DNA of 64,000 nt, from IMG/VR virus record IMGVR_UViG_3300040801_002379, positions 1 to 64,000 of that record; one strand, given 5' to 3'. The notes beneath the pieces were generated by a model, which saw nothing but the letters and a program-made list of their open reading frames with translations, did no database searches and was not told the DNA's origin. Below are positions 1-64,000 of this stretch, in pieces. Both the position numbers and the translations under genes were made by a program. Every line of letters starts with the position of its first letter. Positions within the stretch are counted from its first letter, which is position 1. The DNA is from a virus.

Positions 1-1919
1 ACCATGGTCGCCCGCGTCCTGGTCAGAGTATCCACCCGCGTCCCAAAGCCACTGAAGCCACCACTGTTACGATTCGACACGAGAGTAGACCAGTCCGTCC
101 CGACCGCACCCCATCGAGAAAACGTGACCACACCGAAGCTCGGAGGCACCTGAAACAGCGTCAAGAACTCAGCTTCATTCCCTGCCTGCCTACTCAAGCT
201 GGCTCCAGTCAGGAGCAGCAGCCCGTCCCTTTGCCGCGTCACGTCAGCCGTAGCTCCAGGACCCCTGGACAACGGGAAGTCTCCAACCACCGACTCGATG
301 CGATTCACGACGTCCCCGAAGCCAGGCGTGGAGCCGCTGCCGTCCGCCGCCGTGTTCATGGTGCTGGGGTCGAAGACGTTCCAGAACGCCTGGAGCGTCG
401 AGATGTCGGTTGGTTTGAAGCGGGCGGCCGGTGAGGTCCATGACCCGAACTGCACCACCTCCTCGTCGGTCACCACACGGTCGAGGGTGATGACCTGCCG
501 TAGCGTGCCCTCGAAGATGCTGTTGGACGGCGAGCGACCACCTAGCTCGACACCCTGCTCAGCATCGGCCGAGGACGGAAAGTAGGTGGCCCCAGAGCCG
601 GTCTGGAGGACATTGTTGACCCAAAGGTCGACCGTGGCATCGTCCTTCAAATTGACGGCGATGGCGAAGCCTTCTCCAGCGGGGAGAGGCGCGTCGGCGT
701 CCAGAATCAGGTTGGTCACGCCGTCAGACTGAAAGACGCGAGGCGTGCCGCTCACGAGCTGCACCAGAACACCCACTTGACCGCCAGCATCGAGCGTCGA
801 GAACAGGCGCTCGGATGAAGGAAAGACGTCAGGCGCAGTGCCGGAAATCAGGACAGAGCCTCCATCTCCCGAGTGGAGGGCCTTGGCGGCGGTGGGGTCG
901 GAGCCTTCGAAGGTGCGTCCGTTGAAGGTGACGCCATCGACCGTCCACGTCGGAGAGGCCGTGGCCTGCGTGAGGTCTTCGGTGCCGGTCTTGTCCCGCC
1001 ACAATTCCACCCTGTCGTTGGGGTACGGGAAGCCGGCGCCGCCGAGGGTGTCGAGGTCGAACTGAAGAACGTCCTCGCCATCCCACCATCCGATGGAGGA
1101 CTCGGCCACTGAATCGAATACTGAAAGCGCTGGAGACTCGAACGCCGAGAACCCGCTTATGTCGTCCGTCGTCGCGGGCCGGTTGAGGTAGATGCATTCG
1201 GCAATCTCGCCAAGGAACGGATTGGTGCTCGTCCCTGAACCTCCCCCCAACGAGAACGGAGTCACTGGCGGGTCGGTGACGTAGGCATCACCAAGAGGGT
1301 AGAACTCCTCCTCGCCGTTCAGCCAGATGCTTCCACCTGTAGGTCCAACACTGATGACAGCTTCGACCCACCCATCCGCGACGGTTACCGTCCGGGAGCT
1401 TTGTCCGTTGACCTGAATACCGCCTGTCCCATCGTTGATGAAGAAGTCGAGCGTGTTATTGTTATCGAGCCAGCAAACGAACCGAACCTTGGGCGTGGCC
1501 TCACCTCCACCTGCTTGGTAGTTGGCGAAGAGAACTTGTCGGACCCCGTCGACCCTCTTCTTGAAGCGAAGGAAAATCGACCCTGAACCACGCCCAATGG
1601 CGTTGAGCGCATTGTCAGCATTCTCGAACTCGTTTCCGCCATTGGCCGAGAAGTCGACGCCGGTTGGCTGGAATAGCAGGGATGGCGAGGCCGTAGCGAG
1701 GTCGTACCCGTTGGCGCTCTTGTCGCGCCAGAGGTCGACCGCGTCGCCTGAATACGGGAAGTCGGTCGTGCCGTCCTTCTGGAACTGCAAGACGTCTCGA
1801 CCGTCCCACCATGCGATGACGTCCGCGTCAGAGACGCCGGGCCAAAGAGGTCCACCAGCGCGTCGTGCGAGCCGCTGATTGCGCGGCCGGAACCAGGGCT
1901 CTGGACGAGGCTGGCGCAT
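1..1919 (-). CDS. structural protein with three tandem LamG/concanavalin-A-like lectin-type repeats (3' end outside window)
   Basis: The ATG at 1919-1917 lies 3 nt after the upstream stop (1925-1923). The frame stays open to position 1, which is why it is absent from the complete-ORF track. There are three ~210-aa repeats, the first two opening with ..WWDG(R/E)DVLQF..FPY..V(D/E)LWRDK.. and the third more diverged (..LQAFWNVFDPS..). Composition is Gly/Thr/Asn-rich and beta-type. Confidence 0.55.
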   Translation of the reverse strand, partial: MRQPRPEPWFRPRNQRLARRAGGPLWPGVSDADVIAWWDGRDVLQFQKDGTTDFPYSGDAVDLWRDKSANGYDLATASPSLLFQPTGVDFSANGGNEFENADNALNAIGRGSGSIFLRFKKRVDGVRQVLFANYQAGGGEATPKVRFVCWLDNNNTLDFFINDGTGGIQVNGQSSRTVTVADGWVEAVISVGPTGGSIWLNGEEEFYPLGDAYVTDPPVTPFSLGGGSGTSTNPFLGEIAECIYLNRPATTDDISGFSAFESPALSVFDSVAESSIGWWDGEDVLQFDLDTLGGAGFPYPNDRVELWRDKTGTEDLTQATASPTWTVDGVTFNGRTFEGSDPTAAKALHSGDGGSVLISGTAPDVFPSSERLFSTLDAGGQVGVLVQLVSGTPRVFQSDGVTNLILDADAPLPAGEGFAIAVNLKDDATVDLWVNNVLQTGSGATYFPSSADAEQGVELGGRSPSNSIFEGTLRQVITLDRVVTDEEVVQFGSWTSPAARFKPTDISTLQAFWNVFDPSTMNTAADGSGSTPGFGDVVNRIESVVGDFPLSRGPGATADVTRQRDGLLLLTGASLSRQAGNEAEFLTLFQVPPSFGVVTFSRWGAVGTDWSTLVSNRNSGGFSGFGTRVDTLTRTRATM

Positions 1920-1922
1920 GGC

Positions 1923-2267
1923 TCACCGCCGGCTGTAGAAGACGATGGTGACGGGTGCGTTGCCGCTCGTACTTTTCACGTAGATGGGACCACGAGTCTT
2001 CTCGCCCCGTTCGTTGCCGACCACGTAGGGCCATAGCTCGGCGGGGCCTTCGAAGTAGTCCCCGACCGAACCCGTGGCGACCAGCTCGACGTAATTCTCA
2101 TCCGCGGTCGCATCGTCCTCGTCGAAGTAGAAGCGAACGGGTGAGGTGTGCCCGTTGAAGACCTGAATGTAGAACGTCGGCTCCGTCGGGAAGATGGCCT
2201 CTGCGGCGGCGTCGCCCACGGTCTCTCGCCGAATGTACGGTGCTCCTTGTGCTCTGCCGCCTGCCAT
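1923..2267 (-). CDS. hypothetical protein (head-module, 114 aa)
   Basis: Complete ORF with normal composition. Its start overlaps the stop of the upstream gene at 2267. Confidence 0.55.
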   Translation of the reverse strand: MAGGRAQGAPYIRRETVGDAAAEAIFPTEPTFYIQVFNGHTSPVRFYFDEDDATADENYVELVATGSVGDYFEGPAELWPYVVGNERGEKTRGPIYVKSTSGNAPVTIVFYSRR

Positions 2268-2686
2268 CAGTCAGCTCCCTCCAGGATTCGCTGAATCAGC
2301 GCGTCCTTGCTCAGCTTCTTCGCTTCGGCTTGCTCTGTCTCGTCCAGAAAATCGAGGAGGTCGGCCTTCGTGAAGGACTTCAGGTCCTCTTCGGTGTAGC
2401 CCTCGTCCTCGTCGAGGCTGTCCAGGACGTCGGCGAGCTGCTCGGCCTGAGAGGCCTCCTGCGGCTCGCTGACGGGCTCGGGCTCGGGGGGTACCTGAGG
2501 CTGGGGAGGAGGTGTCGGGGCCGAGGAGCCCGCGTTGAGGGCCTTCCAGTCCCGGCTCTCCAGGAGCTGCGCCGCGTGTTTCGGGGGGATGCCTTTCAGG
2601 ACGTCGCCTTCCCATTGGTCGTAGATAGCGCCCTCGATGCCGATTCGCTGGCCGGGGAGGGTTTTCTTGAGTGCTCGAAGGTCCAT
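2267..2686 (-). CDS. hypothetical protein with Pro-rich linker and acidic C-terminus (SAP/Rho-N-like helix LSKDALIQRIL)
   Basis: 139-aa ORF whose ATG is preceded by GAAAGGAAAG. It is the first gene after the MCP hairpin. Confidence 0.55.
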   Translation of the reverse strand: MDLRALKKTLPGQRIGIEGAIYDQWEGDVLKGIPPKHAAQLLESRDWKALNAGSSAPTPPPQPQVPPEPEPVSEPQEASQAEQLADVLDSLDEDEGYTEEDLKSFTKADLLDFLDETEQAEAKKLSKDALIQRILEGAD

Positions 2687-2715
2687 GGCTTTCCTTTCGT
2701 GTTCAGTAGAGGACA

Positions 2716-2749
2716 GGGGGAGGGGAGGCGACTCCGCCCCCCTCTCCCC
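2716..2749 (-). terminator. GC-rich hairpin downstream of the major capsid gene (possible attenuating terminator)
   Basis: GGGGGAGGGGAGGCG-actc-CGCCCCCCTCTCCCC, about 13 bp of stem with one bulge. It lies between the MCP stop (2776) and the next start (2686). There is no clear U-tract. Confidence 0.4.
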
Positions 2750-2775
2750 TATCCTAAGTCACTGGATTCGCTGAA

Positions 2776-4248
2776 TCAGAAGGACCCGGAGGCCCGACCG
2801 ATGTTCTTCATCAGCAGAATCTTGCCCGGCGTGTACAGTACGGGAACCCCGTACACGAGCTGCATCCACCGGATGCTCGTGTCCACCGTGGCCAGGGGAA
2901 TCTTGACCATCGGTGCGAGCTGCTTGAACGACACCGCCTCCAGGTTCATCTGGAAGAGGATGGCGTAGGTGGTGCCCGGAAGCTCCGCGTTGGCGTCCAC
3001 GAAGGTCGTGGTGCCCGAGGAGTCCCGACGAACCCGGCCGATGAGCCGCTCGGTCCCGAGCGCGCCGCTGGCCTCGGTCCGGAAGACCTCGTAGTAGCGG
3101 GGCGTCGGAGCGCCAGCACCGTCGGTGATGGTCACCGTGACGAGGTTGTTCACCGCCGTCACCGTGGCCGCCGCCGCGTTGGCCACCTTGGCGGACTTGC
3201 CGCCGAAGCCGACCGCCACGACCGAGTAGTTGTAGGTCCCCGCCTCGGCCGCGGTGAACGTGGTGTTGCCATCACGTCGCGCCTTGGTCGGAGTCCCCGT
3301 GGTGCCGGCCACCGCCGCCACCGCCGACGGGGCCGGCGGCGGGTTCGAGCCACGGGCCTGCGTCGGAGCGATGCGACCGGGCTGGATGAAGGTGTCCGGC
3401 TCGAAGGCGACGTTGCCCGCGGGGGAAACGTAGCCACCGATGTCCAGACCCACCAGACCGTCGTCCCGCTTCTGGAGCAGGTCGTACCGAGCCTTGGGGA
3501 AGAAGCTCTTCACCAGGTCGGCATGGTTCCGCGGGTTGAGGAAGAGGTGCGTCGGCGTGCCGTAGTTGGGCGCGTCGTGGACGATGAGGGACGAATCGAT
3601 GAGATTGTCCTCGGTGATGGGCGCACCGCGGAGGTCGAGGATGTTCGAGTCCGGCGAACCGGACCCGCCCGTCGAAGGACCTTCCTCGATGAGCTTCACG
3701 AAGCCGTCCCACTGCACGGGGTCGACGGCCGCGTCCCCGAGGAACAGCGACTGCTCGACCGCGCGAAGCAGGTGCATCGTGCCGTTGACCGTCTCCTGCG
3801 CGACCACGTTGCCGTGAGCGGGGCGAACGAGGCTCATCACGTGAGTGACGCGCCGCGTGGTGCCCATGTACTTCACGACGTTGAAGTTGCGCTCGTACTC
3901 AGCATCGGTCTCGGACGGCAGAGCGCCCTCCTCGATGAACGAGTCGAGGTCCTCACCGTACGACTGAATCTGGTTGTACTCCTCGACCGTGTTGTAGGCC
4001 TGGAGCTTGGGAAGGGCCTTGAACAGCCGGATGTGCTCCATCCGGAACGTGACGTTCCGAAGGGTGCGCTCCAGCGACTCGACCCGCAGCGCGAAGCCGT
4101 CGCCAGCGACGACGTTCGCGGGAGGGTTGATGTCCTGCCCCGCAGAGAGGGCCTTGAGCAGGTTGCTCAGGTCCTCTTCGTTGGCGCTCCCGAAGCCGTT
4201 GATGCCCTCGTGGTCACGCCAGGTGATGATGTTCTGTCCACCGTACAT
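2776..4248 (-). CDS. major capsid protein (HK97-fold type) with Ala/Gly/Thr-rich surface insertion
   Basis: 490 aa, in the canonical protease-scaffold-MCP order. The N-terminal segment ..ESLERTLRNVTF..LPKLQAYNTVEEYNQIQSYG.. resembles capsid families. An SD-like GAAAGGAAAC precedes the ATG. Confidence 0.75.
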   Translation of the reverse strand: MYGGQNIITWRDHEGINGFGSANEEDLSNLLKALSAGQDINPPANVVAGDGFALRVESLERTLRNVTFRMEHIRLFKALPKLQAYNTVEEYNQIQSYGEDLDSFIEEGALPSETDAEYERNFNVVKYMGTTRRVTHVMSLVRPAHGNVVAQETVNGTMHLLRAVEQSLFLGDAAVDPVQWDGFVKLIEEGPSTGGSGSPDSNILDLRGAPITEDNLIDSSLIVHDAPNYGTPTHLFLNPRNHADLVKSFFPKARYDLLQKRDDGLVGLDIGGYVSPAGNVAFEPDTFIQPGRIAPTQARGSNPPPAPSAVAAVAGTTGTPTKARRDGNTTFTAAEAGTYNYSVVAVGFGGKSAKVANAAAATVTAVNNLVTVTITDGAGAPTPRYYEVFRTEASGALGTERLIGRVRRDSSGTTTFVDANAELPGTTYAILFQMNLEAVSFKQLAPMVKIPLATVDTSIRWMQLVYGVPVLYTPGKILLMKNIGRASGSF

Positions 4249-4286
4249 TGTACCGTTTCCTTTCTTTCTCCCGGGTTACCCGAGGT

Positions 4287-5234
4287 TCACGCCGCAGCCC
4301 GACCGACGTAGGCGACCACGTCGTTGTAGAGCGGACGGCTCATCTTGTTGAACTGCTCGTACTTGGTGATGGCCTGCGAGAGGTCTTCACCGCACGGAGC
4401 GGACCCGCCCATCCCCTTGGAGATGGAGTCCTGATGCATCGCTTCGAGAACGTTCATGACCTGCGTACGGTCGAGGCGTCCTTCCTGCGAGCCACCGACG
4501 CCGCCCATGGACTTCTCCAGCGGACGGGTCTGCGTCTGCGTCGCGGCCTGACGAGCGGTCTGTGCGGCGCGCGGGCGGCCGGCGGGCTGCGAGCCCCAGG
4601 CGTCGATGCTCTTCTGGAGGTCTTCCAAAGAACGGCCGACCTGGACGATGGCCTTCGCGAGCACGAGCTGGAACTCGTCGTTCTTGGCCTGCGACTTCTC
4701 GATGGCGTCCGAGAGGACGTCGAGCGCCTCGACGGTGCCACCGTGGTGCGCCTTGAGGTAGTCACTCACCTCGATGCTCTTCTCCAGCGTCTCGTTGGAC
4801 GCGGGGTCGAGCGCGGCGAGAGCCGACTTCGAGAGACCCTCTTCCTGGCCGCCCTCTTCCTGGCCGGCGAGAAGGCTCATCAGCTCCTGCGTCTCCTCCT
4901 GCGAGAGGTCCTCGTTCATGCTCTTCTGGAGCAGCGACTGCTTCCGGTCCTCGGGGTCCTTCGACTTCACGAGGCTGGTGAGCTGGTTGAGTGCCTTGGT
5001 CAATTCGGTCATCTCGACTTCCTCCTCGCCGTCGGCAGACTTCGAGATGCCCTCCGACGGGTTGCCCTCGTTGAGAGGTGCCTTCTGGTTCTTCTTCGGG
5101 TCGGGCTCCGTCGCGGAGTGACCGCCCTTCTTGTAATAGCCCTTCTTGGCCATCATCTTCTCGTACTCCTCGTCCGACATGTCGTCGGGCTTGGAGCCTC
5201 CGTAGACTTGGCCGGCCTTGTTGACGTACTTCAT
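4287..5234 (-). CDS. scaffolding protein
   Basis: 315 aa, E/K/Q/L-rich and predicted helical or coiled, with no catalytic motif. It is sandwiched between the protease and the MCP. Confidence 0.6.
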   Translation of the reverse strand: MKYVNKAGQVYGGSKPDDMSDEEYEKMMAKKGYYKKGGHSATEPDPKKNQKAPLNEGNPSEGISKSADGEEEVEMTELTKALNQLTSLVKSKDPEDRKQSLLQKSMNEDLSQEETQELMSLLAGQEEGGQEEGLSKSALAALDPASNETLEKSIEVSDYLKAHHGGTVEALDVLSDAIEKSQAKNDEFQLVLAKAIVQVGRSLEDLQKSIDAWGSQPAGRPRAAQTARQAATQTQTRPLEKSMGGVGGSQEGRLDRTQVMNVLEAMHQDSISKGMGGSAPCGEDLSQAITKYEQFNKMSRPLYNDVVAYVGRAAA

Positions 5235-5244
5235 TCCGGTCCTT

Positions 5245-6090
5245 TCATGCCGCCTGTCGACGACTGTTGCTGATGGCCAGGTCCACGATGCCTTCGAGGG
5301 TCTCGGTGGGCACCTCGGCCGGGAGATGCTGACGGAGCATGAGGAGTGCCTCCGACTTCGTCAGCTTTTTCTTCTTCCGCCTCCGATTGGTCAGGTCCTT
5401 GACGTCGTCCTCCAGACTCTCCGGAGAGAGAATCTGGCCGGCACCTTCGCCTGAGACCGGGCCTGTCACGGCCGCATTTCCCGGAGGCGGTGCGCCCATG
5501 GAGAGCGCTTTCAGAAGCTCTTCGTCAGGTGTCGAAGTCCGCTGCATTACGGTCAGCGACTTCGCCAACATGTCGACGTACGAATCCGCGTTCACGGGGC
5601 AGTTGGTGATGGCACAATTCTGGACCGAGGCTTTCGCGACGATGCGCTTCCCGGGCCCCATGCGCTTGTGGACCGTGCCCTCGATGCTGAAGCCCAGGCC
5701 CCGGCCGCCGCCGCTCTTCGCGAGGCTCTGGCCGAGAGTCCAAATGGCATCGGCCCGAGGCGTGCCGGCGAGGAGGTAGCCCTCGGCCCATGTGCAGTTG
5801 GTGTTGGCGGTCTTCCCGTTGGGGAGCTTCTCGCCTTTCTGGAACTGCTGGACCTTCGTCGGGTAGCCGACGACGCCGTCCGTGGCCTTCGAATGGTTGT
5901 CGTTGAACCAGCCGTAGGTGATGAAGGGTTCGAAATCGAGGCCCTTCTGGATGATGATTTCCTGCTGGCGGTCCCGGGACTCGGTGGAGATGACGCCCGC
6001 AATGCGGCGCTTCTGCCCTTCCGCAGCGTCCGACTTCTCGTAGAAGACCGTGTGGCCTTCGAGCTTAAACGGGATTTCCCGCATCGTCAT
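5245..6090 (-). CDS. prohead maturation protease (HK97/S78 family-like)
   Basis: Motifs ..RIAGVISTESRDRQQEIIIQKGLDF..GWFNDNHSK..GYPT..GFSIEG... The start is placed at ATG 6090 (MTMREIPF), 6 nt after GGAGGA. The ORF-track start at 6156 has no SD. Confidence 0.8.
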   Translation of the reverse strand: MTMREIPFKLEGHTVFYEKSDAAEGQKRRIAGVISTESRDRQQEIIIQKGLDFEPFITYGWFNDNHSKATDGVVGYPTKVQQFQKGEKLPNGKTANTNCTWAEGYLLAGTPRADAIWTLGQSLAKSGGGRGLGFSIEGTVHKRMGPGKRIVAKASVQNCAITNCPVNADSYVDMLAKSLTVMQRTSTPDEELLKALSMGAPPPGNAAVTGPVSGEGAGQILSPESLEDDVKDLTNRRRKKKKLTKSEALLMLRQHLPAEVPTETLEGIVDLAISNSRRQAA

Positions 6091-6188
6091 CGTTCGTCCT
6101 CCACCCGTGAGCAGGCCTGTTGCCAGCGCCTGCTCCGAGCGGTCCCGAGGGACCAAGACGAGCCGAGCGCTCCGGGAAACTTTGGTGC

Positions 6189-6217
6189 AGTCTGGAAGGT
6201 TCCAGAAAGTCCGTCAA
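6189..6217 (-). promoter_or_regulatory. candidate (weak/late) promoter upstream of protease-scaffold-MCP
   Basis: TTGACG (6217-6212, overlapping the upstream stop codon), then a 17-nt spacer carrying the TCTGGAA-GG-TTCCAGA palindrome, then CAGACT. Downstream is a hairpin GAGCAGGC/GCCTGCTC (6109-6135) just before the protease SD. Confidence 0.3.
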
Positions 6218-6453
6218 GGGCTAGGCTTGTCGGATGCTTTCTTCAGAATGAATCGCTCCCCTGATGGGGGCTCCGGGGGCCTGATGTGCAGGTCCAAGGG
6301 CAGTGTGACGTCGGTCCCGCACCAGAAGCAGGAGGCGTGCAGGCCGCCGTCATCCGCCGTCATCCGCCCCTTCAGACGGAACCGGTAGCCGTCCGCGGAC
6401 TTCTGGAGGACATGCTGATTGCACTCCGGGTTGGAACAGCGGATGGACCTCAT
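6214..6453 (-). CDS. small zinc-ribbon protein
   Basis: 79 aa with CSNPEC...CFWC (CxxC..CxxC). The start overlaps the upstream stop. Confidence 0.45.
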   Translation of the reverse strand: MRSIRCSNPECNQHVLQKSADGYRFRLKGRMTADDGGLHASCFWCGTDVTLPLDLHIRPPEPPSGERFILKKASDKPSP

Positions 6454-6764
6454 AGCAGACAGGCTCCCGGGATGGTCTCGTATTCGACCCCGTCGAGAAG
6501 GTCGAGCACGTCGGAGTCCTTCCTCATCTTCTGGAAGATGACCATGCCCTGCTCGTTGTAGAGCGTGACTCGGTCGCCTTCAATTTCCACCGCGTCGTCT
6601 TCGAGGTCTTCTGGAAGACTGAAGAAGGCGGTACGGTCCAGACCGTAGGCCCAGATTCCAGAACCTTCCTCGTACACGAGGACTGCGACTGGACCGAGGT
6701 TCTCAACCCAGGAGATGCCGGGTCGCATGTCGACGACCTCGAATGGCGTCATTCCATCAAACAT
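6450..6764 (-). CDS. hypothetical protein
   Basis: 104 aa, acidic, normal composition. It overlaps the end of the giant ORF by 8 nt. Confidence 0.5.
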   Translation of the reverse strand: MFDGMTPFEVVDMRPGISWVENLGPVAVLVYEEGSGIWAYGLDRTAFFSLPEDLEDDAVEIEGDRVTLYNEQGMVIFQKMRKDSDVLDLLDGVEYETIPGACLL

Positions 6765-9700
6765 CGAGTGGCTCCTTCAGTAGCTCCAGCTTTTCGAGGT
6801 CGTCCTTGTAGTTGTAGGTTGAGGTCTTGGTGAGGATGACCTCTTCAAGGGGCTTCCCGTTCAATTCGGTGACGCCGGCCTCCTTGGCCTTGGATATGAT
6901 GAAGTCTCTGATGTCATCGCTGTTACACAAGAGCCCGACCAGGTCTCGGTTGTCCGTGTCCTCTACGACGAATTCGTTGCTGCCGCTAAGTTGTCCAGAG
7001 ATGTTCTTTCGGACACGAGGCTTCCAGGTCCCAGGACCATTCGGAGTCTGCATTCCGTATCCGTCCGCATCGTTGATGTGCCAGTTGGTCTGACGAGCGA
7101 TGCGAGGATGCCAGAGCGCCTTCACCGCACCATAGCTATCCGAGATGCTCTTGTTGGAGGTGTTGACCACGCGGGCGAAGAAGCCGACACCTCCTCCACA
7201 CGTCATATCGGACGTTCCAGAAGTTGTGTTGCCGATGTACTTCGAGTTGCCGGTGAAGAGCCGCTGCTCCTGTCCCGTGTAGCCGCCCTGCATCAGCATA
7301 TTGACTGCACCGTTCTTGCTCAGAGCCGTACCGATGGCCCACACTGTCTTGTCGAGACCAAGGACCGGGTCGAGGTCGTTACTGATGACCTGAGGCTTCC
7401 CGTTGGCTCCCACGACCACGCGGGCTGAATCGATGTCCGTCTTCTTTATCTTGCCCTTCAGTTTCGTATCGAGAGTCTCCTCCCAGCTCGAAGGCTTACT
7501 AAGCGTGTAGCCCATCGTTTCCCTGGCCAGCTCTTCGACCATGATACGTCCATTGGGCCCGTGGTGATTCTGGAGGAGCTGCTGCTTTATCACGACCCGT
7601 CGGTCGTTCTCGTCCGGTGTGGCCATGGCGTCATTCACGTCGATACCGAACTGCTTCACTGCGTCCGCCAGGGCCTGCTCAGCATCGGCTCCTTCTTCAA
7701 TCTCGACCATGAAGTGACGCTTCCACGTGAGGCCCGTGAACGTCGTGACAGTCGACTTACCATCGGAGAGCGTCGCTCTCTTGGAATTGAAGGAGGCCGC
7801 TAGGTCGGTGTCCTGTATGTGCGTGCCTGTATCTGCATCGAAATTGTTTTCTGGAGCCCAATCCCCCAGAATCGAATGAGGCTTTCCGGCCTGATTGAAT
7901 GCAACCTTCGTTTCGGTCCAGTTAGCGGACTTCCAAGTAGGAGGAACGTTCAGCTCCCCCACGATACGGAAGCGTGTCTTCCCGTCCGGCGTCTTCACCT
8001 TGTAGACTTCGACGCCACCCCGTCGATAGACGTGACCCTTGCCCATGGTGATGAAGTTTCCGAAGCGACCAGGCTTCAGCTCGCTCAGGTTGCTCAGGTC
8101 GTCCCGGTTCACCGGGAAGGGCTGGCCGTAGTTGGCTGGTCCAGAAAGGATGCCGAGGCTCTTGAGCTTGATGGGCTCGGGCTTCGGAGGCTCCTTCGGA
8201 ATCGTCTTGACCTCGAAGTCCTCGCTGTTCTCGTTCGCCTTCGCCTCGGGGATGGGGAACATGATGTACTTGTTCCCGACCTTGAGGTCCGAGCCGATGC
8301 CTTGGATGGCGTCCAGAGCCACGTCGATGCCGTACTTGGATTGAATCTCCTTCGCCTTCTGCTCCGCGTCAGGCGAGGACTTCAGGACCTTGTACGTGTG
8401 CGACATGCCCTGGAGCGGGCCCATGTACGGAGCGACCTTGCCGACCGTCTCCTCGGTCATCTTCTCGACGAGCTTCTTGTAGACCTTCTCCTCTTCGAAG
8501 ACGGTTCCGTGCGGATATGCGTTGCCGTCCGGTCCAGTGATGGTGTCCGCGTTCGGCGTCGACTTCTTCAGGTCGTCAGTGCTCAGGACGAACAGCAACC
8601 CGAACGGCGTTTTTTGAATCCCGCCCTCAGTGGCTGCCCCTAGCAGCTTCTGCGCAGTCTCTTCAGTCCCATCACCAATGGCGACGTAGCCGTCTTTCTG
8701 TTCACGGACGTACAGGCCATCCTCAGGCTGAAGGCCAGCTTTCTGGACGAGGTATGGCACCCTTCGCGTCGTCTCGACGTCAGGAGCCTTCCAGGCCTTC
8801 GCCCAGAGAATCTTCTTCGCTTTCTCCGGGTCCTCAGGCTTCGTCCAGTTTTTGGTCGGAGCAGCCTCAGTCGGTGCAGACTTCGGAAGAACACCTGGAA
8901 GGTCGCTGCCCTTGGGGAGGAGCTTGCAGCCGCCCTTCATCCCGATTAGCTGCGCGACGCTGAAGTCGGTGTAGATGACGCCGTCGGGCAGGACGTTCGA
9001 GCCTTCGCTCTGGTACGAACCGTCGGACAGCTTGATGAACTTCGAGCCGTCACCGAAGGCGACTTGGGTGCCAGCCGGTAGGTCTCCGAGCTTCTCCAGC
9101 TTCTTCTTGACGGAGAGGCTCTTTGCGATGGTCTTCAGCAGCTTCTTCTTGCCGCTCGGTCCAGAAGTCTGGACGTCGGGCATGGTCTCGAAGTTGTTCT
9201 TGGCCGCGACCGGGTTCGCTTCACCCGCGGGAAGCGTGACCTCGTGGAGCTTCTGCGCCTCGGTCTCGTCGATGGTCAGGAAGGCACCGTAGCTGTTCGA
9301 GTTGGGATGCGACTTGAACTTCTTCTGGATGCCGTGCTTCTCGGCCAGCTCTTCCAGGAGAGCCATGCCCGTCGCGTTGGGGACGATGCTGGCCTGCGTG
9401 ACGATGTTGTAGAGCCCCGCCTTCTTCGAGGGCTTGATGGAGATTTCTGGATGCGACTTGACGAAGTCGAGGTGGTCGAACGCTTCGAGGAGCGTGAGCT
9501 TCGTCTTGACCTTCGCCGCCTTCTCCTCGGCCGACATGTCCGAAGGCATCTTCGTGACGACGTCCTCGATGGGCTCTGCGGCCATCGAAGCCTTGACCTC
9601 GGCCGCCAGGTTGTCCGGTAGCTCGGTCGGGTTGCCTGGAAGAGCGACGACGAAGGTGTCCTCTTTGTGCCAGACTTCGGGGTCCGCGTAGTCGACGGCC

Positions 9701-12700
9701 CATTTGGCGGCGTCATCTTGATAGACCTTCTTGGTGCCCTGGAGGCTCGCGATGTCGTACAAGAGGTCGGCGGTCTTCGTGATGTCGACGGCCCCAACAT
9801 CGTCCGACCATCCTGCCATCGAGAACTTCGCGCCTACAGGAAGCTGGGAGAAGAAGGTGTTGAGGAACTCAAGCTGGAACGCCTTGCCGTCAAGGACCTC
9901 GGTCGGAGGCGTAACCTCAATCCAGGTCGGGTAGGCTTCGGGGTCGGTCGCTACCGGTGTGTCTTTCTGGATTGTGGCGAGGTAGCCCTTCGTGTCCTCG
10001 AAGGTGGCACCATCGGTGACCAATGCGAGCGTGGAGAACTGCTCGAAAATCTGCTTCGCTTTCCCAACGTCCTGATGCGCCTCCTGGTCGATGACGGCAC
10101 CAGTGTTTTTATCGATGACCCGGTACGTGCTCGTGTTGAAGTTGAAGGTGTAGACGTTGTCCATGAAGTCTGCGGCCAACGTCTTCGCTTCACCCATGTG
10201 GGTACTCCAGAAGCCCCAATTATTGACCTGCATCTCAGATACGGTCTCGAAGTCTTCTGACGCGAAGTCGGAAGGCTTGGCCTCGACGATGATGATGCCG
10301 TCCTCCTTCTTGCCCGCGTACTTGATGAGCGAGGCCAGAGACCAAGTGGTTATCTCTTTCGGTTGCAGCTCTGTTGGGCCTGTGACCTCCCACTTCCCGT
10401 TGGGCTTCGCGATGGCATCGATGGCGTAGTTGAAGAAGGTGTCGACGCCGACACTGACATGCGTACCCTCATCAAGGTCATTGAGGAAGTTGAGCTGGCC
10501 AAAGACGCTTCCGTCTGCTGCGTCGATTGCGTCGAATGCGTACTTGGCCCACGGCCCATCCACGCCGAGAGGCTTCACGCCAGCATACTGGCCCGAGGAG
10601 CCGAAGTCTTTGTCCTCCTGTGAAACAGGAGGTGGAGCCGTCGGTAGCGCCACCTCCCAGGTGTCGCCCGTCATGCCCCCAGAAAGGCCCGGTGCTCCGA
10701 AGACGCTGCCAGTAATCGCACTCTCCCACGTACCGTTTTCGAGCTTCTTGAACTTGGACGTTTCCTCCCCCTCCCCGTAGGTGATGGTGGTGCCTGAAGG
10801 ATAGGCGTCCAGCATCTCCGTGACCGCAGCCTCATCCTCGGGGAAGGTGACTTGACCCTCGGGCATGGTCTCGAAGTTGTTCTCCGATACAGACCCCAGA
10901 CCCTTGAGTTGGGCGACGGCATTGGGGCTGATGATGGTCGCCCCGGTGAGGATGTTATCGAGCGTAGTGACGTGAGCTTGGCCGCCGGTTGCGTCGTTGG
11001 TCACCTTCCATCCCGTGCTCACCTTCTTGGCCGTGCGCGCGGTCCCGTTCAGGATGAACTTGAAGCTGTCCAGCTTCGCTAGGAACTCCTTCTGGTCCGC
11101 GTTCAAGTCAGCGAACTCGACGGTCTCCAGACCTGGAGTCCCCGCCTCAGGCGCCGGGATGTGGACCGCTATCGCATTGAAGGGCGGTTCCATGGCCAGC
11201 TTCTCGATAAACTCGTCTTGGAAGAGCAAAGTCGTAGAGGTTCGCCACTTTGGTCCGGACGGTGTATCCTGCTTCTTGAACTCCTCGCCGTTGAAGAAGA
11301 TGATGGAGCCCTGCGGGAGCCCTTCTAGGTAATCGTCGTCTGCCACCTCCTCGATGGTGAGCTTCTCAGGGAGCTTCTGCTCGTACGCCATCACGGCGTT
11401 CGAGATGACGTTGTGGGCCTGCGTATCGGACAGCGGGAGTCCGATTTTGGAGCCACCTGTCGTCATCTGCCACTTGTTGGCGGCGACCTTCGCCAGGTAG
11501 TAGCCCGGTTCGCCAGAGTAGACGCCACCGACGGGCGTATTCTTCACCTCGCTCAGGCTGAGGTTCTTGTTCGGCTTGGGCTCCTCTTCACCCGAGGGAC
11601 CAGAAGACTCGGGCATCGTCTCGAAGTTATCCTCGCTCGGCTTCAGACCCCAGAACTTCCAACCGCCACCCGACGGGACCTTCGACTTGCCGGTCTTCGC
11701 CTTGTAGTCTTCGACGTTCTCGTAGCCCTTCTGGACAACCCACACGAAGTCCGAGGCTGCGCTCAGGCTGTCGAAGGCGTGCCACATGTCGGCGCCAGGG
11801 AGCTGAACGTTGAAGCCATCTGCCTGCGCGTTGAGCTTCACGGGCAGCTTCTTGGCCGCGTGCGTGAACTTCTTCTTGACCGTGACGGTCGTGAACTCGG
11901 GCAGCGGGCTATTAGAGACCTTCGGTGCGTCGACGGGCTTCTTCACCGTCGAGCTTCCATCCCCCGTAGCCTGGAGCGGGGGGCCACTCGTGACCTCGAC
12001 CGCCTGCTTCTCGATGGGCGAGCCCTTGAAGATGCTCGCGGCTGCGTCGAACTGCGAGCCCAGATTCCCCTTCTCGTTGTCGATGGGCCAGGCGATGTAG
12101 CTCGGATTGCCGAACATGTTCGAGTAGCTGACGCCGAACACCTTCTCGCCACCGTTATCCCAGATGACGATTTGGGAACCGAGAGCTGTCGCTACCTCCT
12201 GGACCTTCGTGGGGACGATGGACATGTCAGAAACGACGCCGTCGCCGTGGTCCAGAACCATCTCCAGAAGGCTCTTCATCTTCGGGGGAGGTGTGATGGT
12301 GCCGGTAGGCTTCAGCGAGTCGCCGAATTCCTTCAGCTTCAGCATCTTCGTCGCGCTGTAGCTGATGCCCTTCTTCTTCTTCTCGGCCGCGGTCATGTCG
12401 AGGTCGAGGCCGTTGGTCCAGAGGTACAGCGAGTCGCATGCCGCGTTGGGACTCGTGAACTCCTTCATGGTGCCATCGGGGTACGTGACCCGCACCATCC
12501 CCGAGGGCATGAAGAAGATGTTGAACTTCTTCTTCTTGTAGGTGACGTCGGCGTCGAAGCCGACACCAGGGTAGTTGGCCCCGAACGACTTCACCGGGCC
12601 GCCTGGATTGATGAGCGTGGCCGTGCCCTTCTTCACCGGAATGAACGCGCCTGTAGGACCGAGCGCGTCCTTCTTGTCCTTCTCCGCTTCCAGCTTCTCC

Positions 12701-13725
12701 GCAGTTTCTGGAGTCTGGAGCTTGACCGGGGGAGTCTTGGCCTTCGGGACCGGGGTCTTCTTGGTCGTGCCCGGGGTCTGGCCCGCCACCGCGGCCTCGA
12801 CCGTCGTCGGAATCTCCTTGCCGAGGAACCACTCCCAATTCGACTTCGACTCCTTGATGCGGTCCAGAATCCGTTTCCGGAGATTGGCCTGCGTGGTCTT
12901 GCCGGCGGCGGCCTTCACGTAGGGCTCGATGAGGTCCTTGATGTCCTCCTCGGACAGGCCCTTCAATCGGCTGAAGACGACGCTGGCCGCAGCTACCGGG
13001 TCACCCGTGATTTGACCGTCGTGGTACGCCTTCCAGAACTGGCTGTAGACCTGCTTCGATGGGTTGGGGTTGGCGCCGCTCGTGGCCTCCTCGCCCTTCA
13101 CCGGGAGCTTGTCCTGACCAAGGAAGCGCCAGGCTTGGCCCTTGTCGATGGAATGGATGTGACCGTCCAGAATTCCGATGTTCTCGCCGTGCGAGTCGTG
13201 CTGCGAAATCATCCAGTCGAAGACGTGGTGCTGGACAATCTCGTCGAAGTGCTTCTGGAACTTCTGCCGCAGAGAGGCCGAGACCGCCATGGAGCTGGCC
13301 TCTTTGCCGATGGGCTTCCAGCCCTCCCTCATGCGGATGAGCGCGCCGTGCTGGTTGCCGAGAAGGATGTAGCGCGCGAACTGTACCTGGCCCGGGAGCA
13401 GCGCAGCTCCGAGCTTCGAGGTGACCTCCTCGGCTCGGGCAATCTTCTTGTTGACGTGCTTGAAGAGGTACCTCTGGCCGGTCTTCTTGTGCTTGAAGAC
13501 GGGGCTCCCATGCGAGCCCAACGTCTGGCCCGTGGACTCCAGTTGGTTCAGCTCCTCCTGCGTGAATTCCTCGCCAATGGAGGCCTTCGCATCCTCGGGC
13601 GAGACCTTGATGTACTCCTTCTTTCCGCCAATGAGGACGACCTTGTATCCTCCGGGAGTGATGCCGCCGACCGGGGTGACGTAGGCTTTCTGGAGCGTGT
13701 CTTTGGGGAGCTGGAGCTTGGGCAC
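6757..13725 (-). CDS. giant (2322 aa) putative packaged/internal virion polyprotein with N-terminal PI3/PI4-kinase-like domain
   Basis: Uninterrupted ORF with protein-like composition throughout. Kinase-like motifs are YLFK, DSHGEN and IDKGQAW. It carries five (N/D)NFETMP-type motifs. It shares the GGITPGGYKV module with the 23343-25400 product. It lies between the MuF-like gene and the protease. Confidence 0.85.
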   Translation of the reverse strand: MPKLQLPKDTLQKAYVTPVGGITPGGYKVVLIGGKKEYIKVSPEDAKASIGEEFTQEELNQLESTGQTLGSHGSPVFKHKKTGQRYLFKHVNKKIARAEEVTSKLGAALLPGQVQFARYILLGNQHGALIRMREGWKPIGKEASSMAVSASLRQKFQKHFDEIVQHHVFDWMISQHDSHGENIGILDGHIHSIDKGQAWRFLGQDKLPVKGEEATSGANPNPSKQVYSQFWKAYHDGQITGDPVAAASVVFSRLKGLSEEDIKDLIEPYVKAAAGKTTQANLRKRILDRIKESKSNWEWFLGKEIPTTVEAAVAGQTPGTTKKTPVPKAKTPPVKLQTPETAEKLEAEKDKKDALGPTGAFIPVKKGTATLINPGGPVKSFGANYPGVGFDADVTYKKKKFNIFFMPSGMVRVTYPDGTMKEFTSPNAACDSLYLWTNGLDLDMTAAEKKKKGISYSATKMLKLKEFGDSLKPTGTITPPPKMKSLLEMVLDHGDGVVSDMSIVPTKVQEVATALGSQIVIWDNGGEKVFGVSYSNMFGNPSYIAWPIDNEKGNLGSQFDAAASIFKGSPIEKQAVEVTSGPPLQATGDGSSTVKKPVDAPKVSNSPLPEFTTVTVKKKFTHAAKKLPVKLNAQADGFNVQLPGADMWHAFDSLSAASDFVWVVQKGYENVEDYKAKTGKSKVPSGGGWKFWGLKPSEDNFETMPESSGPSGEEEPKPNKNLSLSEVKNTPVGGVYSGEPGYYLAKVAANKWQMTTGGSKIGLPLSDTQAHNVISNAVMAYEQKLPEKLTIEEVADDDYLEGLPQGSIIFFNGEEFKKQDTPSGPKWRTSTTLLFQDEFIEKLAMEPPFNAIAVHIPAPEAGTPGLETVEFADLNADQKEFLAKLDSFKFILNGTARTAKKVSTGWKVTNDATGGQAHVTTLDNILTGATIISPNAVAQLKGLGSVSENNFETMPEGQVTFPEDEAAVTEMLDAYPSGTTITYGEGEETSKFKKLENGTWESAITGSVFGAPGLSGGMTGDTWEVALPTAPPPVSQEDKDFGSSGQYAGVKPLGVDGPWAKYAFDAIDAADGSVFGQLNFLNDLDEGTHVSVGVDTFFNYAIDAIAKPNGKWEVTGPTELQPKEITTWSLASLIKYAGKKEDGIIIVEAKPSDFASEDFETVSEMQVNNWGFWSTHMGEAKTLAADFMDNVYTFNFNTSTYRVIDKNTGAVIDQEAHQDVGKAKQIFEQFSTLALVTDGATFEDTKGYLATIQKDTPVATDPEAYPTWIEVTPPTEVLDGKAFQLEFLNTFFSQLPVGAKFSMAGWSDDVGAVDITKTADLLYDIASLQGTKKVYQDDAAKWAVDYADPEVWHKEDTFVVALPGNPTELPDNLAAEVKASMAAEPIEDVVTKMPSDMSAEEKAAKVKTKLTLLEAFDHLDFVKSHPEISIKPSKKAGLYNIVTQASIVPNATGMALLEELAEKHGIQKKFKSHPNSNSYGAFLTIDETEAQKLHEVTLPAGEANPVAAKNNFETMPDVQTSGPSGKKKLLKTIAKSLSVKKKLEKLGDLPAGTQVAFGDGSKFIKLSDGSYQSEGSNVLPDGVIYTDFSVAQLIGMKGGCKLLPKGSDLPGVLPKSAPTEAAPTKNWTKPEDPEKAKKILWAKAWKAPDVETTRRVPYLVQKAGLQPEDGLYVREQKDGYVAIGDGTEETAQKLLGAATEGGIQKTPFGLLFVLSTDDLKKSTPNADTITGPDGNAYPHGTVFEEEKVYKKLVEKMTEETVGKVAPYMGPLQGMSHTYKVLKSSPDAEQKAKEIQSKYGIDVALDAIQGIGSDLKVGNKYIMFPIPEAKANENSEDFEVKTIPKEPPKPEPIKLKSLGILSGPANYGQPFPVNRDDLSNLSELKPGRFGNFITMGKGHVYRRGGVEVYKVKTPDGKTRFRIVGELNVPPTWKSANWTETKVAFNQAGKPHSILGDWAPENNFDADTGTHIQDTDLAASFNSKRATLSDGKSTVTTFTGLTWKRHFMVEIEEGADAEQALADAVKQFGIDVNDAMATPDENDRRVVIKQQLLQNHHGPNGRIMVEELARETMGYTLSKPSSWEETLDTKLKGKIKKTDIDSARVVVGANGKPQVISNDLDPVLGLDKTVWAIGTALSKNGAVNMLMQGGYTGQEQRLFTGNSKYIGNTTSGTSDMTCGGGVGFFARVVNTSNKSISDSYGAVKALWHPRIARQTNWHINDADGYGMQTPNGPGTWKPRVRKNISGQLSGSNEFVVEDTDNRDLVGLLCNSDDIRDFIISKAKEAGVTELNGKPLEEVILTKTSTYNYKDDLEKLELLKEPLDV

Positions 13726-13735
13726 TGGAACCTCC

Positions 13736-14005
13736 TCAGCTTGCGTGCCGTCGTGCGAGCGAGCTGTCCACCCGAATGTCGTAGAACAGCCCCGCCAGTG
13801 CGGGGAACTCGGCCTCCAGTTTCAAGTCTCGAACCCCTTCAATCCACTGCTTCGCGTACCGAGCTGCGACCGACATGCCCAGCTCGGTGAGGACGCCATC
13901 CTCGTCCTCGACGCCCTCGGCTTTCTGGAGGACGTCACCCACCAGGCCAAGAACATGGAGGCTGGACGGACCTCGTCCGTGCGTCTCCTTGATGATGAAC
14001 TTCAT
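13736..14005 (-). CDS. hypothetical protein
   Basis: 89 aa. The ATG overlaps the stop of the MuF-like gene (ATGA at 14005-14002). Confidence 0.5.
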   Translation of the reverse strand: MKFIIKETHGRGPSSLHVLGLVGDVLQKAEGVEDEDGVLTELGMSVAARYAKQWIEGVRDLKLEAEFPALAGLFYDIRVDSSLARRHAS

Positions 14006-17000
14006 TGGTCGTCCTCCGCCAGAACGTACCGGTTCTGACCATCCGAGAGAACCTCAATCAATAGCCCTTGGGAGGCACTGAAGCGCTTTGGCTTCGAGGT
14101 CTTGTCGATGTTCTGCGTGATTCGATTGAGCTTGAGCAGGCCGCGAGCCCAGCTCTCCCCCTCAGCTTCGGATTTCTGGAGGGTGATGAGCGCCTGGAGC
14201 CCGTCGAACTGGTCCGCCAGGTCCTCCTCGTGGAGGATGCCGGTGCCGTCCGCGGTCTTCTCGAAGATGGGGACACCCCGGTAGTCACTGTTGTCGATGA
14301 GCACCGCGGAGTCACACGCCGCCGCCACCGCTGCGAAATTGGACGGTACGCGCTGGTAGATGCTCCGTACGAGCCTCGGGTCGACGAACCGGCCCGTCTC
14401 CTTCCCCCGCCTCTCGACCCGCTCCAGGGCCTCCTGAGGCTCGACATGGGTCATCACCAGGCGGACCTCGTAGCCCTTGTCCCGCAGCTCCAGGGCCTGG
14501 TTGACGAAGTCGTCCTTGTCGGCGCCAGTCCGGTCGATGACGACGTCCCGCATCTCGCTGAGCGCCCGCTGCTGGAGCGCGACCATGACGCCGTGGCTCT
14601 CGTGCTGGCACGCGCTGGCCGCGGTACGGTAGCCCTCATCAATCATCTGTCGGTACTCGGGGAGCTGCTCCTTGACCGTGTCGGAGTTGATTTCGACGGC
14701 GCCAGCGCCAGCACCAATCTTCTCCAGAAGAGAGGTCTTGCCGGAGGCCGGACCGCCCATGGAGATAGTCGCCACCGGCTTCCGGTCCTTCGGCGGAGGC
14801 TTGGCCTTCGAAAGCGCCTTCTCGATGATTTCGTCATGGAGCGCCTTTCGCTCTGGATTCCACGCACCCTTCTCAGCATCGAAGTGCACCTGTTCGGTGC
14901 CGCCTCGACGACCGAACATCGAAGGCTGCCATGCCTCTCGGTCGAACTTGGGCTCCGGAATCCACGTCGGATAGCCGGTCTTCCAACCGTACTCCTCCTG
15001 CTCCTTCTTCTGCTTCGCCTTCACCGGAGTACGCTTCCAAGGGATGGTGTGCTGGGGGTCAGCCCACATGCCCCCGCGAGGGCCGATGTACGGACCGCCA
15101 GCTTTCTGGAAGGGCTGAGCGACGCCGGCTCGATGGTTCCGGAACCAACCCGCGATGAGCTTCATGGCTCGACGTCGGTTTTCTGGAGTCAGCTCCCGCC
15201 GAATCTCACGCCAGCGCGGGCTGTTCTTCATCGCCCAGAGGACCGGGCTTCGTGTCTTCACCTTCGCGTCCTGCGCCGACTTCTTGTCGTTGAGGTCGCG
15301 GAAGACCTCCTGCATGTGCGCGGCGACCTCGGCGGGCTGGTTGACGTACTGCTTGTAATCGCGAGCACCGGCCGTGCGACTGGTCGACTTCTGACGGCCC
15401 GTCTGGAGCCGGGCCTTGATGCCCGGGTCGATGGCGTGCGTCATCTCGTGCGCGAGCGAATTCCGAAGCTCCTGAGCGAGCCCGGCGGGGTCGGTCTTCA
15501 ATCCCGGAGGGACGAACAAGGTGATGAGCGCACCGTTGTTCCTCTTGCTGAAGTCAATCTGGCCTTCGAACGCTACCCTCTTGTTCCAGCCAATCTGGAC
15601 CTGGACGCGGCGCTCGCCCATCTTCGTCAGGTACTTCAGGCCGACGAGGTCATCGACGTCGACGAGGCCGTTCGCGCCTGGAGCGACCTGGCTCATGAAG
15701 GTGTCGATGATGGAATGAACCTTCTCGTTCTCGATGTGCGGGACGCCTTCGCGCGCCTTCCACGGAATCTTGTGCTGGGGGTCCTCCCATAGGCCACCGC
15801 GGGGACCGACGAACGGGACCGACTTCTCGACGTGAACCTGCTTCAGCTTCGTGTAGTAGCGCGGGTCCTCGGCCAGGTGGTCGAGCGCAATCTCGCGAGC
15901 GACCTGCCGGTCGTTCGTGTGCTCCAGCTCGACTTCGATGCCCATCTTGAGCTGTTCGGGGTCGACGTCTTCAGGCTTGAGCTTGTCGCCCTTCCCGCCG
16001 GGAAGGCGGTCCGCTTTCTGGAACCCGGCCGCCTCGATTTCGTTGGGGTCCAGATTGAAGGTGACGATGAGGCGTTCGCGGAGCCGCTCCTCGTAGTCGT
16101 CGGGTAGCTCGAACGGATATTCCCGGTCCTGTCGAGTAGGGTCGGCCACGTTCGGTGCTGTCCGGCGTACTCGACGGCCGATTTCCTCCTCCAGGAACTT
16201 CCGGTTCTCAGGGATTTGCGCAATCTGCCGGAGGCCCAGCTCCTGCGCGGGCCCACGCGCGGGGTCGTACGGGTAGACGTTCTCCTTGATGTCGACGCCC
16301 GGGATGCGGCGGTAGACCTCGGTGGGCTTGCGGACAACGAACTGTCGGTCGGTCCGCTGCTCGGCTCGGACGTCCTCGCCGGCCAGCTCCTGCGGTGTGA
16401 CCTGCACGCGAGGCTGAGCCGCCTGGAGGTGGGCGAAGGGGTTGTCCATCCCGATGACGAGCTGGGGCCCGGATGTGCCCCGGTCGACGGCCCGCTGGCC
16501 CATGTGGCTCCACTGCGCCGCGTCCTCGGCCCTCAGGCCGCCCGCAGAGCGCGCCTGGTAGCCGCCAGTGGGCGTGGGCTCGCCGATAGGGGCAAGGGTC
16601 GCCTTCATCATTCCGTCCGCCAGGATGCCTCCTGGACGCCGCAGAGCGAGCACCTTGGCCCGGAACTCCTCCAGCGGGACGATGCTCATCGCCCCGTAGA
16701 ACTCCTCGCGGTCGTAGTGGATGAGGTAGGCATCCCGGGCCGTGTGTGGGTCAGGGAAACCGACCATGGCCTTGTCCTCGTCCCACTCGCCGCTCTCGGG
16801 GTCGACCTGGTGGACGATGTAGACGTTGGGCGCTGTCGGGTCGGGACCCACGTAGACGTCGTACTCGTCCCCGTCGGGACCGAGCGTACCCTCGACGTAG
16901 CCGTAGGCGAAGAACATCCGAGTCTGGCCCTCGTAGCCGGTCGGGTCCGTCCAGCGGCGGACGTCGCCCACGCGCTGCTCGATGGCGATGGGCAGGCCTT

Positions 17001-18849
17001 GGAAGTTGAGGCGGTCCTTGATGCGGAACGATTTCTGGAGATTGTCCTCCAGCTTCATGGCCTTCTCGGCGTCCGCTTCGGACTCGTACTTCACACCGAG
17101 CTTGCCGCCAGGAACCAGGTCGCCCTCCTCGTCGAAGCCCCAGCCTTCTGGAACTCGGATGAGCTGGCATTGGCAGTTGTGAGAAGCGATGCCGTTGGCG
17201 ACGTAGCTTTCGGTGTTCTGGACAGTCAGATTCCAGACTCTGCCCTTGAACTTCCGCGAACTGACACTGACAATGCGTTCGTGGCTAAGGACCGAGTCAA
17301 CCTCGACACGCCCACCATCCTCCGGATGCACTTCGATGAGCTGCGTTCGGTGCAGGAGATAGCAAAGACCTTCGGGGTCAGCCGTGGGACCATAGCTCTC
17401 CGCATCCGGAAGGCTGGCCTCGAACCTCGCGGCGTCGCCGCCGGACAGAAGGCTCGATACGCCAAGGGGCTCAAAGCGAACGTAGTCGCCGCTCACGAGG
17501 CCCGTCGGGGTATGAGTGAACGACACGAAGTCCTCGTCGCCCACGCGAAGCGTCGAGCCGGAAAGATGAACGGGCCCAACGAAGCCGCGCTGCGCGATGC
17601 TCTGGTCAGGCGCGGGCTTGAGCCTCACCCGAACTACGCCGTCGACGTCTTCAACATCGACCTGGCGTTTCCAGACGAACAGGTGGCCGTCGAAGTCGAT
17701 GGCGGTAACTGGCATTCCAGTCCCCGAAAGCAGAAGCAGGACGCGCGCAAAACGACCTTCCTCCAGTCCAGAGACTGGCTCGTGCTGCGCTACCAATTCT
17801 ACAAGGTCTTCGACGTCGAGGCCTACGCGGACGAGGTCTTGTCCATTCTGGAGCAAAGACGCAGCGACCCATCCGTCTGAGGTGAAAAGCTGGTGGTCAG
17901 GCGTCGCCTCAACCGTGCTACCCTCGGTCTGGACAATCACCATCTCGGTCGTGGCCATCTGGCTCCAAACCGAAGTCACCTTCTGGACAGTCCCGTCGTG
18001 GCTCACCACGTCCATCCCAGGCGTCATATGCTCGATGGGTACTTCACCATCCGGGGTGAGGATGGACGTCCCTTCTGGATGGCAGTGAGGATGGACCGGA
18101 CCGACGACCGCCTTCCAGTTGGCCGTCTTCACGCCGACGTTGGACCCGTGGCTCTCCAGAGTGCTGAGCCGGAAGAGCCGCGGCTTGCCGTCTGGTCCGA
18201 TGTGGAGCCGGAGGCAGTGCTTGCAGGCGTCGGGCATGGGCTGCTTGTAGACCCAGGGGTCGCCATGCTCTGCCCGGTACTGGTCCGCGACGCCCCGGTT
18301 CATGGCGTTCACCTTCTCGGTGATGGCCACCCGATTCCAGTCACGCTCCCAATCCTCGATGCGGCGTCCCAGCTCGAACTTGAGCGCGCCGATGCTCTCC
18401 CTTTTCTGGACGTTCAGAGCTGTCTGGTCCTGGACGATGCGCATCGCCTCTGCCCGGTACTGCGCGTCTTCGGCGAAGACCATCATGTCCATCTGCTGCT
18501 GGACCTTGGCCCCGAGATGGCGGATGTGCGCGCCCGCGTACTGCTGAGCCGCCTGGACAGCAGACTGCTCGGCACCGCTGAGCGTGACCGGGTTCTTCTT
18601 CAGCCATTTGGTGAACTCAGCGAAGTCCATGTCCGGGTCGACCTTCCCGGACTGCGCCATGGCCTGGCCGTAGATGTAGCTCTGCTTGATGCTCTCCAGA
18701 ATCTCGGCGGCCTTCTCGTCCGAGAGGACATCCTCTTCACGAGGCGTGAGCGCGTCGGGCCCAATGAGCTTCAGCACCAGGGCCGCGTGGTGCTTTTCGA
18801 TGATGGCCCGTACCTGGTCGAGCTGCTCGGGCGTGAAGAGGGTGGGCAT
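14002..18849 (-). CDS. MuF/SPP1-gp7-like head morphogenesis 'polyvalent' protein (intein-containing) with pyrophosphatase-like, DUF5661-like, zincin and Zeta-toxin-like kinase modules
   Basis: The MuF motif HPH|CQC is reconstituted after intein removal. Other modules: YGYVEGTLGPDGDEYDVYV..DEDK (family I PPase-like), GGKGD..VELEHT..DHLAEDPRYYTKL, HEMTH, and the P-loop MGGPASGKTS with QHESH and IDRTG (Zeta family). It sits downstream of the portal. Confidence 0.85.
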   Translation of the reverse strand: MPTLFTPEQLDQVRAIIEKHHAALVLKLIGPDALTPREEDVLSDEKAAEILESIKQSYIYGQAMAQSGKVDPDMDFAEFTKWLKKNPVTLSGAEQSAVQAAQQYAGAHIRHLGAKVQQQMDMMVFAEDAQYRAEAMRIVQDQTALNVQKRESIGALKFELGRRIEDWERDWNRVAITEKVNAMNRGVADQYRAEHGDPWVYKQPMPDACKHCLRLHIGPDGKPRLFRLSTLESHGSNVGVKTANWKAVVGPVHPHCHPEGTSILTPDGEVPIEHMTPGMDVVSHDGTVQKVTSVWSQMATTEMVIVQTEGSTVEATPDHQLFTSDGWVAASLLQNGQDLVRVGLDVEDLVELVAQHEPVSGLEEGRFARVLLLLSGTGMPVTAIDFDGHLFVWKRQVDVEDVDGVVRVRLKPAPDQSIAQRGFVGPVHLSGSTLRVGDEDFVSFTHTPTGLVSGDYVRFEPLGVSSLLSGGDAARFEASLPDAESYGPTADPEGLCYLLHRTQLIEVHPEDGGRVEVDSVLSHERIVSVSSRKFKGRVWNLTVQNTESYVANGIASHNCQCQLIRVPEGWGFDEEGDLVPGGKLGVKYESEADAEKAMKLEDNLQKSFRIKDRLNFQGLPIAIEQRVGDVRRWTDPTGYEGQTRMFFAYGYVEGTLGPDGDEYDVYVGPDPTAPNVYIVHQVDPESGEWDEDKAMVGFPDPHTARDAYLIHYDREEFYGAMSIVPLEEFRAKVLALRRPGGILADGMMKATLAPIGEPTPTGGYQARSAGGLRAEDAAQWSHMGQRAVDRGTSGPQLVIGMDNPFAHLQAAQPRVQVTPQELAGEDVRAEQRTDRQFVVRKPTEVYRRIPGVDIKENVYPYDPARGPAQELGLRQIAQIPENRKFLEEEIGRRVRRTAPNVADPTRQDREYPFELPDDYEERLRERLIVTFNLDPNEIEAAGFQKADRLPGGKGDKLKPEDVDPEQLKMGIEVELEHTNDRQVAREIALDHLAEDPRYYTKLKQVHVEKSVPFVGPRGGLWEDPQHKIPWKAREGVPHIENEKVHSIIDTFMSQVAPGANGLVDVDDLVGLKYLTKMGERRVQVQIGWNKRVAFEGQIDFSKRNNGALITLFVPPGLKTDPAGLAQELRNSLAHEMTHAIDPGIKARLQTGRQKSTSRTAGARDYKQYVNQPAEVAAHMQEVFRDLNDKKSAQDAKVKTRSPVLWAMKNSPRWREIRRELTPENRRRAMKLIAGWFRNHRAGVAQPFQKAGGPYIGPRGGMWADPQHTIPWKRTPVKAKQKKEQEEYGWKTGYPTWIPEPKFDREAWQPSMFGRRGGTEQVHFDAEKGAWNPERKALHDEIIEKALSKAKPPPKDRKPVATISMGGPASGKTSLLEKIGAGAGAVEINSDTVKEQLPEYRQMIDEGYRTAASACQHESHGVMVALQQRALSEMRDVVIDRTGADKDDFVNQALELRDKGYEVRLVMTHVEPQEALERVERRGKETGRFVDPRLVRSIYQRVPSNFAAVAAACDSAVLIDNSDYRGVPIFEKTADGTGILHEEDLADQFDGLQALITLQKSEAEGESWARGLLKLNRITQNIDKTSKPKRFSASQGLLIEVLSDGQNRYVLAEDDQ
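17176..18084 (-). mobile_element. intein (303 aa) inserted in the HPxCxC motif of the MuF-like gene
   Basis: Cys1 codon at 18084-18082 (..VHPH|CHPEGTSILTPDGE). Block B is TPDH. The C-terminal blocks ..VWNLTVQNTESYVANGIASHN|C end at 17176. All codon positions were checked against the ORF frame. Confidence 0.85.
17281..17880 (+). CDS. HTH + Vsr/DUF559-like PD-(D/E)xK endonuclease (putative homing endonuclease) encoded antisense inside the intein
   Basis: This is the C-terminal ~185-200 codons of plus ORF 16216-17880. HTH: SVQEIAKTFGVSRGTIALRIRKAGL. Nuclease: NEAALRDALVRRGLE..YAVDVFNIDLAFPDEQVAVEVDGGNWH..DARKTTFLQSRDWLVLRY. Composition is normal (K, N, F, Y, Q), unlike the upstream part of the same ORF. 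The start is uncertain (GTG 17281 or ATG 17326). Confidence 0.7.
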   Translation: MAKDRVNLDTPTILRMHFDELRSVQEIAKTFGVSRGTIALRIRKAGLEPRGVAAGQKARYAKGLKANVVAAHEARRGMSERHEVLVAHAKRRAGKMNGPNEAALRDALVRRGLEPHPNYAVDVFNIDLAFPDEQVAVEVDGGNWHSSPRKQKQDARKTTFLQSRDWLVLRYQFYKVFDVEAYADEVLSILEQRRSDPSV

Positions 18850-18855
18850 GGCAGG

Positions 18856-19116
18856 TCACTCCTTGGCTCCGTCCAGAACCTTGCCGATTTCCTTGACCAT
18901 GCTCTTGTACGTGTCCTGCACGATGCGGCGCTCCTTTTCGTGCAGGCCCTTGAGCATGTCGTAGCGGAGGGTGGGCTGCGACTCCGCTTTCTGGATGATG
19001 TCGTCTGGATGTACGAGGTCGAGCGGGTCCACACCCAGCTTGCGGGCCAGGCTCTTCACCAGCTCGGGGCCCTTCTGGACCAGCTCCTCCGCAGTCCCTT
19101 CGACCTTCAGCTTCAC
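18856..19116 (-). CDS. hypothetical protein
   Basis: 86 aa, helical and charged. The start overlaps the upstream stop. Confidence 0.5.
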   Translation of the reverse strand: MKLKVEGTAEELVQKGPELVKSLARKLGVDPLDLVHPDDIIQKAESQPTLRYDMLKGLHEKERRIVQDTYKSMVKEIGKVLDGAKE

Positions 19117-19526
19117 GACGCCGGAGCCCCGAACGCGGTCACGACCGCGGTGAGTGCAGTAGCTCCCGCGACGATGGACAGACCGGCCGGAAGCGGGGAG
19201 CCGTGCATGAAGAACTGAGCGAGGTTGCCCGTGGCCGTCCCCGGTCGAACGAGCGGGATGTCGACGGGGCCTGAGCCGAAGTCGATGCTGAGCGTGCAGT
19301 CCTGGTCGGTCTCGACCAGAAGCCCTCGAATCTCGTCTCCGGAAACCGCGGCGAAGTCGCCGAGGTCGACGGCCTCCGTAGCCAACCCAGCGACCGCCAC
19401 CTTCTTCGAGGTGTAGCGCTCGAACGTGTCGAACTGCTGCGTTCTGGACAGCTCGAAGAACTTGAAGTCCTCCGACGGTGTGTCGTAGACGGTCAGTGCA
19501 ATGGTGCTCTGGACTCGTAGTGCCAT
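19113..19526 (-). CDS. hypothetical protein (beta-rich, head module)
   Basis: 137-aa ORF, starting 4 nt after the stop of the 55-aa ORF. Confidence 0.55.
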   Translation of the reverse strand: MALRVQSTIALTVYDTPSEDFKFFELSRTQQFDTFERYTSKKVAVAGLATEAVDLGDFAAVSGDEIRGLLVETDQDCTLSIDFGSGPVDIPLVRPGTATGNLAQFFMHGSPLPAGLSIVAGATALTAVVTAFGAPAS

Positions 19527-19529
19527 GGT

Positions 19530-19697
19530 CTAGTCCTCGTACACGGTCTCGTCGGTGTCGACGAGTCCAGATTGTGGCCGGCCGCTCTTGTCGAGCCGGC
19601 GCTTTCGAAGCTCTTCCTCGCGCTGGCGATTCTTCGCCTCGCGTTCGCGCATCAGCTTCCGCACTTCGCGCTTCTGTTCTTCAGTGAGGCTACTCAT
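19530..19697 (-). CDS. small basic coiled-coil protein (55 aa)
   Basis: Below the ORF-track size cutoff. Sequence MSSLTEEQKREVRKLMREREAKNRQREEELRKRRLDK... Its ATG overlaps the portal stop (ATGA) and it fills the gap exactly. Confidence 0.45.
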   Translation of the reverse strand: MSSLTEEQKREVRKLMREREAKNRQREEELRKRRLDKSGRPQSGLVDTDETVYED

Positions 19698-21286
19698 ACC
19701 TCGACCTCCAATCGAATGCTCTTCTCGACTTCCTCGCCGTCACCATCCTGGCCCAGCGCCTGGAAGTCCTCCTCGGCGAATTCGTCAGGAGCCTCGTCCT
19801 CGCCGCCGCCGTTCGGGAACGAGAAGTTGCCGGGCATGGCGCCTTGCTCCTGCGCCATCTTCATCTGCTCCTGTCCAGAACGCCACTGGATGTAGGCCGG
19901 GTCCAGAATGACGTCACCGTACGGGTCGGGAGGAAGGTCCTGCTCGGCCCGCAGCTCGTTCAGCGTGTGCGTGGTCTTCACGCGCTTCTGGTTGAGCGTG
20001 GCCAGCTCGTCCTTCGTCTCTTCCTCCAGGCCGACGAACTCGAACTTCCAGTCCTTATCGATGGGCTGGATGATGTGGCTGGTGAGCGAGTCGGCGATGT
20101 GTTGAAGCAGCGGCTTCAGGCCCTTGTCCTTGGACGCCGTCAGTTTCGCGTGCGTTCCCGACTCGAACATCGCCTTGTCCTGGCCCTGGTTTCCGTAACG
20201 GAAATTCAGCTCCATCGGGTCGATTTGGTAGATGCCACTGACGAGCTTGATGAGAAAGTCCATCCACGCCGAGAACTCCATGTCTCGGTTCGTGTTCGTC
20301 ATGTTGACCCACTCAACCTTCCCATCACTGTTCAGTACGGGCGACCTCCAGGCGTTTTCGACACCACTTACCATCTGGTACCACTGCCGGCGGAACGCCT
20401 TCAGTTGGGTCTGGTTCATCGTGCCTTGGATGTTGAGTAGGCCCTTCGCGACCGTCCCCTGGTTGAAGAACTTCGAGTTGTAGTCGAAGCCCCAAAGCCA
20501 TGAGGTGATGGCGTTGATGAGCATCTCGATTTCCGAGTAGCCGTAGCCGTAGAGTCGGATGTTCGTGTGAGGGTTGCGGACGTTGAAGGCCATCTCGTGG
20601 CGGCGCCACTCGTTGATGACCATGTTGTCGTAGACCTGGACCGTCGTAATGAGGTCGGGGTCCTCGACGTAGGTGATGTTGACCGTGTCCGCGAGCCTGA
20701 TGGTGGACGCATCGACCGCTTGGAACTTGGCCGGCTGGCCCTTCCTATTCGGAACGACCTCATAGCAATACTGGTCGTACGTCAGCGAGTCGCGCCCAAT
20801 CTTCCGGATGAACGTGGGGAACGGGTCACGCGCGAGCGCGTAGTCCGTGACCCCCGTGGTCATCAGCATCGCCTCCACATTTCTGGAGAACTTGCGGTCC
20901 ACTGCCGTCAGCTCGACGTCATCCTCGACGGGCATCACCCGGAACCCAGGCGAGAACTTGTCCCGCTTGGGCCGGGCGAAGGCCGCAATCTGATTGAGCC
21001 GCGTGACGATGATGGCCTGGACCAAGGGGACTTTCTGGACGATTTGCTGAAGCGTCCCGTACGTGATGGCCGAAGGCCTATCCTTGAATCCAAGCTGCTC
21101 GACGATGGCGAACGGGTCCCACATGAGGGCCCGTGCATCCATCTCGGCCGCGTCAACGGGGGGCTGCGAGTCAGGAACGACGTTCCCACTGTCTCCCTGA
21201 GCCGCCTTGGCGAGGTGCTCCGAGTACGCCGTCGCGGCGGTCAGGAAGTTGGTGGAGATGGCCCCGAATTGGTCCCTGATTCCCAT
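19694..21286 (-). CDS. portal protein
   Basis: 530 aa. The segment ..RRQWYQMVSGVENAWRSPVLNSDGKVEWVNM..DMEFSAWMDFLIKLVSGIYQIDPMELNF.. is typical of SPP1/HK97-type portals. The C-terminus is acidic. The gene lies between the terL side and the MuF-like gene. Confidence 0.8.
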   Translation of the reverse strand: MGIRDQFGAISTNFLTAATAYSEHLAKAAQGDSGNVVPDSQPPVDAAEMDARALMWDPFAIVEQLGFKDRPSAITYGTLQQIVQKVPLVQAIIVTRLNQIAAFARPKRDKFSPGFRVMPVEDDVELTAVDRKFSRNVEAMLMTTGVTDYALARDPFPTFIRKIGRDSLTYDQYCYEVVPNRKGQPAKFQAVDASTIRLADTVNITYVEDPDLITTVQVYDNMVINEWRRHEMAFNVRNPHTNIRLYGYGYSEIEMLINAITSWLWGFDYNSKFFNQGTVAKGLLNIQGTMNQTQLKAFRRQWYQMVSGVENAWRSPVLNSDGKVEWVNMTNTNRDMEFSAWMDFLIKLVSGIYQIDPMELNFRYGNQGQDKAMFESGTHAKLTASKDKGLKPLLQHIADSLTSHIIQPIDKDWKFEFVGLEEETKDELATLNQKRVKTTHTLNELRAEQDLPPDPYGDVILDPAYIQWRSGQEQMKMAQEQGAMPGNFSFPNGGGEDEAPDEFAEEDFQALGQDGDGEEVEKSIRLEVEV

Positions 21287-21319
21287 GCTGTCTCCTAGCC
21301 CTCAGGGGCCGGCCTGTCT

Positions 21320-23170
21320 TCAATCGAAGACGATGTCGCTGCCGTCGGGCGGGGTGAGCGCCTTCTGGATGTCCTCGGAGTAGCTCACGCCAGGCTGGAC
21401 AGCCGGGCCGTGGGCCACGCCGCAGACGTCGCAGCGGGTCAGGTAGCTCTTCGTGAGCGACCCGCACGCGCCACACTCCCGCGAGTGCAGGACCGGAGAG
21501 CGCAAGTCGACGCCCGGGGTGCTCGTGGTCGCGAACACCGCGGAGCCGTCACCATGCCGGTCGAACGACTTCTGGATGGCCCGGTCGGTCCGGTCCGAAT
21601 GGAAGACCAGACCCTTCTGGTACTCCTCCGTCTCGTCCTCGACCTCGTCCGGAATCCGGAACTCGGGCGCCACGCCGACGCCCACCTCGATGTCGACGTC
21701 CTGGTTGTCCAGAATCGCCTTGGCGAGGGACCGCATCTGGTGGCTGCGCTCCAGGGCATTCGAGAAGTCCAGCATCTGGCCCGGGTTGCCGCTCTTGCTG
21801 AGCGAGCCGATGCGGCTTCCGCCGGCCATCGCCTGAAGGTCGACCGTGCCGTCGTCGAACTCGATGTCCGCGGAGGTGACCTTGAAGCTCTGCTTCTGGC
21901 CCTCGTACAGCTTGCCCTTCGAACGCGAGGCCTGAGCCGTCGACTCGGCCGTGGCCATGCCCGCGTCAGACGCGCCAGAGCCCTTCCCAGCACCCTCGAC
22001 CGGACCACCATCCTCAGGGCCGTGGCCCATGCCCGGAGCGCCAGAAGGCATACTCTTCTTAGCCTCATCCTTCTTCTTGCCCATCTCGGCGCGCTTCTGC
22101 GCCGCGATGGCCGCATGGAACCCGTGAGCACCCCTGTCCTTCGTCGTCTTGACGTGGGCCTGAGCCGCCTCGTCGTGCTCTTCGTGTGAGAACTCCTTGT
22201 GGCTCGGGTGGTTCGGCTTGGCATAGATGGGCTTGCCGCTCTTGGTCCGCCCGATGACCTTACCCCCTCGGGAGCCTTCGCCGCCTGCTTTCTTCACTTT
22301 CTTCTTCTCCTTCTCGGTCTTGTCAGGACGGCCCCAGAAGGGATGTCCAGAATCGTCTTTGTTCGCGTAGTCGTCCGTCTTCTCATCCGACGCCGGCTCG
22401 CCCCAATACGGATGCTCTCCATCCGACTTCTGGAGGTCCTCTCCAAGGAAGGTGCTGAGAATCTCGGCCGCGGCCTCGACCGGGACCTCGTTCTGCTGTG
22501 ACTTCTGGATGTAGGCCTCCATCTCATCGAGCCCGAAACCGGACTTGTGGTACAGCTCGCCCGTCGCCCAATTCTCGGCGTCGCTCGGGTTGTCGAGCCC
22601 GGTCTTGTCCTTGGCGTTGTGAACTTCTGGATGGGTCGAGTCCTCGGAGGCTGGAGCGTAGTGCTTCTCGACGTCGCGGATGGCCGCCTTGCGAGACTTC
22701 TCCTCTTCCTCGTCGTCTTCCTCTTCCTCTTCGCCGTCGAAGCCCTGGCCCTTCGTGAGCCGCTCGGCTTCGAGGTGGTCGAAGTCGACGCCACCCTTGT
22801 CCTCGATGAACGGGTTCGCCTTCACAACGTCAGCCGGAGCGAACCAGCCGCTCTGGACGATGTCCTGGTTCACGTACGGGTTGGCGTTGGCGGTCGAGCG
22901 CTGTGCGAGGACGAGGTCGCTGCGCGACGCTTCTGGAGTCGCCTCGACCTGGCCGCCGTTGTTGAGCGCCTTCATGATGGCGCCCGCGGTCGGGGCTCCA
23001 CCACCACCGCCGCCACCGTCGATGGAGGGAGGACGTGACGTGTTCTCCTGCGCGGCGCTCTTGATGGGGTCCTCTCCGTGTCGGACGGACTTGTCGAGGG
23101 TCCCCATGCGGTCCCTGTAGTAGCCACTCTGGACGGTGTTCGGGTCAGGTCGGAATTTGCTCTTTGGCAT
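21320..23170 (-). CDS. large acidic low-complexity protein with C-terminal zinc ribbon (possible packaged protein)
   Basis: 616 aa with a Gly run, repeats GEHPYWGEP / SGHPFWGRP, the module GGKVIGRTKSGKPIY, and a C-terminal CGACG..CDVCG. Confidence 0.65.
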   Translation of the reverse strand: MPKSKFRPDPNTVQSGYYRDRMGTLDKSVRHGEDPIKSAAQENTSRPPSIDGGGGGGGAPTAGAIMKALNNGGQVEATPEASRSDLVLAQRSTANANPYVNQDIVQSGWFAPADVVKANPFIEDKGGVDFDHLEAERLTKGQGFDGEEEEEDDEEEEKSRKAAIRDVEKHYAPASEDSTHPEVHNAKDKTGLDNPSDAENWATGELYHKSGFGLDEMEAYIQKSQQNEVPVEAAAEILSTFLGEDLQKSDGEHPYWGEPASDEKTDDYANKDDSGHPFWGRPDKTEKEKKKVKKAGGEGSRGGKVIGRTKSGKPIYAKPNHPSHKEFSHEEHDEAAQAHVKTTKDRGAHGFHAAIAAQKRAEMGKKKDEAKKSMPSGAPGMGHGPEDGGPVEGAGKGSGASDAGMATAESTAQASRSKGKLYEGQKQSFKVTSADIEFDDGTVDLQAMAGGSRIGSLSKSGNPGQMLDFSNALERSHQMRSLAKAILDNQDVDIEVGVGVAPEFRIPDEVEDETEEYQKGLVFHSDRTDRAIQKSFDRHGDGSAVFATTSTPGVDLRSPVLHSRECGACGSLTKSYLTRCDVCGVAHGPAVQPGVSYSEDIQKALTPPDGSDIVFD

Positions 23171-23346
23171 CAGTCGTCTCCCAGCACTTCATCCTTGAAC
23201 GGATTGTACATTGCGTCCTTGGATGGCTTCGGCTTCGGTCCCTCGGGGAGGCCCTTGGTCTCCTCGATGTCCTTCTTGAGGCCCTTCTCCATGTGGCCCA
23301 TCATGCGGGACAGCATCTCGTCTATGTTCTGTTCCTTCTCGGTCAT
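23170..23346 (-). CDS. small hypothetical protein (58 aa)
   Basis: Sequence MTEKEQNIDEMLSRMMGHMEKGLKKD... GGAGAG lies 5 nt upstream. The ATG overlaps the upstream stop (ATGA) and the stop overlaps the next ATG (TGATG). Confidence 0.45.
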   Translation of the reverse strand: MTEKEQNIDEMLSRMMGHMEKGLKKDIEETKGLPEGPKPKPSKDAMYNPFKDEVLGDD

Positions 23347-25400
23347 TTCTTCTCTCCAGGGTAATTCGGGTAATCCTTCAGGAAGTCCGGGTCATGTGCG
23401 TGAGTCCCACTGGTGCTCTTCGACCAGACCATCTTGCCGTCCTGGCGCCTATCATACAAGGCTCCAGAATCCGCTTCCGCAGCTACCTTGAAGAAGTTGC
23501 TCGGAATCTTGTCGTAGGCGGACTCGATGAACTCGGGCGGGACGTACCGCCCGGTCTTGTTGGCGCGCTTCATGGCGTCGGAGACGGCCTGGTCCTTGTC
23601 CTGGTCAGGCATCATCAGGTGGACGTGGTAGCCGTTCTCCTTGAGCATCCGGACCTGCTTGAGGAACTTCTTCTCGTTGGCCCCGGTGCCGTCCAGAACG
23701 ATGTTGTAGTTTTCATCGACCGCCTGCTTGGCCATCTGCTTCGCGAGCGTGCTCGACTCCTCGTGCGCGAAGGCCGCGGCGCCCTGCCACTTCATGGACA
23801 GAGCTTCTTGGTACTCGGGTAGCTCCCCCTTGATGTCGTCAGCATCGACGTGGACGAAGTTCTCGCCAGCCGCTCCAGAATTCCGGAGCATGGTGCTCTT
23901 GCCTGAGGCGGTGCCGCCCATCATGACGATGGCCATCTTCGGGCCCTTGTTGATGGGCGTCTTCCCCTCGAAGGCCTTCGAGATGATGCTCTCGTGGAGC
24001 TTCTTGCGCTCGGCCGTGAAGTCACCGGTCGCATCGTCCCAATGCATCTGCTCGGTACCACCACGGGCTCCGGGCTCGTCCTTCGACATGTCCGCGGGCG
24101 GGAAGCCTTCAGGCGGGTCGGTGCGCCACGGGGCTTTGATGTACTCGTCGGTCTTCGGCTTGAGGCGGCGGGCCTCCTTCTTGGCCGCCGGCTTCCGAGG
24201 CTGCTTGTCCTCGTGCGCGGTGCCCGTGGGCTGGCCGGTCTTGGGGTCGATGTAGACGCGCTTCCCGCCCTGCAACGCGACCTTGTACCCACCCGGGGTG
24301 ATGCCTCCGATGGGCGTGACGGCCTTGATGAGGAGCCGCTCGGCCGGGGGCTCGATGAGATGGAGGCCCTTCTTGACCTTCTTCCCCGGGTAGAACTTGC
24401 CCTTCTTGTAGCTCACGTGGCCCGCGTCGACGGCGCCCTTCATCGCGGCGTGGACTTCCTTGTGGCCGTACTTCTGGACGAGGCCTTTGAACGCATCGAT
24501 GCCGCAGCCCGCGTCGCCCGCCTTGTCCACCTCGGCGCATGCCTTTGAGGTCAGGTAGCTCTTGCGAGCGTCTTCTCCAGAAACGTGGTCGCCGTGGTGC
24601 TGCTTGTACTTGTCCTCGTTGTAGTAGTACCGACGCTTGCCGTCTGGACCGTCGACGCGCTTCACGTACTTGCCGCCCTTCGGCTGTCCAGCTTTCTGGA
24701 GGTCATACAGCTCGGCGGGACGGAAGACCTCCTGGTAGCCGCTCTTTTGGAGGACCTTCTGGTAGAGCTGAAGCGCTCGGTGGTTGACGATGACCCGGAC
24801 CTCGGGGTCGAGCCCCTCGGTGAGCAGCGTGCTCATCAGGCTCTTGGCCAGATGCACCCTGTTGGGGCTTGAGACGACGTCTCGTGAGACGAGCTTCGCC
24901 AGCCGGGCCTCCATAGCCTTGCTGAGGCCGAGGCCTGAGACGACGTCCTGAGCAGTCTGAGGGGTACGTTCGAAATGTCGTTCCATGTTCCAACCTTGAG
25001 GCTTCGCATTGAGCGCCCGCTCCGTCTCGGGGTCGAGTCGGGGACGGGTGCCCATGGGAATGGTTTGGCCCGGAACCTGGCCCGGGATGCGCGTGTAGCC
25101 AGTGAACTGCGATTGGGGTCGACCACCGATGAGGTCGAAGCCCGCAGCTTTCTGGAGAGCTTCCTGAATCTTCTTTTGGTGCTTGGCCTTCATACGTGCT
25201 CCACGGTGACGTGAATGAAATCTCTCGACCTCGTACTCGTCGCGAACCTTCTGAGCGTTGCCGTCCTTCACCCGGTTCAGCTTCTTCTTGCCGAGCATGA
25301 GCTTGACGCGGTCACCTTCGTCCAGCTCCCCGAGCATGTCGGGGTCGTGGCCGAACGTGACGGGTTGCCGCTCCCGGTTCTTCCGGTTTTGGCTGTCCAT
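23343..25400 (-). CDS. 685-aa protein with C-terminal Zeta-toxin-like P-loop kinase domain
   Basis: The start is placed at ATG 25400 (MDSQNRKN), because the ORF-track start at 25586 lies inside terL. The C-terminus has MMGGTASGKST, HEESS and VLDGTG, and is paralogous to the C-terminus of the 14002-18849 product. It contains the TPIGGITPGGYKV module. Confidence 0.75.
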   Translation of the reverse strand: MDSQNRKNRERQPVTFGHDPDMLGELDEGDRVKLMLGKKKLNRVKDGNAQKVRDEYEVERFHSRHRGARMKAKHQKKIQEALQKAAGFDLIGGRPQSQFTGYTRIPGQVPGQTIPMGTRPRLDPETERALNAKPQGWNMERHFERTPQTAQDVVSGLGLSKAMEARLAKLVSRDVVSSPNRVHLAKSLMSTLLTEGLDPEVRVIVNHRALQLYQKVLQKSGYQEVFRPAELYDLQKAGQPKGGKYVKRVDGPDGKRRYYYNEDKYKQHHGDHVSGEDARKSYLTSKACAEVDKAGDAGCGIDAFKGLVQKYGHKEVHAAMKGAVDAGHVSYKKGKFYPGKKVKKGLHLIEPPAERLLIKAVTPIGGITPGGYKVALQGGKRVYIDPKTGQPTGTAHEDKQPRKPAAKKEARRLKPKTDEYIKAPWRTDPPEGFPPADMSKDEPGARGGTEQMHWDDATGDFTAERKKLHESIISKAFEGKTPINKGPKMAIVMMGGTASGKSTMLRNSGAAGENFVHVDADDIKGELPEYQEALSMKWQGAAAFAHEESSTLAKQMAKQAVDENYNIVLDGTGANEKKFLKQVRMLKENGYHVHLMMPDQDKDQAVSDAMKRANKTGRYVPPEFIESAYDKIPSNFFKVAAEADSGALYDRRQDGKMVWSKSTSGTHAHDPDFLKDYPNYPGEKK

Positions 25401-25470
25401 GCTCACCAATGGCACGGTCGTGAGGTTGACATGGGTGCAGGGTTCTGGCCAGGGCTGGGCTTGGCGGGAA

Positions 25471-27444
25471 TCACCAGCCCATGCCGCCCGCCATGCCCGG
25501 AATCGGAGCCCCTTCCCGGGGCTTCCAGTCCTCGATGTCCCCATCTGCGGCCAGGGGTAGCCCGGTGAACACGTCGTCCGGAGCATCGTCCAATGCCGGC
25601 TCTGGATGTACGACCTTCCCGGTCTTGGGGTCGACGCCCGTCTGGTCGCGGATGATTTCGTCGTGGGAGGGCATGTGGACCTTCTCTCCGCGTTCGAGGG
25701 CCTTCTGCTGCTTTCGGTCTAGGGTGTCCTCGATGCCGAACGAGGCCGAGAAGCTCGCGCCCGCCCGGCACGCCTGGTCCGCAATCCAGCTCGCCATGGC
25801 GCAGTCGTCGTGCTCGCCGATGCTCTGGACCTTCCCCTTGTCGAAGAGGAACTGGTTCAGCTCGGTAATCCAGATGTCGGTCATCTCGACCGAGCGCGCG
25901 TCGCCTCGCGGGATGCGCCACTTGCCGTTCTCCAGAAGCGTACGCATCGACGGGAGACCCTTCTCCAGAGAGTGCTTGGCCAGGCCCGTCGTGTGGAACT
26001 CCTTGATGGGAAGGTCGGTGTCCTCCTTCAGCTCTTGGCCGAAGATGGCCTGCATCTGGTTGGACTCCAGAAACATGAGGTCGGGGCGGTAGCGTCGACC
26101 CGTCGCGATGATGGCCGCCTTCTGCTCCTTGTACGTCGCGCCGTGGAAGCGCTCGATGTCGATGACCCATCGATTGCCCCGCGGGTCCAGACCGACGGTG
26201 AAGATGACCGTGAAGTCGCTGTCCTTCCTCGTACCGATGGCGAAGTCGACGCCGACGTAGATGGTGACGTCGAGCTTGTCCCAGAAGTCGCGCGGCATGC
26301 CGAGGCTGAGGTTGTACTGCTCGGATGGCTTGCCCTTGAAGAGCCACGTGGGGAAGAGCGAGAGGTCGTCCGAGATGGGCTGGACGAGGTACTCGCGCGT
26401 GAACCGGATGCTGCCGACGACCTCGTCGCGAATCTTGTAGAGCGCCTTGATGTCGTAGCGCTCTGGCCAGAGCGCACGTTCCTTGTCGGTGCCCTGGTCC
26501 AGAATCGCCGGGTACTTGGCGCAGAAGAACGCGGGCATCTTGTTCAGCTCGGCGTACAGGTCCGAGCTATGGAACGGCGTACCGATGACCAGAATCTGGC
26601 CGCCGGGTACGCGCATCGGGACGATGGCGTTGAAGAAGTATTCGTTCTGCTTGTGCCGCTGCGTTTCGCTGTACGCGGTCTCGTCGTTCAGAACGTCGTC
26701 GCAGACAATCCAGACCGGGTGAGCACCACGGACCTTCGTGCCGTAGCCTCGGGCGTAGATGGTGTGCCCGTTGGCCAGCTTGATTTCGTCGTCGTTCCAA
26801 CGTTCTTTTCTGGACGGAAGAAGATGAGCGAGCCGTGGGTTGGTCTCAATCTCCTCACGGATGTCGCGAAGGATGCGGCGGGCCTGCGGCTGCGTGGCCG
26901 AGAAGATGAAGCCCGCACGCTTCGGGTGACGCCACGCCTGCCAGATGGGGTAGGCGAAGTCGCAGAAGAACGTCTTGCCGTGGTCACGCGATGCCTGGAT
27001 GCAGGCGAACTCGTGCTCGGCGATGATGTCGCTCCACTCCTCGTGGTGCTCGGAGATGATGAACTTGCCGTTGTACGGATGGATGTCTGGACCGCGGAGG
27101 TTCCTCGCAGCGAAGTAGGCGAGGCTCTCGAACTGCATAGCCAGCTCGACTTCCTCGGCTTCGGTGAGGTCTTCGAGTTGCCCCAGGACTTGGGTCAGGT
27201 CCTTGTACGCCGGACCGTCGGGAGAGTCGTCCAGAATCTCCTCTTCACGAATCTGGAATGGCTCGCGACCTTCGACCGGGAGCGCTTCTTCGACACCCTC
27301 GATGAAGGTCAGCTCCTCGACCGGGTCGAGGCTGTCCAGAATCTCCTGCCAGTCGTAGTCGTCCTCTTCGGCCTCCCACACGCGGGGGACGCTGAAGGCC
27401 GAGACGATGGAGTGCTGGGACCGGCGCCTCTCCGTCCAGCCCAT
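25471..27444 (-). CDS. terL: terminase large subunit
   Basis: Walker A-like ASRDHGKT, Walker B VWIVCDD, and RNaseH-like nuclease motifs (VGVDFAIG..DFTVIFTVG, ..IGEHDD). The start is placed at ATG 27444, after the PHP stop (27464). The 27756 start would overlap PHP by about 290 nt. Confidence 0.9.
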   Translation of the reverse strand: MGWTERRRSQHSIVSAFSVPRVWEAEEDDYDWQEILDSLDPVEELTFIEGVEEALPVEGREPFQIREEEILDDSPDGPAYKDLTQVLGQLEDLTEAEEVELAMQFESLAYFAARNLRGPDIHPYNGKFIISEHHEEWSDIIAEHEFACIQASRDHGKTFFCDFAYPIWQAWRHPKRAGFIFSATQPQARRILRDIREEIETNPRLAHLLPSRKERWNDDEIKLANGHTIYARGYGTKVRGAHPVWIVCDDVLNDETAYSETQRHKQNEYFFNAIVPMRVPGGQILVIGTPFHSSDLYAELNKMPAFFCAKYPAILDQGTDKERALWPERYDIKALYKIRDEVVGSIRFTREYLVQPISDDLSLFPTWLFKGKPSEQYNLSLGMPRDFWDKLDVTIYVGVDFAIGTRKDSDFTVIFTVGLDPRGNRWVIDIERFHGATYKEQKAAIIATGRRYRPDLMFLESNQMQAIFGQELKEDTDLPIKEFHTTGLAKHSLEKGLPSMRTLLENGKWRIPRGDARSVEMTDIWITELNQFLFDKGKVQSIGEHDDCAMASWIADQACRAGASFSASFGIEDTLDRKQQKALERGEKVHMPSHDEIIRDQTGVDPKTGKVVHPEPALDDAPDDVFTGLPLAADGDIEDWKPREGAPIPGMAGGMGW

Positions 27445-27463
27445 CTGGGAGGAGAGGCTCTCC

Positions 27464-28486
27464 TTACCGCCGCCGCTTGTGCTGCCGGGCGAGGTAGGCT
27501 TGGACTTCGGAGGGGTCGTCTGAGACGAGGTCTTGGTCGTGGAAGGCGTGCTCGGGGATGTCTTCGTCTTCGATTTCGATGTCGAAGATGGGCTCGAAGT
27601 CGTCGGTTGCGGCGTCGAACTCTTCGAAGGCTTCGTCGAAGGACCTGATTTGGCGGTCTTCTTCTTCGAAGATGGGAGGGAGTCGGACGGGGTCGTGCCG
27701 GCTCCAGAATGACCCTTGCCCCGAGGCATAGGGGGATTGATATGGCGTTTTGCCACCCTTGTCCAGAGACGAGCCCCAAAGCGACCTGGAGCTGTACCAA
27801 CCGGCCTTCCGTTGCTCGGCCACCTTGCGCCGGTTGACCACCGGCCGGAAGCGGGGAGCGTCGTCCAGAAGGGCCTCGACCAGGTCGCCGTTGCGTCGGA
27901 CCAGCCCGTCGAATTCGGTGTAGCAGGTGCCGATTCGGTACGCGATGTGGGCGTCGCTGTTACCGACTACCGGGATGCTGAGCTTCTGCGCGGCCTCGAC
28001 GGCCTTCTCATTCTCGCGCTGGCGGTAGTCTCGGACTTCGAGCTGGCCGTTCCAACCCTCGACCGCGACCAGGTCCTGGAGCTTGAAGAGGTGGTCAGCG
28101 CAGCGCTTCTTGTAGCCGTGGTACGGATGGCTGGGGAAGGCGACTCCGCCCTCCTCGCGGGCGCGCCAGATGACCTCCTGAAGCTCCTCGTAGCGACCCA
28201 GCTTCAAGGTGTCGATGTCGACCCCGTAGACCAGCACGTGGCCTTGGGCGCTGCTGTACTCGCAGCCATGGAGGCAGATGAAGCCCGCCTCGCGGACGGC
28301 CGTGGCGACTTTGAGGGACGCCGGCTTCTCGCGGCTCTTGGTGATGTGATGGTCGGTGATGACGATTCCGTCGAGCCCGGCTTTCTGGATGGCCTTCACG
28401 TACTCCGCGGGGGAGCCGTAGCCGTCAGACGTGGGCGTGTGCAGGTGCATGTCCAGCTTGGTGGTGCGTCGCTTGGTGCCCATCAT
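27464..28486 (-). CDS. PHP-family metal-dependent phosphoesterase
   Basis: Motifs MHLHTPTSDG..ITDHH..HGCEYS..FPSHPY..NSDAH, followed by an acidic C-terminal tail. Confidence 0.75.
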   Translation of the reverse strand: MMGTKRRTTKLDMHLHTPTSDGYGSPAEYVKAIQKAGLDGIVITDHHITKSREKPASLKVATAVREAGFICLHGCEYSSAQGHVLVYGVDIDTLKLGRYEELQEVIWRAREEGGVAFPSHPYHGYKKRCADHLFKLQDLVAVEGWNGQLEVRDYRQRENEKAVEAAQKLSIPVVGNSDAHIAYRIGTCYTEFDGLVRRNGDLVEALLDDAPRFRPVVNRRKVAEQRKAGWYSSRSLWGSSLDKGGKTPYQSPYASGQGSFWSRHDPVRLPPIFEEEDRQIRSFDEAFEEFDAATDDFEPIFDIEIEDEDIPEHAFHDQDLVSDDPSEVQAYLARQHKRRR

Positions 28487-28650
28487 CCCTTCTCCTCTTT
28501 CACTTCATGGCCGGTGACGGCCAGCATGTTGTGGCCTTTCTCGTAGAAGAACTCGAACGCTTCCAGCATAGCCTTGGTCTTCGAGGCTGCTTCGACCCGC
28601 TTCTTGAGCGGGCCTCCCGAGCCGTGGAACGTGACGTGGTAGGTCGTCAT
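28483..28650 (-). CDS. small hypothetical protein (55 aa)
   Basis: ATG 28650 (MTTYHVTF) lies 6 nt after AAGGAG. It is the first ORF downstream of promoter 28692-28743. Confidence 0.5.
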   Translation of the reverse strand: MTTYHVTFHGSGGPLKKRVEAASKTKAMLEAFEFFYEKGHNMLAVTGHEVKEEKG

Positions 28651-28691
28651 GGGTGGCTCCTTTCCGGAGGGAGCCTCCTCCCTCCATCTGT

Positions 28692-28743
28692 ATAGTCGCA
28701 TGGACCCTCCAGAATGTAAAGCAGAAAAACTCAGTTTTCTGGA
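28692..28743 (-). promoter_or_regulatory. conserved phage promoter (family member 1)
   Basis: Minus-strand read: TCCAGAAAACTGAGTTTTTCTGC-TTTACA-TTCTGGAGGGTCCATGC(17)-GACTAT. Confidence 0.6.
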
Positions 28744-28747
28744 CTAG

Positions 28748-28996
28748 TTAGGACCGCGGGGCGTGGTCCAGAGGGTGTCGGGGGCCGGCGAGTCTGGCGC
28801 CGCCGCTGAGCCGGCTGAGCCGGAACCCGCGGTCGTTGTCCGCCGCGTACGCGCGCATGAGGCCCCCTGGTTCGTCCAGGAATCGAACGATGATTTCCCG
28901 GCGAGGGGTGATGGTCACCTGGACGTCCTGGCCCTCCTGAGCGAACCAGGAGGTCACCAGCTCTCGAAGGGCGAGGACCTCTGAGGGCACCATCAC
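28748..28996 (-). CDS. hypothetical protein
   Basis: 82 aa. The start is coupled to the upstream stop (TGATG). Confidence 0.45.
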   Translation of the reverse strand: MMVPSEVLALRELVTSWFAQEGQDVQVTITPRREIIVRFLDEPGGLMRAYAADNDRGFRLSRLSGGARLAGPRHPLDHAPRS

Positions 28997-29307
28997 TTCA
29001 CCACCAGCTCGGAGCTATCGGAGACGAAGGGGAAGGCGATGTAGTGCTTTCGGCCCTTCTGGATGGTGGCCTCGATGCCGGCCTGAGCGAGGGCTTTCAG
29101 GAGCCGCTCCCGCGAGGTGCATTTCAGAACCACGCCGACCCCGGAGCTATGGGGCTTGACCTTGACCGAGTTGTCGGTGAAGGCGCCGTCCGCGAGGTCC
29201 AGAAGGATGGTCTTCTTGACCGTCATCTTCATCAGGGCCTGCTCCGTCTTCTTGGCGGCGGCGAGGGCTTTGGTGGAGGGCTTGGCCTTCTTAGCTAGCG
29301 ACTTCAT
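28993..29307 (-). CDS. hypothetical protein (Lys/Ala-rich N-terminus)
   Basis: 104 aa. GAGAGGAAG lies upstream of the ATG. Confidence 0.5.
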   Translation of the reverse strand: MKSLAKKAKPSTKALAAAKKTEQALMKMTVKKTILLDLADGAFTDNSVKVKPHSSGVGVVLKCTSRERLLKALAQAGIEATIQKGRKHYIAFPFVSDSSELVVK

Positions 29308-29488
29308 GGGTGCTTCCTCTCTGGTCCAACCGGACCACCTTGGGGGGTTCGTGGCGGTTCCGAAGCAGGGCGTCGATGGCCATCATCCGGTGCAGCTTGC
29401 GGGCTGCTTCGAGCGGGGTCCGCTCGGGGAGGTGAGCCACCAGCGCGACCCGAAGGGCTTGCCGTTCCTGCTTCGTCACCCCAGCCAC
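29291..29488 (-). CDS. hypothetical protein
   Basis: 65 aa. The GTG start lies at about the predicted +1 of promoter 2 (possibly leaderless). The start is uncertain. Confidence 0.35.
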   Translation of the reverse strand: MAGVTKQERQALRVALVAHLPERTPLEAARKLHRMMAIDALLRNRHEPPKVVRLDQRGSTHEVAS

Positions 29489-29494
29489 ACCTAG

Positions 29495-29545
29495 ATACTA
29501 CGGCACACCAGGGCAGATGTAAAGCAGAAAAACTCACTTTCTGGA
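29495..29545 (-). promoter_or_regulatory. conserved phage promoter (family member 2)
   Basis: TCCAGAAAGTGAGTTTTTCTGC-TTTACA-N17-TAGTAT-CTAGGTG. Confidence 0.65.
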
Positions 29546-29749
29546 CCAATGGTCCAGGGGAGGCACGACCCCATCCTCGTGGGGGACTGGACGACCGAGG
29601 ACGAGGTGGGTCTCGTAGGTGTCCAGAATTTCGATGTCGAGGCGGTGCTTGAGGTAGGCCCCGAATCGGACCATGTCCCTCGTGCTGAGCCTCTCGTAGC
29701 TTAGCGGTACCGGCCCCGGCACTCCTTGCACTGCGGCTGATTGCGCCAT
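29534..29749 (-). CDS. hypothetical protein
   Basis: 71 aa. Its stop TGA lies inside the promoter-2 element (AAGTGAG). The start overlaps the upstream gene and is uncertain. Confidence 0.45.
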   Translation of the reverse strand: MAQSAAVQGVPGPVPLSYERLSTRDMVRFGAYLKHRLDIEILDTYETHLVLGRPVPHEDGVVPPLDHWSRK

Positions 29750-29913
29750 TGGACCCCTCTCGGCTTCATGCGCCTGAGCGTGAAGCCGAAGGCTTCAGCG
29801 TCCAGGACGCGGTGGCAATTCGTGCATTCGAACAGCGCGTTGGTCAAGACGACCGACTCGCCGCCGTCCTCACTCGCCAGCTCCAGACGCTGGCCTTCGA
29901 CTTCTGCCTTCAT
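29701..29913 (-). CDS. small zinc-ribbon protein
   Basis: 70 aa with CTNC...CKEC. The start is coupled to the upstream stop. Confidence 0.5.
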   Translation of the reverse strand: MKAEVEGQRLELASEDGGESVVLTNALFECTNCHRVLDAEAFGFTLRRMKPRGVQWRNQPQCKECRGRYR

Positions 29914-30140
29914 TCTTCGTGCGCCTCCTCGTCCGTCTCTTCGGAGTGTACGAGCGTGATTTTCATCGGCTCGCCATCAGCATCCTCGATGATGAACGCT
30001 TCTTCGTCGAAAGCGTAGCCGTTTAGCTGGACCTCTCGACCGCTCGCGATTTCTCGTGCGTCTTCCTCCGTCTCGGCGATGACCTCGGTGTGTGCGCTCA
30101 CCGTGACGTGGGCGCTGAATCGGAATCTCTTCATTTTCAT
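29910..30140 (-). CDS. small acidic protein
   Basis: 76 aa from ATG 30140 (MKMKRFRF). The upstream part of track ORF 29910-30479 is out-of-context Arg/Pro-rich read-through. Confidence 0.5.
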   Translation of the reverse strand: MKMKRFRFSAHVTVSAHTEVIAETEEDAREIASGREVQLNGYAFDEEAFIIEDADGEPMKITLVHSEETDEEAHEE

Positions 30141-30145
30141 CCCTT

Positions 30146-30460
30146 TCAGAGGCTCGTGTAGAGCCCGGTCTGTTCGGTGAAGATGGCCTGGAGCTGGTCC
30201 GCGTAGACCTGTTCGACGGTCGCCTTCATGGTGAATTTGCTGCCGTGGAAGTAGGAGAACTCCATCGTGTAGAGGTCGAGTCCTGCCTCGTAGCGGATGC
30301 AGCATCGGTTGACGGAACCCTTGGGGCCCTTGGCTCGCGGGAACGCGAAGGCCAGGTAGGGCGTCTCGGGAGCGCCGTGCGTGAAGTTGCGGGCTCCGGT
30401 CATGGCGCGGAACTTGTTGGCTCCGAGCTGGTGAAAGATGGTGGCGGCTGTCTGGTTCAT
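30146..30460 (-). CDS. conserved phage protein of unknown function
   Basis: 104 aa: MNQTAATIFHQLGANKFRAMTGA...FTEQTGLYTSL. This pattern is recalled from many phage genomes. GGAGGA lies 4 nt upstream of the ATG. Confidence 0.6.
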   Translation of the reverse strand: MNQTAATIFHQLGANKFRAMTGARNFTHGAPETPYLAFAFPRAKGPKGSVNRCCIRYEAGLDLYTMEFSYFHGSKFTMKATVEQVYADQLQAIFTEQTGLYTSL

Positions 30461-30496
30461 GCTTCCTCCCGGGGAGCAACCGCTCCCCTCATCTTC

Positions 30497-30546
30497 ATCA
30501 TAGCAGGACCGTCCAGAGTGTCAAGCAGAAAAATGCACTTTCTGGA
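30497..30546 (-). promoter_or_regulatory. conserved phage promoter (family member 3, TTGACA/TATGAT class)
   Basis: TCCAGAAAGTGCATTTTTCTGC-TTGACA-N16-TATGAT-GAAGATG. Confidence 0.65.
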
Positions 30547-30781
30547 TGGCTCGAAGCTGTTCGAGGCGTGCCTTCAGGAGGTCTCGTTCGGCCTCCAGAA
30601 GGAGCACACGCGCCTCGAATCGAGCCCGTTGGCGCTCGGTCAGTTGTGGAGTGATGAGCGCGAGAGCCTGGCTCTCGCGCGCGTCCACGATACGCCAGAC
30701 GAGGGAAGCGAGCCGGATTCGGAGGTTGAGCCACTCGTAGCGAGCAATCTTCCCGTCAGGAGTGAGGCTTGGCTTGGCCAT
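30521..30781 (-). CDS. hypothetical coiled-coil protein
   Basis: 86 aa from ATG 30781 (TGATG coupling). Its stop TGA lies inside the -35 box of promoter 3. Confidence 0.5.
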   Translation of the reverse strand: MAKPSLTPDGKIARYEWLNLRIRLASLVWRIVDARESQALALITPQLTERQRARFEARVLLLEAERDLLKARLEQLRAIQKVHFSA

Positions 30782-31173
30782 CAGTGGTAGCTCGTCTCGG
30801 TGCAGGCGTTGCCGGTCCACTCGGTGGACCAGCCGCACTCGTTGACACCGTCGAAGGAGAGCCGACCGTCCTTGTCGAAGTCCTTCTTCTTCCGCCGAGT
30901 CTCGGGGTACATGGGGTGCCACTTGGGGGCGGGGACGACCTTGGCGCTCATGGGGCCGTTGGCCTCGACCACCATGGAACCGAGCCGACGCAGCGTGACG
31001 AAGCACTTGGTCTCCTTCACGATGGCCCAGAAGTCGATGTTCGTCTGGTCGTAGCCCCAGGAGTGAACGACGACGCGGTAGTTGCGTCCGTCGATGCGGA
31101 CCTGGTTCGGAGGCGGGGTGCGTCCGGGCTGGGGGTCGAGGGTGAGGTCGGAGACGAGGTTCGCGTAATTCAT
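30781..31173 (-). CDS. hypothetical protein
   Basis: 130 aa from ATG 31173 (MNYANLVSD). Earlier in-frame ATGs lie upstream of the predicted transcription start of promoter 4. Confidence 0.5.
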   Translation of the reverse strand: MNYANLVSDLTLDPQPGRTPPPNQVRIDGRNYRVVVHSWGYDQTNIDFWAIVKETKCFVTLRRLGSMVVEANGPMSAKVVPAPKWHPMYPETRRKKKDFDKDGRLSFDGVNECGWSTEWTGNACTETSYH

Positions 31174-31216
31174 GTCTGCTCTTCTTTCCCAGGAGGCTCC
31201 CGCCCCCTGCATCTTC

Positions 31217-31266
31217 ATCATAGCACCATGCGGGGCAGTGTCAACCAGAAAAACTCACTTTCTGGA
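31217..31266 (-). promoter_or_regulatory. conserved phage promoter (family member 4, TTGACA/TATGAT class)
   Basis: TCCAGAAAGTGAGTTTTTCTGG-TTGACA-N16-TATGAT-GAAGATG. Confidence 0.65.
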
Positions 31267-31389
31267 TTAAAGGAGCTGGCCGGTCAGGAACCGCCACGGC
31301 CCGAACTGCTTCCACTCCAGAATCAGGATTCCGTGTGGCGTGTCTCGGATGATGGTCTCGGGGTTGGTCACTTGAAGGTCGTGCCACAT
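31267..31389 (-). CDS. very small hypothetical protein (40 aa)
   Basis: Sequence MWHDLQVTNPETIIRDTPHGILILEWKQFGPWRFLTGQLL. It fills the gap between 31391 and promoter 4. Confidence 0.3.
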   Translation of the reverse strand: MWHDLQVTNPETIIRDTPHGILILEWKQFGPWRFLTGQLL

Positions 31390-31390
31390 G

Positions 31391-31594
31391 TCAGTCCTCG
31401 TTCAGCAGCTCGGTGATGCGGTCAATCTGGAAGCGGACCGCCGGAAGATGGGGGACCGGCTGGTCCAGAATCTCGGCCAGGTTCTCGATGCGCCGTTGGC
31501 ACTCGTACCCGCCGACGGTGAGGCAGATGCCTGAGGAGGCGAGCCACTGGACCGTCGAGAGGTCCCACCGGTCGATGGTGAAGCGGGGCGTCAC
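31391..31594 (-). CDS. hypothetical protein
   Basis: 67 aa. The start overlaps the upstream stop. Confidence 0.45.
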   Translation of the reverse strand: MTPRFTIDRWDLSTVQWLASSGICLTVGGYECQRRIENLAEILDQPVPHLPAVRFQIDRITELLNED

Positions 31595-31872
31595 GCCTTA
31601 CCCTTCCAGCCCGAGAAGAGGCGAGGCCGGGGGACGTCGATGCCACGGAGCGGGTCCCAGAGGTCCCGGAGGCATCCTTGAAAATCGAGCGTGAGCTGCT
31701 CGATTTTCAGCTCGCGTTCCCACTTCGCACGCTTGGCCGGGTCGCCGGTCGGGGTGCGCTCCTCGATGACACGGAGGCGCGCGAGGCGGGCGCCGGTCTC
31801 GGTGAGGTAGGCGCCCAACGGGGGCTCGTTGCGCATCGAGTCGTGGCGATGCCAAAGAATCCAGAGTTTCAT
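31591..31872 (-). CDS. hypothetical protein
   Basis: 93 aa from ATG 31872 (MKLWILWH), 5 nt after AAGGAG. Confidence 0.5.
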   Translation of the reverse strand: MKLWILWHRHDSMRNEPPLGAYLTETGARLARLRVIEERTPTGDPAKRAKWERELKIEQLTLDFQGCLRDLWDPLRGIDVPRPRLFSGWKGKA

Positions 31873-31883
31873 ACGTGCTCCTT

Positions 31884-32090
31884 TCAGCTCGCGTAATTCC
31901 AGGAGGTGCCGCCGCCGGTCTTCTGGACGACGGTGGCCACGGCCTCCTCGAAGGTGGCGGTCCAACCGGTCTGGTGGGAAGCATGCCACTCGTAGCCCCG
32001 GGCGTACCAGGTGGCCGTCTGGACGGTGCCCAGCTCGTGGCCGTGCTCCAGGACTCGGGTCATGCTGCCTTCGGTTCGTGTCTTGACCAT
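31884..32090 (-). CDS. hypothetical protein
   Basis: 68 aa from ATG 32090 (MVKTRTEG), with GGAGG 9 nt upstream. It is the first ORF after promoter 5. Confidence 0.5.
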   Translation of the reverse strand: MVKTRTEGSMTRVLEHGHELGTVQTATWYARGYEWHASHQTGWTATFEEAVATVVQKTGGGTSWNYAS

Positions 32091-32110
32091 TTCTCGCTGC
32101 CTCCACCTAG

Positions 32111-32161
32111 ATACTACGGCCACCCGTCCAGAATGTAAAGCAGAAAAACTCACTTTCTGGA
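32111..32161 (-). promoter_or_regulatory. conserved phage promoter (family member 5)
   Basis: TCCAGAAAGTGAGTTTTTCTGC-TTTACA-TTCTGGACGGGTGGCCG(17)-TAGTAT-CTAGGTG. Confidence 0.65.
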
Positions 32162-32182
32162 TAGGTGACCAGGTGGCGGCCG

Positions 32183-32467
32183 TCAGGCGTTGAGGGGTCC
32201 GAACTCGTGCCGCTGGAAGGGGCTCGTGCCGTCGCCCAGGACGAGGCGTCCCTTTTCGAGCCACACGTAGTTGCGGGTCTCGTAGTGCTTGAAGGCGGTG
32301 CGCTTGCCGCCGCCGGGGAGCCGCTCCATGCTCATCAGCATGAAGTCGGAGGCGACGCACTTGACGTAGTCGCCGTGCCCATCGGGGAGCGCGCGGTTCA
32401 TGAGGACCTTCTCCAGGACCATGAAGGCGACGGTGAGGCGGCGTGGGGTGATTTCGACGTTGGACAT
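32183..32467 (-). CDS. hypothetical protein
   Basis: 94-aa ORF with normal composition. Confidence 0.5.
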   Translation of the reverse strand: MSNVEITPRRLTVAFMVLEKVLMNRALPDGHGDYVKCVASDFMLMSMERLPGGGKRTAFKHYETRNYVWLEKGRLVLGDGTSPFQRHEFGPLNA

Positions 32468-32476
32468 GATGTTCTC

Positions 32477-32701
32477 CTATCCGGCCCGGAGGGCCTCTTC
32501 CTTGGCGAAGTAGAGCGCGGCGCACGTGGCGGCCGAGGCGGTCTCGAACCCACCCTTGGCCAGCATGCAGCGGCCGGTCTCGTTGTGGGTCAGCGTGAAG
32601 CCGTAGAAGCCTTCGAGCGTCGTCCCGACCTTCACTTCGAAGGGGGTGTAGAGGAAGCTCTCGGAGCCGTTGGCGGTCTTCTGGAAATTCTTGGGGTTCA
32701 T
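32477..32701 (-). CDS. hypothetical protein
   Basis: 74 aa from ATG 32701 (MNPKNFQK), 5 nt after AAGGAG. Confidence 0.5.
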   Translation of the reverse strand: MNPKNFQKTANGSESFLYTPFEVKVGTTLEGFYGFTLTHNETGRCMLAKGGFETASAATCAALYFAKEEALRAG

Positions 32702-32745
32702 GGCGTCTCCTTGCCGGCGGGAACCAACCCCCAACCGACACCTAT

Positions 32746-32796
32746 ACACTACGGCACCCCGGTCCAGATGTAAAGCAGAAAAACTCAGTTTCTGGA
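32746..32796 (-). promoter_or_regulatory. conserved phage promoter (family member 6)
   Basis: TCCAGAAACTGAGTTTTTCTGC-TTTACA-N17-TAGTGT-ATAGGTG. Confidence 0.6.
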
Positions 32797-32800
32797 TTGG

Positions 32801-33244
32801 TCAGCGGTTGTCGTACAGCTCGACACCCGCCTCGTGCAGCATATCGAGCGCCGTCTCGAACGAGTGTCGCCAATGCTCGGGGGTGTCCTCGGAGACTGGC
32901 GCGCAGACGACGCGGGCCAGGCCGGCCTGAATGATGGCCCGAGCGCAGTCCGAGCACGGGGTCCAACGGAGGTACATGGTCGCCCCCTCCAGCTTGATGC
33001 CGTGCCGGGCCGCGTGGAAGATGGCGTTCCGCTCGGCGTGCTCGGTCCAGAGGTACTTTTCTGGACGAACGTGACGCCCCTCGATGTCGTCATCGATGCC
33101 GCGGGCCATCCCATTGTAGCCGGTGCTGAGGATGACTCTGGACTTGGGCTCGACGATGACCGCGCCGACTTGGGTGCTCCGGTCCTTCGACCAGGTCGAG
33201 ACGAGGTCTACCAGCTCCAGAAACCTCAGGTCCCACTTGTCCAT
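32801..33244 (-). CDS. dCMP deaminase (cytidine/deoxycytidylate deaminase family)
   Basis: 147 aa from ATG 33244, with zinc motifs HAERNAI and PCSDCARAI. Confidence 0.85.
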   Translation of the reverse strand: MDKWDLRFLELVDLVSTWSKDRSTQVGAVIVEPKSRVILSTGYNGMARGIDDDIEGRHVRPEKYLWTEHAERNAIFHAARHGIKLEGATMYLRWTPCSDCARAIIQAGLARVVCAPVSEDTPEHWRHSFETALDMLHEAGVELYDNR

Positions 33245-33834
33245 CAGCCCCACCCGAGCCCTTTCGCTTTCGTGTGCCTCCGGGCGTCCAGCTCCCAAAG
33301 GACGTAGCGGTAGGCGACGTACCAGAGCCCTCGGCCCTTCTCCTTCGGGTTCGAGGGCCCGCCCAGGGCCAGCCAGATGGCGACCCACGGGAGGTTGAGG
33401 AGGAAGAGCAGACCGTAGCTCAGGAGCCACTGAGAGCCCGGCAGAAGGACCGGGAGCCACCACCAGGACAGCCAGCCTACCCACCAGAGCAAGGCCGTTG
33501 AGCAGGCACTGAGGGCCACTCCACCGACGAGCATCTGGATGGAGTGCCACCACTCGTGCTCGATGAGCCTGGCCGACATGACCTCCTCCTTGGTCCGCTC
33601 GTCGTTGTCGTCGACCAGGATGAAGGGCGGGAAGCTCGTGGCGAAGCCCGGGAACCAGACCCTCCAGGCGCCGATGATGAGCCCGCGGTACTGCCGAAGC
33701 TCCTCGACTTCTGGAGTGTCGCGGATGTCGACCTCGACCGGGTGCTTGAAGTTGAGCCACCCGAGGAGAGGGACAGGCTGCGTGATGATGGTCTTGAGGA
33801 TGGTCAGGGCGCTCACTTCCACCACCTCATCCAC
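33244..33834 (-). CDS. membrane protein with HExxH motif (putative membrane zinc metallopeptidase)
   Basis: 196 aa with IEHEWWH followed by Trp/Leu-rich transmembrane helices. Confidence 0.55.
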   Translation of the reverse strand: MDEVVEVSALTILKTIITQPVPLLGWLNFKHPVEVDIRDTPEVEELRQYRGLIIGAWRVWFPGFATSFPPFILVDDNDERTKEEVMSARLIEHEWWHSIQMLVGGVALSACSTALLWWVGWLSWWWLPVLLPGSQWLLSYGLLFLLNLPWVAIWLALGGPSNPKEKGRGLWYVAYRYVLWELDARRHTKAKGLGWG

Positions 33835-34055
33835 GCGCCGACCCAGATGGCCACCAGAGGCGCCAGGACGGTGATGGCACCACCAATGGCCGAGGCCCAG
33901 AGGTCGAAGCCCTCGAACCCCTCCTCAGCCAGCAGGAAGGGGAAGGCGATGCCCGCCGCAATGCAGATGAGGGTTCCGAACGTGCGGAACCCGATGTCGA
34001 GCCAGAAGCCCTTCTTCGATGTGCCCTCGCCAGGGAGGAGAATCTTGCCGCTCAT
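33813..34055 (-). CDS. small membrane protein (2 predicted TM helices)
   Basis: 80 aa from ATG 34055 (ATGA coupling). Hydrophobic stretches LICIAAGIAFPFLL and AITVLAPLVAIWVGAW. Confidence 0.5.
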   Translation of the reverse strand: MSGKILLPGEGTSKKGFWLDIGFRTFGTLICIAAGIAFPFLLAEEGFEGFDLWASAIGGAITVLAPLVAIWVGAWMRWWK

Positions 34056-34294
34056 AGCAACCCCTGCTTCTCTGCCCACCAGCTCTTCACGATGAGCGTG
34101 CCTTCGGTTCCAGAATCCCAGCATTCCGAGTCGTCGTGAACGACCGAGACGGGAATCCAGAACGCATCAGTGTCCGGAATCTGGACCGGGTCGATGTCAT
34201 CAGCGAAGTCCTCGAACGCCACCATGATGGCCTTCGGGGTGCTCGCCACGACCTTCGCCTGGCCAATGGTGAAGGGCGCGTTGCCGTCAGCCAC
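34052..34294 (-). CDS. hypothetical protein
   Basis: 80 aa from GTG 34294, which lies after GGAGGGGGAAGC. Confidence 0.4.
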   Translation of the reverse strand: MADGNAPFTIGQAKVVASTPKAIMVAFEDFADDIDPVQIPDTDAFWIPVSVVHDDSECWDSGTEGTLIVKSWWAEKQGLL

Positions 34295-34487
34295 GCTTCC
34301 CCCTCCGCTCGCGCCGCTTCCGAGCCCGCTCGATGTAGCCGCGGTCTTGCTCGGGAAGGTGGCGCAAGTCCTCGTCGGTGAGGACCTCGCTCTTCGGATG
34401 AGGCGCGGCCTCGTACTTCTCGCGGACAACGTCCAACGGGTTCTGGATGGTCTCGGTCTTCTCTTCGTTCATCTCTTCAACCTTCAT
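34287..34487 (-). CDS. small charged protein
   Basis: 66 aa. ATG 34487 overlaps the thyX stop (ATGA). Confidence 0.45.
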   Translation of the reverse strand: MKVEEMNEEKTETIQNPLDVVREKYEAAPHPKSEVLTDEDLRHLPEQDRGYIERARKRRERRGKRG

Positions 34488-35263
34488 CTCTTCTCCTTCT
34501 GGACCTCGTCCCAGGCCTTCAGGGCCTCGGGGTAGAGGTGCTCCAGGTGTTCTCTCATGGCCTTCGCGGCCTGGTAGATTTCCCACTGCGCATGGTTGTC
34601 CTCGCGGAGCTGGATGAAGGCCAGGGCGTTCCGGAGGTTCACCGTGCCGTAGAACCGAACGTACATGTTCTGAGGCAGCACCATGCGGGCCTGCTCGCGG
34701 GCAATGCCCGCCTCTAGCATGGACTCGTAGAGCCTCATCGACGCGATGACATGCTGCATCACACTCACGGTCGTCAGGCTCCCAACACTCGTGGCACCAT
34801 CAAGATGCGGGTCGCACAGTCCACTCCAGTCGCTGGCCTGCTTGTTCGACTTCGCCTGGAAGCGGTAGGCGGTGGGCTCGTAGAACCGGAGGTCCTCGCT
34901 CGTGTACCTTCTGGACACCTCGTTGTAGCTCCACGTCCGGTGTCGATGCCACTGCCCGCGGACGAACAGCGGGACGACGATGTGCCACTTGATGGTGCAG
35001 TGCTCGAACGGGCTCCAGTGCTGGTTCTTGATGAGGTAGCGGAGGAGCTTGGGGTCCTTTTCTGGACGCCATCGGCCCGGCGCATTCCACGACATGCCGG
35101 GGTCGATGGGGGTGCCATCGACCGAGAACATGTTCTGGATGTCCCCGGCGAAGCTCACCCGTGCGGCGTCGATGATGGCCTGGTCCGAGCCCATGTAGTC
35201 GACCAGCTCGATGCGGCCGTAGTCGTCGCCGACCTCTTCGTAGATGGGGATGCTGCGTCTCAT
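34484..35263 (-). CDS. thyX: flavin-dependent thymidylate synthase ThyX
   Basis: ThyX signature RHRTWSYNEVSRRY. ATG 35263 (MRRSIPIY) overlaps the upstream stop (ATGA). Confidence 0.9.
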   Translation of the reverse strand: MRRSIPIYEEVGDDYGRIELVDYMGSDQAIIDAARVSFAGDIQNMFSVDGTPIDPGMSWNAPGRWRPEKDPKLLRYLIKNQHWSPFEHCTIKWHIVVPLFVRGQWHRHRTWSYNEVSRRYTSEDLRFYEPTAYRFQAKSNKQASDWSGLCDPHLDGATSVGSLTTVSVMQHVIASMRLYESMLEAGIAREQARMVLPQNMYVRFYGTVNLRNALAFIQLREDNHAQWEIYQAAKAMREHLEHLYPEALKAWDEVQKEKR

Positions 35264-35580
35264 GGTCTTCTCCAGATGGCCTTCGGCCTCGCGTTGCAGG
35301 ACGCCATGCTGGACTTTCGGTAGGCCCCCGTCTGGACCACGACGCCGCGCTTCGCCAGCTTCAGCATCGCCGCGCCCATCGCCCGGGGCTCGCCCTTCCA
35401 CGTCGCGGGGACGTGCTTCCAGATGTCATCGGTCGTGAATTCGTGACCACTCGGGAACCCGGCGATGATGCCCTCCACGGTCCCGATGAGGTCTTGAGCA
35501 GTGACGGGCTTCGCCACCTGCTCAATCGCTTGAGCCTTCTTCTGGAGGCTCTGCATGTACTCGAACGCACGCTGGCCCAT
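35260..35580 (-). CDS. hypothetical protein
   Basis: 106 aa from ATG 35580. The track lists a GTG start at 35583. Confidence 0.5.
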   Translation of the reverse strand: MGQRAFEYMQSLQKKAQAIEQVAKPVTAQDLIGTVEGIIAGFPSGHEFTTDDIWKHVPATWKGEPRAMGAAMLKLAKRGVVVQTGAYRKSSMASCNARPKAIWRRP

Positions 35581-35735
35581 CACTCTATCTCCTCCGAATA
35601 GCGGTCCTCTCGAAGCCCGCTGAAAAGCTCGTCCATGTCACGACACCCCTCAACGTAGCCGTAGAACCTTCCGATGTAGTACCCGGTGAACACGCCGACG
35701 CCCAGGCCGATAGCCCAAGACATGAAGCCCAGCAT
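35580..35735 (-). CDS. small single-pass membrane protein (51 aa)
   Basis: Sequence MLGFMSWAIGLGVGVFTGYYIGRFYGY... TGATG coupling at both ends. It is below the ORF-track cutoff. Confidence 0.4.
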   Translation of the reverse strand: MLGFMSWAIGLGVGVFTGYYIGRFYGYVEGCRDMDELFSGLREDRYSEEIE

Positions 35736-36112
35736 CAGTTGAGGTCCTCGGGCTTCACGTTCGGCGGAAGCTGCGCACCCGCGGCCTCGACTTCCGCCTG
35801 GTCGCGAGCCCTGCCGACCTGCCGCATGATGGACTCCAGCATGGCGGTGCTCGGGTTACGGTCGCCACCTTCGAGGCCCAGGTTGTCGTACAGGGCCTCG
35901 CTCACCGCTTGGGTCTCGCAACGACGGCGGTGGACCATCAGGCGATGCTTCAGGCACTCGAAGGCGTCCTCCTGCGCCTGCGTGAGCGCGCCCTCGGGAG
36001 GCTTGAGCACCTTGTCGAGGTTCAGCTCTGTCGCGTGGAACAGCACGTGGACAGCGTCCACGAACAGCGCCGCGGGGATTCCAGAAAGCAGGATGTCGTC
36101 ATCGGTCAGCAT
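35735..36112 (-). CDS. hypothetical protein
   Basis: 125-aa ORF. Confidence 0.5.
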   Translation of the reverse strand: MLTDDDILLSGIPAALFVDAVHVLFHATELNLDKVLKPPEGALTQAQEDAFECLKHRLMVHRRRCETQAVSEALYDNLGLEGGDRNPSTAMLESIMRQVGRARDQAEVEAAGAQLPPNVKPEDLN

Positions 36113-36457
36113 TCAGTCCTCGTCTGGTCTAACGATGACGCGACCCGTCTGCGAGGCCACCACCTCGATGGTCTTCTTCGCGGCCTCGTGAGGCGCTCGT
36201 CGACACGGCTCGTCCAGAACCACCACGTTCGGGATGTGGGTCTCGGGCCAGTACGCCCGGGGGTCGTCGATGACCGCCCAGGACGCCCGCACATGGAACA
36301 TGAAGCGGAGCGCTTGGCTCTTCACCAGGGCCACCGAGACGGTCGCGCCCTCCTGCCGGAGCAGGTTCCGAACGGAGTTGGAGAGGAGCGGGTCCGACAC
36401 GAACAGAAGGACCCGCTCCCCACGTAGGCGGGGCTCAGGCTGCGACGGCCTCGTCAT
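36113..36457 (-). CDS. hypothetical protein (weak receiver-domain-like N-terminus)
   Basis: 114 aa. RVLLFVSDPLLSNSVRNLLRQEGATV resembles a degenerate CheY-like fold. This assignment has low confidence. Confidence 0.45.
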   Translation of the reverse strand: MTRPSQPEPRLRGERVLLFVSDPLLSNSVRNLLRQEGATVSVALVKSQALRFMFHVRASWAVIDDPRAYWPETHIPNVVVLDEPCRRAPHEAAKKTIEVVASQTGRVIVRPDED

Positions 36458-36935
36458 CGGCCTCAGACTCGATGGTCTGGACTTCTGCCGTCAAGGGCTC
36501 GTCTCCCATCCAGGCCTGAAACTTCTGGATGGCCTCCAGAATCGCCGACGCCGTGGCTTCGAGGTTCTGGATTGCTTGTGTGTTGGCGCGAACCTGACGC
36601 TTCAGGTCGTCTGCCAATGCCTCCAGGTCCACGGATGAGGTAGGCGCCTGCTCGGACTCCTTGGCCTCTTCGGGCTCGTCCTTGGTCTCAGGCTGAACGT
36701 TGAGTTTGCCGTTGCGTTGGTGGCACTCCATCGTCTGACACGCGGAGCCGGTCTTCGGGGGCAGGTCCGGAAACGCATCATTCAGGCGACGTGCGATGGT
36801 CTCCCACCAGTCCTTGTAGTTGAGGTTCCGACTTTTCTGGAAGAGCTTTCGCTCTTCGGCGAACTCCTCGACCAGGTTGGTCAGCTCGTCGAGTTGCTCT
36901 TGGGTCCATCGGGACCGGGTACGTGAATTTGCCAT
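36435..36935 (-). CDS. Myb/SANT-like DNA-binding domain protein
   Basis: 166 aa from ATG 36935, 7 nt after AAGGAG. Motif RWTQEQLDELTNLVEEF..W..IARRL. The C-terminus is an acidic coiled coil. Confidence 0.55.
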   Translation of the reverse strand: MANSRTRSRWTQEQLDELTNLVEEFAEERKLFQKSRNLNYKDWWETIARRLNDAFPDLPPKTGSACQTMECHQRNGKLNVQPETKDEPEEAKESEQAPTSSVDLEALADDLKRQVRANTQAIQNLEATASAILEAIQKFQAWMGDEPLTAEVQTIESEADDEAVAA

Positions 36936-37003
36936 GAAACTGCTCCTTCCATGGTGGGTTAGGGTTGCGGTCACTCGGGCACCACGTCCGAGTGTGTCTC
37001 ACC

Positions 37004-37053
37004 TTGTACGCGGGTTAGTCCAGACTGTCAAGCAAGAAAACGCACAATCTGGA
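37004..37053 (-). promoter_or_regulatory. conserved phage promoter (diverged family member 7)
   Basis: TCCAGATTGTGCGTTTTCTTGC-TTGACA-N16-TACAAG. Confidence 0.45.
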
Positions 37054-38985
37054 TTAACAAGCACGGTGGGCCCACCGCAAAGCGAATGCATCCCGCATCA
37101 GGTCGGTCTGAAACCGGTCGTCTTCGAGCCCCACGTCCCACAACGTCGCCCCCTGGTCGGCCAAGGGCAGGAGCCAGGCGTCAGGTCGGGCCACCCGGAT
37201 GCGAGTGATACCGAACGCCTGGCAGGCCCGGGCGACGTCCACGTCGGCCATCCCAGGATGCACCAGGAAGGCCTCGAACGTCTCCACGGGCTCGATGGCT
37301 TCCCGGGGGATGCAGAGGGTGCCAGTACCGAGAACGTCCGTCTTGCCCTCTTCTGCGGCGTCAGAGAAGTGATAGGGTATCTTCTCCCTCAGGAAGCTCT
37401 CGAACGGTCGGTCCGGGAGGTCTGAGGCGTGGACTCCGATGAGCGCGGACGGCCAGCGTCGGGCGGTCTCGGCCAGCTTCTGGACGTAGTCGCTCGGGTA
37501 GAGGATGTCGTCGTCGAGGGTGAAGAACAGGTCCCACCCCGACTCACCCAGCCCGATGAACTTCCCGATGTCCTTCCAGAGATTCTGGACAGGCTTCGGG
37601 GTGTGAATCTTCGGATGGTTCCGGACCCACTCGGGTAGCTCGTCGGGCTCGTAGTCGTCGCAGTGAATGGTCAGCCGGTCGACCTGAGGCAGGATGCTGT
37701 TGAGCACGGATTCGAGCTGGGGCAGGCGCCGCTTGATGGTCGCCATGCCCGCATGAACGGTCTCAGGGACCCCGCGATTGAGGAAGCCCTCGATGTACTC
37801 GGCCATGGGCGAGCCGGCCGCGACGGCCTTCTGGAGCGCGAGGACGCCTTCGTCGTCCATGCCCAGGGCGGCGAACGCCTTCGCCTGGTTCGTGTACAGC
37901 TCCCACACCTGGTAGGGCAGGAAGCTCGTCTCGTTGGCCTCGGCCTCGGGGATGAGCTTCTCGGCCTGCTCGAACGCCCCCTTGGCCGCCTCGGCCTCGC
38001 CCGCGTTGAGCATGGCGCAGCCGGCCTCGTACCAGAGGTCTGGACTCTTGGGGAACAGCTTGAGCGCTTGGATGGCCTCGTCTCGAATCTCCGTCGGAGG
38101 TCGAGGGACCTCGCCCATGGCCTGGAGCAGGTACAGCCAGGACCCTTGGGCTCGGTTCAGCTCGTGGCCTCCCTTGTCCAGAAACCACGCGATGCTCTCC
38201 TTGAGGGTCGCGATGGCTCGGTCGAGCTGGCCGAGCTGCACTTGGGCTCGGCCCAGGTAGTAGAGGTTCAGGCCGTCCCGCCGTTCCGCTAAGGCCTTCT
38301 GGAGCAACCGCGCGGTGCGCTCGTGCTTGCGCTTCTCCTTCACGACGTCCGGGGCGTAGCCCTTGTGTAGAAGCCGGAGCTGGTCCGAGGTGAAGGTCAG
38401 CAGGCCCACGCCAAGGCCCTCCAGCTCGTCCCTGAGGACCAAACGGTTGTGGATGGGGCTCTCGTACCGGATGCCCGGATGGCGCGGATACAGGCGCACG
38501 TGATGACTCAGGGACAGCCTCTCGTCGGTCTTGGGGTCGATGTCGAAGAGCGGGAGCTTGCCGAAGAGCCGGGGCCAGAGGTCCGGGCTCTCGGCCTCGA
38601 AGGCCCTCAGCTCGGCCTTGAGCCGGCCGGGCTCGGCCATGGTGCCTTCGAGGTGCTCGTCGCAGTCGATGCTGAGAATCCAGCGTCCGGTCGCATGGCG
38701 GGCGGCCTCGTTCCGGGCGGCTGAGAAGTCGTCGCACCACTCGAAATGCGCCGTGCGGACGAAAGGGGCCGCGTTGTGCGCATGGGCGTGGACGATGGAC
38801 ATGGTGTTGTCGGAGGAGCCGGTGTCCAGAAAGACGATTTCATCGACCACGCCAGCCAGCGAATCGATGCAGCGTCCTACGAACCGCTCCTCGTCCCGGC
38901 CCATGATGACCGCGGAGAGGAAGGGGGTGGCGTCCCGTGCGGGACGAGGAATGGAAGGCATGTGGGGGCTATCCTTCATGGGCAT
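37054..38985 (-). CDS. family-2 glycosyltransferase - TPR repeats - second glycosyltransferase-like domain
   Basis: 643 aa. The N-terminus has VIMGRDEE..LDTGSSDNT..DDFSAARNEA..SIDCDEHL (GT-A/DxD). The central region has TPR-like repeats. The C-terminal region has ..FFTLDDDILYP... Confidence 0.8.
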   Translation of the reverse strand: MPMKDSPHMPSIPRPARDATPFLSAVIMGRDEERFVGRCIDSLAGVVDEIVFLDTGSSDNTMSIVHAHAHNAAPFVRTAHFEWCDDFSAARNEAARHATGRWILSIDCDEHLEGTMAEPGRLKAELRAFEAESPDLWPRLFGKLPLFDIDPKTDERLSLSHHVRLYPRHPGIRYESPIHNRLVLRDELEGLGVGLLTFTSDQLRLLHKGYAPDVVKEKRKHERTARLLQKALAERRDGLNLYYLGRAQVQLGQLDRAIATLKESIAWFLDKGGHELNRAQGSWLYLLQAMGEVPRPPTEIRDEAIQALKLFPKSPDLWYEAGCAMLNAGEAEAAKGAFEQAEKLIPEAEANETSFLPYQVWELYTNQAKAFAALGMDDEGVLALQKAVAAGSPMAEYIEGFLNRGVPETVHAGMATIKRRLPQLESVLNSILPQVDRLTIHCDDYEPDELPEWVRNHPKIHTPKPVQNLWKDIGKFIGLGESGWDLFFTLDDDILYPSDYVQKLAETARRWPSALIGVHASDLPDRPFESFLREKIPYHFSDAAEEGKTDVLGTGTLCIPREAIEPVETFEAFLVHPGMADVDVARACQAFGITRIRVARPDAWLLPLADQGATLWDVGLEDDRFQTDLMRDAFALRWAHRAC

Positions 38986-39016
38986 CCCGTGCGGGATGTT
39001 GGACTAGATTCTGGAC

Positions 39017-39418
39017 TCAGGAACCGAAGCGCTGGTCGACGTCGAGTGCCGAATAGGCATCGACGGCGCCGTTGCCGACGGGACCCTTCACGAGCAGCAC
39101 GTCGCCGGGCTCGACCTCGACCGAAGCACCGGCGGGCAGGCCAGAGACGGTCGCATCGGTGCCGGTCGGAGCGCCGATGGTGAGCAGGTCCGTGACGGTC
39201 GCGACGCCGGCCGGCTTCTTGGCCAGGGTCATGACGTTCCGGGAGCCGGTGGTGCCAGCGTCGATGACGCGGGCTCGGAAGCTCCGGATGGTGCCACGGA
39301 CACCGACGACCATGGACGCGACGGTGGTGGCCGCCGACTCGCTGAAGGCCGAAACGCTGGACGCGCGAAGGCTGAGGTCCTGAATGAAGTTGGCGAATTC
39401 GCTGGGGCTGTTGAACAT
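39017..39418 (-). CDS. hypothetical protein
   Basis: 133 aa, Ala/Ser/Thr/Gly/Val-rich. GGAGAAGGAGAAAG lies upstream of the ATG. Confidence 0.55.
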   Translation of the reverse strand: MFNSPSEFANFIQDLSLRASSVSAFSESAATTVASMVVGVRGTIRSFRARVIDAGTTGSRNVMTLAKKPAGVATVTDLLTIGAPTGTDATVSGLPAGASVEVEPGDVLLVKGPVGNGAVDAYSALDVDQRFGS

Positions 39419-39499
39419 GTTCTTTCTCCTTCTCCCGGGGTGTCCGGGTGCTAGCCCGGCGAGTCTGGACCGAAGAGGGAGGGGATGTCCAGCCCTGGA

Positions 39500-39766
39500 C
39501 TATTCGATAGTGGCCCGAGCGCAGGTTCGGCCGATTTCGGTCCAGGTTCGACCCTGCTCGTGATGCTGGAGCGCTTGGCCTCGTGCCGCGATGGACGCGA
39601 TGGGCGCCAAAGCAGGAGCGCCCTGCTCATGGGCCAGCTCCTCGGCTCGGATGGCGCATGTCTGGAGCGCCTCGGCTTTCGTGTAGGTCGGTGCGGGCAT
39701 GCCGACCGCGTACGCGAGGCCCCCAATGCTCCCGAAGATGATGGTCAATGCGATTGCTGCTTTCAT
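39500..39766 (-). CDS. small secreted protein (signal peptide)
   Basis: 88 aa from ATG 39766: MKAAIALTIIFGSIGGLAYA|VG... Confidence 0.5.
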   Translation of the reverse strand: MKAAIALTIIFGSIGGLAYAVGMPAPTYTKAEALQTCAIRAEELAHEQGAPALAPIASIAARGQALQHHEQGRTWTEIGRTCARATIE

Positions 39767-39806
39767 GGTTCGTGCCTTTCTGGAAGCGCTACCAGCCTCC
39801 ATGGAC

Positions 39807-39835
39807 AGAGTACGTCAGAAGTCCAGAAACTTCAA
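39807..39835 (-). promoter_or_regulatory. candidate promoter
   Basis: TTGAAG-tTTCTGGActtctgacg(17)-TACTCT. As in the promoter family, the -35 box is immediately followed by TTCTGGA. Confidence 0.3.
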
Positions 39836-40098
39836 TCCTCATCTGGACCAAAGATGTCCACTTGAGCGCGGGTCTCGACCCACGCCTTGGCGCCGCATGA
39901 CAGGGGCTTCTCGGGTCGGCATACGAAGGTGCTCGGTCCTCGTACCTCGACCCGGGCTCCCTTGATGGGGCCTTTGCTCGTCTGGACGGTAAGGGAGTCG
40001 GGCTCGCCCGCGCGAAGGCGAACACGGTGGACATGGAGTCTCTTGATGGTGCCGGCGGGGAGCGTCTTCATGAGGTCACCGGTCCAGAACCGTCCCAC
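39832..40098 (-). CDS. hypothetical protein
   Basis: 88 aa. The GTG start is uncertain (alternative Met10). Confidence 0.45.
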   Translation of the reverse strand: MGRFWTGDLMKTLPAGTIKRLHVHRVRLRAGEPDSLTVQTSKGPIKGARVEVRGPSTFVCRPEKPLSCGAKAWVETRAQVDIFGPDED

Positions 40099-40160
40099 AT
40101 GCCGGGCATCGATTCTGGACCGGCCAAATCCAGCGAATGCAGTTGAAGCACCAGGCCATC

Positions 40161-40439
40161 TCAGAGGAACAGGAAGCCCGCGACGATGCAGGCACCGACG
40201 ACGGCCGCGATGAGGAACGCGGTACCAGTCTTGGTCGAGGTGAGGTCTTTCAAGCTCATGGTCTTTCTCCTTTCTGGACCCGAGGGTCCTACTTCGACAC
40301 CGAAGACGTCAATCTCCAGCTCTCTCGGGTCGGGCACCTTCGGCTTGGCGGGGGTCACACGGTCGCATGGGGCGTCCAGGTCCCCCGTCGTGTGATGGTA
40401 GTCGGTCGCATTCGAAGGTGTCCGACTGAAGGGTCTCAT
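40161..40439 (-). CDS. small C-terminally membrane-anchored protein
   Basis: 92 aa from ATG 40439, which overlaps the HAD stop (ATGA). The C-terminus is TGTAFLIAAVVGACIVAGFLFL. Confidence 0.45.
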   Translation of the reverse strand: MRPFSRTPSNATDYHHTTGDLDAPCDRVTPAKPKVPDPRELEIDVFGVEVGPSGPERRKTMSLKDLTSTKTGTAFLIAAVVGACIVAGFLFL

Positions 40440-40843
40440 TCCACGGGGTTCGCTTGGGGCTGCTTCGTCCAGGGCTCGAACCCGCGGACGGCCTCGACCG
40501 TGGGCCAGTTGTCGCCCGTGAACATCCAGCCCCGGTCGTCCACGTAGAGGATGGCCGGGGGCTTCTCCTTGGGGAACTTGAGCCGGTCCAGAACCGAGGG
40601 GGGCCACCCGTGCAGGATGAACCAGTCCCGCATGGCTTCGATGCCACCGGGGATGTGGGACCGAGAACTGAAGATGCACACCTCCAGGCCGGCGGCCATG
40701 TAGTCGGTGATGGCCGTGAAGGCGTCCTCGGTCGGAGGGTCTGGAATGACGGTCGCGCCCTTCCAGCCAGACGTGTAGCTGTGGACGACGCCGTCAAAGT
40801 CCAGACAGATGCGTGGGGTGTAGACGTTGAGGGTCTCGGTCAT
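40436..40843 (-). CDS. HAD-superfamily phosphatase / nucleotidase-like protein
   Basis: 135 aa with motif I CLDFDGVVH and a later YVDDRG. Confidence 0.65.
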   Translation of the reverse strand: MTETLNVYTPRICLDFDGVVHSYTSGWKGATVIPDPPTEDAFTAITDYMAAGLEVCIFSSRSHIPGGIEAMRDWFILHGWPPSVLDRLKFPKEKPPAILYVDDRGWMFTGDNWPTVEAVRGFEPWTKQPQANPVE

Positions 40844-40881
40844 GGCTGGAACCTATCGGGGGACATGTGGGAATCCTTTCG

Positions 40882-41184
40882 TCACGCGGGGGTCGGAATC
40901 TCGTCGTAGACCTCGTCGACCATGCTCTGAAGCTCGGCCTCCGCGGCGGCGAGGGTGGGGAACTCGTTGAAGGGCAACGTCTTGGACTTGGTGGCCCGGT
41001 AGCTCTGGTCGTTCGTGTCGACCACGGACGCATCCACAAGCTGCGTGCTCACGCTGAGCGCCCAATCGGCGCCCTCAGACGCGCTGGTGATGGTCGCCGT
41101 GATGCGGAACCCGCGCAGCTCGATGGCGGGGGTGTTCGTGTAGGTGATGCTGCTTCGGGTCAGGGTCAGGGCTGGTGCCGGCAT
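40882..41184 (-). CDS. hypothetical protein
   Basis: 100 aa from ATG 41184 (MPAPALTL), 7 nt after AAGGAG. Confidence 0.5.
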   Translation of the reverse strand: MPAPALTLTRSSITYTNTPAIELRGFRITATITSASEGADWALSVSTQLVDASVVDTNDQSYRATKSKTLPFNEFPTLAAAEAELQSMVDEVYDEIPTPA

Positions 41185-41298
41185 GGATGTCTCCTTGGAT
41201 GATGGGGCTTCAGTGCCCACCGTCGTTCTCGGCGCAAACCCATGGACCGTCAAGCGGTGGGAGCGAAGGAACTTCCAGATGCTCACTTCTGAGCCGCA

Positions 41299-41889
41299 TC
41301 AGGTCAGCGTTGGAACGAGCGTGGCTAGGGCTTCTTCTTGGAGCTTCTCGAACTCGCCGGTGTCGATGAGCCGTTGCCTGAGGAGCAGGGCGGCGGCCTC
41401 CAGAAACTGGCCCAGGTGGACCAGCCACTTCTGGTACGCCTTCTGCTGCTCCTCGACCTGGAGCCCCTGCCGCGGGATGGTCGCCTTGCGCTTCTGCTTG
41501 AGCAGGGCGAGGTGGGTCCTCAGGTAGTCCCGAGCGTGCTGTCGGTTCTTCATGTGGGTCAGGACCGCGGCCTGCTCACTCGTGGGCATCGAGCCGGTCA
41601 GCGCGTTGTGCCGGTCGATGAAGGTGAACCAGTCCAGAATCCGGAGCCGGTAGAAGATGTCTGGACCAGCCAGCGCGCGGCCGTAGAGCATCAGCCCTTT
41701 TCGGAATGCGGAGCGGGCCTCGTCGATGCTCGTCGAAGTCTGAGCCTTGGCCATCTCGACCTTGTAGCGGGTGGCGGTCTCCTCGCAGTAGCGGGACGCC
41801 TCCTCGGGGCTCGTGATTTCTGGAGCTTGGAAGGCGGTCGAGTCCTCAGAACCCGTGACCAAGCGGAGGTGGGACTTGTCGGTATGCAT
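41299..41889 (-). CDS. hypothetical protein
   Basis: 196 aa, helical. Confidence 0.55.
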   Translation of the reverse strand: MHTDKSHLRLVTGSEDSTAFQAPEITSPEEASRYCEETATRYKVEMAKAQTSTSIDEARSAFRKGLMLYGRALAGPDIFYRLRILDWFTFIDRHNALTGSMPTSEQAAVLTHMKNRQHARDYLRTHLALLKQKRKATIPRQGLQVEEQQKAYQKWLVHLGQFLEAAALLLRQRLIDTGEFEKLQEEALATLVPTLT

Positions 41890-42496
41890 CTCGAAGCAGC
41901 TCCTTGTCCTTGTCCGTTACGCGAAGGCGGGCGTCGAAGTCCAGATTTTCATCGATGCGACCATGCATGATGCTTTCTGGAGCTTGGTCATCATCCAGCC
42001 CGAGACAGTGACCAAGCTCGTGGTAGGCGGCGACGGTCATCTGCTCGGGCGTTGCTTCGGCATGCAACGCAACCGGAATGTGGATGACCGCCATCAGCAT
42101 GTCTCCGTCCCCGGCCTGCCACCACCGGGTCGTCGGATGGTCATGGTCAGGGGAAGCCTGGATGTAGATGGCTCGGGCTCGGGGGTCTTCGGTCTCCACC
42201 ATCCCCCATCGTGGGGCTTTGAAGACCTCACGGCCCACCACGCCTCCCCAGAAGCCGCGTGCTTCGTGGAAATGTGGACGCCAGGCCCTGAGGTGGGGTG
42301 AGAGAACAAGCTCCTGAGGGAGCATGTGGGGCGGCCAGCGAAGAGGGTGGCCGGTCGGGCCCTGGACGAACCCGCGGTCCTCGATGGTCTCCGTGCAGCC
42401 CGTGGCGTTCAAGACGACGAATAGCGCACAAATCAGTGCTCCAACCGGCCACATGAACACGGAGCGAACTGCTGCCAGATGGACCCGACGTGGCAT
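41846..42496 (-). CDS. secreted/lipoprotein metzincin-like zinc metalloprotease
   Basis: Signal peptide with lipobox-like LNATGC. Motif AYHELGHCLGLDDD..IMH (HExxHxxGxxD type). Confidence 0.7.
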   Translation of the reverse strand: MPRRVHLAAVRSVFMWPVGALICALFVVLNATGCTETIEDRGFVQGPTGHPLRWPPHMLPQELVLSPHLRAWRPHFHEARGFWGGVVGREVFKAPRWGMVETEDPRARAIYIQASPDHDHPTTRWWQAGDGDMLMAVIHIPVALHAEATPEQMTVAAYHELGHCLGLDDDQAPESIMHGRIDENLDFDARLRVTDKDKELLRDAYRQVPPPLGHGF

Positions 42497-43701
42497 CAGT
42501 ACCGTTCGAGGATTTGTATGGTCCCTTGGACCGTCTCGGACCCCGTGTCCTTCTGGACCGCCAGGACGAGATTGTCCCGGACGCCGGTATGGGTCGCCGT
42601 GACCAAGAGGTTGTTCACGTCTCCGAGGAGCTGGTTGACCGCTTGGACCTGATTGGTCGCTGATGCGTGTCCGGCCAGCAGGACATGACTGTCGGCGTCG
42701 AAGGTGATGTCAGCCTGGTCCAGCGAGTATTCGATGCCGACACCCGCCGAGACCCAGGTGGTGGGAGCAGCGCTGAGCACCGGATTGAGGATGAGCTGCC
42801 ACTGGTAGACGCCTGAGCCCTCGGGGAGGAGGCTCGCGCCCAGCGGGACGAGGTTCCCGCGGAGGTGGGTGGTGCGAAGGCGGGTGGTGATGAGGCTTCG
42901 GAGCGTGGTAGTCGCCGTGCCCACGCCCAACCCCGTGGTCACTGAGGTGAGCACGCCTCGGTCCTCGTTGCCGCCCTCGCGGTTCACCGCGGCGCAGATT
43001 TGCTCCAGAGAGCCCACGCCGCCCTGAGAGGAGATTTCGTACCGGATGGGGAGCGTGGGCGAGGACATGTAGACCACGTCCAGATTGTTCGCGTTGAGAA
43101 TCTCGTGGGCGTAGAAAATCTTCCCGTCGATGTCGAAGCCGAACCGGACTCGGCCGACGCCCAGCCACTGGAAGTCGATGAGCAGGATGTGGGACTTCGA
43201 CGGGTCCAGAACTATGCCACTCGGACCCGTGCCGTCGAACTTGTCGATGTTCCAATCAGCCTGCTCGATGGGGGTGTCCACCGGGGTGCCGGTGGCGTTG
43301 GTCCGGCGCACGAACTTGAGCGTGCCCGCGCTGGCCTCCAGAAAGAGCCCGTTGCTCGGGTCGAAGTAGCCGAGCCGCTTGGTGACGTCGGTCTGAGGTT
43401 GCATCCCGACGAAGGTGAGGAAGATTTGCTGCCCCTGGCCCGAGAGGTAGCGGAAGTATTCCCGGGTGGTCCGTGACGCCTCGTCGCTGTTGGCCGCGAC
43501 CTCCAGAAGAACGCTCGCCCGGTTCACGTTGAACGTCGCGCTGCCGGTGCCCGTGAGCTGCTCGTCCCAGAACTTGGGCCTCTTGTCGTAGAGGAACTCG
43601 TTCGTGAAGATGATGTTGTTGTTCGATACGCGAAGTCTGGAGAAGGCGTCGACGGACGCGGTGTCCGCAAGAGAGATGCTGGGGCGTAGATTCAAGCTCA
43701 T
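42496..43701 (-). CDS. putative virion structural protein (beta-sandwich/jelly-roll-like; possible fibre or receptor-binding protein)
   Basis: 401 aa, beta-rich. Segment ..WNIDKFDGTGPSGIVLDPSKSHILLIDFQWLGVGRVRFGFDIDGK... The assignment rests on composition and context only. Confidence 0.4.
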   Translation of the reverse strand: MSLNLRPSISLADTASVDAFSRLRVSNNNIIFTNEFLYDKRPKFWDEQLTGTGSATFNVNRASVLLEVAANSDEASRTTREYFRYLSGQGQQIFLTFVGMQPQTDVTKRLGYFDPSNGLFLEASAGTLKFVRRTNATGTPVDTPIEQADWNIDKFDGTGPSGIVLDPSKSHILLIDFQWLGVGRVRFGFDIDGKIFYAHEILNANNLDVVYMSSPTLPIRYEISSQGGVGSLEQICAAVNREGGNEDRGVLTSVTTGLGVGTATTTLRSLITTRLRTTHLRGNLVPLGASLLPEGSGVYQWQLILNPVLSAAPTTWVSAGVGIEYSLDQADITFDADSHVLLAGHASATNQVQAVNQLLGDVNNLLVTATHTGVRDNLVLAVQKDTGSETVQGTIQILERY

Positions 43702-43711
43702 TCTGGACTCC

Positions 43712-44134
43712 TCAGACGACGTACCAGGTGCCGTCCAGATACGCGAACGTGAAGCTGGCGAAGGGGTCCGTCATGACCGCTTCGGTGCTCCCGTCCTCGA
43801 AAACGTCTTGGGTCCCGCCGAACGCGCCCGCGACGATGGTGATGGGTTGGATGGTGCCGGCCGCTTCCTTGACGGTGACTCGGGTACCGTCTTCTGGAGC
43901 AGCGGGGAGGTTGACGGTCCGAGGTGCTAGGGCCGTCATGATGAGGAAGTCGCCGGCCACGGCGTCGGCTTCGATGCCCGTCTGCGTGACGGGTGTCGCG
44001 CCCGCAGAGCCCTCCAGATTCTTCAGGTAGGTGCCCAGACGAAGGTCCTCGGCACGTTCCGGGCGAAGCCCCGGGGCGTACTCGGGGAGGGCGTCGAGGG
44101 CTTCGACCTCGGTGTCGGTAAGACGGTTCGCCAT
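43712..44134 (-). CDS. hypothetical protein
   Basis: 140-aa ORF immediately upstream of the 401-aa protein gene. Confidence 0.5.
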   Translation of the reverse strand: MANRLTDTEVEALDALPEYAPGLRPERAEDLRLGTYLKNLEGSAGATPVTQTGIEADAVAGDFLIMTALAPRTVNLPAAPEDGTRVTVKEAAGTIQPITIVAGAFGGTQDVFEDGSTEAVMTDPFASFTFAYLDGTWYVV

Positions 44135-44167
44135 GTGGGCATCCTCTCCCCCGGAACCCCCGGGTGT

Positions 44168-45076
44168 CTAGGGCTGGCGCCGGAGCCAGGCTTCCGCGTC
44201 CTTACGGCCTCGGGCTCGGTTCACTTCCCAGACCTCGCGGTCGAAGATGAGGCTGCTTTGATACAGCGGAGCGCTCGGGCGATGGATGCGGAGGTTGATG
44301 AGTCGGTGCTTCGGGTCGTCGGGGTCGTGGCCCTCGCTGAGGATGCGCTCGTTGACCTCCTCGCACACGTGGATGTCGTTCTCCAGAATCTCGTTGGCCA
44401 TGACGCTGAGCACGCGAAGGCCACGATGGAGGAGCTTCTTGAGCCCGCCCTCGTCGTGCCACTTGCTCATGCCCTCGGGCTCGGTGATGAGAACGTCGAT
44501 GTCGGTGGCGCCGGCTTGGATGGCCGACTTGAGCGGGGTGATTTCGCGAACGCCGCCGTCGGTGTGCAGTCCAGAATTCCCGACGATGTCGGTCATCTGG
44601 AAGCCGAGCGGGTAGGCCGCTGTGGCGAACACCGGTTTCCAATCGCGGATGGTCTCCTCGGTCCAGGTGAACAGCGCACCCGTGTTGAGGTCGACCGAGG
44701 TGAGTCGGAGCTTCTTTCCAGAAGCCCGCACGGCGTCGGCGTCGAAGGTGCTGGAGATGAGCTTCATCAGCGGGCTGGCGTCGTAGGCGGCCCCCTGCCA
44801 GAGCGCGGGGATGTGAGCCAGCGGGCCAAACCACTTGGGCCACCAGGTCTTGTAGATGTCGTCCGTCTTGCGAACGCGCTTCTCCCAATCGCCGATGTAG
44901 TCCTCCAGCGCCTCCTGGAACGAAGGACGCATGGCGCACCGCGCGGCGAAGAGCCCGCCGACTGAGGTGCCGCAGAGGATTTCTGGATTGAAGTCGGAAT
45001 GCCGGGCCAGGACGTCGGCGTAGCCGAGCTGCCAGGCCCCGTGAGAGGCTCCACCGGATGTGACAATCGCGCGCAC
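44168..45076 (-). CDS. patatin-like phospholipase
   Basis: Oxyanion SGGASHG, nucleophile GTSVGG (GxSxG), catalytic Asp in TDGGV. Confidence 0.8.
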   Translation of the reverse strand: MRAIVTSGGASHGAWQLGYADVLARHSDFNPEILCGTSVGGLFAARCAMRPSFQEALEDYIGDWEKRVRKTDDIYKTWWPKWFGPLAHIPALWQGAAYDASPLMKLISSTFDADAVRASGKKLRLTSVDLNTGALFTWTEETIRDWKPVFATAAYPLGFQMTDIVGNSGLHTDGGVREITPLKSAIQAGATDIDVLITEPEGMSKWHDEGGLKKLLHRGLRVLSVMANEILENDIHVCEEVNERILSEGHDPDDPKHRLINLRIHRPSAPLYQSSLIFDREVWEVNRARGRKDAEAWLRRQP

Positions 45077-45104
45077 GTTGGGGACCCTAGCAGGTGCTCG
45101 GGGC

Positions 45105-45602
45105 CTAGCCCAGCCAGGAAGGTGGTGGAAGTAGACGGGCCAGGACGACTTCTAGGCGGTCTGCGACCTCCTCCTCGGTGTCCTCGTACCAGGCCAGGAA
45201 CCCAGCCCCCATGCGCTTCTCGGCCGCCTCCAGGGGCGCCCTGAAATGCCTCAGGTGCGAATGGACCAGCTCGTGGGCCACCGTCAGGCGCCAGGACTTC
45301 GAGCCCAGCCGAGCCAGCTTGGGCCCGTAGACGAACACCGAATGGTCGACTCGGCGGCTCTCGTGCTTGGCGAAGAGGTCAGGGCTGAGGTGGGGGTCGA
45401 ACTTGACCTCCACCTTGACCCCGACGCGAAGCAGTCGAGCACACTCTCGAACGTAGGCGGCGACCTCGTTTCTGGACGGTTCAGTCCTCGTCGTCGAACT
45501 CGTCCTCGTCCAGCTCGTCGTCCTCTTCTTCGTCCTCTTCGTCTTCCGTGTCGCCATCGTCTTCATCCCATGCGCCGGCCAGCGCGTCGAAGTCCCGGTC
45601 AC
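45105..45602 (-). CDS. SprT/WLM-like zinc metallopeptidase-fold protein (start uncertain)
   Basis: Motif VAHELVHSHLRHF. The first ~40 codons of the track ORF are K/R/T-rich read-through in an alternative frame of the acidic gene. No clean start codon was found near 45470. Confidence 0.5.
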   Translation of the reverse strand: MTGTSTRWPAHGMKTMATRKTKRTKKRTTSWTRTSSTTRTEPSRNEVAAYVRECARLLRVGVKVEVKFDPHLSPDLFAKHESRRVDHSVFVYGPKLARLGSKSWRLTVAHELVHSHLRHFRAPLEAAEKRMGAGFLAWYEDTEEEVADRLEVVLARLLPPPSWLG

Positions 45603-45756
45603 TCAGGTCCAGCTCATGCACTTCGGCCGGCTGAGGCTGGATGTTGAGCAGCTCGATGGGCCGCACTTCGCCCGTGTCCTCGTCCAGCTCGCAAAGCAGC
45701 TCGACGTCGCACGTGACGGTGAGCCCATGCAGGGTGATGATTGCCTTCTCGGTCAT
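45481..45756 (-). CDS. small highly acidic protein
   Basis: 91 aa from ATG 45756, 5 nt after GGGAGG. The C-terminus is a D/E run. Confidence 0.5.
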   Translation of the reverse strand: MTEKAIITLHGLTVTCDVELLCELDEDTGEVRPIELLNIQPQPAEVHELDLSDRDFDALAGAWDEDDGDTEDEEDEEEDDELDEDEFDDED

Positions 45757-45970
45757 GCAGTCCTCCCGTCCAGATTTCCGTGTCCAGACTGTAAAGCAGT
45801 AAAACTCACCTCGATGAGGCAAGGTCAGCATGACGGGATGGACTGAGGAAGAGGAGGAGCCAGGCTCGACGGATGTCGCTCGGCTTCAAGTTGTCACGGT
45901 ACGACCCCGGGGAAGGGCCGTCAGGATGTCCCCCTGGTCGGGTTTCTAAACCATCGGTTCAGGTCCGTGG

Positions 45971-46165
45971 TCAGGAGCCGAGTCCGAAGGCGCTGTGCTC
46001 CTTGGCCTTCTGCTTGGCCGCCTTCAGGGTCTTGAAGGTGCCGATGGTGCGCTCCTGAGGGAAGGCGCACCACAAGGTCCAGGTGCCGTCGTGCTCCTGG
46101 ACTGCTGCGTAGGGGTCGGATGTCCACCACCCCGCCTCCTGCTTCTCCCACTCGTCCAGATTCAT
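45971..46165 (-). CDS. hypothetical protein
   Basis: 64-aa ORF. The start overlaps the upstream stop. Confidence 0.45.
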   Translation of the reverse strand: MNLDEWEKQEAGWWTSDPYAAVQEHDGTWTLWCAFPQERTIGTFKTLKAAKQKAKEHSAFGLGS

Positions 46166-46449
46166 GGCTCCTCCTTGCGTCCGGCGATGCTCATCTCCCC
46201 GCGCTGGGGGCGGCGGGGCTCCTTGCGGGCCGTCAGTAGGCGCTCGGTCGCGTTCGATGTCGGCCGGACGACCACGACCTCGACCAGGAAGCCCACCCCA
46301 ACACTGGCCACCACCACCAGCGTGAGCGGCCAGAAGGCTCCAGCGACGATGGTGAGGTCGTCGTTGGTGTCGAGCGCTCTTCCGATGCCCACGACGATTC
46401 CAGCGACCACGAGGTAGCCCACGACGCCTGCCACGTACCAGGGGGTCAT
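46162..46449 (-). CDS. membrane protein (3 predicted TM helices)
   Basis: 95 aa with hydrophobic stretches VAGVVGYLVVAGIVVGIG and FWPLTLVVVASVGVGFLV. Confidence 0.5.
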   Translation of the reverse strand: MTPWYVAGVVGYLVVAGIVVGIGRALDTNDDLTIVAGAFWPLTLVVVASVGVGFLVEVVVVRPTSNATERLLTARKEPRRPQRGEMSIAGRKEEP

Positions 46450-46835
46450 CGGTGCTCCACGTATTCGATGAGCTTCACGGTGCGCTTCTCACCGGTCTTG
46501 TGGCACCAGAAGACCGTCCAGTCGGACAGCACCGCGCGGACGAAGGTCCGGGCGGCCTCCAGATGGACCTTGGTAGGCTTGGGGTAGCCGCCGGCCTCGA
46601 GGTCGCCTCCGAGCCGGTCGTCCTCGTGCAGGTCCTCCAGGAAGCGGGTGGCGACCACGGACGCCAGGTACTCGATGGCGTCCTCCGTGGGCTCGTTCTG
46701 GACGTAGGCCTCGAAGACCTCGGTGTCGGTCGCGTGGACCTCGTTGGTGTAGTCGTCCAGAAAGTCGTGGACCGCGTCGTCCAGGTCCTCGTGCAGGACC
46801 TCGCTGTTGTCGATGTGTGCCCATAGCCGTTTCAT
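46446..46835 (-). CDS. hypothetical acidic protein
   Basis: 129 aa from ATG 46835, 7 nt after GGGAGG. Confidence 0.5.
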   Translation of the reverse strand: MKRLWAHIDNSEVLHEDLDDAVHDFLDDYTNEVHATDTEVFEAYVQNEPTEDAIEYLASVVATRFLEDLHEDDRLGGDLEAGGYPKPTKVHLEAARTFVRAVLSDWTVFWCHKTGEKRTVKLIEYVEHR

Positions 46836-46874
46836 TGGTCGTCCTCCCTTCACAATACCTGCCGAATCCGGCAC

Positions 46875-47057
46875 CTAGCGTCGCATTGGCTGACAAATGT
46901 GTCCCGCACCTCGCAGAACAGGACACGGCGAGTCGCCCTCCTCCCGGGTGCAGACGCAGCCCGGCGACCGCGGCTTCAGGTCTGGGTCTTTCCTCCGCGC
47001 CTCTTCGACTTGCTGAGATGAAGCAGAAGACGGACTCGGAGTGCGTATTTCGCTCAT
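46875..47057 (-). CDS. doubtful small ORF
   Basis: 60 aa, Ser/Pro/Arg/Cys-rich. The only support is ATGA coupling to the upstream stop. Confidence 0.25.
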   Translation of the reverse strand: MSEIRTPSPSSASSQQVEEARRKDPDLKPRSPGCVCTREEGDSPCPVLRGAGHICQPMRR

Positions 47058-47281
47058 TGGTTCTTCTCCTGGTCCATCTTGCGGAACGCCTCGGCCGCCC
47101 TCATGGCCATGTCACCCACTTGACCGAAGCCCTCGTCTTGGCTCTTCCGTCGGGCGTCGTAGGCCCATGCAGCGATGGCCTCGAACTGGTCGATGGCGTA
47201 TCGCCTGAGGAACTGGACCTCGTTCCTCAAGCTGTTCAGCTCGGTTTCTGGACTCTCAGCCACCGGGAAATGCTGGTGCAT
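47054..47281 (-). CDS. hypothetical protein
   Basis: 75 aa from ATG 47281 (MHQHFPVA). Confidence 0.45.
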   Translation of the reverse strand: MHQHFPVAESPETELNSLRNEVQFLRRYAIDQFEAIAAWAYDARRKSQDEGFGQVGDMAMRAAEAFRKMDQEKNQ

Positions 47282-47282
47282 C

Positions 47283-47549
47283 CTAGACCTCGTACAGGTG
47301 GAGGATGAGCGCGCCGGGAGTCTGCGTCGTGCCGAGGTACGTGGAGCGCCAGGGGACCACCTCCCCTGTCGGGACCCACTGGAAGAACCGCCGGGTGCTG
47401 GGGGCCATGGTGTCGACCTCGGCCCAGACGTGGGCCTCGACTCCGTAGTGGACCAGCGGCTGGACGTGGACGATGTGGGCATCCTTCGGCATACGAATGG
47501 AGAAGGGTTCAGGCGTCAGCAAGGCGGGGTACTTGTAGACCGTCTTCAT
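47283..47549 (-). CDS. hypothetical protein
   Basis: 88 aa: MKTVYKYPALLTPEPF... Beta-rich. Confidence 0.5.
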   Translation of the reverse strand: MKTVYKYPALLTPEPFSIRMPKDAHIVHVQPLVHYGVEAHVWAEVDTMAPSTRRFFQWVPTGEVVPWRSTYLGTTQTPGALILHLYEV

Positions 47550-47890
47550 GGAACCTCCGTCGTCAGCTTGAGCGTGTCGCGCCTCAGGGTGGGGTCGACG
47601 TGGATGTGGATGTGGAAGCCCGCCACTTCCATCGAGGTGATTTTGAACCCATGCGCGGGGCCGTCCGAAACCGGACCCGTCAGCGGGATGTAGTCCAGAA
47701 CGAACCAGGTCTCCAGAAGGAACTTGGTGAACGGGTGCATGGTCACGGCCAAGGGGGTCTCATGGGCGCGGACTGCGCTGTCCATGTACTCCGAGATGAC
47801 CCTGTCGATGAGGTAGCCCCTCGGGAACACGATTCGCTCGAAGGGGATGGTCCGGTATCGGGTCGTGTGGATGGCCAATTCGACTTTCAT
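47546..47890 (-). CDS. hypothetical protein
   Basis: 114 aa from ATG 47890 (ATGA coupling). Confidence 0.5.
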   Translation of the reverse strand: MKVELAIHTTRYRTIPFERIVFPRGYLIDRVISEYMDSAVRAHETPLAVTMHPFTKFLLETWFVLDYIPLTGPVSDGPAHGFKITSMEVAGFHIHIHVDPTLRRDTLKLTTEVP

Positions 47891-48099
47891 GTCCCATCCC
47901 CCGGACCAGGCTGGGGGAAGCTGAGGCCCCCGCGCTGCTCCTCGTCTGGAGTGTCTGGATTCTGGCGAGCGTCGATGACCAGCTCGGCGTCCTCCAGAAT
48001 TCGCCGGGCAATCTCGATTCGCTCCATGACGGTGTCCAGAAGGCCATGGTGCAAGATGTGTGCATCCCGGTACATGGCGATGGGGTCCAAGTTGGTCAT
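47887..48099 (-). CDS. hypothetical protein
   Basis: 70-aa ORF, coupled at both ends. Confidence 0.45.
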   Translation of the reverse strand: MTNLDPIAMYRDAHILHHGLLDTVMERIEIARRILEDAELVIDARQNPDTPDEEQRGGLSFPQPGPGDGT

Positions 48100-48395
48100 G
48101 ACTTCTCTCCGAGTAGCGGTTGGTTTTCGATGGTGCCCACTTTTCTGGACCCGAGAACCATGAGGTTAGGGCTGCTGCCCTCGTTGGTCCCGATGAACGC
48201 ACGGCCACGGTCCGTGACGAACATCCCGAATTCGACGTCTGGACCCGCGAGAACGTGCATGGCCTCGCGCGAGATGCCGATGACGGTGGGGACCTCGCCC
48301 TCATCGAGGGCATCATTGACCATGTCGTGGATGTGACTCTCCACTCCAGACTTGGTGATGCTGATGATGTTCGAGTAGCGGAATCGCTGCGTCAT
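48096..48395 (-). CDS. hypothetical protein
   Basis: 99-aa ORF. Confidence 0.5.
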   Translation of the reverse strand: MTQRFRYSNIISITKSGVESHIHDMVNDALDEGEVPTVIGISREAMHVLAGPDVEFGMFVTDRGRAFIGTNEGSSPNLMVLGSRKVGTIENQPLLGEKS

Positions 48396-48859
48396 GTGAT
48401 GCCTCCAGTTTTCGGGTCGAATGAGTCATCCGGGTACTGCCGGCTCTGGACGAGCGGAACTCGCTCGTATGAGAACTCGATGCCCGCTAGCTCGAAGTCG
48501 TCGTAGACGAACCCGCCTTCCGGGCGTGGTGTGAGCTTCTCACTGGTAGACCCCACGATGGAGAAATTCGCTCGGCCGTCCTTGAAGGCCTGGACGTGGA
48601 CCGCTTGGCCCTCGGGAAGGACCGCCACGGTGACCTCGACGTCACCGTCCTCCTTCAGCTCGATGTCCTCGACGAACCCGATAGGGCTGGGGCGTTTCAA
48701 GGGCTCACTCACCATGACCAAATCACGATGCAAGCGCTTCTCCCGGTACCCCTCGATGGCTTTCTGGACAGCCTCCCTCGGGAAGATGTCGCCTTGGCCA
48801 TCTGGAACGTCGACCTTGAGCACGACGTCGGTGAGCCGTTCTAGGTCTGGAGTCTTCAC
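48392..48859 (-). CDS. hypothetical protein
   Basis: 155 aa from GTG 48859, which overlaps the upstream stop (GTGA). Confidence 0.45.
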   Translation of the reverse strand: MKTPDLERLTDVVLKVDVPDGQGDIFPREAVQKAIEGYREKRLHRDLVMVSEPLKRPSPIGFVEDIELKEDGDVEVTVAVLPEGQAVHVQAFKDGRANFSIVGSTSEKLTPRPEGGFVYDDFELAGIEFSYERVPLVQSRQYPDDSFDPKTGGIT

Positions 48860-49146
48860 GCCTCCTCCAGAAGCACGAGCTTGCTCACTCGGGGCCAGTA
48901 GATGCGCGGCTTGGCCTTCTCGGACGTGACCACCTTCACCAGGTAGCTCTCGTGGTCCCGGGTCATACCGCCACCATAGTGGCTGATGCAGCCCTGCTGC
49001 TGCCACTTGGCCAGCTTGGGAATCGGATTACGCCGTGGAGGGAGGACCTCCACAATCTCGCCTCTCTTCTCCTTGAGAAAGCCTGCCGCCTGCGAGGTCC
49101 ATCGGACCCTGTCTCCTACCTTCATGTTCTGCTCCTCCTTCTTCAT
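48856..49146 (-). CDS. hypothetical protein (SH3/KOW-like small beta protein?)
   Basis: 96 aa from ATG 49146 (ATGA coupling). An alternative ATG at 49125 follows AGGAGG. Confidence 0.5.
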   Translation of the reverse strand: MKKEEQNMKVGDRVRWTSQAAGFLKEKRGEIVEVLPPRRNPIPKLAKWQQQGCISHYGGGMTRDHESYLVKVVTSEKAKPRIYWPRVSKLVLLEEA

Positions 49147-49328
49147 GACAGCCACCAGATGAGCGCTACGAGCACGCACATGGTCGCGTAGACGATGGGC
49201 ATCTTGATGATGTAGGCCCCACCTGCGTCCCGTTCGATGACGGTGCGCTCAATGAAGGTCAGCTTGCGCTCCTTCAACGGCTTGGGGTTGAACTTCGGAC
49301 TCCACTCGTTTGGGTTCAGGTGCCTCAT
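49143..49328 (-). CDS. small C-terminally membrane-anchored protein
   Basis: 61 aa from ATG 49328, after GGAGGAGGAAGG. The C-terminus is MPIVYATMCVLVALIWWLS. Confidence 0.5.
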   Translation of the reverse strand: MRHLNPNEWSPKFNPKPLKERKLTFIERTVIERDAGGAYIIKMPIVYATMCVLVALIWWLS

Positions 49329-49567
49329 CCTTCCTCCTCCAGAAACTCGACTACCTCCTCTTCGCCCTCGTCGTCGTCGTCCAGAAGCTCGTTTGCCTCC
49401 TCGGCCTTCTGGTCCAACCAGGAATCGAAGTTGTCGCCCCACTGCTCGCTCGTGAAGGTCGCCTCCTGGCCAGGCTGGCCCAGCTCCTCTTCGAACTGGT
49501 TGAGCAATGCCGCGAGATTGGCCAGGTACCAGGTCTTGAACTCTCGGAGGTGGATTTCGGTCTTCAT
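49325..49567 (-). CDS. small acidic protein
   Basis: 80-aa ORF with a D/E-rich C-terminus. Confidence 0.5.
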   Translation of the reverse strand: MKTEIHLREFKTWYLANLAALLNQFEEELGQPGQEATFTSEQWGDNFDSWLDQKAEEANELLDDDDEGEEEVVEFLEEEG

Positions 49568-50385
49568 GGCTCCTCCGGTAGGTCCGACGATTCGAGCCGA
49601 ATGACCTCGGCATTCGGGTCGGTGGTCGTATCGAACTCGGGCTCATAACGTCCCGTGACCGGGTCCCGCATGTTCAGAAGGTCCTTCAATCCGACCTCGA
49701 CCTGCACACGAAGGTCCTCCAGAGAACCCGAGTTGTCGACGATGAAGTCCGTGTCGATGGTCTCCATCTCGCTCTCGCTCACATGGTCGGCGGGAATCTT
49801 CGAGGCTCGCACGATTCTCCAAATGATGCCGCCTTCGGCACGGATGGCCTCGGCCTCGTTGTGGAAGCGAACATCCGTCACGACGGCGATGCTGTCACCG
49901 GGGAGCTTGCGCACTTGCCTGAGGAGGAGGTCGACCCAGATGCGGTCCCAGAGCCACCGATAGCCTTCGGTGCCGACGCGCTGCTGAGCGAACCTCGATG
50001 TGAGGTATGACGGACCGTAACGACCTTCCGCCCTCTTGGTCTCCAGAAAATCATCGATGTGCCGGTCGGAGAAGTTGTAGCCGTAATGACTCCGCCACTC
50101 TCGGAGTAGATGGGCGTCGGCCTCCATCATGAGGTTGATGGCTCGGCTTCGTTCGTACCGAGGGTCGGGTAGCTCCTTGTTGGCGCCGTCGATGCGGTCC
50201 TCATTCCAGTCGAAGACCTGAGCGACGTGACGCTTGAGGGTCTCCGCGAAGCGGAACTGGTAGCAGGTGACGGGATGGTTGGGCAGGCCCAGGCTGTCCA
50301 GCCCAGGCTCCAGAAGTTGTGCGATGGTGACGGCCGTGGTGTCCTTGCCGGACCCTGCTCGGCCCACCAGTCCGATGATGGTCAT
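49564..50385 (-). CDS. P-loop deoxynucleoside-monophosphate kinase-like protein
   Basis: 273 aa with an N-terminal IIGLVGRAGSGKDT typical of phage dNMP kinases. Confidence 0.65.
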   Translation of the reverse strand: MTIIGLVGRAGSGKDTTAVTIAQLLEPGLDSLGLPNHPVTCYQFRFAETLKRHVAQVFDWNEDRIDGANKELPDPRYERSRAINLMMEADAHLLREWRSHYGYNFSDRHIDDFLETKRAEGRYGPSYLTSRFAQQRVGTEGYRWLWDRIWVDLLLRQVRKLPGDSIAVVTDVRFHNEAEAIRAEGGIIWRIVRASKIPADHVSESEMETIDTDFIVDNSGSLEDLRVQVEVGLKDLLNMRDPVTGRYEPEFDTTTDPNAEVIRLESSDLPEEP

Positions 50386-50444
50386 GGGGGCGGTTCTCCT
50401 CTGCCCCTTCTAACGTTCTGGACTTCGAAATGCGAGGTGGGAGG

Positions 50445-51128
50445 TCAGGTTTTCTGGACCTTTTCGACCACGGCGCGTTCGTTCTCCGCACGGAGCTTGG
50501 CCAGATGCTGTGACACCTCTTCGGCCGTGGCCAGGTGAGACGCCTCTTTCTTGGCCTCCTGCTCCGTCTCTGCGGCCTTCTTCTTGGCCAGGCGCTGCTG
50601 GAGTAGGTCAGGGTCCCAGCGCGCTAGAAGCGCCTCGTAGAGCGCCTCAACCATCACTGCGGGGAGCTGGCGAAGCTCCATGCCGGCTGGCAGGTGGAGG
50701 AGGACGCCCTTCCACTTCGGATTGTGCTTCCGGAGCGCCTTCTCCAGCTTCTTGATGGCCGCCTTCTCGTGGGCCCGGTTGGCGAACTGGCCTCGGACAA
50801 TCATCAGGTCGTCCGGAGCCAGCTTCCGAGCCGTGCCCATGACCTCGACGCCGGCCTCCTCGACCGCGGCCTTGCTGGCCTCGTTGAGGGACAGCTCCTC
50901 GGTCGCCGAGATGCGGACCTCCTCCTCTTCCTCGGTGACGGCCACGACCTCGCCACGGCGGACGCGGTCAGCCTCGACGGTCTGCTGGCCGCATTGCGGG
51001 CACCAGGCCTTGGACTGCCGGCGGTCGACCTCTTGTGAGGCCCAACCGACCTCACACGCGAAGCACCACCAGTCGTCGTGCTCCTCGGGGCGTTTGGGGG
51101 TGTTGGGGGCTTCGGGGGACTCTTGCAT
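50445..51128 (-). CDS. zinc-ribbon protein with coiled-coil C-terminus
   Basis: 227 aa with CFAC...CPQC near the N-terminus. Confidence 0.55.
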   Translation of the reverse strand: MQESPEAPNTPKRPEEHDDWWCFACEVGWASQEVDRRQSKAWCPQCGQQTVEADRVRRGEVVAVTEEEEEVRISATEELSLNEASKAAVEEAGVEVMGTARKLAPDDLMIVRGQFANRAHEKAAIKKLEKALRKHNPKWKGVLLHLPAGMELRQLPAVMVEALYEALLARWDPDLLQQRLAKKKAAETEQEAKKEASHLATAEEVSQHLAKLRAENERAVVEKVQKT

Positions 51129-51137
51129 CTGGACTCC

Positions 51138-53252
51138 TCAGACGGTGCAACGGTCGCCGTCGCAGAACTTGTCTGTGACCTCGTGGGTATCACCTTCGAG
51201 GTGCAGAGGTCCATTCGTCTTCCGCTCCTCGATGTCCAGAAGCATCTGACGGTACCGCGCCTCGGTGATGGGCTCCCATGGGGCCTGAGCGTAGGGGACC
51301 TTCGGGACACCGTCCTCGCCGACCGGGGGCCGGTCGTAGGGCAGGAACGAGATGCCCTTGAGCTGGTCCTCGTACAGCTCCAGGAGGTCCTTGATGTGCG
51401 GACCCTCTTCAGCCTTCTCGAACTTCACCGTGCAGCTCACCTGGTTGTCGGCCCAATACCGCTGAAGCTGGACCGCGTCACCCATCTGCACCGCCGCCGG
51501 GACGTCGGTCTCGGCCTGCTCGAAGTTGGCCTCGTGAACCGGGAACTCGACCACGACCGAGTTGGGACTGTAGACGTCGGGCTCCATGTGGAAGCCCGCC
51601 TTCCGCAGTCCCGTCAGAAGCGGGCTCGATGCAGCGAAGCGCATGCGCTGGACGTAGAACTCGGCCGGAGCACGATGCATCCCAGCCGTCGCCCCGCAGA
51701 GCTTCGACACCGTCCCACTCGGCTTGACCGAGGTGATTTTGACCGACTTCGGCACCGCCAGCCACTCGGAGTAGACGTTGTCCAGATTCCGAAGGTACCG
51801 GTACCCTTGGTCACACCACTTGAAATGCTCGCGTCGGCCAACCTTGGCGAAATTCTGGACGATACCCGACTGAGAGGTGCCGATGCGGCGGTTCCGCATC
51901 ATGACCGCGTTGACCTTCTGGATGTGGGTCGGCAAGAGGGTGACGGTCTTCGCATACAGGTACGCGAACTTCAGCGTACGCTCCCACTCGCCATAGCTCT
52001 CGTGATGCGCGGGGAAGGTCTCGACCAGACAGCATAGCTCGTACGGTTCCAGACTTTGCTCGACACACGGATTGCAGCCCTTCGCTCGAACATCGGCGTA
52101 GGTGGGCGGGTCGATGAGACGACCGAAGCGCCGGATGTTATCGAGCCAGATGTAGCCGGGCTCTCCGTTCTTCGCAGTGTAAGCAGCCGGCCCCGAGTAA
52201 TCCATCCCGACCTGAGCGTAGAGCGAGTTGTTCGACGCCCAACGCCAAGAGTCTGGACCCATCAGCTTCTCGCCAGCCACCTCGGGGTCCTTGAGCCGGA
52301 GGAAGGACTCGTCTTCGGGGCTACCGAACGCAATCTCAGCCGAACGACGCACGTTCCCTGAGACGACGCACTTGCCGACGGCATTGCCCACGTCGACCAG
52401 AGCCTCCGAGGTGATGGGGGCACCGACGAGAGGATTCAGGATGTCTGGAAGATGCTCCTCCAGAAGTTTTCGGAGCGGCTCGGGGCCGGCTGCTACGCCT
52501 CCGAACCCGCGGATGGGGGTGCCCTCGGGTCGGATGATTGAATAGTCGAATCGTGGGATGCCGCCGGCGCCTTGGTAGGCGTCGAGAACCATCCGAGCAG
52601 CTTCCATCCAGCCTTCACGTGAATCAGGGATGACGTACGGAGCGTCGACGTACGTCGGTCTCTGGATGTCAATCTGTCCTGCACCGTCGGTGTCGAAGCC
52701 GACTCCGACTCCCAGCATGGACAGGTCCATCAGCGTGATGAAGGGCTCGGCCAGACCCTCGACCGCGATGTCCTTGGTGCTGATGAACGCGCAGTTGTTC
52801 AAGGACGCGGAGCCGTGGCTCTTGATGTACTCGGTCCCCATCATCCAGAGGCCTCGACCAGGCGGCAAGAACTTGAACTCGAAGATGAGGCGGTACATTT
52901 CCTGAGCGCTGCGCTGCGCCTTGTCCTGCCGCCAATGGAGGTGGTTGTGCTGGCAGTGTCGCTGCTGGATTCGATAGCAGCCTTCGACGACGCGGGCGAC
53001 GGTCTGCCACCACTCCTCCGACTCACCGATGGCGACCGTGCGATGCGCGCCTCCCGGACGCTTGGGGTCCTGGAAGCGGCTGTACGTGCGTTTGTACGTG
53101 ATGTACCCGACGGGGCCCCACTTGGGCTCGCGGGCGCGATATGACTCCAGAAAGTCGGACTCCAGCTCGAATTCTGGAGCTTGCAGCTCGACTGCGAAAA
53201 GACCCATGGGCGGGCGGGATACGGTTACGACGGGTTCAGGTGCTGCACTCAC
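51138..53252 (-). CDS. nrdJ: ribonucleotide reductase, class II (adenosylcobalamin-dependent) type
   Basis: 704 aa, single chain. Active-site region GCNPCVEQSLEPYELCCLVE and ..SLNNCAFIS... No separate beta subunit gene was seen in the window. Confidence 0.8.
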   Translation of the reverse strand: MSAAPEPVVTVSRPPMGLFAVELQAPEFELESDFLESYRAREPKWGPVGYITYKRTYSRFQDPKRPGGAHRTVAIGESEEWWQTVARVVEGCYRIQQRHCQHNHLHWRQDKAQRSAQEMYRLIFEFKFLPPGRGLWMMGTEYIKSHGSASLNNCAFISTKDIAVEGLAEPFITLMDLSMLGVGVGFDTDGAGQIDIQRPTYVDAPYVIPDSREGWMEAARMVLDAYQGAGGIPRFDYSIIRPEGTPIRGFGGVAAGPEPLRKLLEEHLPDILNPLVGAPITSEALVDVGNAVGKCVVSGNVRRSAEIAFGSPEDESFLRLKDPEVAGEKLMGPDSWRWASNNSLYAQVGMDYSGPAAYTAKNGEPGYIWLDNIRRFGRLIDPPTYADVRAKGCNPCVEQSLEPYELCCLVETFPAHHESYGEWERTLKFAYLYAKTVTLLPTHIQKVNAVMMRNRRIGTSQSGIVQNFAKVGRREHFKWCDQGYRYLRNLDNVYSEWLAVPKSVKITSVKPSGTVSKLCGATAGMHRAPAEFYVQRMRFAASSPLLTGLRKAGFHMEPDVYSPNSVVVEFPVHEANFEQAETDVPAAVQMGDAVQLQRYWADNQVSCTVKFEKAEEGPHIKDLLELYEDQLKGISFLPYDRPPVGEDGVPKVPYAQAPWEPITEARYRQMLLDIEERKTNGPLHLEGDTHEVTDKFCDGDRCTV

Positions 53253-53273
53253 GTGGTCAATCTCCTTGAGATG

Positions 53274-54305
53274 TTAGGTCTCGGCGTGGGGCTCCGAGTC
53301 ATTGAAACGAAGGCCTTTGGCGAGGAAGTCAACGCATCGGTCGACCACCTCCAGAAGCTCATGACGACACTCCACGACACTCGCCCACTCTTCTGGAACC
53401 GCGCGGGTGTACGCCCCGCTGATGGCCCCAGCAATAGCCGCGATGCTGTCGCTGTCTCCGGGAGTGTTGACCGCCAGGAACATGCACTTCTCGAAGCTCT
53501 CTGGATGCGCGAGGAACGCATAGACCGCGGCTGCGACGGCCTCATCACCGACCCAGCCTCGGAACTTGTCGAACACCATGCAGTCCCAATCGACCGCCTC
53601 ATAATCGTCCGTTGGACGAACCGAGGCCTTGTACATGGCTTCCCAGATGAGAGCCGCGGTTCTCCAGTCATAGCCAGAAGCCGCCAGCGCCATGTCCTCG
53701 ACGATGGTGAATGGGTCCAAATCGAAATGGGTGTTCACTATGGACGCCAGCGCATCCGCGACGGCCGCGCCTGAAGCCTGAGCCGTAGGCGAACGATGGG
53801 TCATCAGAGCGTGAGTCGCTGCGACGCGGGTCGCGTCGTCAGGGTCCAGAAGCCAGCCATACGGAGCCGACCGCATGGCCACCCCACAACCCTTCCCTGC
53901 GGGCTTGCCGGCTATCCTCCAGTCTCGAAGGCGGTCTTGCTCCTCCAACGACTTCAGGTTCCTCACGCCCATCATGCACGCATTCCCCGGCGCTCGGTGA
54001 GAGCCGCCAAGAGGTTGAGCCTGCCACTCGATGAGCCGTCGGGCAACATTGATGGCTTGCTGCTCGTGCGGTTCTTCGTCGTCACCGTCGAGAAGACCGA
54101 GGGCAACCGCGTAGGTCATCTGCGTGTCATCGGTGAAGCTCGCAACACCGCCCGAAACGACGTCGAATGGACTCGCAACCAAAGGATGTTTCGAGGTGAC
54201 GTTTCGAAATTCCACCTCGCCTCCCATGGCGTCACCAAGAGCCGTGCCAAGCATGGATGCTCGAATCTGAGAACGCACTCGTTCCTTGTCCAAGAAGTAG
54301 GTCAT
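53274..54305 (-). CDS. ADP-ribosylglycohydrolase (ARH/DraG family)
   Basis: 343 aa from ATG 54305. Motifs MLGTALGDAMGGEVEF and ..NTPGDSDSIAAIAGAISGA... Confidence 0.8.
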   Translation of the reverse strand: MTYFLDKERVRSQIRASMLGTALGDAMGGEVEFRNVTSKHPLVASPFDVVSGGVASFTDDTQMTYAVALGLLDGDDEEPHEQQAINVARRLIEWQAQPLGGSHRAPGNACMMGVRNLKSLEEQDRLRDWRIAGKPAGKGCGVAMRSAPYGWLLDPDDATRVAATHALMTHRSPTAQASGAAVADALASIVNTHFDLDPFTIVEDMALAASGYDWRTAALIWEAMYKASVRPTDDYEAVDWDCMVFDKFRGWVGDEAVAAAVYAFLAHPESFEKCMFLAVNTPGDSDSIAAIAGAISGAYTRAVPEEWASVVECRHELLEVVDRCVDFLAKGLRFNDSEPHAET

Positions 54306-54338
54306 GTTCTGTTCCCTTTCCCGCCGAGATGGCGTCCC

Positions 54339-54389
54339 AGGATGGCCCATCTCGTCCAGAATGTAAAGCAGAAAAGCTCACATTCTGGA
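54339..54389 (-). promoter_or_regulatory. conserved phage promoter element (family member 9; weak -10)
   Basis: TCCAGAATGTGAGCTTTTCTGC-TTTACA-TTCTGGACGAGATGGGC(17)-CATCCT. Confidence 0.45.
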
Positions 54390-54441
54390 TGAACGAGGAC
54401 CGCCCACCCCCTTCTAACGCTGGCAGACGGCGAGTGCGAGG

Positions 54442-54864
54442 TCAGTCGTACTCGTCGATGCGGATGTCTCGACCACGTAGCGCGTACAGCTTCGCCTGAG
54501 ACGCGACCGTGTTGCTCTCGTGCTGATTCACGATGAGGACGTCCTCCAGGCGCGCAGAGATGGCCAGACCGGCCTCAATGCCCAGCTTCCGCTCCTCGGC
54601 GGTGTCTTCGTCCAGGATGCCGTGAAGCGGGTAGAGCGCGTGGGAGGCCCAAGGGGCCCGGCCGCAAAGCAGCTCATCCCGCATGGCCTGGCGGACGATG
54701 CGGATGTTCCGCCACCGCCACGGCGGAGGGATGCGGTCGGGGCACCCGATGAGGAACAAGAAGCCGTTGAGGACCTGGAGAAGGGGCCAGGTCAGGTGGT
54801 CGTGCCACCTCATCCTTCCGCGGTAAGGGCTCTCGATGACGACGGTCTTCACAAGGCTCTCCAT
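54442..54864 (-). CDS. hypothetical protein
   Basis: 140 aa from ATG 54864 (MESLVKTVVIESPYRG..). Confidence 0.45.
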   Translation of the reverse strand: MESLVKTVVIESPYRGRMRWHDHLTWPLLQVLNGFLFLIGCPDRIPPPWRWRNIRIVRQAMRDELLCGRAPWASHALYPLHGILDEDTAEERKLGIEAGLAISARLEDVLIVNQHESNTVASQAKLYALRGRDIRIDEYD

Positions 54865-56402
54865 TCCCCATCGATGACGCTGATGAGGCTGCGCTTCCCG
54901 TTGGCGTAGACCACGCAATGCGTGTTCATCCAGCTCGACGGGATGTTGTTGTAGTATTGGTCCAGACGTCCAGTGACGCCGACGACGTAGCACCCCTCGA
55001 TGATTTCTGGACTGTGGTAGTGGCCGATGATGGCCTTCACGCCCAGCTTCGAGTACGCCAATGAGCTTCCCTTCGAACCGTTGAGCCCGATGTCGCCGTG
55101 GAAGTTGAGGAAGATGTCGCCCACCTTTCGCGGCGTGTCTCGGTCCAGAAACTCGGCCCTCTTCTGGTCTGAGAAGACGTCATAGAGTACGCGGAATGCG
55201 GGGGTCCAGAAACCATCTCGGCGGCGTCGGCGGAGCACTTCGGCCCAGGCCTCGTGGTAGAACAGCGCGTTCTTCGGGTCGTTCTGCCAATCGGAATTAC
55301 GAAGCCACCAGTCCAACATCTCGTCATGGTTCGACTGGACGACGACCGGACTGCACCACTCCGGAATGCGCTGGTCCAGAAATGCGATGGCCCGCATGAC
55401 CTCGGGCTGTACCTCACTGTGGAAGTCCGCTCGGTCCGCCATTCGGCAATCGTACCGAGTATCGAAGTCCTTCAGCGTGTGCCGGTTGAAGTTGCCCATG
55501 TGGAGGAGGTCGTGGACGATGGCCTCTCGGGGCTGGAGCGTCTCCATGATGGAGTCCTCGCCCTCGAACGTGGCCGCGATGACCTCGGGGTCGCTGAGCC
55601 CCTCATGGACGTCTCCGAAGACGATGGCCCGCGCGGGCTCGGCCTCGTACACGCCCTCGGGTGTGTACTCCTTGTCGAGGTCGATGAACGTCCCGTCGCT
55701 GACGGCGTTGATTTGGCGGATGTGGAAGAGGTTCGTGCCCTTCTCGACGACCGCAGCCCCGAAGACGTGGTGAGCCTCGCCCTTCTTCCCCGCCTTGCTG
55801 TCGGTGTAGTTGCGCACCGTGACCGCGCCGGTCGTGGACAGGATGCGAGGGTACTTGCGCTTGGCCGTCGGCACGGTCTTGAACTGGATTTTGGGGTGGC
55901 CGAAGATGGCCGAAGCCTGTCCAGAAAACACCTCGAAGCCAGTCAGAGGACGAACGGCCGTGGGCTGGATGGAGATGTCACCGTAGATGGTCAGGTGGTC
56001 GCCGATGCGGCGGCGGCCGGCGAAGAGATACGGGACGACCTCTTTCGCCCACCAGTCATCCTGCATGGCCTTCGCGGACCACGTGCTGGTCGGGTTCTTG
56101 TACCGGCCTGGAAGGACGAGGAGCACTGCATCGTTGAACTCGCAGAACCTCTTCAGGCTCTCCAGAAAGGCCTTGTTCACCGGGGTCGCGTTCTGAGCGT
56201 AGGTGATGACGTAGGTCTCTCCGTAAGGTGCCTTCTTCGGGAGCGGGTTTCGTGTGATGGTCGTTCGAGGACTACCCTGGCGGCGGGCTGCGTTGAAGCA
56301 GGCGCGGCACTTCCGGCGTCGCGTATTACCATCCTTCGGGAACTCTTCTTCTGGTTTGGCTGCGCCGCATTCGACGCACTCTCGGTAGGGTGTACGGGCC
56401 AT
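54849..56402 (-). CDS. calcineurin-like metallophosphoesterase with N-terminal zinc ribbon (possible nuclease)
   Basis: 517 aa with CVEC..CRAC, then GDVHEG, SNHDE and GHYH metallophosphatase motifs. Confidence 0.7.
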   Translation of the reverse strand: MARTPYRECVECGAAKPEEEFPKDGNTRRRKCRACFNAARRQGSPRTTITRNPLPKKAPYGETYVITYAQNATPVNKAFLESLKRFCEFNDAVLLVLPGRYKNPTSTWSAKAMQDDWWAKEVVPYLFAGRRRIGDHLTIYGDISIQPTAVRPLTGFEVFSGQASAIFGHPKIQFKTVPTAKRKYPRILSTTGAVTVRNYTDSKAGKKGEAHHVFGAAVVEKGTNLFHIRQINAVSDGTFIDLDKEYTPEGVYEAEPARAIVFGDVHEGLSDPEVIAATFEGEDSIMETLQPREAIVHDLLHMGNFNRHTLKDFDTRYDCRMADRADFHSEVQPEVMRAIAFLDQRIPEWCSPVVVQSNHDEMLDWWLRNSDWQNDPKNALFYHEAWAEVLRRRRRDGFWTPAFRVLYDVFSDQKRAEFLDRDTPRKVGDIFLNFHGDIGLNGSKGSSLAYSKLGVKAIIGHYHSPEIIEGCYVVGVTGRLDQYYNNIPSSWMNTHCVVYANGKRSLISVIDGEWRAL

Positions 56403-56403
56403 G

Positions 56404-56883
56404 CTAAACCTCCAGCTTCTGGACGTACTCGACGCCAGACTCGGTGAGACGGAGCCCGGTGGGCTCCATCAGCTTGAACGCTACGAGACGATGGACTGGA
56501 CGATGAACGTCGACGTCGAAGACGTCAGAGACGTCAGAGACAGGAGGATTGTGGCCTCGGCCGTTCTCGACCTGCACGTACTGGAGTATCTCATCCTCGG
56601 TGACGGTAGGACCAAGGTCATCGGGGACCGCCGCGGCCGAATCCAGAAGGAACGTCACCGGGACCTCAAGGGCCTTGGCCAAGAGGGTGAGCTGAGGAAG
56701 ACGGGGGAGCCGGCGGCCATTGGCCCAAGCACTGATGGTGCTCGGGGTGACGCCGACTCGGGCTGCGAGGTCGACCTTGGTCGACCGACAATGTCGAAGC
56801 GCTGTCGCGAAGCGGTCCGGAAAGACGGCCTTCAGCCGCCCTAGCTCGGCTTGCTCTCGCCCAGCGTATCCTCCTCCAGGCAT
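56404..56883 (-). CDS. XRE/Cro-CI-type helix-turn-helix transcriptional regulator
   Basis: Motif STKVDLAARVGVTPSTISAWANGRRLP..LLAKALEV. Confidence 0.75.
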   Translation of the reverse strand: MPGGGYAGREQAELGRLKAVFPDRFATALRHCRSTKVDLAARVGVTPSTISAWANGRRLPRLPQLTLLAKALEVPVTFLLDSAAAVPDDLGPTVTEDEILQYVQVENGRGHNPPVSDVSDVFDVDVHRPVHRLVAFKLMEPTGLRLTESGVEYVQKLEV

Positions 56884-57200
56884 ATCTCGTCCAGATGCGG
56901 AGGAGGTGGGGGAGGCATTCGGCCTCTCATCACCGCAAGTTGGGTCTCCAGAGTCAGAATTCGAGCCTCGTAGCTCTCCATCTGCTTCTGGAGATTGGTC
57001 AATACAACCTGCATCCCCTGGAAGCCTTCAACCAGCTCCTGGACACCCTTCACGAACTCCACGCGGTCCTCCCAGAGGAGGGTGACTCGTTTCTGGATGC
57101 TCTCTGGAATCTGCTCAACGTTGATGGCCTCTAAGCGGGAAGCCGCCATCTGCGCCGTGCTAGCGACGGTCGATAGCGCTCGACTGGCCCAGGACGTCAC
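56841..57200 (-). CDS. hypothetical coiled-coil protein
   Basis: 119 aa from GTG 57200, which overlaps the upstream stop (GTGA). Confidence 0.4.
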   Translation of the reverse strand: MTSWASRALSTVASTAQMAASRLEAINVEQIPESIQKRVTLLWEDRVEFVKGVQELVEGFQGMQVVLTNLQKQMESYEARILTLETQLAVMRGRMPPPPPPHLDEICLEEDTLGESKPS

Positions 57201-57331
57201 CGCTCGGTTCCCCCGAGCTTCTCTTTGGCCTTCTTGGCCGCGTCGCGAACGACGGGAGCGAGCTTGGCGCCCGTCGCGACGCCCGCGACAACCCCAGCCA
57301 CGAAGGTCCACTTGATGACGTGCAGGTTCAT
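57197..57331 (-). CDS. small membrane protein (44 aa)
   Basis: Sequence MNLHVIKWTFVAGVVAGVATGAKLAPVV... The ATG overlaps the upstream stop (ATGA). Confidence 0.35.
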   Translation of the reverse strand: MNLHVIKWTFVAGVVAGVATGAKLAPVVRDAAKKAKEKLGGTER

Positions 57332-57963
57332 TCTGTCGCCTCGTACCCTGCGGAAAGCTCGGCGGATTGTCCACCCTCATCTAGCTGCTGCATCATGAGG
57401 CCCGCCGAAAGGGCGGCCACCTGCTGGAGCATCGGGAGGGCCTGCGTGACCACGGTGTCGACCATGTCCTGCGAGACGCCAGCTAGGGCGTACTCGGAGG
57501 TCTGGTTGACGCCCTCCAGGAGGGCCCGTGGGACCGCCTGGTGGCCTGAAGCCGCGATGGCCTCCGTCATGTACAGGAGGGCCACCGGGAGCGCTACAGC
57601 GAGCCCTGCGTCCACCATGGGGTTGTTCTGGGGAATCCGGTCCCCCAGAGCGTGTTTCACCATGCGGACGAGCTGGCCGTTCACCTCGCGGCCGACCCGG
57701 GCCTTGCCGGCCTCCAGGAAAGCCTTGCCGACCTGCTCTCCTACCGAGCGGGCGGTTGAGCGGCGCGGGGCTTTTTCTTCATCCGTGCGTAGCACGAAAG
57801 ACTGCTTGGGCTGAATGGTGGACATGGTCTCGTTCTCCTTCGGTACAGCCTGGACCGCGATGGCCCCGGCGCATGCTGGACAGGGCCGGAGGACAACCCC
57901 TCCGGTACCTGCAATGGTTCTGGACACGGACTTCCCCGTGTCGTTGCACACGGGGCAGCTCAT
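57328..57963 (-). CDS. hypothetical protein with N-terminal zinc ribbon
   Basis: 211 aa from ATG 57963 (MSCPVCNDTG..CPAC), ATGA-coupled. An alternative internal start, MSTIQ, follows AAGGAG. Confidence 0.5.
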   Translation of the reverse strand: MSCPVCNDTGKSVSRTIAGTGGVVLRPCPACAGAIAVQAVPKENETMSTIQPKQSFVLRTDEEKAPRRSTARSVGEQVGKAFLEAGKARVGREVNGQLVRMVKHALGDRIPQNNPMVDAGLAVALPVALLYMTEAIAASGHQAVPRALLEGVNQTSEYALAGVSQDMVDTVVTQALPMLQQVAALSAGLMMQQLDEGGQSAELSAGYEATE

Positions 57964-58307
57964 ACCAGCCTCGTGTAGTGGGGGTCTTGCGCGCGTAGCT
58001 CGCCCGCCTCGACGGCCGCGTCGACCGGGTTGAGGTCGTCCGTGTCCCCGAGCCGAGCGTATTCGCCCGACTGGAGGCTCTGCTGAAGAGCCGTCTGCGG
58101 TTGGCGACGGCGAAGAGACTCCGACGTCCTCCGTTCCACCGCCAGAAGCTCCTCCAGCTCGACGATGCGGCGCTCCTGCTGCCGCACGACACCCCATGCG
58201 GCCTCGGTCCGGACCCGAGATTCGCGGGACTCCTGTTCCGCCTTCACCTTGTCCAGAACCAGCTTCTCGATGGCCTGAGCCAGGTGGGACGGTGTTGCCT
58301 CGTTCAT
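57960..58307 (-). CDS. hypothetical coiled-coil protein
   Basis: 115 aa from ATG 58307 (ATGA coupling). Confidence 0.45.
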   Translation of the reverse strand: MNEATPSHLAQAIEKLVLDKVKAEQESRESRVRTEAAWGVVRQQERRIVELEELLAVERRTSESLRRRQPQTALQQSLQSGEYARLGDTDDLNPVDAAVEAGELRAQDPHYTRLV

Positions 58308-58519
58308 TTTCTTCCCTTCTGGATGGCTGAGACGAGGTCGGACAGCGCTTTGTCCGTGTCGATGACCTCCTCCACTCGTGCCCATCCGCACGAATCACAC
58401 TTCGTTGCGTTCACGACCTTGTGGGCCTTTCGGCCCTCAGTCTGCTCGGTAGCCGGACCCCACACGTCCCTGAGCTGCCGGCCGCAGACAGGGCAGGACT
58501 CAGACAGGGTGACGTTCAT
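58304..58519 (-). CDS. small zinc-ribbon protein
   Basis: 71 aa from ATG 58519 (ATGA coupling), with CPVC...CDSC. Confidence 0.5.
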   Translation of the reverse strand: MNVTLSESCPVCGRQLRDVWGPATEQTEGRKAHKVVNATKCDSCGWARVEEVIDTDKALSDLVSAIQKGRK

Positions 58520-58842
58520 AGGTACTTCCGAATGACCTGATGAACGGCGGAACGCGACACTCCGAACTCCCGAGCAATTTCCGCCTGCGAGGTCGTCGGA
58601 GCCAGCGCCACAATGGCGTCGATGTCTTCCGCAGTGAGCCGCTTCGGACTCCGAGTCGGCCCAGACGACCGAGTCGGGAAGCCCCAATGCTTCCAGAGCC
58701 GGGCCAGAGTGTTCACACTGGTGTCGAGACGTTCGGCGACCTCTCGAAGCGTCAAAACCTCGAACCAGTACATGCGCCACGCCTGAAGCGCAGAGGTGGT
58801 CATCGATGCTCTCATAGTAGCCTCCAACCCTTCAGGGTCCAC
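58516..58842 (-). CDS. DNA-binding protein with two HTH motifs
   Basis: HTH motifs LTLREVAERLDTSVNTLARLW and SQAEIAREFGVSRSAVHQVIRK. Confidence 0.6.
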   Translation of the reverse strand: MDPEGLEATMRASMTTSALQAWRMYWFEVLTLREVAERLDTSVNTLARLWKHWGFPTRSSGPTRSPKRLTAEDIDAIVALAPTTSQAEIAREFGVSRSAVHQVIRKYL

Positions 58843-59033
58843 TTGTCGAATACCTCGTCCTCGCGGACCGGGTACCAGTCCAGAACGAGTTGGTCGTCCT
58901 CGTCCCGAACGAATGCGTTGTCGTCGTCCACCTGAGGGATGCCTACCTCAGGCTTCCCGGCATGGATGCGCCAGGGATAGCCGCCCTCATGGACGGCCTC
59001 CCCGTGGCGCAGAGCCTCGGCCAATGTGGCCAT
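58812..59033 (-). CDS. hypothetical protein
   Basis: 73-aa ORF. Confidence 0.45.
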   Translation of the reverse strand: MATLAEALRHGEAVHEGGYPWRIHAGKPEVGIPQVDDDNAFVRDEDDQLVLDWYPVREDEVFDKWTLKGWRLL

Positions 59034-59401
59034 CAGCCCAGGTCGAAGGATTCGTCGTCGTCGTCCAGCCCCAGGTCGTCGTCCAGCTCGGAGGCATCAC
59101 CGAGACTGTTGAACGTGGGAGCCGGAGAATCCTCCTTGGTCGCGATGGTCACGTTGCCCACCGCTACCTCGTGGAGGGCCTCACCAAGATTGGTCATGAG
59201 GTCTTCCTTGTTGACGAAGGTCAGGAAGTAGTGCCCGCCCTGCTTGGACTCCAGAATCTGCGCACCGGCCGTAGCGGCCAGAATGGCGCCCACCTCGGGA
59301 TGCTTCGACTTGATGACCAGTTGGGCCCCGTCGGTCTTGTGAGCCGCAATCTTGGCACCAAATGGCGTCCCGCGGATGCTGAGGAAAATGTTCTTGGTCA
59401 T
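59033..59401 (-). CDS. hypothetical protein with acidic C-terminal tail (SSB-like tail; function unproven)
   Basis: 122 aa. AAGGAG lies 7 nt upstream. The C-terminus is ..ELDDDLGLDDDDESFDLG. It is the first gene after promoter 10. Confidence 0.55.
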   Translation of the reverse strand: MTKNIFLSIRGTPFGAKIAAHKTDGAQLVIKSKHPEVGAILAATAGAQILESKQGGHYFLTFVNKEDLMTNLGEALHEVAVGNVTIATKEDSPAPTFNSLGDASELDDDLGLDDDDESFDLG

Positions 59402-59449
59402 GTCAGTGCTCCTTGGTTCATGCGGAGGCTGTCCATCAGCCTCGTCCAG

Positions 59450-59497
59450 AATGTAGCCCCGAAAGTCCAGAACGTCAAGCAGAAAAACTCAGATTCC
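59450..59497 (-). promoter_or_regulatory. conserved phage promoter (family member 10)
   Basis: ..CTGAGTTTTTCTGC-TTGACG-TTCTGGACTTTCGGGGC(17)-TACATT. The amidase stop TGA lies inside the upstream element. Confidence 0.6.
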
Positions 59498-60112
59498 ATC
59501 CCACACGATTCCATGCGGTTGGCGGCGGGCCTGAGCCATCACCCGTTGGCGGTCCTCTTCGTCGTCGTAAGGCTTCCAGTCCCCAGCGACTTCGACCCGA
59601 ACGTAGTCGAGGTCCAGCTTCTCACCTGGACACTGCTTGCCGGGCGTGGAGGTAGCCCCCGGTCCAGAATCGGTGTGACCGTCGATGTCCCAGGGGGTGA
59701 TGCCGAACGCGCGGATGAGCACCTCGCAGAGCTTCAGAAGAGACGCGAGCTGGTCGTCAGTCGGGCTTTCGTACCGGAAGTCGCCGATGCAGGCGATGCC
59801 GCAGCCAGGGACGTTCCAGCGGCGGGCATGGTTGCCCACCTCGTCGATGGGCAGGCACTGCCAGATTTCGCCCTTCTTTCCGATGATGAACGTGTACGGG
59901 TTCTCTCCGCCCGTGTACTTGGCGACCGCTGGATTGTGGAGAAACTGCTTCGCGATTTCTGGACCGGTGTCGCCGAGGCTGAGGTTGTACTTCTTGTCCT
60001 TGCCGACACGATGGATGATGAGCGTCTTGATGCGGCTGATGTCCCGCTCGCGGTGATGGCCGTCGTTCAGCTCGTCGATGCAGTTGATGACTCTCCAGAA
60101 ACGGGTGCTCAT
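59489..60112 (-). CDS. N-acetylmuramoyl-L-alanine amidase (Amidase_2/PGRP fold) endolysin
   Basis: Motifs ..LIIHRV..VGNHARRWNVPGCGIACIGDF..PTDDQLASLLKLC..IDGHTD... Confidence 0.8.
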   Translation of the reverse strand: MSTRFWRVINCIDELNDGHHRERDISRIKTLIIHRVGKDKKYNLSLGDTGPEIAKQFLHNPAVAKYTGGENPYTFIIGKKGEIWQCLPIDEVGNHARRWNVPGCGIACIGDFRYESPTDDQLASLLKLCEVLIRAFGITPWDIDGHTDSGPGATSTPGKQCPGEKLDLDYVRVEVAGDWKPYDDEEDRQRVMAQARRQPHGIVWDGI

Positions 60113-61152
60113 GATGCCTCCAGAAGGGGAAATATGAATTCGTGCATGTCCTCATCCAACAAACGAAGCGGGCTATGGGCCTGAGCGGGCTGCCAGCGAA
60201 GGGTGATGGTCGATGAGGTCCATGTCTTCGTCGAGGTCGAGAGTCGCTCACCGTGGACGAGAAAATCCAGCGGAGTGCTCGACGGGTGTGTCACTTCTAG
60301 ATGGGCCTCGATGTCGGGGGCCGTCAAACTGCTGACATTGAGGAAAGCACCCTCTGTCCAGAGTCGTAGGAACCGGCGCTGCGCCTTCTGCTTGAAGGCC
60401 TTCATGGCCTCCTGGAAGGCCTTCGTGGGGACAACCAGCTCCCGCCAGGGCTCCGGGGTCGACTCGAAGAAGGCGCCCAGAGGAGGGTACCAGGTCTCCA
60501 CGGTGCGTATCAGCCGGTACTCGCCGTGCGACTGGATGAGGAACCACTCCGGACGAAAGCCCGCCGACGGCTGACTGGACTGGATGACCTTCATCTTCTG
60601 GAACGACCGCGCCGGAACCAGGCCCTCGACCTCGGGGGCGAGGCCACTCCGACACCTCACGAACTGAGCCTCGTCGCCGGCCTCGACCAGTCCAGAAAAG
60701 AACCGCACGCATCCGAGCCCCGGCCGGAGCTGGTCCTTCACCGCGGCACGTTCGGAGACGCCGATGATGTCCTTCAGGTTCTTCACCGTCAGCGTCGAAG
60801 TCTGGAAGTCGAAGGGGCGGTTGGCGTAGGGCCAGTACACGGTGGGGTCGACCAGCGGTGCCATGTTCACGAGCGAGGAGCCGACCTTGAGCTGCATCGG
60901 CGTATTGCCGACGTACTGGACCTCGCAGCTCTTGGTCTTCAGCTTCCGGAACTCGCCAGCCACCTCCTTCACGTCAGCCACGAACCCGACAATCGGTAGC
61001 CCCTCCGTGACGGGGAAGAAGCTCCAGAAGCCCTCCGCTTGGACCGCGACGCCAGGGATGACGTCGGGGGTCGAAGGGATGACGGCGAAGCGGGGGTCGG
61101 TCAGATGGGTTGCGAGAGCCGCTGCTCGGGCTACTGCTTGGTCAAAGCGCAT
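60109..61152 (-). CDS. DNA polymerase sliding-clamp (beta-clamp)-like protein
   Basis: 347 aa of about the right size, beta-rich. Segments ..RPGLGCVRFFSGLVEAGDEAQF.. and the C-terminal ..PLRLLDEDMHEFIFPLL resemble clamp motifs. This is not a strong match. Confidence 0.5.
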   Translation of the reverse strand: MRFDQAVARAAALATHLTDPRFAVIPSTPDVIPGVAVQAEGFWSFFPVTEGLPIVGFVADVKEVAGEFRKLKTKSCEVQYVGNTPMQLKVGSSLVNMAPLVDPTVYWPYANRPFDFQTSTLTVKNLKDIIGVSERAAVKDQLRPGLGCVRFFSGLVEAGDEAQFVRCRSGLAPEVEGLVPARSFQKMKVIQSSQPSAGFRPEWFLIQSHGEYRLIRTVETWYPPLGAFFESTPEPWRELVVPTKAFQEAMKAFKQKAQRRFLRLWTEGAFLNVSSLTAPDIEAHLEVTHPSSTPLDFLVHGERLSTSTKTWTSSTITLRWQPAQAHSPLRLLDEDMHEFIFPLLEAS

Positions 61153-61796
61153 AGGTACTCCAGGTCTTCAATCGTGGGCAGTCTCCCCGCCCGTAAGTTG
61201 ATGAGGGCTCGATGTACCCGGAAGTCCTCCGGGAGCTTCTCGACCCACTCGCGTAGCTGTTCTGCACGATGCGGAACGCCCAGCTTTCTGGAACGTCGAC
61301 GGAACCTCTGAAAGCACGGATTACAGAAACCACCGATGTGATGGGGCCGTGCCTTCGTTCCGCACTGAAGGCAACAATAGGCTTCGAGCTTCTTCGACCA
61401 GTAGTCGTGCCCCAACCAGCATATGATGTCGTCGTACTGCTCGAACGTGATGATGAAGTCGCCGTGCTTCTTGGTCCTGAGCCATCGCTGATTCAAGGCT
61501 CGGGCTGCTCGGAGGAAATGCGTGCGACTGTACCCGCTGACCTTGAGCGCCTCATACAGGCTCATCGAGCCCCGCGTGATGCCGCCGCCACCGAATTCGC
61601 GTTGGACCTTCTTCCAGATGGCGTCCTTCGTTCTGCCCCCGACCTTCTTCTGGAGCACCGACCACCCTACGACACCGATGTTGTCCAGAAGGGCCTTCTT
61701 CTGCTTCTCAGTCCACTCAGAACCCGCCGAAGCCGAAGGGGTCGCGTTCGTCGATGTTCGTGCGCTCTTGGAGCTTCTGGAGCTTCCCATCTTCAA
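61131..61796 (-). CDS. putative DNA-binding protein (Myb-like N-terminal region, Cys-rich C-terminal region)
   Basis: 221 aa with WTEKQKKALLD..W..LQKKV and CCLQCG..CNPC. The start overlaps the upstream ORF and is uncertain. Confidence 0.5.
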   Translation of the reverse strand: MKMGSSRSSKSARTSTNATPSASAGSEWTEKQKKALLDNIGVVGWSVLQKKVGGRTKDAIWKKVQREFGGGGITRGSMSLYEALKVSGYSRTHFLRAARALNQRWLRTKKHGDFIITFEQYDDIICWLGHDYWSKKLEAYCCLQCGTKARPHHIGGFCNPCFQRFRRRSRKLGVPHRAEQLREWVEKLPEDFRVHRALINLRAGRLPTIEDLEYLCALTKQ

Positions 61797-61920
61797 CCAT
61801 CACGCCTGGAGCGAACACCAGACCGAACTTACTCCTCACCAGACAGCCCACCTTCGGGATGTTCATTGCGTGGGTCGCGTCGGACTTCGGGCCTACCTGC
61901 TTCCAATCGCTTTCGCTCAT
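61717..61920 (-). CDS. hypothetical protein
   Basis: 67-aa ORF. Confidence 0.4.
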   Translation of the reverse strand: MSESDWKQVGPKSDATHAMNIPKVGCLVRSKFGLVFAPGVMVEDGKLQKLQERTNIDERDPFGFGGF

Positions 61921-62686
61921 TCACTTGCCTCGTTCTGGACAGCCGAGCCCGCATGGCCCCGCGCTGCTTCGTAGTGATGCTCTTCGCCGCCTCGCGTAGC
62001 TGAGCCGGGTCGAAGTCGTGCGACATGGCGCGGCCATGCTGCATCCTCTCGCTTTCTGGAATCGGGCGACCCACGTCGTCCACCAGTCCAGACTTCGCCA
62101 TCTCCGCGATGTCCGCGAGCCGCTCGTTGAGCTTGAGCAAGATGGACGCGACGCCCTCCCACTTGTCGGGAGGTACGTGCTGGAGATGGTGGATGGTCTG
62201 CGTCCTGAGGTTGAGCAGGTCCTGGACTTCGCGTGCGAGGTTGTCGGTCAGGCGTTGCTGGAGCTTCTCGACCAGAACCTGCTTCAGGTTCTCGACGGCC
62301 TCGCGCCTCTTCTGAGCCCAGCCGTCGGCTGCCGCCCACTTCCGCATGGTGTCCAGATTGATTTTGCCCTTGAACCGAGGGTCCTGCATCAGGTCCGTGA
62401 GGGAGATACCTTTCGCGTCCGTGATGTAGATGGCCATGGCCTGGAGCCGAAGTTGGTCGTAGTTGCGAGGTCCCTGCTTGTTGACGGTCCGTTTGACGGA
62501 CGGGTCGACCTCCATGTTGACCAGCTCGTCGACCTGGACGTCCCGCTTCGATTTGGACAGCTTGGACCCCTTCGGGTGGGGTGAGTGTCCTCCGGGAGTG
62601 ATGCCGGACTTCTTCTTCGTCGTCTTCTTCTTGGCCGCTTTCTTCTGGACCTTCTTGACGACCTTCTTGACCGGCTTCTTCTCCAT
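61829..62686 (-). CDS. Lys-rich DNA-binding protein with terminase-small-subunit-like HTH region
   Basis: 285 aa. The N-terminus is KKVVKKVQKKAAKKKTTKKKSGITPGG. Segment ISLTDLMQDPRFKGKINLDTMRKWAAADGWAQKR resembles gpNu1/TerS-type HTH. It is far from terL, so its role is uncertain. Confidence 0.5.
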   Translation of the reverse strand: MEKKPVKKVVKKVQKKAAKKKTTKKKSGITPGGHSPHPKGSKLSKSKRDVQVDELVNMEVDPSVKRTVNKQGPRNYDQLRLQAMAIYITDAKGISLTDLMQDPRFKGKINLDTMRKWAAADGWAQKRREAVENLKQVLVEKLQQRLTDNLAREVQDLLNLRTQTIHHLQHVPPDKWEGVASILLKLNERLADIAEMAKSGLVDDVGRPIPESERMQHGRAMSHDFDPAQLREAAKSITTKQRGAMRARLSRTRQVNERKRLEAGRPEVRRDPRNEHPEGGLSGEE

Positions 62687-63060
62687 CAGTCCTCTCCGTG
62701 GTGGAACTCGCGAATGTAGGCGTCCAGAAACGGACGGAAGTCGGACAGACGCATGAAGACCATGGGCTCACCACGGTTCCGCTTCACGATGACGATGGGC
62801 CGGTCTTCGGGGTCCTTGTCCTGCATGGCCTGAGCGAACTTCGCCCACGGGCTCGGCGCCTTCCCATGGCATAGCTCCCAATGGATGGCCAGACGGCTGC
62901 CCTTCGCGAACGTCTCGACGTCGGCCTCCTCCTTGCCGCCACCTCGGCTCTGCCAGCCCCTCTTCGCGTCACCGTCGAGGTCGAAGAACTGCTCTTTGAA
63001 CCACCGCGCGAACCACCGCTCGAAGGTATGGCCTTTGGTGCGTTGACCCCCGGCCTTCAC
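62686..63060 (-). CDS. Hjc-like PD-(D/E)xK Holliday-junction resolvase / endonuclease
   Basis: Pattern KGHTFERWFARWF...QSRGG...ADVE...LAIHWELCHGK follows the Hjc pattern (G..fER...D...ExK). ATGA-coupled to the SbcC-like gene. Confidence 0.6.
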   Translation of the reverse strand: MKAGGQRTKGHTFERWFARWFKEQFFDLDGDAKRGWQSRGGGKEEADVETFAKGSRLAIHWELCHGKAPSPWAKFAQAMQDKDPEDRPIVIVKRNRGEPMVFMRLSDFRPFLDAYIREFHHGED

Positions 63061-64000
63061 GCCATCAGCTCCTTGCCCATCTCCACGAACATCTCTGGAG
63101 TCAACGGCTTGCCCTTCAGGTCGATGTAGTCAGGAATGGGCTCGTCCGGGAACATCGAACGACGATTCTGGATACGGACCTTGAGCTGTCGTTCGAACTG
63201 GCCCGCCATCTCCTTGTCGTGGTCCACGACGAAGATGCTATCACGGTCCATCGACTGGAGCAGCTCGAAGACCGCCTCACGGCCTCCAGAGTCCATGTGC
63301 TGCCGGAATGACTCGTCGATGATGTAGAGCCCCCAGCTCTTCGAGGCCCGACTGGCCACGAGCTGGGACAGCCCCTGGTCGATGCCCAGGGCCACCCGTT
63401 TCTTCTCGCCGCCGGACCAGCTCCGGTAGCTGCGCTCGGTCGTGGTCCCGTCCGGGTTGTGGCGGAAGATGCGGATGTTGAACTGCTCGTTCAGCTTGCC
63501 CGAACTGGTCATCGACTGCGTCTCGAACCGGACCCAGGTCGTGCCTCCCGTGAGCGCTTGCACCCAGGAGTTGGCCGCGTCGGTCATCAGCTCGATTCGG
63601 GAGTCCAGAATGTAGCTCTTGATGCCCTTGTTGCTGAGCGCCTCGACCCACCACTGCCAGTGATTGAGCAGGGCGAGCTTCTGCTCCGCCTCCTTCTGGC
63701 CGGCCGCGAGTTGCTCCTCGAAGACCTGGATGGAGGTGGCGTTGTCGGGCGCAATCCACTGCTCGGCCTGGATTTGGCTCACCGAATACTGAGCGTTGTC
63801 GACCTGCGTCTGGAGGTACTGGAGGTTCGTCTGCTGGAGCTGGCGAATCTCGGCCTCCAGAACGCCCTTCTGGTGATTGTAGGAGGCCAGAACCCCATCG
63901 TTGTACGCTTTCTCCTGGTCCGCGTAACCGACTGCCTCGCGGTAGTGGGCGTCGGCCTGGTCCAGGCCATGGATGGCCTGGTCTCGGGAGGCTTGAGCTT
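63057..64000 (-). CDS. SbcC/Rad50-like ATPase, C-terminal part (5' end outside window)
   Basis: ABC signature SGGEKKRVAL, Walker B LYIIDES and H-loop VVDHD. The frame stays open upstream of the track start (63782) to the window edge, through a coiled-coil-like sequence. Confidence 0.75.
   Translation of the reverse strand, partial: AQASRDQAIHGLDQADAHYREAVGYADQEKAYNDGVLASYNHQKGVLEAEIRQLQQTNLQYLQTQVDNAQYSVSQIQAEQWIAPDNATSIQVFEEQLAAGQKEAEQKLALLNHWQWWVEALSNKGIKSYILDSRIELMTDAANSWVQALTGGTTWVRFETQSMTSSGKLNEQFNIRIFRHNPDGTTTERSYRSWSGGEKKRVALGIDQGLSQLVASRASKSWGLYIIDESFRQHMDSGGREAVFELLQSMDRDSIFVVDHDKEMAGQFERQLKVRIQNRRSMFPDEPIPDYIDLKGKPLTPEMFVEMGKELMA

Follow-up and report, generated by a model that had tools for sequence, protein, structure and literature searches.

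DNA uptake sequences, the DUS of Neisseria and the USS of Pasteurellaceae, are words of 9-12 bp with about one copy per kb, in either orientation and dispersed over genes in the frames that cost least; a specific DNA-binding protein reads them and relatives carry one-base dialects. We know of no equivalent for phage DNA. The stoperators of Cluster A mycobacteriophages are 13-14 bp and number about 20-35 per genome. HIP1 (GCGATCGC) is the highly iterated palindrome of cyanobacterial genomes (PMC5861425, PMC4390886), and the known Chi-rich phages carry at most one site per 2 kb, 85-100% of them in the same orientation, and have no recombination genes (PMC12315714).

The window analysed here is a stretch of 64 kb from an uncultivated phage of about 110 kb, of which ~46 kb lies outside it. 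Its most frequent 7-mer, by exact recount, is TCCAGAA. Relatives share this word or a one-letter variant of it, and therefore the phage's own DNA is probably read by a system specific to this lineage.

Abundance of TCCAGAA and selection on the DNA

The recount gave 203 copies, 94 of TCCAGAA and 109 of TTCTGGA on the plus strand, exactly the figures that the initial annotation had reached by hand; the five example sites it cited were all found in the exact match lists, and the longest word-free stretch, there put at ~1.5 kb, measures 1523 bp (10206 to 11729).

1..64000, both strands: 203 dispersed TCCAGAA copies, 94 on plus and 109 on minus, ~314 bp mean spacing
10213..11728, no strand: longest word-free stretch, 1523 bp between starts, inside a 2322-aa gene
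2776..4248, minus strand: major capsid gene, product 35% identical to SPO1/SP-10-type capsid proteins

Expected numbers are 5.3 for an order-0 and 9.2 for an order-1 model, and 34.0 for an order-3 Markov model that is already contaminated by TCCAGAA itself. Permutation of whole codons inside genes gave 12.9 ± 3.5 copies (maximum 25), compared to 156 observed in the same gene set. A shuffle of synonymous codons, which keeps both protein and codon usage, gave 42.6 ± 4.1 (maximum 53) against the same 156, so that the codon-preserving shuffle which the initial annotation had set against its own reading does not give back the count. Nothing comparable was seen among 80 unrelated phage loci (881 kb), where the word occurs at 0.25 per kb and at most 8 times per locus; the window has 3.17 per kb. 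The density is 5.35 per kb in intergenic and 2.99 per kb in coding DNA, and is lowest among the large genes in the major capsid gene (1 copy in 1473 bp, GC3 0.90). Sites are spaced slightly more evenly than random, with a coefficient of variation of 0.84 that was as low in 0.2% of simulations. The flanks are nearly information-free, with a slight preference for G/C at -1 and A/G at +7; the signal is a bare 7-mer. One-base variants are also frequent, as had been noted: TCCAGAC, TCCAGAG and TCCAGAT occur 43, 32 and 29 times, with 5-8 expected.

Nearly all genes lie on the minus strand, and relative to them 109 copies are sense and 94 antisense; given that the genes share one strand, this near balance argues for a function that is not directional with respect to the transcript. 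The word occurs in all frames and both orientations, as the initial annotation had stated, most commonly as nTC-CAG-AAn (54) and nTT-CTG-GAn (50). In a synonymous-opportunity test, [FLIV]Q[KN] tripeptides were encoded via the word in 56 of 58 cases, [FLIV]L[DE] in 56 of 79 (3.1 expected) by a route that needs rare nTT codons, and xPE in 23 of 96 (0.3 expected). Furthermore, there are 59 [FLIV]Q[KN] tripeptides where shuffled proteins have 14.9 ± 3.9; the word has inflated the tripeptides compatible with it about 4-fold. It is written into genes against codon and even amino-acid preferences. The central claim of the initial annotation was that selection acts on the DNA and not on the protein. 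This is strongly supported by the opportunity test, by the codon shuffles and by the comparison of relatives described below, in which sites turn over while their density stays constant.

In late genes the copies are mostly on the sense strand, and in the early regions of two relatives (L011 and L410) mostly antisense. A binding site read entirely without regard to orientation would not be expected to show such a bias, part of which may come from codon cost.

The word in related phages

In the large terminase subunit (TerL) tree the window forms a clade with L001, L011 and L002, all of which carry TCCAGAA at 2.7-4.2 per kb over a GC range of 0.49-0.66. L410 and L411 have 37 and 70 copies where about 3 are expected. 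Window sites are found again at homologous positions in 10 of 33 cases in L001, 7 of 37 in L011 and 2 of 15 in L002; on these alignments relatives keep the density of the word and not its positions. A sister clade bears TTCCAGA, TCCGGAA or TCCAGAC instead, and each of these exceeds synonymous shuffles 5-9-fold where loci were tested (TCCAGAA does so 4-7-fold in its other carriers), and TCCGGAA is again enriched in a second region of the same TCCGGAA contigs. The one-base switches follow phage phylogeny. Outgroup terminase clades were without strong TCCAGAA enrichment, and in L184, L194 and L195, which have the same replication module as the clade, a comparable word is absent or weak. The capsid protein of the clade is distantly SPO1-like.

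A weaker enrichment of TCCAGAA is present in a few unrelated low-GC viral contigs with their own terminase and portal; these were picked by the search pattern itself and are only 2-5-fold above synonymous shuffles. A host-side cause could account for it.

54849..56402, minus strand: gene for a T5 A1-like "DNA transfer protein" (phrog_1745, E = 4e-145)

This gene appears to have been acquired horizontally, because its nearest homologues are in unrelated phages that lack the word; nevertheless, with 3.9 copies per kb, it already has the normal word density.

Early promoters and candidate readers

About ten early sigma-70-type promoters of the window bear the word at fixed positions, one copy upstream and one abutting the -35 hexamer.

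28708..28743, minus strand: early sigma-70-type promoter; TCCAGAA, 21 nt (T-tract plus TTTACA), TTCTGGA
29495..29545, minus strand: promoter TTTACA-17-TAGTAT; upstream TCCAGAA, site beside the -35 hexamer decayed
30497..30546, minus strand: promoter TTGACA-16-TATGAT with TG extension; upstream TCCAGAA, cTCTGGA after the -35 hexamer
31217..31266, minus strand: promoter TTGACA-16-TATGAT; upstream TCCAGAA only
32111..32161, minus strand: promoter with both arms exact; TCCAGAA-N21-TTCTGGA around TTTACA, -10 TAGTAT
32762..32796, minus strand: promoter copy; upstream TCCAGAA, TTTACA followed immediately by TCTGGA
37012..37058 (approximate), minus strand: tenth, more diverged promoter; ATCCAGAT ... 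TTGACA-GTCTGGA
45783..45808, minus strand: promoter TTTACA-GTCTGGA, without upstream word
54355..54389, minus strand: promoter with both arms exact, upstream of an ADP-ribosylglycohydrolase gene
59445..59491, minus strand: promoter TTGACG-TTCTGGA, with a second TTCTGGA 14 nt further on

TCCAGA stands at the fixed upstream position in 7 of 9 copies and TCTGGA within 1 nt of the -35 hexamer in 7 of 9, which bears out the earlier remark on conserved promoters, whose -35 box was said to be flanked by the word. Since the promoter copies of a single genome are paralogous to one another, part of this positional constancy is inherited. The layout is also present in relatives: L011 has TTGACT-TTCTGGA four times and L002 has TTGACA-N4-TCCAGAA-N11-TTCTGGA. 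In L042, a genome of the TCCGGAA type, a similar T-tract is followed by TTGACT-TCCGGAA; the covariation of promoter and word class is seen at this one site.

Three proteins of the window were considered as readers of the word.

56404..56883, minus strand: Cro/C1-type helix-turn-helix (HTH) protein, 159 aa, directly upstream of the T5 A1-like gene; candidate reader
58516..58842, minus strand: basic 108-aa protein with two HTH units (sigma-70 region 4 / HTH_23-like); candidate reader of an asymmetric site
61131..61796, minus strand: Myb/SANT-like plus zinc-ribbon protein, present in every clade member sampled

The last of these, one of four HTH genes named in the initial annotation, is the sole clade-wide DNA-binding protein examined; its recognition helices are constant across word classes and do not covary with the word, and it is therefore probably not the reader. 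The remaining HTH proteins of the window were not traceable in relatives, and no reader was found among those examined.

Explanations for the word and comparison with known systems

We tentatively propose, as a possible rather than a probable reading, that TCCAGAA is the recognition word of a lineage-specific DNA-binding factor, both at early promoters and over the whole genome. The proposal starts from the observed enrichment, the synonymous and amino-acid selection, the turnover of sites, the conservation within the clade, the word switches and the embedding in promoters; we infer that a protein reads the word, most probably one of the phage's own, and likewise what its binding does. At the promoters the factor would control early transcription from one copy ~20 nt upstream of the -35 hexamer and another abutting it, the two forming an inverted pair around an UP-like T-tract and the hexamer. 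A transcription factor alone would need no ~350 sites per genome (a number extrapolated from ~3 per kb), and surplus copies would titrate it. The single copies, ~3 per kb on both strands, would instead load the same factor along all of the phage DNA and might, purely by conjecture, coat it or mark it as "self", which would serve to compact or protect it or to recruit replication or packaging functions; density, and not particular positions, would matter for this. In sister lineages the specificity of the factor would have drifted by single bases, each genome being rewritten to match. A DNA-binding protein was among the roles first suggested for the word, and the fixed promoter positions and the variant in L042 lend it support that falls short of proof.

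Asymmetric words of 6-7 bp, with one-base switches among relatives, are typical of the evolution of methyltransferase target recognition. The word could then be the target of a sequence-specific post-replicative methylation or hypermodification, its dense copies spreading a protective mark and those at promoters tuning timing, and HIP1, the nearest phenotypic analogue, is associated with orphan methyltransferases (PMC4390886). Genes for a GT2 glycosyltransferase and a dNMP kinase lie in the window, and methyltransferases occur in the clade (C5 type in L186, L030 and L034, N6A in L188 and L192, N4/N6 in L002). However, these belong to three unrelated families, none common to all word carriers; the N4/N6 type is also found in genomes that carry a different word or lack one, the window has nothing at the positions syntenic to the C5 gene, and no methyltransferase or other base-modifying enzyme is present among the ~50 window proteins scanned (64 of ~110 kb). 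The modification or nicking target first suggested therefore lacks backing from gene content, and we regard this explanation as unlikely.

Chi sites are asymmetric words of 5-8 nt, and those of related hosts differ at a few bases. If TCCAGAA were such a signal of the host, RecBCD or AddAB would switch at it from degrading linear phage DNA to loading RecA, and both orientations would be needed because headful-packaged genomes can end anywhere. Chi-enriched phages do exist (PMC12315714, PMC3784561). The T4-type terminase is compatible with permuted ends, for which even spacing in both orientations would be suited, and the weak enrichment in a few unrelated contigs could reflect shared hosts. The strongly oriented, end-clustered sites of the Chi-rich phages are nevertheless a poor match for an even spread of 94 and 109 copies, one per ~315 bp; RecA, SbcCD and RuvC are encoded within the clade itself, an identical word recurs in phages that span GC 0.49 to 0.66 and are unlikely to have closely related hosts, and the promoter positions are not accounted for. 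The earlier suggestion of a Chi-like role thus fits poorly, and we think it somewhat less probable still.

Alternatively, as the initial annotation also suggested, the word could be a replication signal, either a template site for a DnaG-type primase or a site for another priming or nicking initiator. Lagging-strand synthesis during recombination-driven replication would then require it at intervals of a few hundred bases on each strand. Both orientations and even spacing would be expected, the ~630 nt per site per strand matches the scale of Okazaki fragments, and a DnaG-type primase, DnaB-like helicase, PolA, clamp-like protein, SSB and RecA form a conserved module of the clade. The specificity of the primase zinc domain can drift, but characterised DnaG and T7-type primases read trinucleotides and not 7-mers. 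Since the three relatives with the same module and little or no word also speak against it, and the promoter positions are again unexplained, this signal seems improbable.

More doubtful again is a host nucleoid protein, regulator or defence sensor that the word would bind and that would be hijacked or titrated as phage DNA multiplies. The promoters are of host sigma-70 type, with the word placed where host factors act, and the unrelated low-GC contigs show their weak enrichment, with the bias of selection noted above; strong enrichment, however, was seen in one phage clade alone, being absent from the 80 unrelated loci and the outgroup terminase clades, and the one-base switches track phage phylogeny.

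Uptake sequences have also been discussed as products of drive. It is very improbable that TCCAGAA is a functionless product of mutational or gene-conversion drive (very-short-patch-type repair, or heteroduplex repair bias between co-infecting genomes), as a clade rich in recombination genes, moderately enriched one-mismatch neighbours, as for sites arising or decaying, and the discussion of HIP1 in such terms (PMC4390886) might suggest, because patch-repair bias hits one position and would raise a 7-mer a few-fold, not 40-fold, and because amino-acid sequences are reshaped, spacing is more even than random and promoter positions are fixed in several genomes.

The proposed DNA-binding factor can be set beside the known systems. 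Uptake sequences differ in that they belong to cellular genomes and their function is tied to natural competence. TF1 of SPO1 is an abundant phage protein that covers the genome and switches early promoters, and it reads hydroxymethyluracil DNA. The p6 protein of phi29 is likewise abundant, covers the genome and shuts off or switches early promoters, as proposed here (PMC10899789). It reads DNA shape or bendability, and neither p6 nor TF1, homologues of which were not detected here, depends on an exact word in very high copy number.

Chi-enriched phages (lambdoid LLS, Pseudomonas MD8) are similar in that DNA-level selection has enriched a short asymmetric word in their genomes (PMC12315714, PMC3784561). 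In LLS the Chi sites are clustered toward the open end, and Chi-rich phages lack a recombination module of their own; TCCAGAA has a 6-fold higher density, symmetric orientation and an even spread.

The operator/stoperator system of the Cluster A mycobacteriophages is alike in that a phage protein reads an asymmetric site, of which one copy overlaps an early promoter and many others are scattered genome-wide; from one related phage to the next, site sequence and reader specificity change in step (PMC9283540, PMC6550527). Stoperators are mostly intergenic, oriented with transcription and found in temperate phages, whereas TCCAGAA is a 7-bp word at ~3 per kb, mostly within genes and in both orientations, and no repressor or integrase was seen.

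HIP1 resembles TCCAGAA as a short exact word, over-represented 15-300-fold, inside genes irrespective of frame and at quasi-regular spacing; selection maintains it while single sites turn over, variants occur in related lineages, and its function has long been obscure. It differs in being a palindromic octamer of cellular chromosomes with two orphan methyltransferases, whereas TCCAGAA is an asymmetric 7-mer of a lytic-looking phage clade, with no methyltransferase common to its carriers, and is placed in early promoters.

Abundance and placement of the word

An exact count of TCCAGAA and its reverse complement TTCTGGA gave 94 and 109 copies, respectively, on the plus strand of the window (203 in total); both figures equal the approximate hand counts of the initial annotation. 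No other 7-mer of the window comes near the word in number, the runners-up being its own extensions, and at a GC content of 62.6% it exceeds the order-0 expectation of 4.8-5.3 copies 42-fold. Within genes the enrichment is 12-fold over codon permutation and 3.7-fold over a synonymous shuffle. An empirical background was obtained from 80 unrelated phage loci (881 kb), collected around T5 A1-like genes for another purpose and reused as a control; these hold 0.25 copies/kb and at most 8 per locus, compared to 3.17/kb in the window. The initial annotation had named a recount of a few copies, or a codon-preserving shuffle reproducing the total, as results that would speak against the enrichment; neither was obtained, since the recount was exact and the null models lie far below the observed number. 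It is clear that the enrichment of TCCAGAA in the window is real and far beyond chance.

Table. Copies of the word under null models
Order-1 Markov: 9.2 expected
Order-3 Markov (model includes the word's own sub-words): 34.0 expected
Whole-codon permutation within genes: 12.9 +/- 3.5 expected; 156 observed in the same genes
Synonymous-codon shuffle, protein and codon usage kept: 42.6 +/- 4.1 expected (maximum 53); 156 observed in the same genes

A profile of 12 nt on either side of the word holds no information beyond the seven bases except a slight preference for G/C at -1 and A/G at +7, and words that differ at position 7 (TCCAGAC/G/T) show an enrichment of about 5-fold. The longest word-free gap is 1523 bp (10206 to 11729). 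Spacing is slightly more even than random (CV 0.84; 0.2% of simulations were as low), and the order and runs of orientation along the window are random.

Essentially all window genes lie on the minus strand according to a GC3-based gene call. Relative to these genes 109 copies are sense and 94 antisense, and every frame is used, although the two cheapest placements dominate (nTC-CAG-AAn, 54; nTT-CTG-GAn, 50). Of the 203 copies, 176 fall inside genes. The density is higher in intergenic DNA (5.35/kb) than in coding sequence (2.99/kb), and the word is scarcest in the capsid gene, which has a strong codon bias and contains a single copy in 1473 bp. For tripeptides that could be encoded with the word, actual use was compared to that expected from codon usage.

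Table. Opportunity test: tripeptides encoded with the word
[FLIV]Q[KN]: 56 of 58; 32 expected from codon usage
[FLIV]L[DE] (rare nTT codons required): 56 of 79; 3.1 expected
xPE as nnT-CCA-GAA: 23 of 96; 0.3 expected
xSG as nnT-TCT-GGA: 19 of 105; 0.2 expected

Furthermore, the proteins themselves are shifted, with 59 occurrences of [FLIV]Q[KN] against 14.9 +/- 3.9 in residue-shuffled proteins. The opportunity test, the shifted proteins and the intergenic density together demonstrate selection, or a drive, which acts on the DNA itself and prevails over codon usage and even over protein sequence. The DNA-level selection proposed in the initial annotation is thus borne out by the excess over the synonymous shuffle, by the opportunity test and by the shifted tripeptides.

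Sense copies outnumber antisense copies in late genes downstream of the terminase: 43 to 24 in window positions 1-24 kb, and 30 to 11 and 13 to 4 in the related loci L011 and L410. Early regions are mostly antisense in L011 (17 to 5) and L410 (17 to 3), and the early region of the window (28000-64000) is balanced. Codon cost can explain the late sense bias but not the early antisense bias.

The phage and the word across its clade

A near-identity search with 20 kb of the window found no near match among GenBank phages, and an IMG/VR scan with the capsid protein alone found no relatives. The capsid protein shares 35% identity with those of the SPO1/SP-10 type; the terminase is of T4 type, its best cultured relative (Bacteroides phage DAC16) being 31% identical. 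A JGI contig of 109,823 bp encodes a protein 100% identical to the terminase, and dozens of homologues lie on contigs of 103-113 kb; the window thus covers about 58% of the genome, some 110 kb in size, of an uncultivated phage. Its genes encode a portal, a PHP phosphoesterase, ThyX, a dNMP kinase, a class II ribonucleotide reductase, an ADP-ribosylglycohydrolase, a patatin, a GT2-TPR glycosyltransferase, an amidase, a T5 A1-like protein, two giant virion-type proteins, several HTH proteins and an SbcC-like fragment.

Features of the window
14002-18849: virion-type protein of 1615 aa with an intein (Hint / Intein_splicing), an inorganic-pyrophosphatase domain, DUF5661 and a zeta-toxin/AAA_33 kinase domain
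23343-25586: 747-aa neighbour of the 1615-aa protein, with a second zeta-toxin kinase domain
27464-28486: PHP phosphoesterase
28993-29307: 104-aa basic protein
53274-54350: ADP-ribosylglycohydrolase
54849-56402: T5 A1-like 'DNA transfer protein' (phrog_1745, E = 4e-145), preceded by a Cro-type HTH gene
56404-56883: Cro-type HTH protein
58516-58842: double-HTH protein
61131-61796: Myb/SANT and zinc-ribbon protein
63057-63782: SbcC-like fragment

The 1615-aa intein-bearing protein is common to the relatives L001, L410 and L411. Relatives also carry a replication and recombination module with SF2 and DnaB-like helicases, a DnaG-type primase (L202:7988-9163 in a TCCAGAA-type relative), PolA, an SSB-like protein, a clamp-like protein, RecA, SbcD, SbcC and RuvC. 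No integrase was seen in the window (64 of about 110 kb), nor any Rfam family. A tRNA-Lys(CTT) called by ARAGORN at 26000-26080 (+) is probably false, as it lies antisense inside the terminase gene. Metagenome-assembled genome bins containing relatives are labelled Gemmatimonadota (2), Latescibacterota (2) and Deltaproteobacteria, which as to the host is a hint only.

Regions flanking the terminase, SbcC and a replication gene were collected from IMG/VR, GTDB genomes, ENA, NCBI and Logan; the contigs found by homology to the SbcC-like fragment were all of 10.4 kb or less, nine of them below 2.3 kb, and were of no use for context. By terminase, the window falls into a single clade with its closest relatives, and in each of these no 7-mer is commoner than TCCAGAA, although their GC contents differ widely. 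Further carriers are L410 (37 copies against 3.3 expected), L411 (70 against 2.3), L106, L186, L202 and L380; L106 and L380 are clade members recovered when IMG/VR was scanned by pattern, twice, for clusters of three copies, most of the matches being tandem coding repeats.

Table. TCCAGAA in the closest relatives
L001: 16 kb, GC 0.66, 44 copies (1.0 expected)
L011: 22 kb, GC 0.61, 92 copies (1.8 expected)
L002: 22 kb, GC 0.49, 74 copies (2.7 expected)

In the sister clade the word itself differs. TTCCAGA(A) is found in L012, L036, L020 and L190, TCCAGAC in L030 and L034, and TCCGGAA in L042/L188 and L028/L192 (two contigs, each represented by two regions). In the TCCGGAA lineage the word is often extended to the palindrome TTCCGGAA; TCCAGAA itself is asymmetric. 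These variant-word lineages are interspersed with members lacking a comparable word, and none was found in more distant terminase clades.

Table. Words observed against a synonymous shuffle
L042, TCCGGAA: 85 observed, 9.6 in the shuffle
L030, TCCAGAC: 48 observed, 7.9 in the shuffle
L036, TTCCAGA: 42 observed, 5.9 in the shuffle
L011, TCCAGAA: 90 observed, 24.4 in the shuffle

Window sites were matched at the homologous position for 10 of 33 in L001, 7 of 37 in L011 and 2 of 15 in L002; it is the density of the word that is maintained, not its individual positions. The hyper-abundant word is a conserved, evolving trait of the phage clade.

Other over-represented words were met among the loci. 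In L044/L045 GGAGACAA was rejected as a hyper-abundant word, being a ribosome-binding site with its start context. In several GC-rich relatives (L011, 1-21803; L183; L015) the palindromes CTCGAG and GAGCTC exceed the number expected from composition 7-10-fold, CTCGAG alongside TCCAGAA in L011; both were set aside as functional words and may be largely codon-driven, since in L015 and L183 their excess over synonymous shuffles is only about 2.7-fold. A distant terminase relative of GC 0.71 (L058, 1-13911) has about 27 copies of a longer repeat with ACTCCGCC / CCGACTCC / AGTCGGCG. L306 (1-13422; GC 0.46), without similarity to the sampled clade loci, has 27 copies of TCCGGAA against 7.5 in a synonymous shuffle and is also enriched in CTGCAG-containing words, so that several hyper-abundant words occur on one contig. 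In four IMG/VR contigs of GC 0.30-0.37 without detectable similarity to the sampled clade loci (L069, 1-7024; L344; L351; L084), which were chosen by the search pattern, TCCAGAA is the top 7-mer in both orientations and 2-5-fold over synonymous shuffles; L069 has its own terminase and portal. This enrichment, if real, would raise host-side explanations.

Early promoters and candidate readers

A 19-nt element, TGAGTTTTTCTGCTTTACA, occurs nine times on the gene strand of the window, with a tenth, diverged copy. It is a sigma-70-type promoter, with a T-tract, TTTACA/TTGACA, 16-17 nt and TAGTAT/TATGAT; four copies pass a consensus scan in which 0.5 would be expected, and the copies precede small, probably early genes. 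In 7 of the 9 copies TCCAGA(A) keeps a constant upstream distance of about 20 nt from the -35 hexamer, and in 7 of the 9 (T)TCTGGA follows that hexamer by no more than one base. The full form is an inverted pair, TCCAGAA-N21-TTCTGGA, around the T-tract and -35 hexamer. The same arrangement is found in L011 (TTGACT-TTCTGGA, four times) and L002 (TTGACA-N4-TCCAGAA-N11-TTCTGGA, and also TTGACA-TTCTGGA), and in L042 a T-tract is followed by TTGACT-TCCGGAA, its own variant at the same place. The placement weighs less than it first seems because promoter copies within one genome are paralogues, and the covariation of word and promoter consists of the single L042 site. Nevertheless, the recurrence of the juxtaposition in four genomes suggests that the reader of the word also meets RNA polymerase.

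Each gene of a small-gene cluster at 28400-33000 has its own promoter copy, and GC-rich hairpins lie in the 5' leaders of this cluster, for example GGAGGGAGGAGGCTCCCTCC after the copy at 28715. The 104-aa protein at 28993-29307, encoded in an early operon, has a pI of 10.1 and an Ala/Lys-rich, histone-H1-like N-terminal tail, and is conserved in the word-carrying relatives L001 and L020. Promoters of the TCCAGAC-type phages have a different palindrome fused to TTGACA in place of the genome-wide word.

Promoters with AGACA(A/T)ATGTCT
L030: 1411-1470, 2685-2745, 5243-5300
L034: 2057, 4762, 6605

Several candidates for the reader were rejected. The Myb/SANT and zinc-ribbon protein was found in every clade member sampled, and in an alignment its putative recognition helices are conserved across word classes, so that its target is probably a different one. 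The T5 A1-like gene belongs to a family of more than 2000 representative clusters, mostly from unrelated phages, and therefore looks horizontally acquired. It is widespread in phages without the word, and none of its 80 loci falls in the clade, so it was rejected as the determinant; despite its apparent import it already has the normal word density of the window. The PHP phosphoesterase and the ADP-ribosylglycohydrolase are confined to TCCAGA-type genomes, being absent from the sampled TCCGGAA and TCCAGAC regions, and were set aside as not being DNA readers. The candidates left are the Cro-type HTH protein, the double-HTH protein and several small basic early proteins.

Readings of the word and known systems

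We tentatively favour the reading that the word is recognised, at early promoters and along the whole genome, by a lineage-specific, sequence-specific DNA-binding factor, because a Chi, modification, primase or drive explanation each fits less well. A more specific version, less likely than not but with a substantial chance of being right, is that it is a private 'self word' of the clade of about 110-kb phages, read by a phage-encoded factor and marking the phage's DNA without modification. A reader of evolvable specificity would recognise a 7-mer placed every 300 bp or so by rewriting of the genome, allowing the phage to distinguish its own DNA from that of the host; reader and genome would co-evolve when one base of the word changes. 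The mark might spare phage DNA from the phage's own host-DNA-degrading nucleases, serve to coat or organise it, or steer the replication, transcription or packaging machinery to it.

A host Chi-like signal for RecBCD/AddAB is attractive in principle but agrees poorly with the data. Documented Chi-rich phages have at most one site per 2 kb, 85-100% in one orientation, and lack recombination genes of their own, and in the Chi-enriched phage LLS the sites cluster toward the open DNA end (PMC12315714). The window sites, in contrast, are symmetric, evenly spread and six times denser, and the clade encodes RecA, SbcCD and RuvC, with an SbcC-like gene in the window itself. Furthermore, the occurrence of one identical word over GC contents of 0.49-0.66 is easier to reconcile with a reader carried by the phage than with one supplied by the host.

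That the word is a target of DNA modification seems unlikely, as no enzyme is conserved across carriers. No methyltransferase or other base-modifying enzyme was found among about 50 scanned window proteins (64 of about 110 kb). Those of the relatives, whose genomes are incomplete, belong to three unrelated families (C5, N6A and N4/N6) scattered without relation to word class (L186 11534-12808; L030; L034; L188 16703-17347; L192 17154-18059; L002 1891-2559). A restriction-modification or BREX-type target would be expected to be avoided, and the opposite, about 40-fold enrichment, is seen. A primase or priming signal would fit the density and strand symmetry, but it leaves the promoter positions unexplained, such primases are normally trinucleotide-specific, and a strong word is missing from relatives that share the replisome; we regard it as improbable. 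Pure mutational drive is very improbable, as it could not plausibly yield 40-fold enrichment, reshaped proteins and evened spacing.

Hyper-abundant genomic words such as Chi, uptake sequences, HIP1 and KOPS are rarely found, and every one of them has led into a new area of DNA biology. The one-base swaps between sister lineages amount to a natural experiment, in which covariation could reveal the reader. If phage-encoded, the reader would allow a virus to label its DNA as its own without modifying it, and would also supply short tags with a matched binding protein; if the word is read by the host, it would reveal a recombination or nucleoid signal of poorly studied hosts.

We found no published hyper-abundant word this strong in a phage, and literature searches gave nothing relevant on the word itself. 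The closest systems in layout are the operators and stoperators of mycobacteriophages (PMC9283540, PMC6550527). As there, a copy overlaps the early promoter (adjoining the -35 in 7 of the 9 window copies, and also in L011, L002 and L042) and the site differs between related phages (TCCAGAA, TTCCAGA, TCCGGAA, TCCAGAC). Stoperators, however, are of 13-14 bp, mostly intergenic and oriented with transcription, whereas this word is of 7 bp, lies largely within genes and has nearly balanced orientations; with regard to a stoperator-type repressor, the window (64 of about 110 kb) contains HTH proteins, none tied to the word. Closest in effect is the genome-organising p6 of phi29 (PMC10899789). The closest genomic phenomenon is cyanobacterial HIP1 (PMC5861425), likewise an exact short word, more than 15-fold over-represented, present in all frames and kept by selection; unlike HIP1, the window word is not palindromic, and in the incomplete genomes compared cognate orphan methyltransferases were found neither in every carrier nor in the window. 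Since defining features of stoperators, p6-type systems and HIP1 are each lacking, the clade word is a member of none of them, and we file it as a variant of the hyper-abundant functional genomic words.

Follow-up and report, generated by a model that had tools for sequence, protein, structure and literature searches.

Antisense LAGLIDADG homing endonucleases (HENs) date to 1998 (Gorbalenya 1998, as cited in bioRxiv 10.1101/2025.01.02.630785), and the citing preprint itself (Gosselin, Arsenault & Gogarten 2025) describes 'VSR -1 ORF' inteins in the MuF-like minor capsid genes of Gordonia phages, among them Malisha gp5, Angelicage gp15, Affeca, Fosterous and Vivi2; its Supplemental Table 1 includes Malisha, Angelicage, Affeca and Fosterous. 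In the Synechocystis/cyanobacterial dnaX intein (Phillips et al., bioRxiv 10.64898/2026.09.14.751524), the centre is an in-frame filler and a LAGLIDADG nuclease lies in an overlapping frame. The explanation offered in the two preprints for such other-frame inteins is that a free-standing HEN secondarily invaded a mini-intein. Free-standing Vsr-like HENs are also known from the fractured genes of Dassa et al. 2009 (PMC2677866). There the host is split into two ORFs and the nuclease gene is flanked by the N- and C-terminal splicing parts of the intein; this nuclease gene is co-oriented, and its 3' end overlaps the start of the downstream gene. The EDxHD prototype, I-Bth0305I (Taylor et al. 2011, PMC3239194; structure 3R3P), is encoded on the sense strand in a group I intron of recA and has NUMOD DNA-binding motifs.

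The locus described here lies in a stretch of 64,000 nucleotides (hereafter the window; IMG/VR record IMGVR_UViG_3300040801_002379, positions 1 to 64,000), with the following features, the splicing and nuclease functions being predicted. A slash in a motif marks the insertion point or splice junction.

14002..18849, minus strand: host gene, MuF-like polyprotein of 1615 aa, a single uninterrupted ORF; domain order N-terminal MuF-like domain, intein, then InPase, DUF5661 and Zeta-toxin/AAA
18085..18849, minus strand: N-extein, 255 aa, ending ...AVVGPVHPH; 82% DNA identity to the intein-less L029 allele
17176..18084, minus strand: class-1 intein, CHPEGTSILT...TPDH...ESYVANGIASHN followed by the +1 Cys; 909 nt, 303 aa
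17881..18084, minus strand: N-terminal splicing region, intein residues 1-68, blocks A and B, outside the nuclease overlap
17785..17880, both strands: probable dual-frame region, intein residues 69-100, ..SDGWVAASLLQNGQDL.. motif after block B
17281..17880, plus strand: homing-endonuclease gene of 199 codons and a stop, codon-aligned opposite intein residues 69-268
17308..17412, plus strand: HTH DNA-binding module, nuclease residues ~10-44, Sigma70_r4 match
17575..17865, plus strand: Vsr-like/EDxHD nuclease core, residues 99-195, with D127, E138, D140, H145 and D154, plus E101
17176..17280, minus strand: C-terminal splicing block, intein residues 269-303
14005..17175, minus strand: C-extein, beginning CQCQLIRVPEGWGF...

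Like the Gordonia 'VSR -1 ORF' inteins, the window has a contiguous class-1 intein in a MuF-like minor capsid host, a homologous insertion just before the CxC of H..CxC, and an antisense Vsr-like nuclease in the -1 (codon-aligned) register, and the nucleases have their best structural relatives (3R3P and 1CW0) in common. Searches with tblastn matched Malisha, Angelicage, Affeca and Fosterous at 27-31% identity (E 1e-8 to 3e-5), in each case antisense to the MuF gene. The window differs from the Gordonia examples in its phage lineage, in its 1615-aa polyprotein with toxin-like domains, and in a distinct nuclease subgroup. Judged from sequence, it is a genuine instance of a rare but known arrangement, homologous to published Gordonia phage loci. 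An earlier note on this DNA knew of no antisense endonuclease gene within a contiguous intein, and on this point the preprint's Gordonia examples overturn it; its statement on Vsr-like nucleases at split-intein loci agrees with Dassa et al. 2009. The window shares with those fractured genes the nuclease superfamily, the phage context and the position of the nuclease between the splicing parts, but has a continuous host ORF and an antisense nuclease and lacks the split-intein feature.

With I-Bth0305I the window nuclease shares a Vsr-like core with Asp/His/Asp aligned, an N-terminal DNA-binding region followed by a C-terminal nuclease, and residence in a mobile intervening sequence of a phage gene, whereas its Sigma70_r4-type HTH, intein host and antisense coding are different and the identity is about 18%. 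The dnaX case, with its in-frame filler and overlapping nuclease, resembles the window in design but differs in nuclease type (LAGLIDADG), host gene and organism (cyanobacteria). In Escherichia phage Snoke and in Salmonella Jerseyviruses, the intein-containing capsid morphogenesis protein has the same insertion site (AHPN/C...AHN/CRS) and an antisense ORF in the same codon-aligned register, whose product is a family member of the window nuclease with about 31-34% identity. There the intein alone is annotated and the antisense gene is not, and Phe and Ala replace D140 and H145, suggesting that this nuclease may be inactive.

The host gene lies directly downstream of the portal gene (19694-21286), whose product is similar to Herelleviridae-type portals. 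Pfam recognised InPase (3e-33), Zeta_toxin (2.5e-27) and DUF5661 (9e-15) in the polyprotein. The spliced N-domain scored 11.4 bits against Phage_Mu_F (PF04233; cut-off 29.6, E=0.55), which is below the gathering threshold; the alignment covers profile positions 4-112 and ends at HPHCQC. Comparison with bona fide MuF hosts by hhalign gave E=1.5e-4 (prob 52%). The label 'MuF-like' in the earlier note is therefore upheld by hhalign and not by Pfam: by these profile comparisons the protein is MuF-like at a distance and not a member of PF04233. A search of the DNA between 16500 and 18900 against the phage collection gave no match.

The intein boundaries agree exactly with those first read from the letters. 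Cys1 is encoded by TGC at 18084-18082, block B (TPDH) occupies intein residues 61-64, the intein closes with ...IASHN at 17176, and 17175-17173 encode the +1 Cys; the polyprotein is interrupted at HPH/CQC and excision restores HPHCQC. Pfam identified Intein_splicing (PF14890, 2.4e-12, 47.4 bits, cut-off 35.8) and Hint_2 (PF13403, 1.1e-7, 32.7 bits, cut-off 28.4). The splicing profile covers only the N and C blocks and passes over the centre, and the minus-strand linker in the centre had no Pfam match and no endonuclease family, in keeping with the claim that the splicing blocks are normal and the centre holds no endonuclease. The alignment with intein-less homologues that the earlier note had called for places the insertion precisely: it is absent in 12 of the 13 closest homologues, which have 0 aa between VHPH and CQC (VHPH/CQCQLIRVPEGWGF). 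The empty-site DNA of P0017 is identical to the reconstructed site at 82/90 positions, and these two sequences are the candidate substrates of the nuclease. This 91% around the site, against ~80% in the exteins, was considered as a sign of a co-conversion tract and set aside, since motif conservation could explain it equally well. The junctions are homologous across 23 loci; Cys1 and block B TxxH are kept in the 23 aligned loci, and the [HRS]N/C pattern at the intein C-terminus is present in all 23. We conclude from these motifs that the insert at HPH/CQC is a class-1 intein, predicted to splice. A homologue search of a 5.8-billion-protein set with the intein alone returned nothing at E<=1e-3, and the AF2 model of the intein, made from a 2-sequence alignment, had a pLDDT of 35 throughout, at which its fold cannot be judged. 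No second copy of the nuclease or the intein was found within the window.

On the plus strand, the HTH and Vsr/DUF559-type nuclease that the earlier note had recognised were confirmed by Pfam matches above cut-off and by the predicted fold. The product of 17281-17877 matched MTES_1575 REase (PF18741, 2.6e-11, 43.9 bits, cut-off 38.2), DUF559 (PF04480, 4.1e-6, 27.1 bits, cut-off 20.6) and the Sigma70_r4 HTH (6.7e-6, 26.0 bits, cut-off 24.1). The AF2 model was confident over the entire protein (mean pLDDT 88.1), with three HTH helices at residues 10-19, 24-31 and 35-44 (pLDDT about 95); the N-terminal DNA-binding module is of the Sigma70_r4 type with no recognised NUMOD. The best PDB match in Foldseek was I-Bth0305I (3r3p, E=5.3e-4, prob 1.0, target TM 0.65), and Vsr was also matched (1cw0, E=0.012, prob 1.0; 1cw0 and 1vsr together prob 0.99-1.0). 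When aligned to 3r3p by phmmer, D127, H145 and D154 stand opposite D196, H213 and D222 of I-Bth0305I. D127, E138 and H145 do not vary across 17 homologues, E138 being an extra conserved acidic position, and E101 may be equivalent to I-Bth0305I E170, judging from conservation in one alignment. The profile matches and the model identify the product as an HTH plus Vsr-like/EDxHD nuclease with a full set of catalytic residues, a predicted endonuclease. Its start is probably GTG 17281, with ATG 17326 as the alternative; homologues at 29-44% identity have the N-terminus in common. The plus frame is open for 391 codons back to the nearest in-frame stop, and the 355 upstream codons, which had been called junk, deserve the name: they have no Pfam match and their codon-position GC tracks the minus-strand gene.

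By sequence arithmetic the two frames are exactly codon-aligned, as had been proposed, both using triplets [3n-2..3n]; at 17878-17880, TGA ends the nuclease gene and, read on the other strand, is the TCA of an intein Ser. With a GC content of 63%, this genome has open antisense frames as a rule. The chance of zero TTA, CTA and TCA codons in the nuclease gene, and with it of an open minus frame, is 0.58 under host-gene codon usage, so the avoidance of these codons is indeed as easy here as had been supposed. Given this chance and the open junk frame upstream, the intactness of the ORF in the window alone proves nothing.

Which frame has been selected was instead read from comparisons of the window with 22 relatives, for which either of two guide alignments gave the same outcome. 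For intein residues 1-68, amino-acid identity was 0.30 in the minus frame versus 0.14 in the plus frame, wobble fell at minus position 3 in 22 of 22 comparisons, and codon-position GC was minus-like. The C-terminal splicing block was likewise constrained in the minus frame (0.42 versus 0.19, 22/22). For residues 101-260, the central ~160 codons, the plus frame was constrained in all 22 comparisons: identity was 0.22 minus versus 0.36 plus, and substitutions were concentrated at minus position 1, the signature of an unselected frame (22/22). Plus-frame identity peaked at 0.55 in the bin 121-140, the nuclease core being the most conserved part of the family. Codon-position GC also flips in the nuclease segment (plus position 3, 0.755, versus plus position 1, 0.69), and the AT skew changes sign inside it. 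The switch of the selected frame coincides with the segment borders in every window-versus-relative comparison; conservation thus follows the frames as the earlier note had predicted, and with the profile matches of the plus product and the lack of an endonuclease match in the linker, all three tests set by that note favour its interpretation. The selection patterns, rather than a structural model, suggest that the intein linker is an unstructured spacer. In 17785..17880, antisense to the C-terminal helix and stop codon of the nuclease, identity was 0.26 versus 0.26 and wobble was split 9 to 10, so neither frame is dominant and both probably matter.

The same module was found in 24 loci ranging from 34 to 69% GC, always at H[PD]x/CxC and always in register 0, and matches came from 101 phage records, Jerseyviruses and Pseudomonas phages among them. 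Low-GC members have zero TTA, CTA and TCA codons in the nuclease gene versus 5-13 expected (P about 1e-3 down to 7e-8 per locus). This avoidance is beyond chance, indicating that read-through of the intein is under selection. In locus L027 a related nuclease is free-standing directly after an intein-less MuF gene, and L006, which unites the window and the fractured-gene designs, has a split MuF gene with a related antisense nuclease between the split-intein halves; both arrangements fit a nuclease family that targets the MuF gene. Of six annotated GenBank records that were inspected, five leave the antisense nuclease unannotated, and the sixth, vB_StyS-sam, gives it only as a partial hypothetical ORF. 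Metagenome gene callers break up or overlook the host gene at such loci.

We propose that the mobile intein consists of two genes on opposite strands of the same DNA, a MuF-like gene that is read through and a homing nuclease, and consider this reading likely. Translation of the MuF-like head protein from the minus strand would run straight through the 303-aa insert. Intein residues 1 to ~100 and 269-303 would form the HINT splicing domain, which would excise the insert and join HPH to CQC, and the ~170-200 residues between the splicing blocks would be antisense read-through of the nuclease gene, tolerated as a spacer. The nuclease, once expressed, would cut the MuF gene of a co-infecting relative that lacks the intein, in or close to the sequence encoding HPHCQC, and repair from the occupied allele would copy intein and nuclease together.

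The plus strand of 17176..17280 is the 105 nt immediately 5' of the nuclease start, so the C-terminal splicing block must hold any element-borne expression signals. No Shine-Dalgarno sequence was found before the candidate starts in the window or in most relatives, and scanning 16800-18300 for sigma-70 promoters and terminators gave a single terminator, at chance level and on the wrong strand, and no promoter. GTG 17281 is preceded at a distance of 6 nt by GACAAT, and a −10-like TACAAT or GACAAT 6-9 nt before the start is enriched, being present in 7 of 23 loci versus 9% at random positions. Five of these seven belong to one clade, and on the opposite strand the hexamer encodes conserved Ile-Val residues of the intein; we treat it as a lead only. 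Palindromic symmetry of the reconstructed homing site reached at most 6/12, not above chance.

These expression results also bear on another reading, that the nuclease gene is a relic of a formerly mobile intein, now unexpressed or inactive and open through GC-rich sequence, while the intein stays because splicing is obligatory. Chance-open antisense frames, a start with no recognisable promoter or RBS, the mostly vertical patterns given in the Gordonia preprint for several VSR-type clusters (bioRxiv 10.1101/2025.01.02.630785) and catalytically suspect copies in other lineages all fit this reading. The equivalents of D140 and H145 are lost in Jerseyvirus, Kagunavirus and Pseudomonas phage members, and an intact ORF is therefore no guarantee of an active nuclease. 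The window subgroup, at 40-44% identity, comes mainly from metagenomic contigs, and no relative with >45% nuclease identity was found, so that recent mobility of the window copy is not demonstrable. Nevertheless, the window copy has all catalytic and invariant core residues intact, its model is confident across the whole nuclease, its plus frame is constrained against all 22 relatives, and intein-less alleles predominate in close relatives, as for an element not yet fixed or lost and regained. We regard a relic as unlikely.

It is very improbable that the plus-strand protein or an antisense transcript has been co-opted, as an HTH regulator or to modulate MuF expression. The HTH module is strong, a late structural gene would be affected by convergent transcription running across it, and in >60 genomes the Jerseyvirus-type ORF is still long and intact despite the loss of the D140 and H145 equivalents; against this, it is the nuclease core that the family conserves most and that the window retains, and to lie next to the same MuF motif as a free-standing gene or in a split intein is typical of homing endonucleases. 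That the intein centre is a novel minus-frame domain, with the plus ORF a by-product, is effectively refuted: the centre does belong to one continuous annotated ORF and intein residues 49-169 have a weak match to a PHROG 'head protein' profile (1.4e-4), probably through PHROG members that include the same translated inteins, but such a domain was rejected on the Pfam result and the frame-of-selection comparisons, and it is the plus product that has family, fold and catalytic-residue matches.

Within the preferred reading of a two-gene mobile intein, a broader history can be offered tentatively, although as a whole we find it rather doubtful. The MuF HPx/CxC intein and its codon-aligned antisense EDxHD nuclease may form one old, widely dispersed two-strand module whose register and insertion site have persisted in phages that infect Proteobacteria, Actinobacteria and uncultured hosts, with the nuclease expressed from signals within the codons of the C-terminal splicing block, possibly on a leaderless mRNA. 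L027 (free-standing), the 24 nested loci and L006 (split) would then mark steps along a single evolutionary pathway, in which a free-standing HEN became intein-borne and the gene was later fractured.

The window locus extends the antisense-VSR intein class beyond actinobacteriophages and adds frame-of-selection evidence to it; it is a new lineage, not a new principle. Antisense overlaps with both strands demonstrably selected are rare, and here the element can spread only if its two products, the splicing domain and the nuclease, work together. The family is an unusually clean natural experiment, in which the selected frame flips at defined borders and, in AT-rich members, the nuclease gene is forced off three sense codons, keeping the opposite strand readable. 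It supports the secondary invasion of mini-inteins by free-standing HENs and ties this to the origins of split inteins ('fractured genes').

The earlier note had described a 303-aa intein inserted at HPH|CQC of a MuF-like gene, with a nuclease gene on the opposite strand. The coordinates and Pfam matches of the intein confirmed the insertion. The features in the window are:

14002..18849, minus strand: host ORF, uninterrupted, 1615 aa
18084 to 17176, minus strand: intein, 909 nt (303 aa), between ...GPVHPH and CQCQLIRVPEGWGF
16216..17880, plus strand: ORF, mostly filler, of which the last 199 codons are the nuclease
17281-17877, plus strand: nuclease coding part, 199 codons, with Pfam matches over curated cut-offs

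In the minus-strand translation, the intein starts with CHPEGTSILTPDGEVPIEHM... at 18084, directly after ...GPVHPH, and ends with ...ESYVANGIASHN at 17176, where the host sequence resumes. It matched Intein_splicing (2.4e-12, 47.4 bits, cut-off 35.8) and Hint_2 (1.1e-7) in Pfam, and splicing is predicted. Since the Intein_splicing match extends from residue 25 to 303, yet accounts for just 129 positions of the profile, the centre of the intein is inserted material with respect to the splicing domain. The AlphaFold2 model of the intein was uninformative, and no close relative of the window's own intein was found.

Downstream of the intein, the host protein has InPase (PF18823, 3e-33), DUF5661 and Zeta-toxin/AAA_33 kinase-like (2.5e-27) domains in Pfam; its homologues exchange these C-terminal modules, some having PF01743 instead and some having no Zeta domain. 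The spliced N-domain matched Phage_Mu_F weakly (E=0.55), but end to end, finishing at HPHCQC. Against bona fide MuF proteins carrying the same intein, a profile-profile alignment gave E=1.5e-4 (probability 52%) and paired the R..TE motif, the CxxC knuckle and HPxCxC. Of the proposed MuF identity, the distant likeness stands and membership of PF04233 is not supported; 'MuF-like' is a fair label.

The product of 17281-17877 matched the MTES_1575 REase (2.6e-11), DUF559 (4.1e-6) and the Sigma70_r4 HTH (6.7e-6) in Pfam, every one over its own curated cut-off. A search among 5.8 billion proteins returned 16 homologues with 29-44% identity, several of which start within 1-2 residues of the position of GTG 17281 (ATG 17326 is a second candidate start), and an exhaustive profile search found 480 cluster representatives at E<=1e-30. 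Residues D127, A129, A136, E138, G141, G142, W144, H145, L161 and W166 are invariant among the homologues. The AlphaFold2 model (mean pLDDT 88.1) has an HTH of three helices (residues 10-44), joined by a helical linker to an alpha/beta core (99-195). Its top fold match in the PDB is the catalytic domain of I-Bth0305I (3r3p, E=5.3e-4, probability 1.0), followed by E. coli Vsr (1cw0, 1vsr) and a DUF559 protein (3hrl). The HTH and Vsr/DUF559-type core that the earlier note had recognized are thus upheld by Pfam, model and fold match. I-Bth0305I was characterised by Taylor et al. 2011 (PMC3239194), who also named the EDxHD family; D196, H213 and D222 of this enzyme are the family's catalytic Asp/His/Asp. 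Sequence alignment to 3r3p pairs nuclease D127, H145 and D154 with these residues; E138 occupies an extra conserved acidic position, and E101 is, from conservation alone, likely the counterpart of E170.

The first 355 codons of the plus ORF had no Pfam match, and their codon-position GC tracks the minus-strand gene, in agreement with their description as junk. Very long plus ORFs run antisense to the host gene at 14068-19218 (574, 554 and 441 aa); their products are rich in L/V/D/G/R, and they were rejected as genes, since a high GC3 of the coding strand usually yields such frames.

Because the frames of both strands fall on triplets [3n-2..3n], their codons are exactly aligned in antisense. 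A plus-frame stop (TAA, TAG or TGA) thus reads as a Leu or Ser codon (TTA, CTA or TCA) in the minus frame. The nuclease gene spans intein residues 69-268, leaving 68 N-terminal and 35 C-terminal residues outside it, and its stop TGA (17878-17880) pairs with a Ser codon of the intein. The intein motif SDGWVAASLLQNGQDL, after block B, lies antisense to the C-terminal helix of the nuclease. At 17785-17880, where the nuclease tail overlaps this motif, substitutions are balanced (0.26 vs 0.26); the intein GW..A..L motif may impose, from the opposite strand, the apparent conservation of L..R..P in the nuclease tail.

In the window, the GC order of the codon positions is inverted solely in the nuclease segment, and the AT skew flips sign within 17001-18000.

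GC content by codon position in the window
Segment; minus position 3 (= plus position 1); minus position 1 (= plus position 3)
Exteins (host parts flanking the intein); 0.84-0.88; 0.67-0.73
Splicing blocks; 0.71-0.75; 0.46-0.60
Nuclease segment; 0.69; 0.755

Third-position GC is below that of the host gene across the whole intein, which is consistent with a foreign origin.

For comparison we used 22 IMG/VR loci, four GenBank phage loci and the contigs of two nuclease homologues. A minus-strand frame without stops runs along the nuclease gene in 25 of these 28 loci, and the register is 0 in 24 of the 25. In 23 distinct contiguous loci the junctions align as H[PD]x|C...T..H...[HRS]N|CxC. The window was then compared with each of 22 relatives in codon alignments.

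Amino acid identity in the two frames along the intein
Intein residues; minus frame; plus frame; frame with the higher identity (number of the 22 comparisons)
1-68, N splicing block; 0.30; 0.14; minus (22)
69-100, overlap; 0.26; 0.26; neither
101-260, nuclease core; 0.22; 0.36; plus (22)
269-303, C splicing block; 0.42; 0.19; minus (22)

Conservation in the centre of the intein therefore follows the plus frame, as the nested-gene reading had proposed, and substitutions at residues 101-260 pile up at plus position 3 in all 22 comparisons. The same pattern was obtained with all 253 pairs and with either guide alignment; the compared pairs are non-independent, while the direction is unanimous and the switch falls at the expected borders.

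A minus-strand stop would arise from any TTA, CTA or TCA codon in the nuclease gene, and none occurs in 24 of 24 loci. We computed the probability of zero such codons from each locus's own extein codon usage. In the GC-rich window their avoidance is easy, as had been suggested (0.5 expected, P=0.58). In low-GC relatives the absence is far from chance: 1e-4 in the Jerseyvirus locus (L001), 9e-6 in a locus of 34% GC (L009), and 4e-5, 3e-7, 5e-5 and 7e-8 in L008, L010, L022 and L023, respectively. This indicates that both strands are under selection at the family level. Judged by these comparisons, selection acts on the nuclease through the protein it encodes and on the intein linker merely to keep it open.

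Expression of the nuclease is predicted. Neither a Shine-Dalgarno sequence nor a sigma-70-type promoter was found ahead of its start. A -10-like hexamer lies 6-9 nt before the start, GACAAT in the window (17261-17283, plus) and TACAAT or TATTAT in five relatives (L007-L011, ~3472-3494), and might hint at a leaderless transcript. The hexamer is the reverse complement of conserved intein Ile-Val codons (Ile-Ile in L010), and is present in 7 of 23 loci vs 9% at random positions, with one clade dominating.

The nuclease matched 101 GenBank phage records. In the inspected records of Salmonella Jerseyvirus, Escherichia Kagunavirus (Snoke), Pseudomonas temperate phages and Gordonia phages it lies antisense inside a MuF/head-morphogenesis gene, and uncultured viral contigs, with GC as low as 34%, show the same placement. 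Going by these records, the module reaches beyond actinobacteriophages. Insertion site and register are constant across the family loci compared. Of the inspected records, one (vB_StyS-sam) annotates the antisense gene, only as a partial hypothetical ORF, and the others leave it out; in Snoke the annotators marked the intein, not the antisense gene. Altered nuclease copies remain as long intact ORFs in three relatives:

L001, 2483-3235, plus strand
L031, 1783-2535, plus strand
L032, ORF end 3142 (tblastn match 2501-3019), plus strand

In the Jerseyvirus/Kagunavirus/Pseudomonas copies, AVEVFGGGWA or AVEIYSIHP replaces AVEVDGGNWH, with loss of the D140 and H145 equivalents, and these copies may have lost activity or been repurposed. 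The copy in the window is intact. The 2.4 kb of window DNA at 16500-18900 had no match in the phage collection. The portal protein (19694-21286, minus) shares ~40% identity with those of large myoviruses of Bacillus, Exiguobacterium and Lysinibacillus (138-150 kb records), which we take to be of Herelleviridae type. Related host-protein and intein loci lie on contigs of ~110 kb. The data suggest an undescribed GC-rich phage lineage of ~110 kb.

Of the host protein's 13 nearest homologues (50-62% identity), 12 have nothing between VHPH and CQC. In the homologue P0019 this point is occupied by an intein of 326 aa, which has a codon-aligned antisense nuclease of its own. In P0017, an intein-less homologue, the empty-site DNA matches the reconstructed window site at 82 of 90 positions; AAGGCGGTCGTCGGTCCGGTCCATCCTCAC|TGCCAATGCCAGCTCATCCGAGTTCCAGAA and the P0017 allele are candidate substrates for the predicted cleavage. 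Other arrangements of the family are:

L027, 2088-3017, plus strand: intein-less MuF gene (Phage_Mu_F), ending ...TLHPMCRCATALVIE*
L027, 3060-3767, plus strand: free-standing nuclease, co-oriented, ~40 nt past the MuF gene
L026, 3336-4031, plus strand: free-standing nuclease (MTES_1575, 1.2e-13), antisense, with a portal gene on one side and a small ORF on the other
L006, 2166-4330: fractured MuF gene, with the nuclease antisense between split-intein halves

The L027 nuclease sits beside the motif in which the intein is inserted at other loci, and around the L026 nuclease neither an intein nor MuF was found. In L006, MuF with the N-intein half stops at 3284, and ATG 2492 begins the C-intein half (MKLEHLSYDNFVYDLQVEEDESYTANGFVVHN|CAM); the insertion point lies two residues further downstream than in the window (HPQDR|C). 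Such free-standing, nested and split arrangements would be expected of a homing endonuclease lineage tied to the MuF gene.

Vsr-like homing endonucleases between split-intein halves have been described as co-oriented with the host gene (Dassa et al. 2009, PMC2677866), whereas in L006 the nuclease is antisense. The earlier note knew of no antisense endonuclease inside a contiguous intein; this has been superseded by Gosselin, Arsenault & Gogarten (bioRxiv 10.1101/2025.01.02.630785, version 20 Oct 2025), who described contiguous inteins with anti-sense VSR-like homing endonucleases, found exclusively non-canonical inteins in minor capsid proteins, and matched the endonuclease to 1CW0 and 3R3P. 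Their Supplemental Table 1 labels Malisha gp5, Angelicage gp15, Affeca gp15, Fosterous gp12 and Vivi2 gp14 as 'minor capsid, MuF-like ... VSR -1 ORF'. The window nuclease retrieved Malisha, Angelicage, Affeca and Fosterous by tblastn, and in Malisha and Angelicage, which we inspected, the match is antisense to the MuF genes. These Gordonia-phage inteins are homologues of the window's arrangement. Anti-sense LAGLIDADG endonucleases go back to Gorbalenya 1998 and Gogarten 2002, as cited in that preprint, and a cyanobacterial dnaX intein case appeared in a 2026 preprint (Phillips et al., bioRxiv 10.64898/2026.09.14.751524). The arrangement was thus already known, and the window copy is a homologue of published examples. 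The observation itself is confirmed and its first interpretation supported, for an arrangement that is rare and only recently described. What the present analysis adds is the spread past actinobacteriophages, the conserved site and register, and quantitative evidence for selection on each strand.
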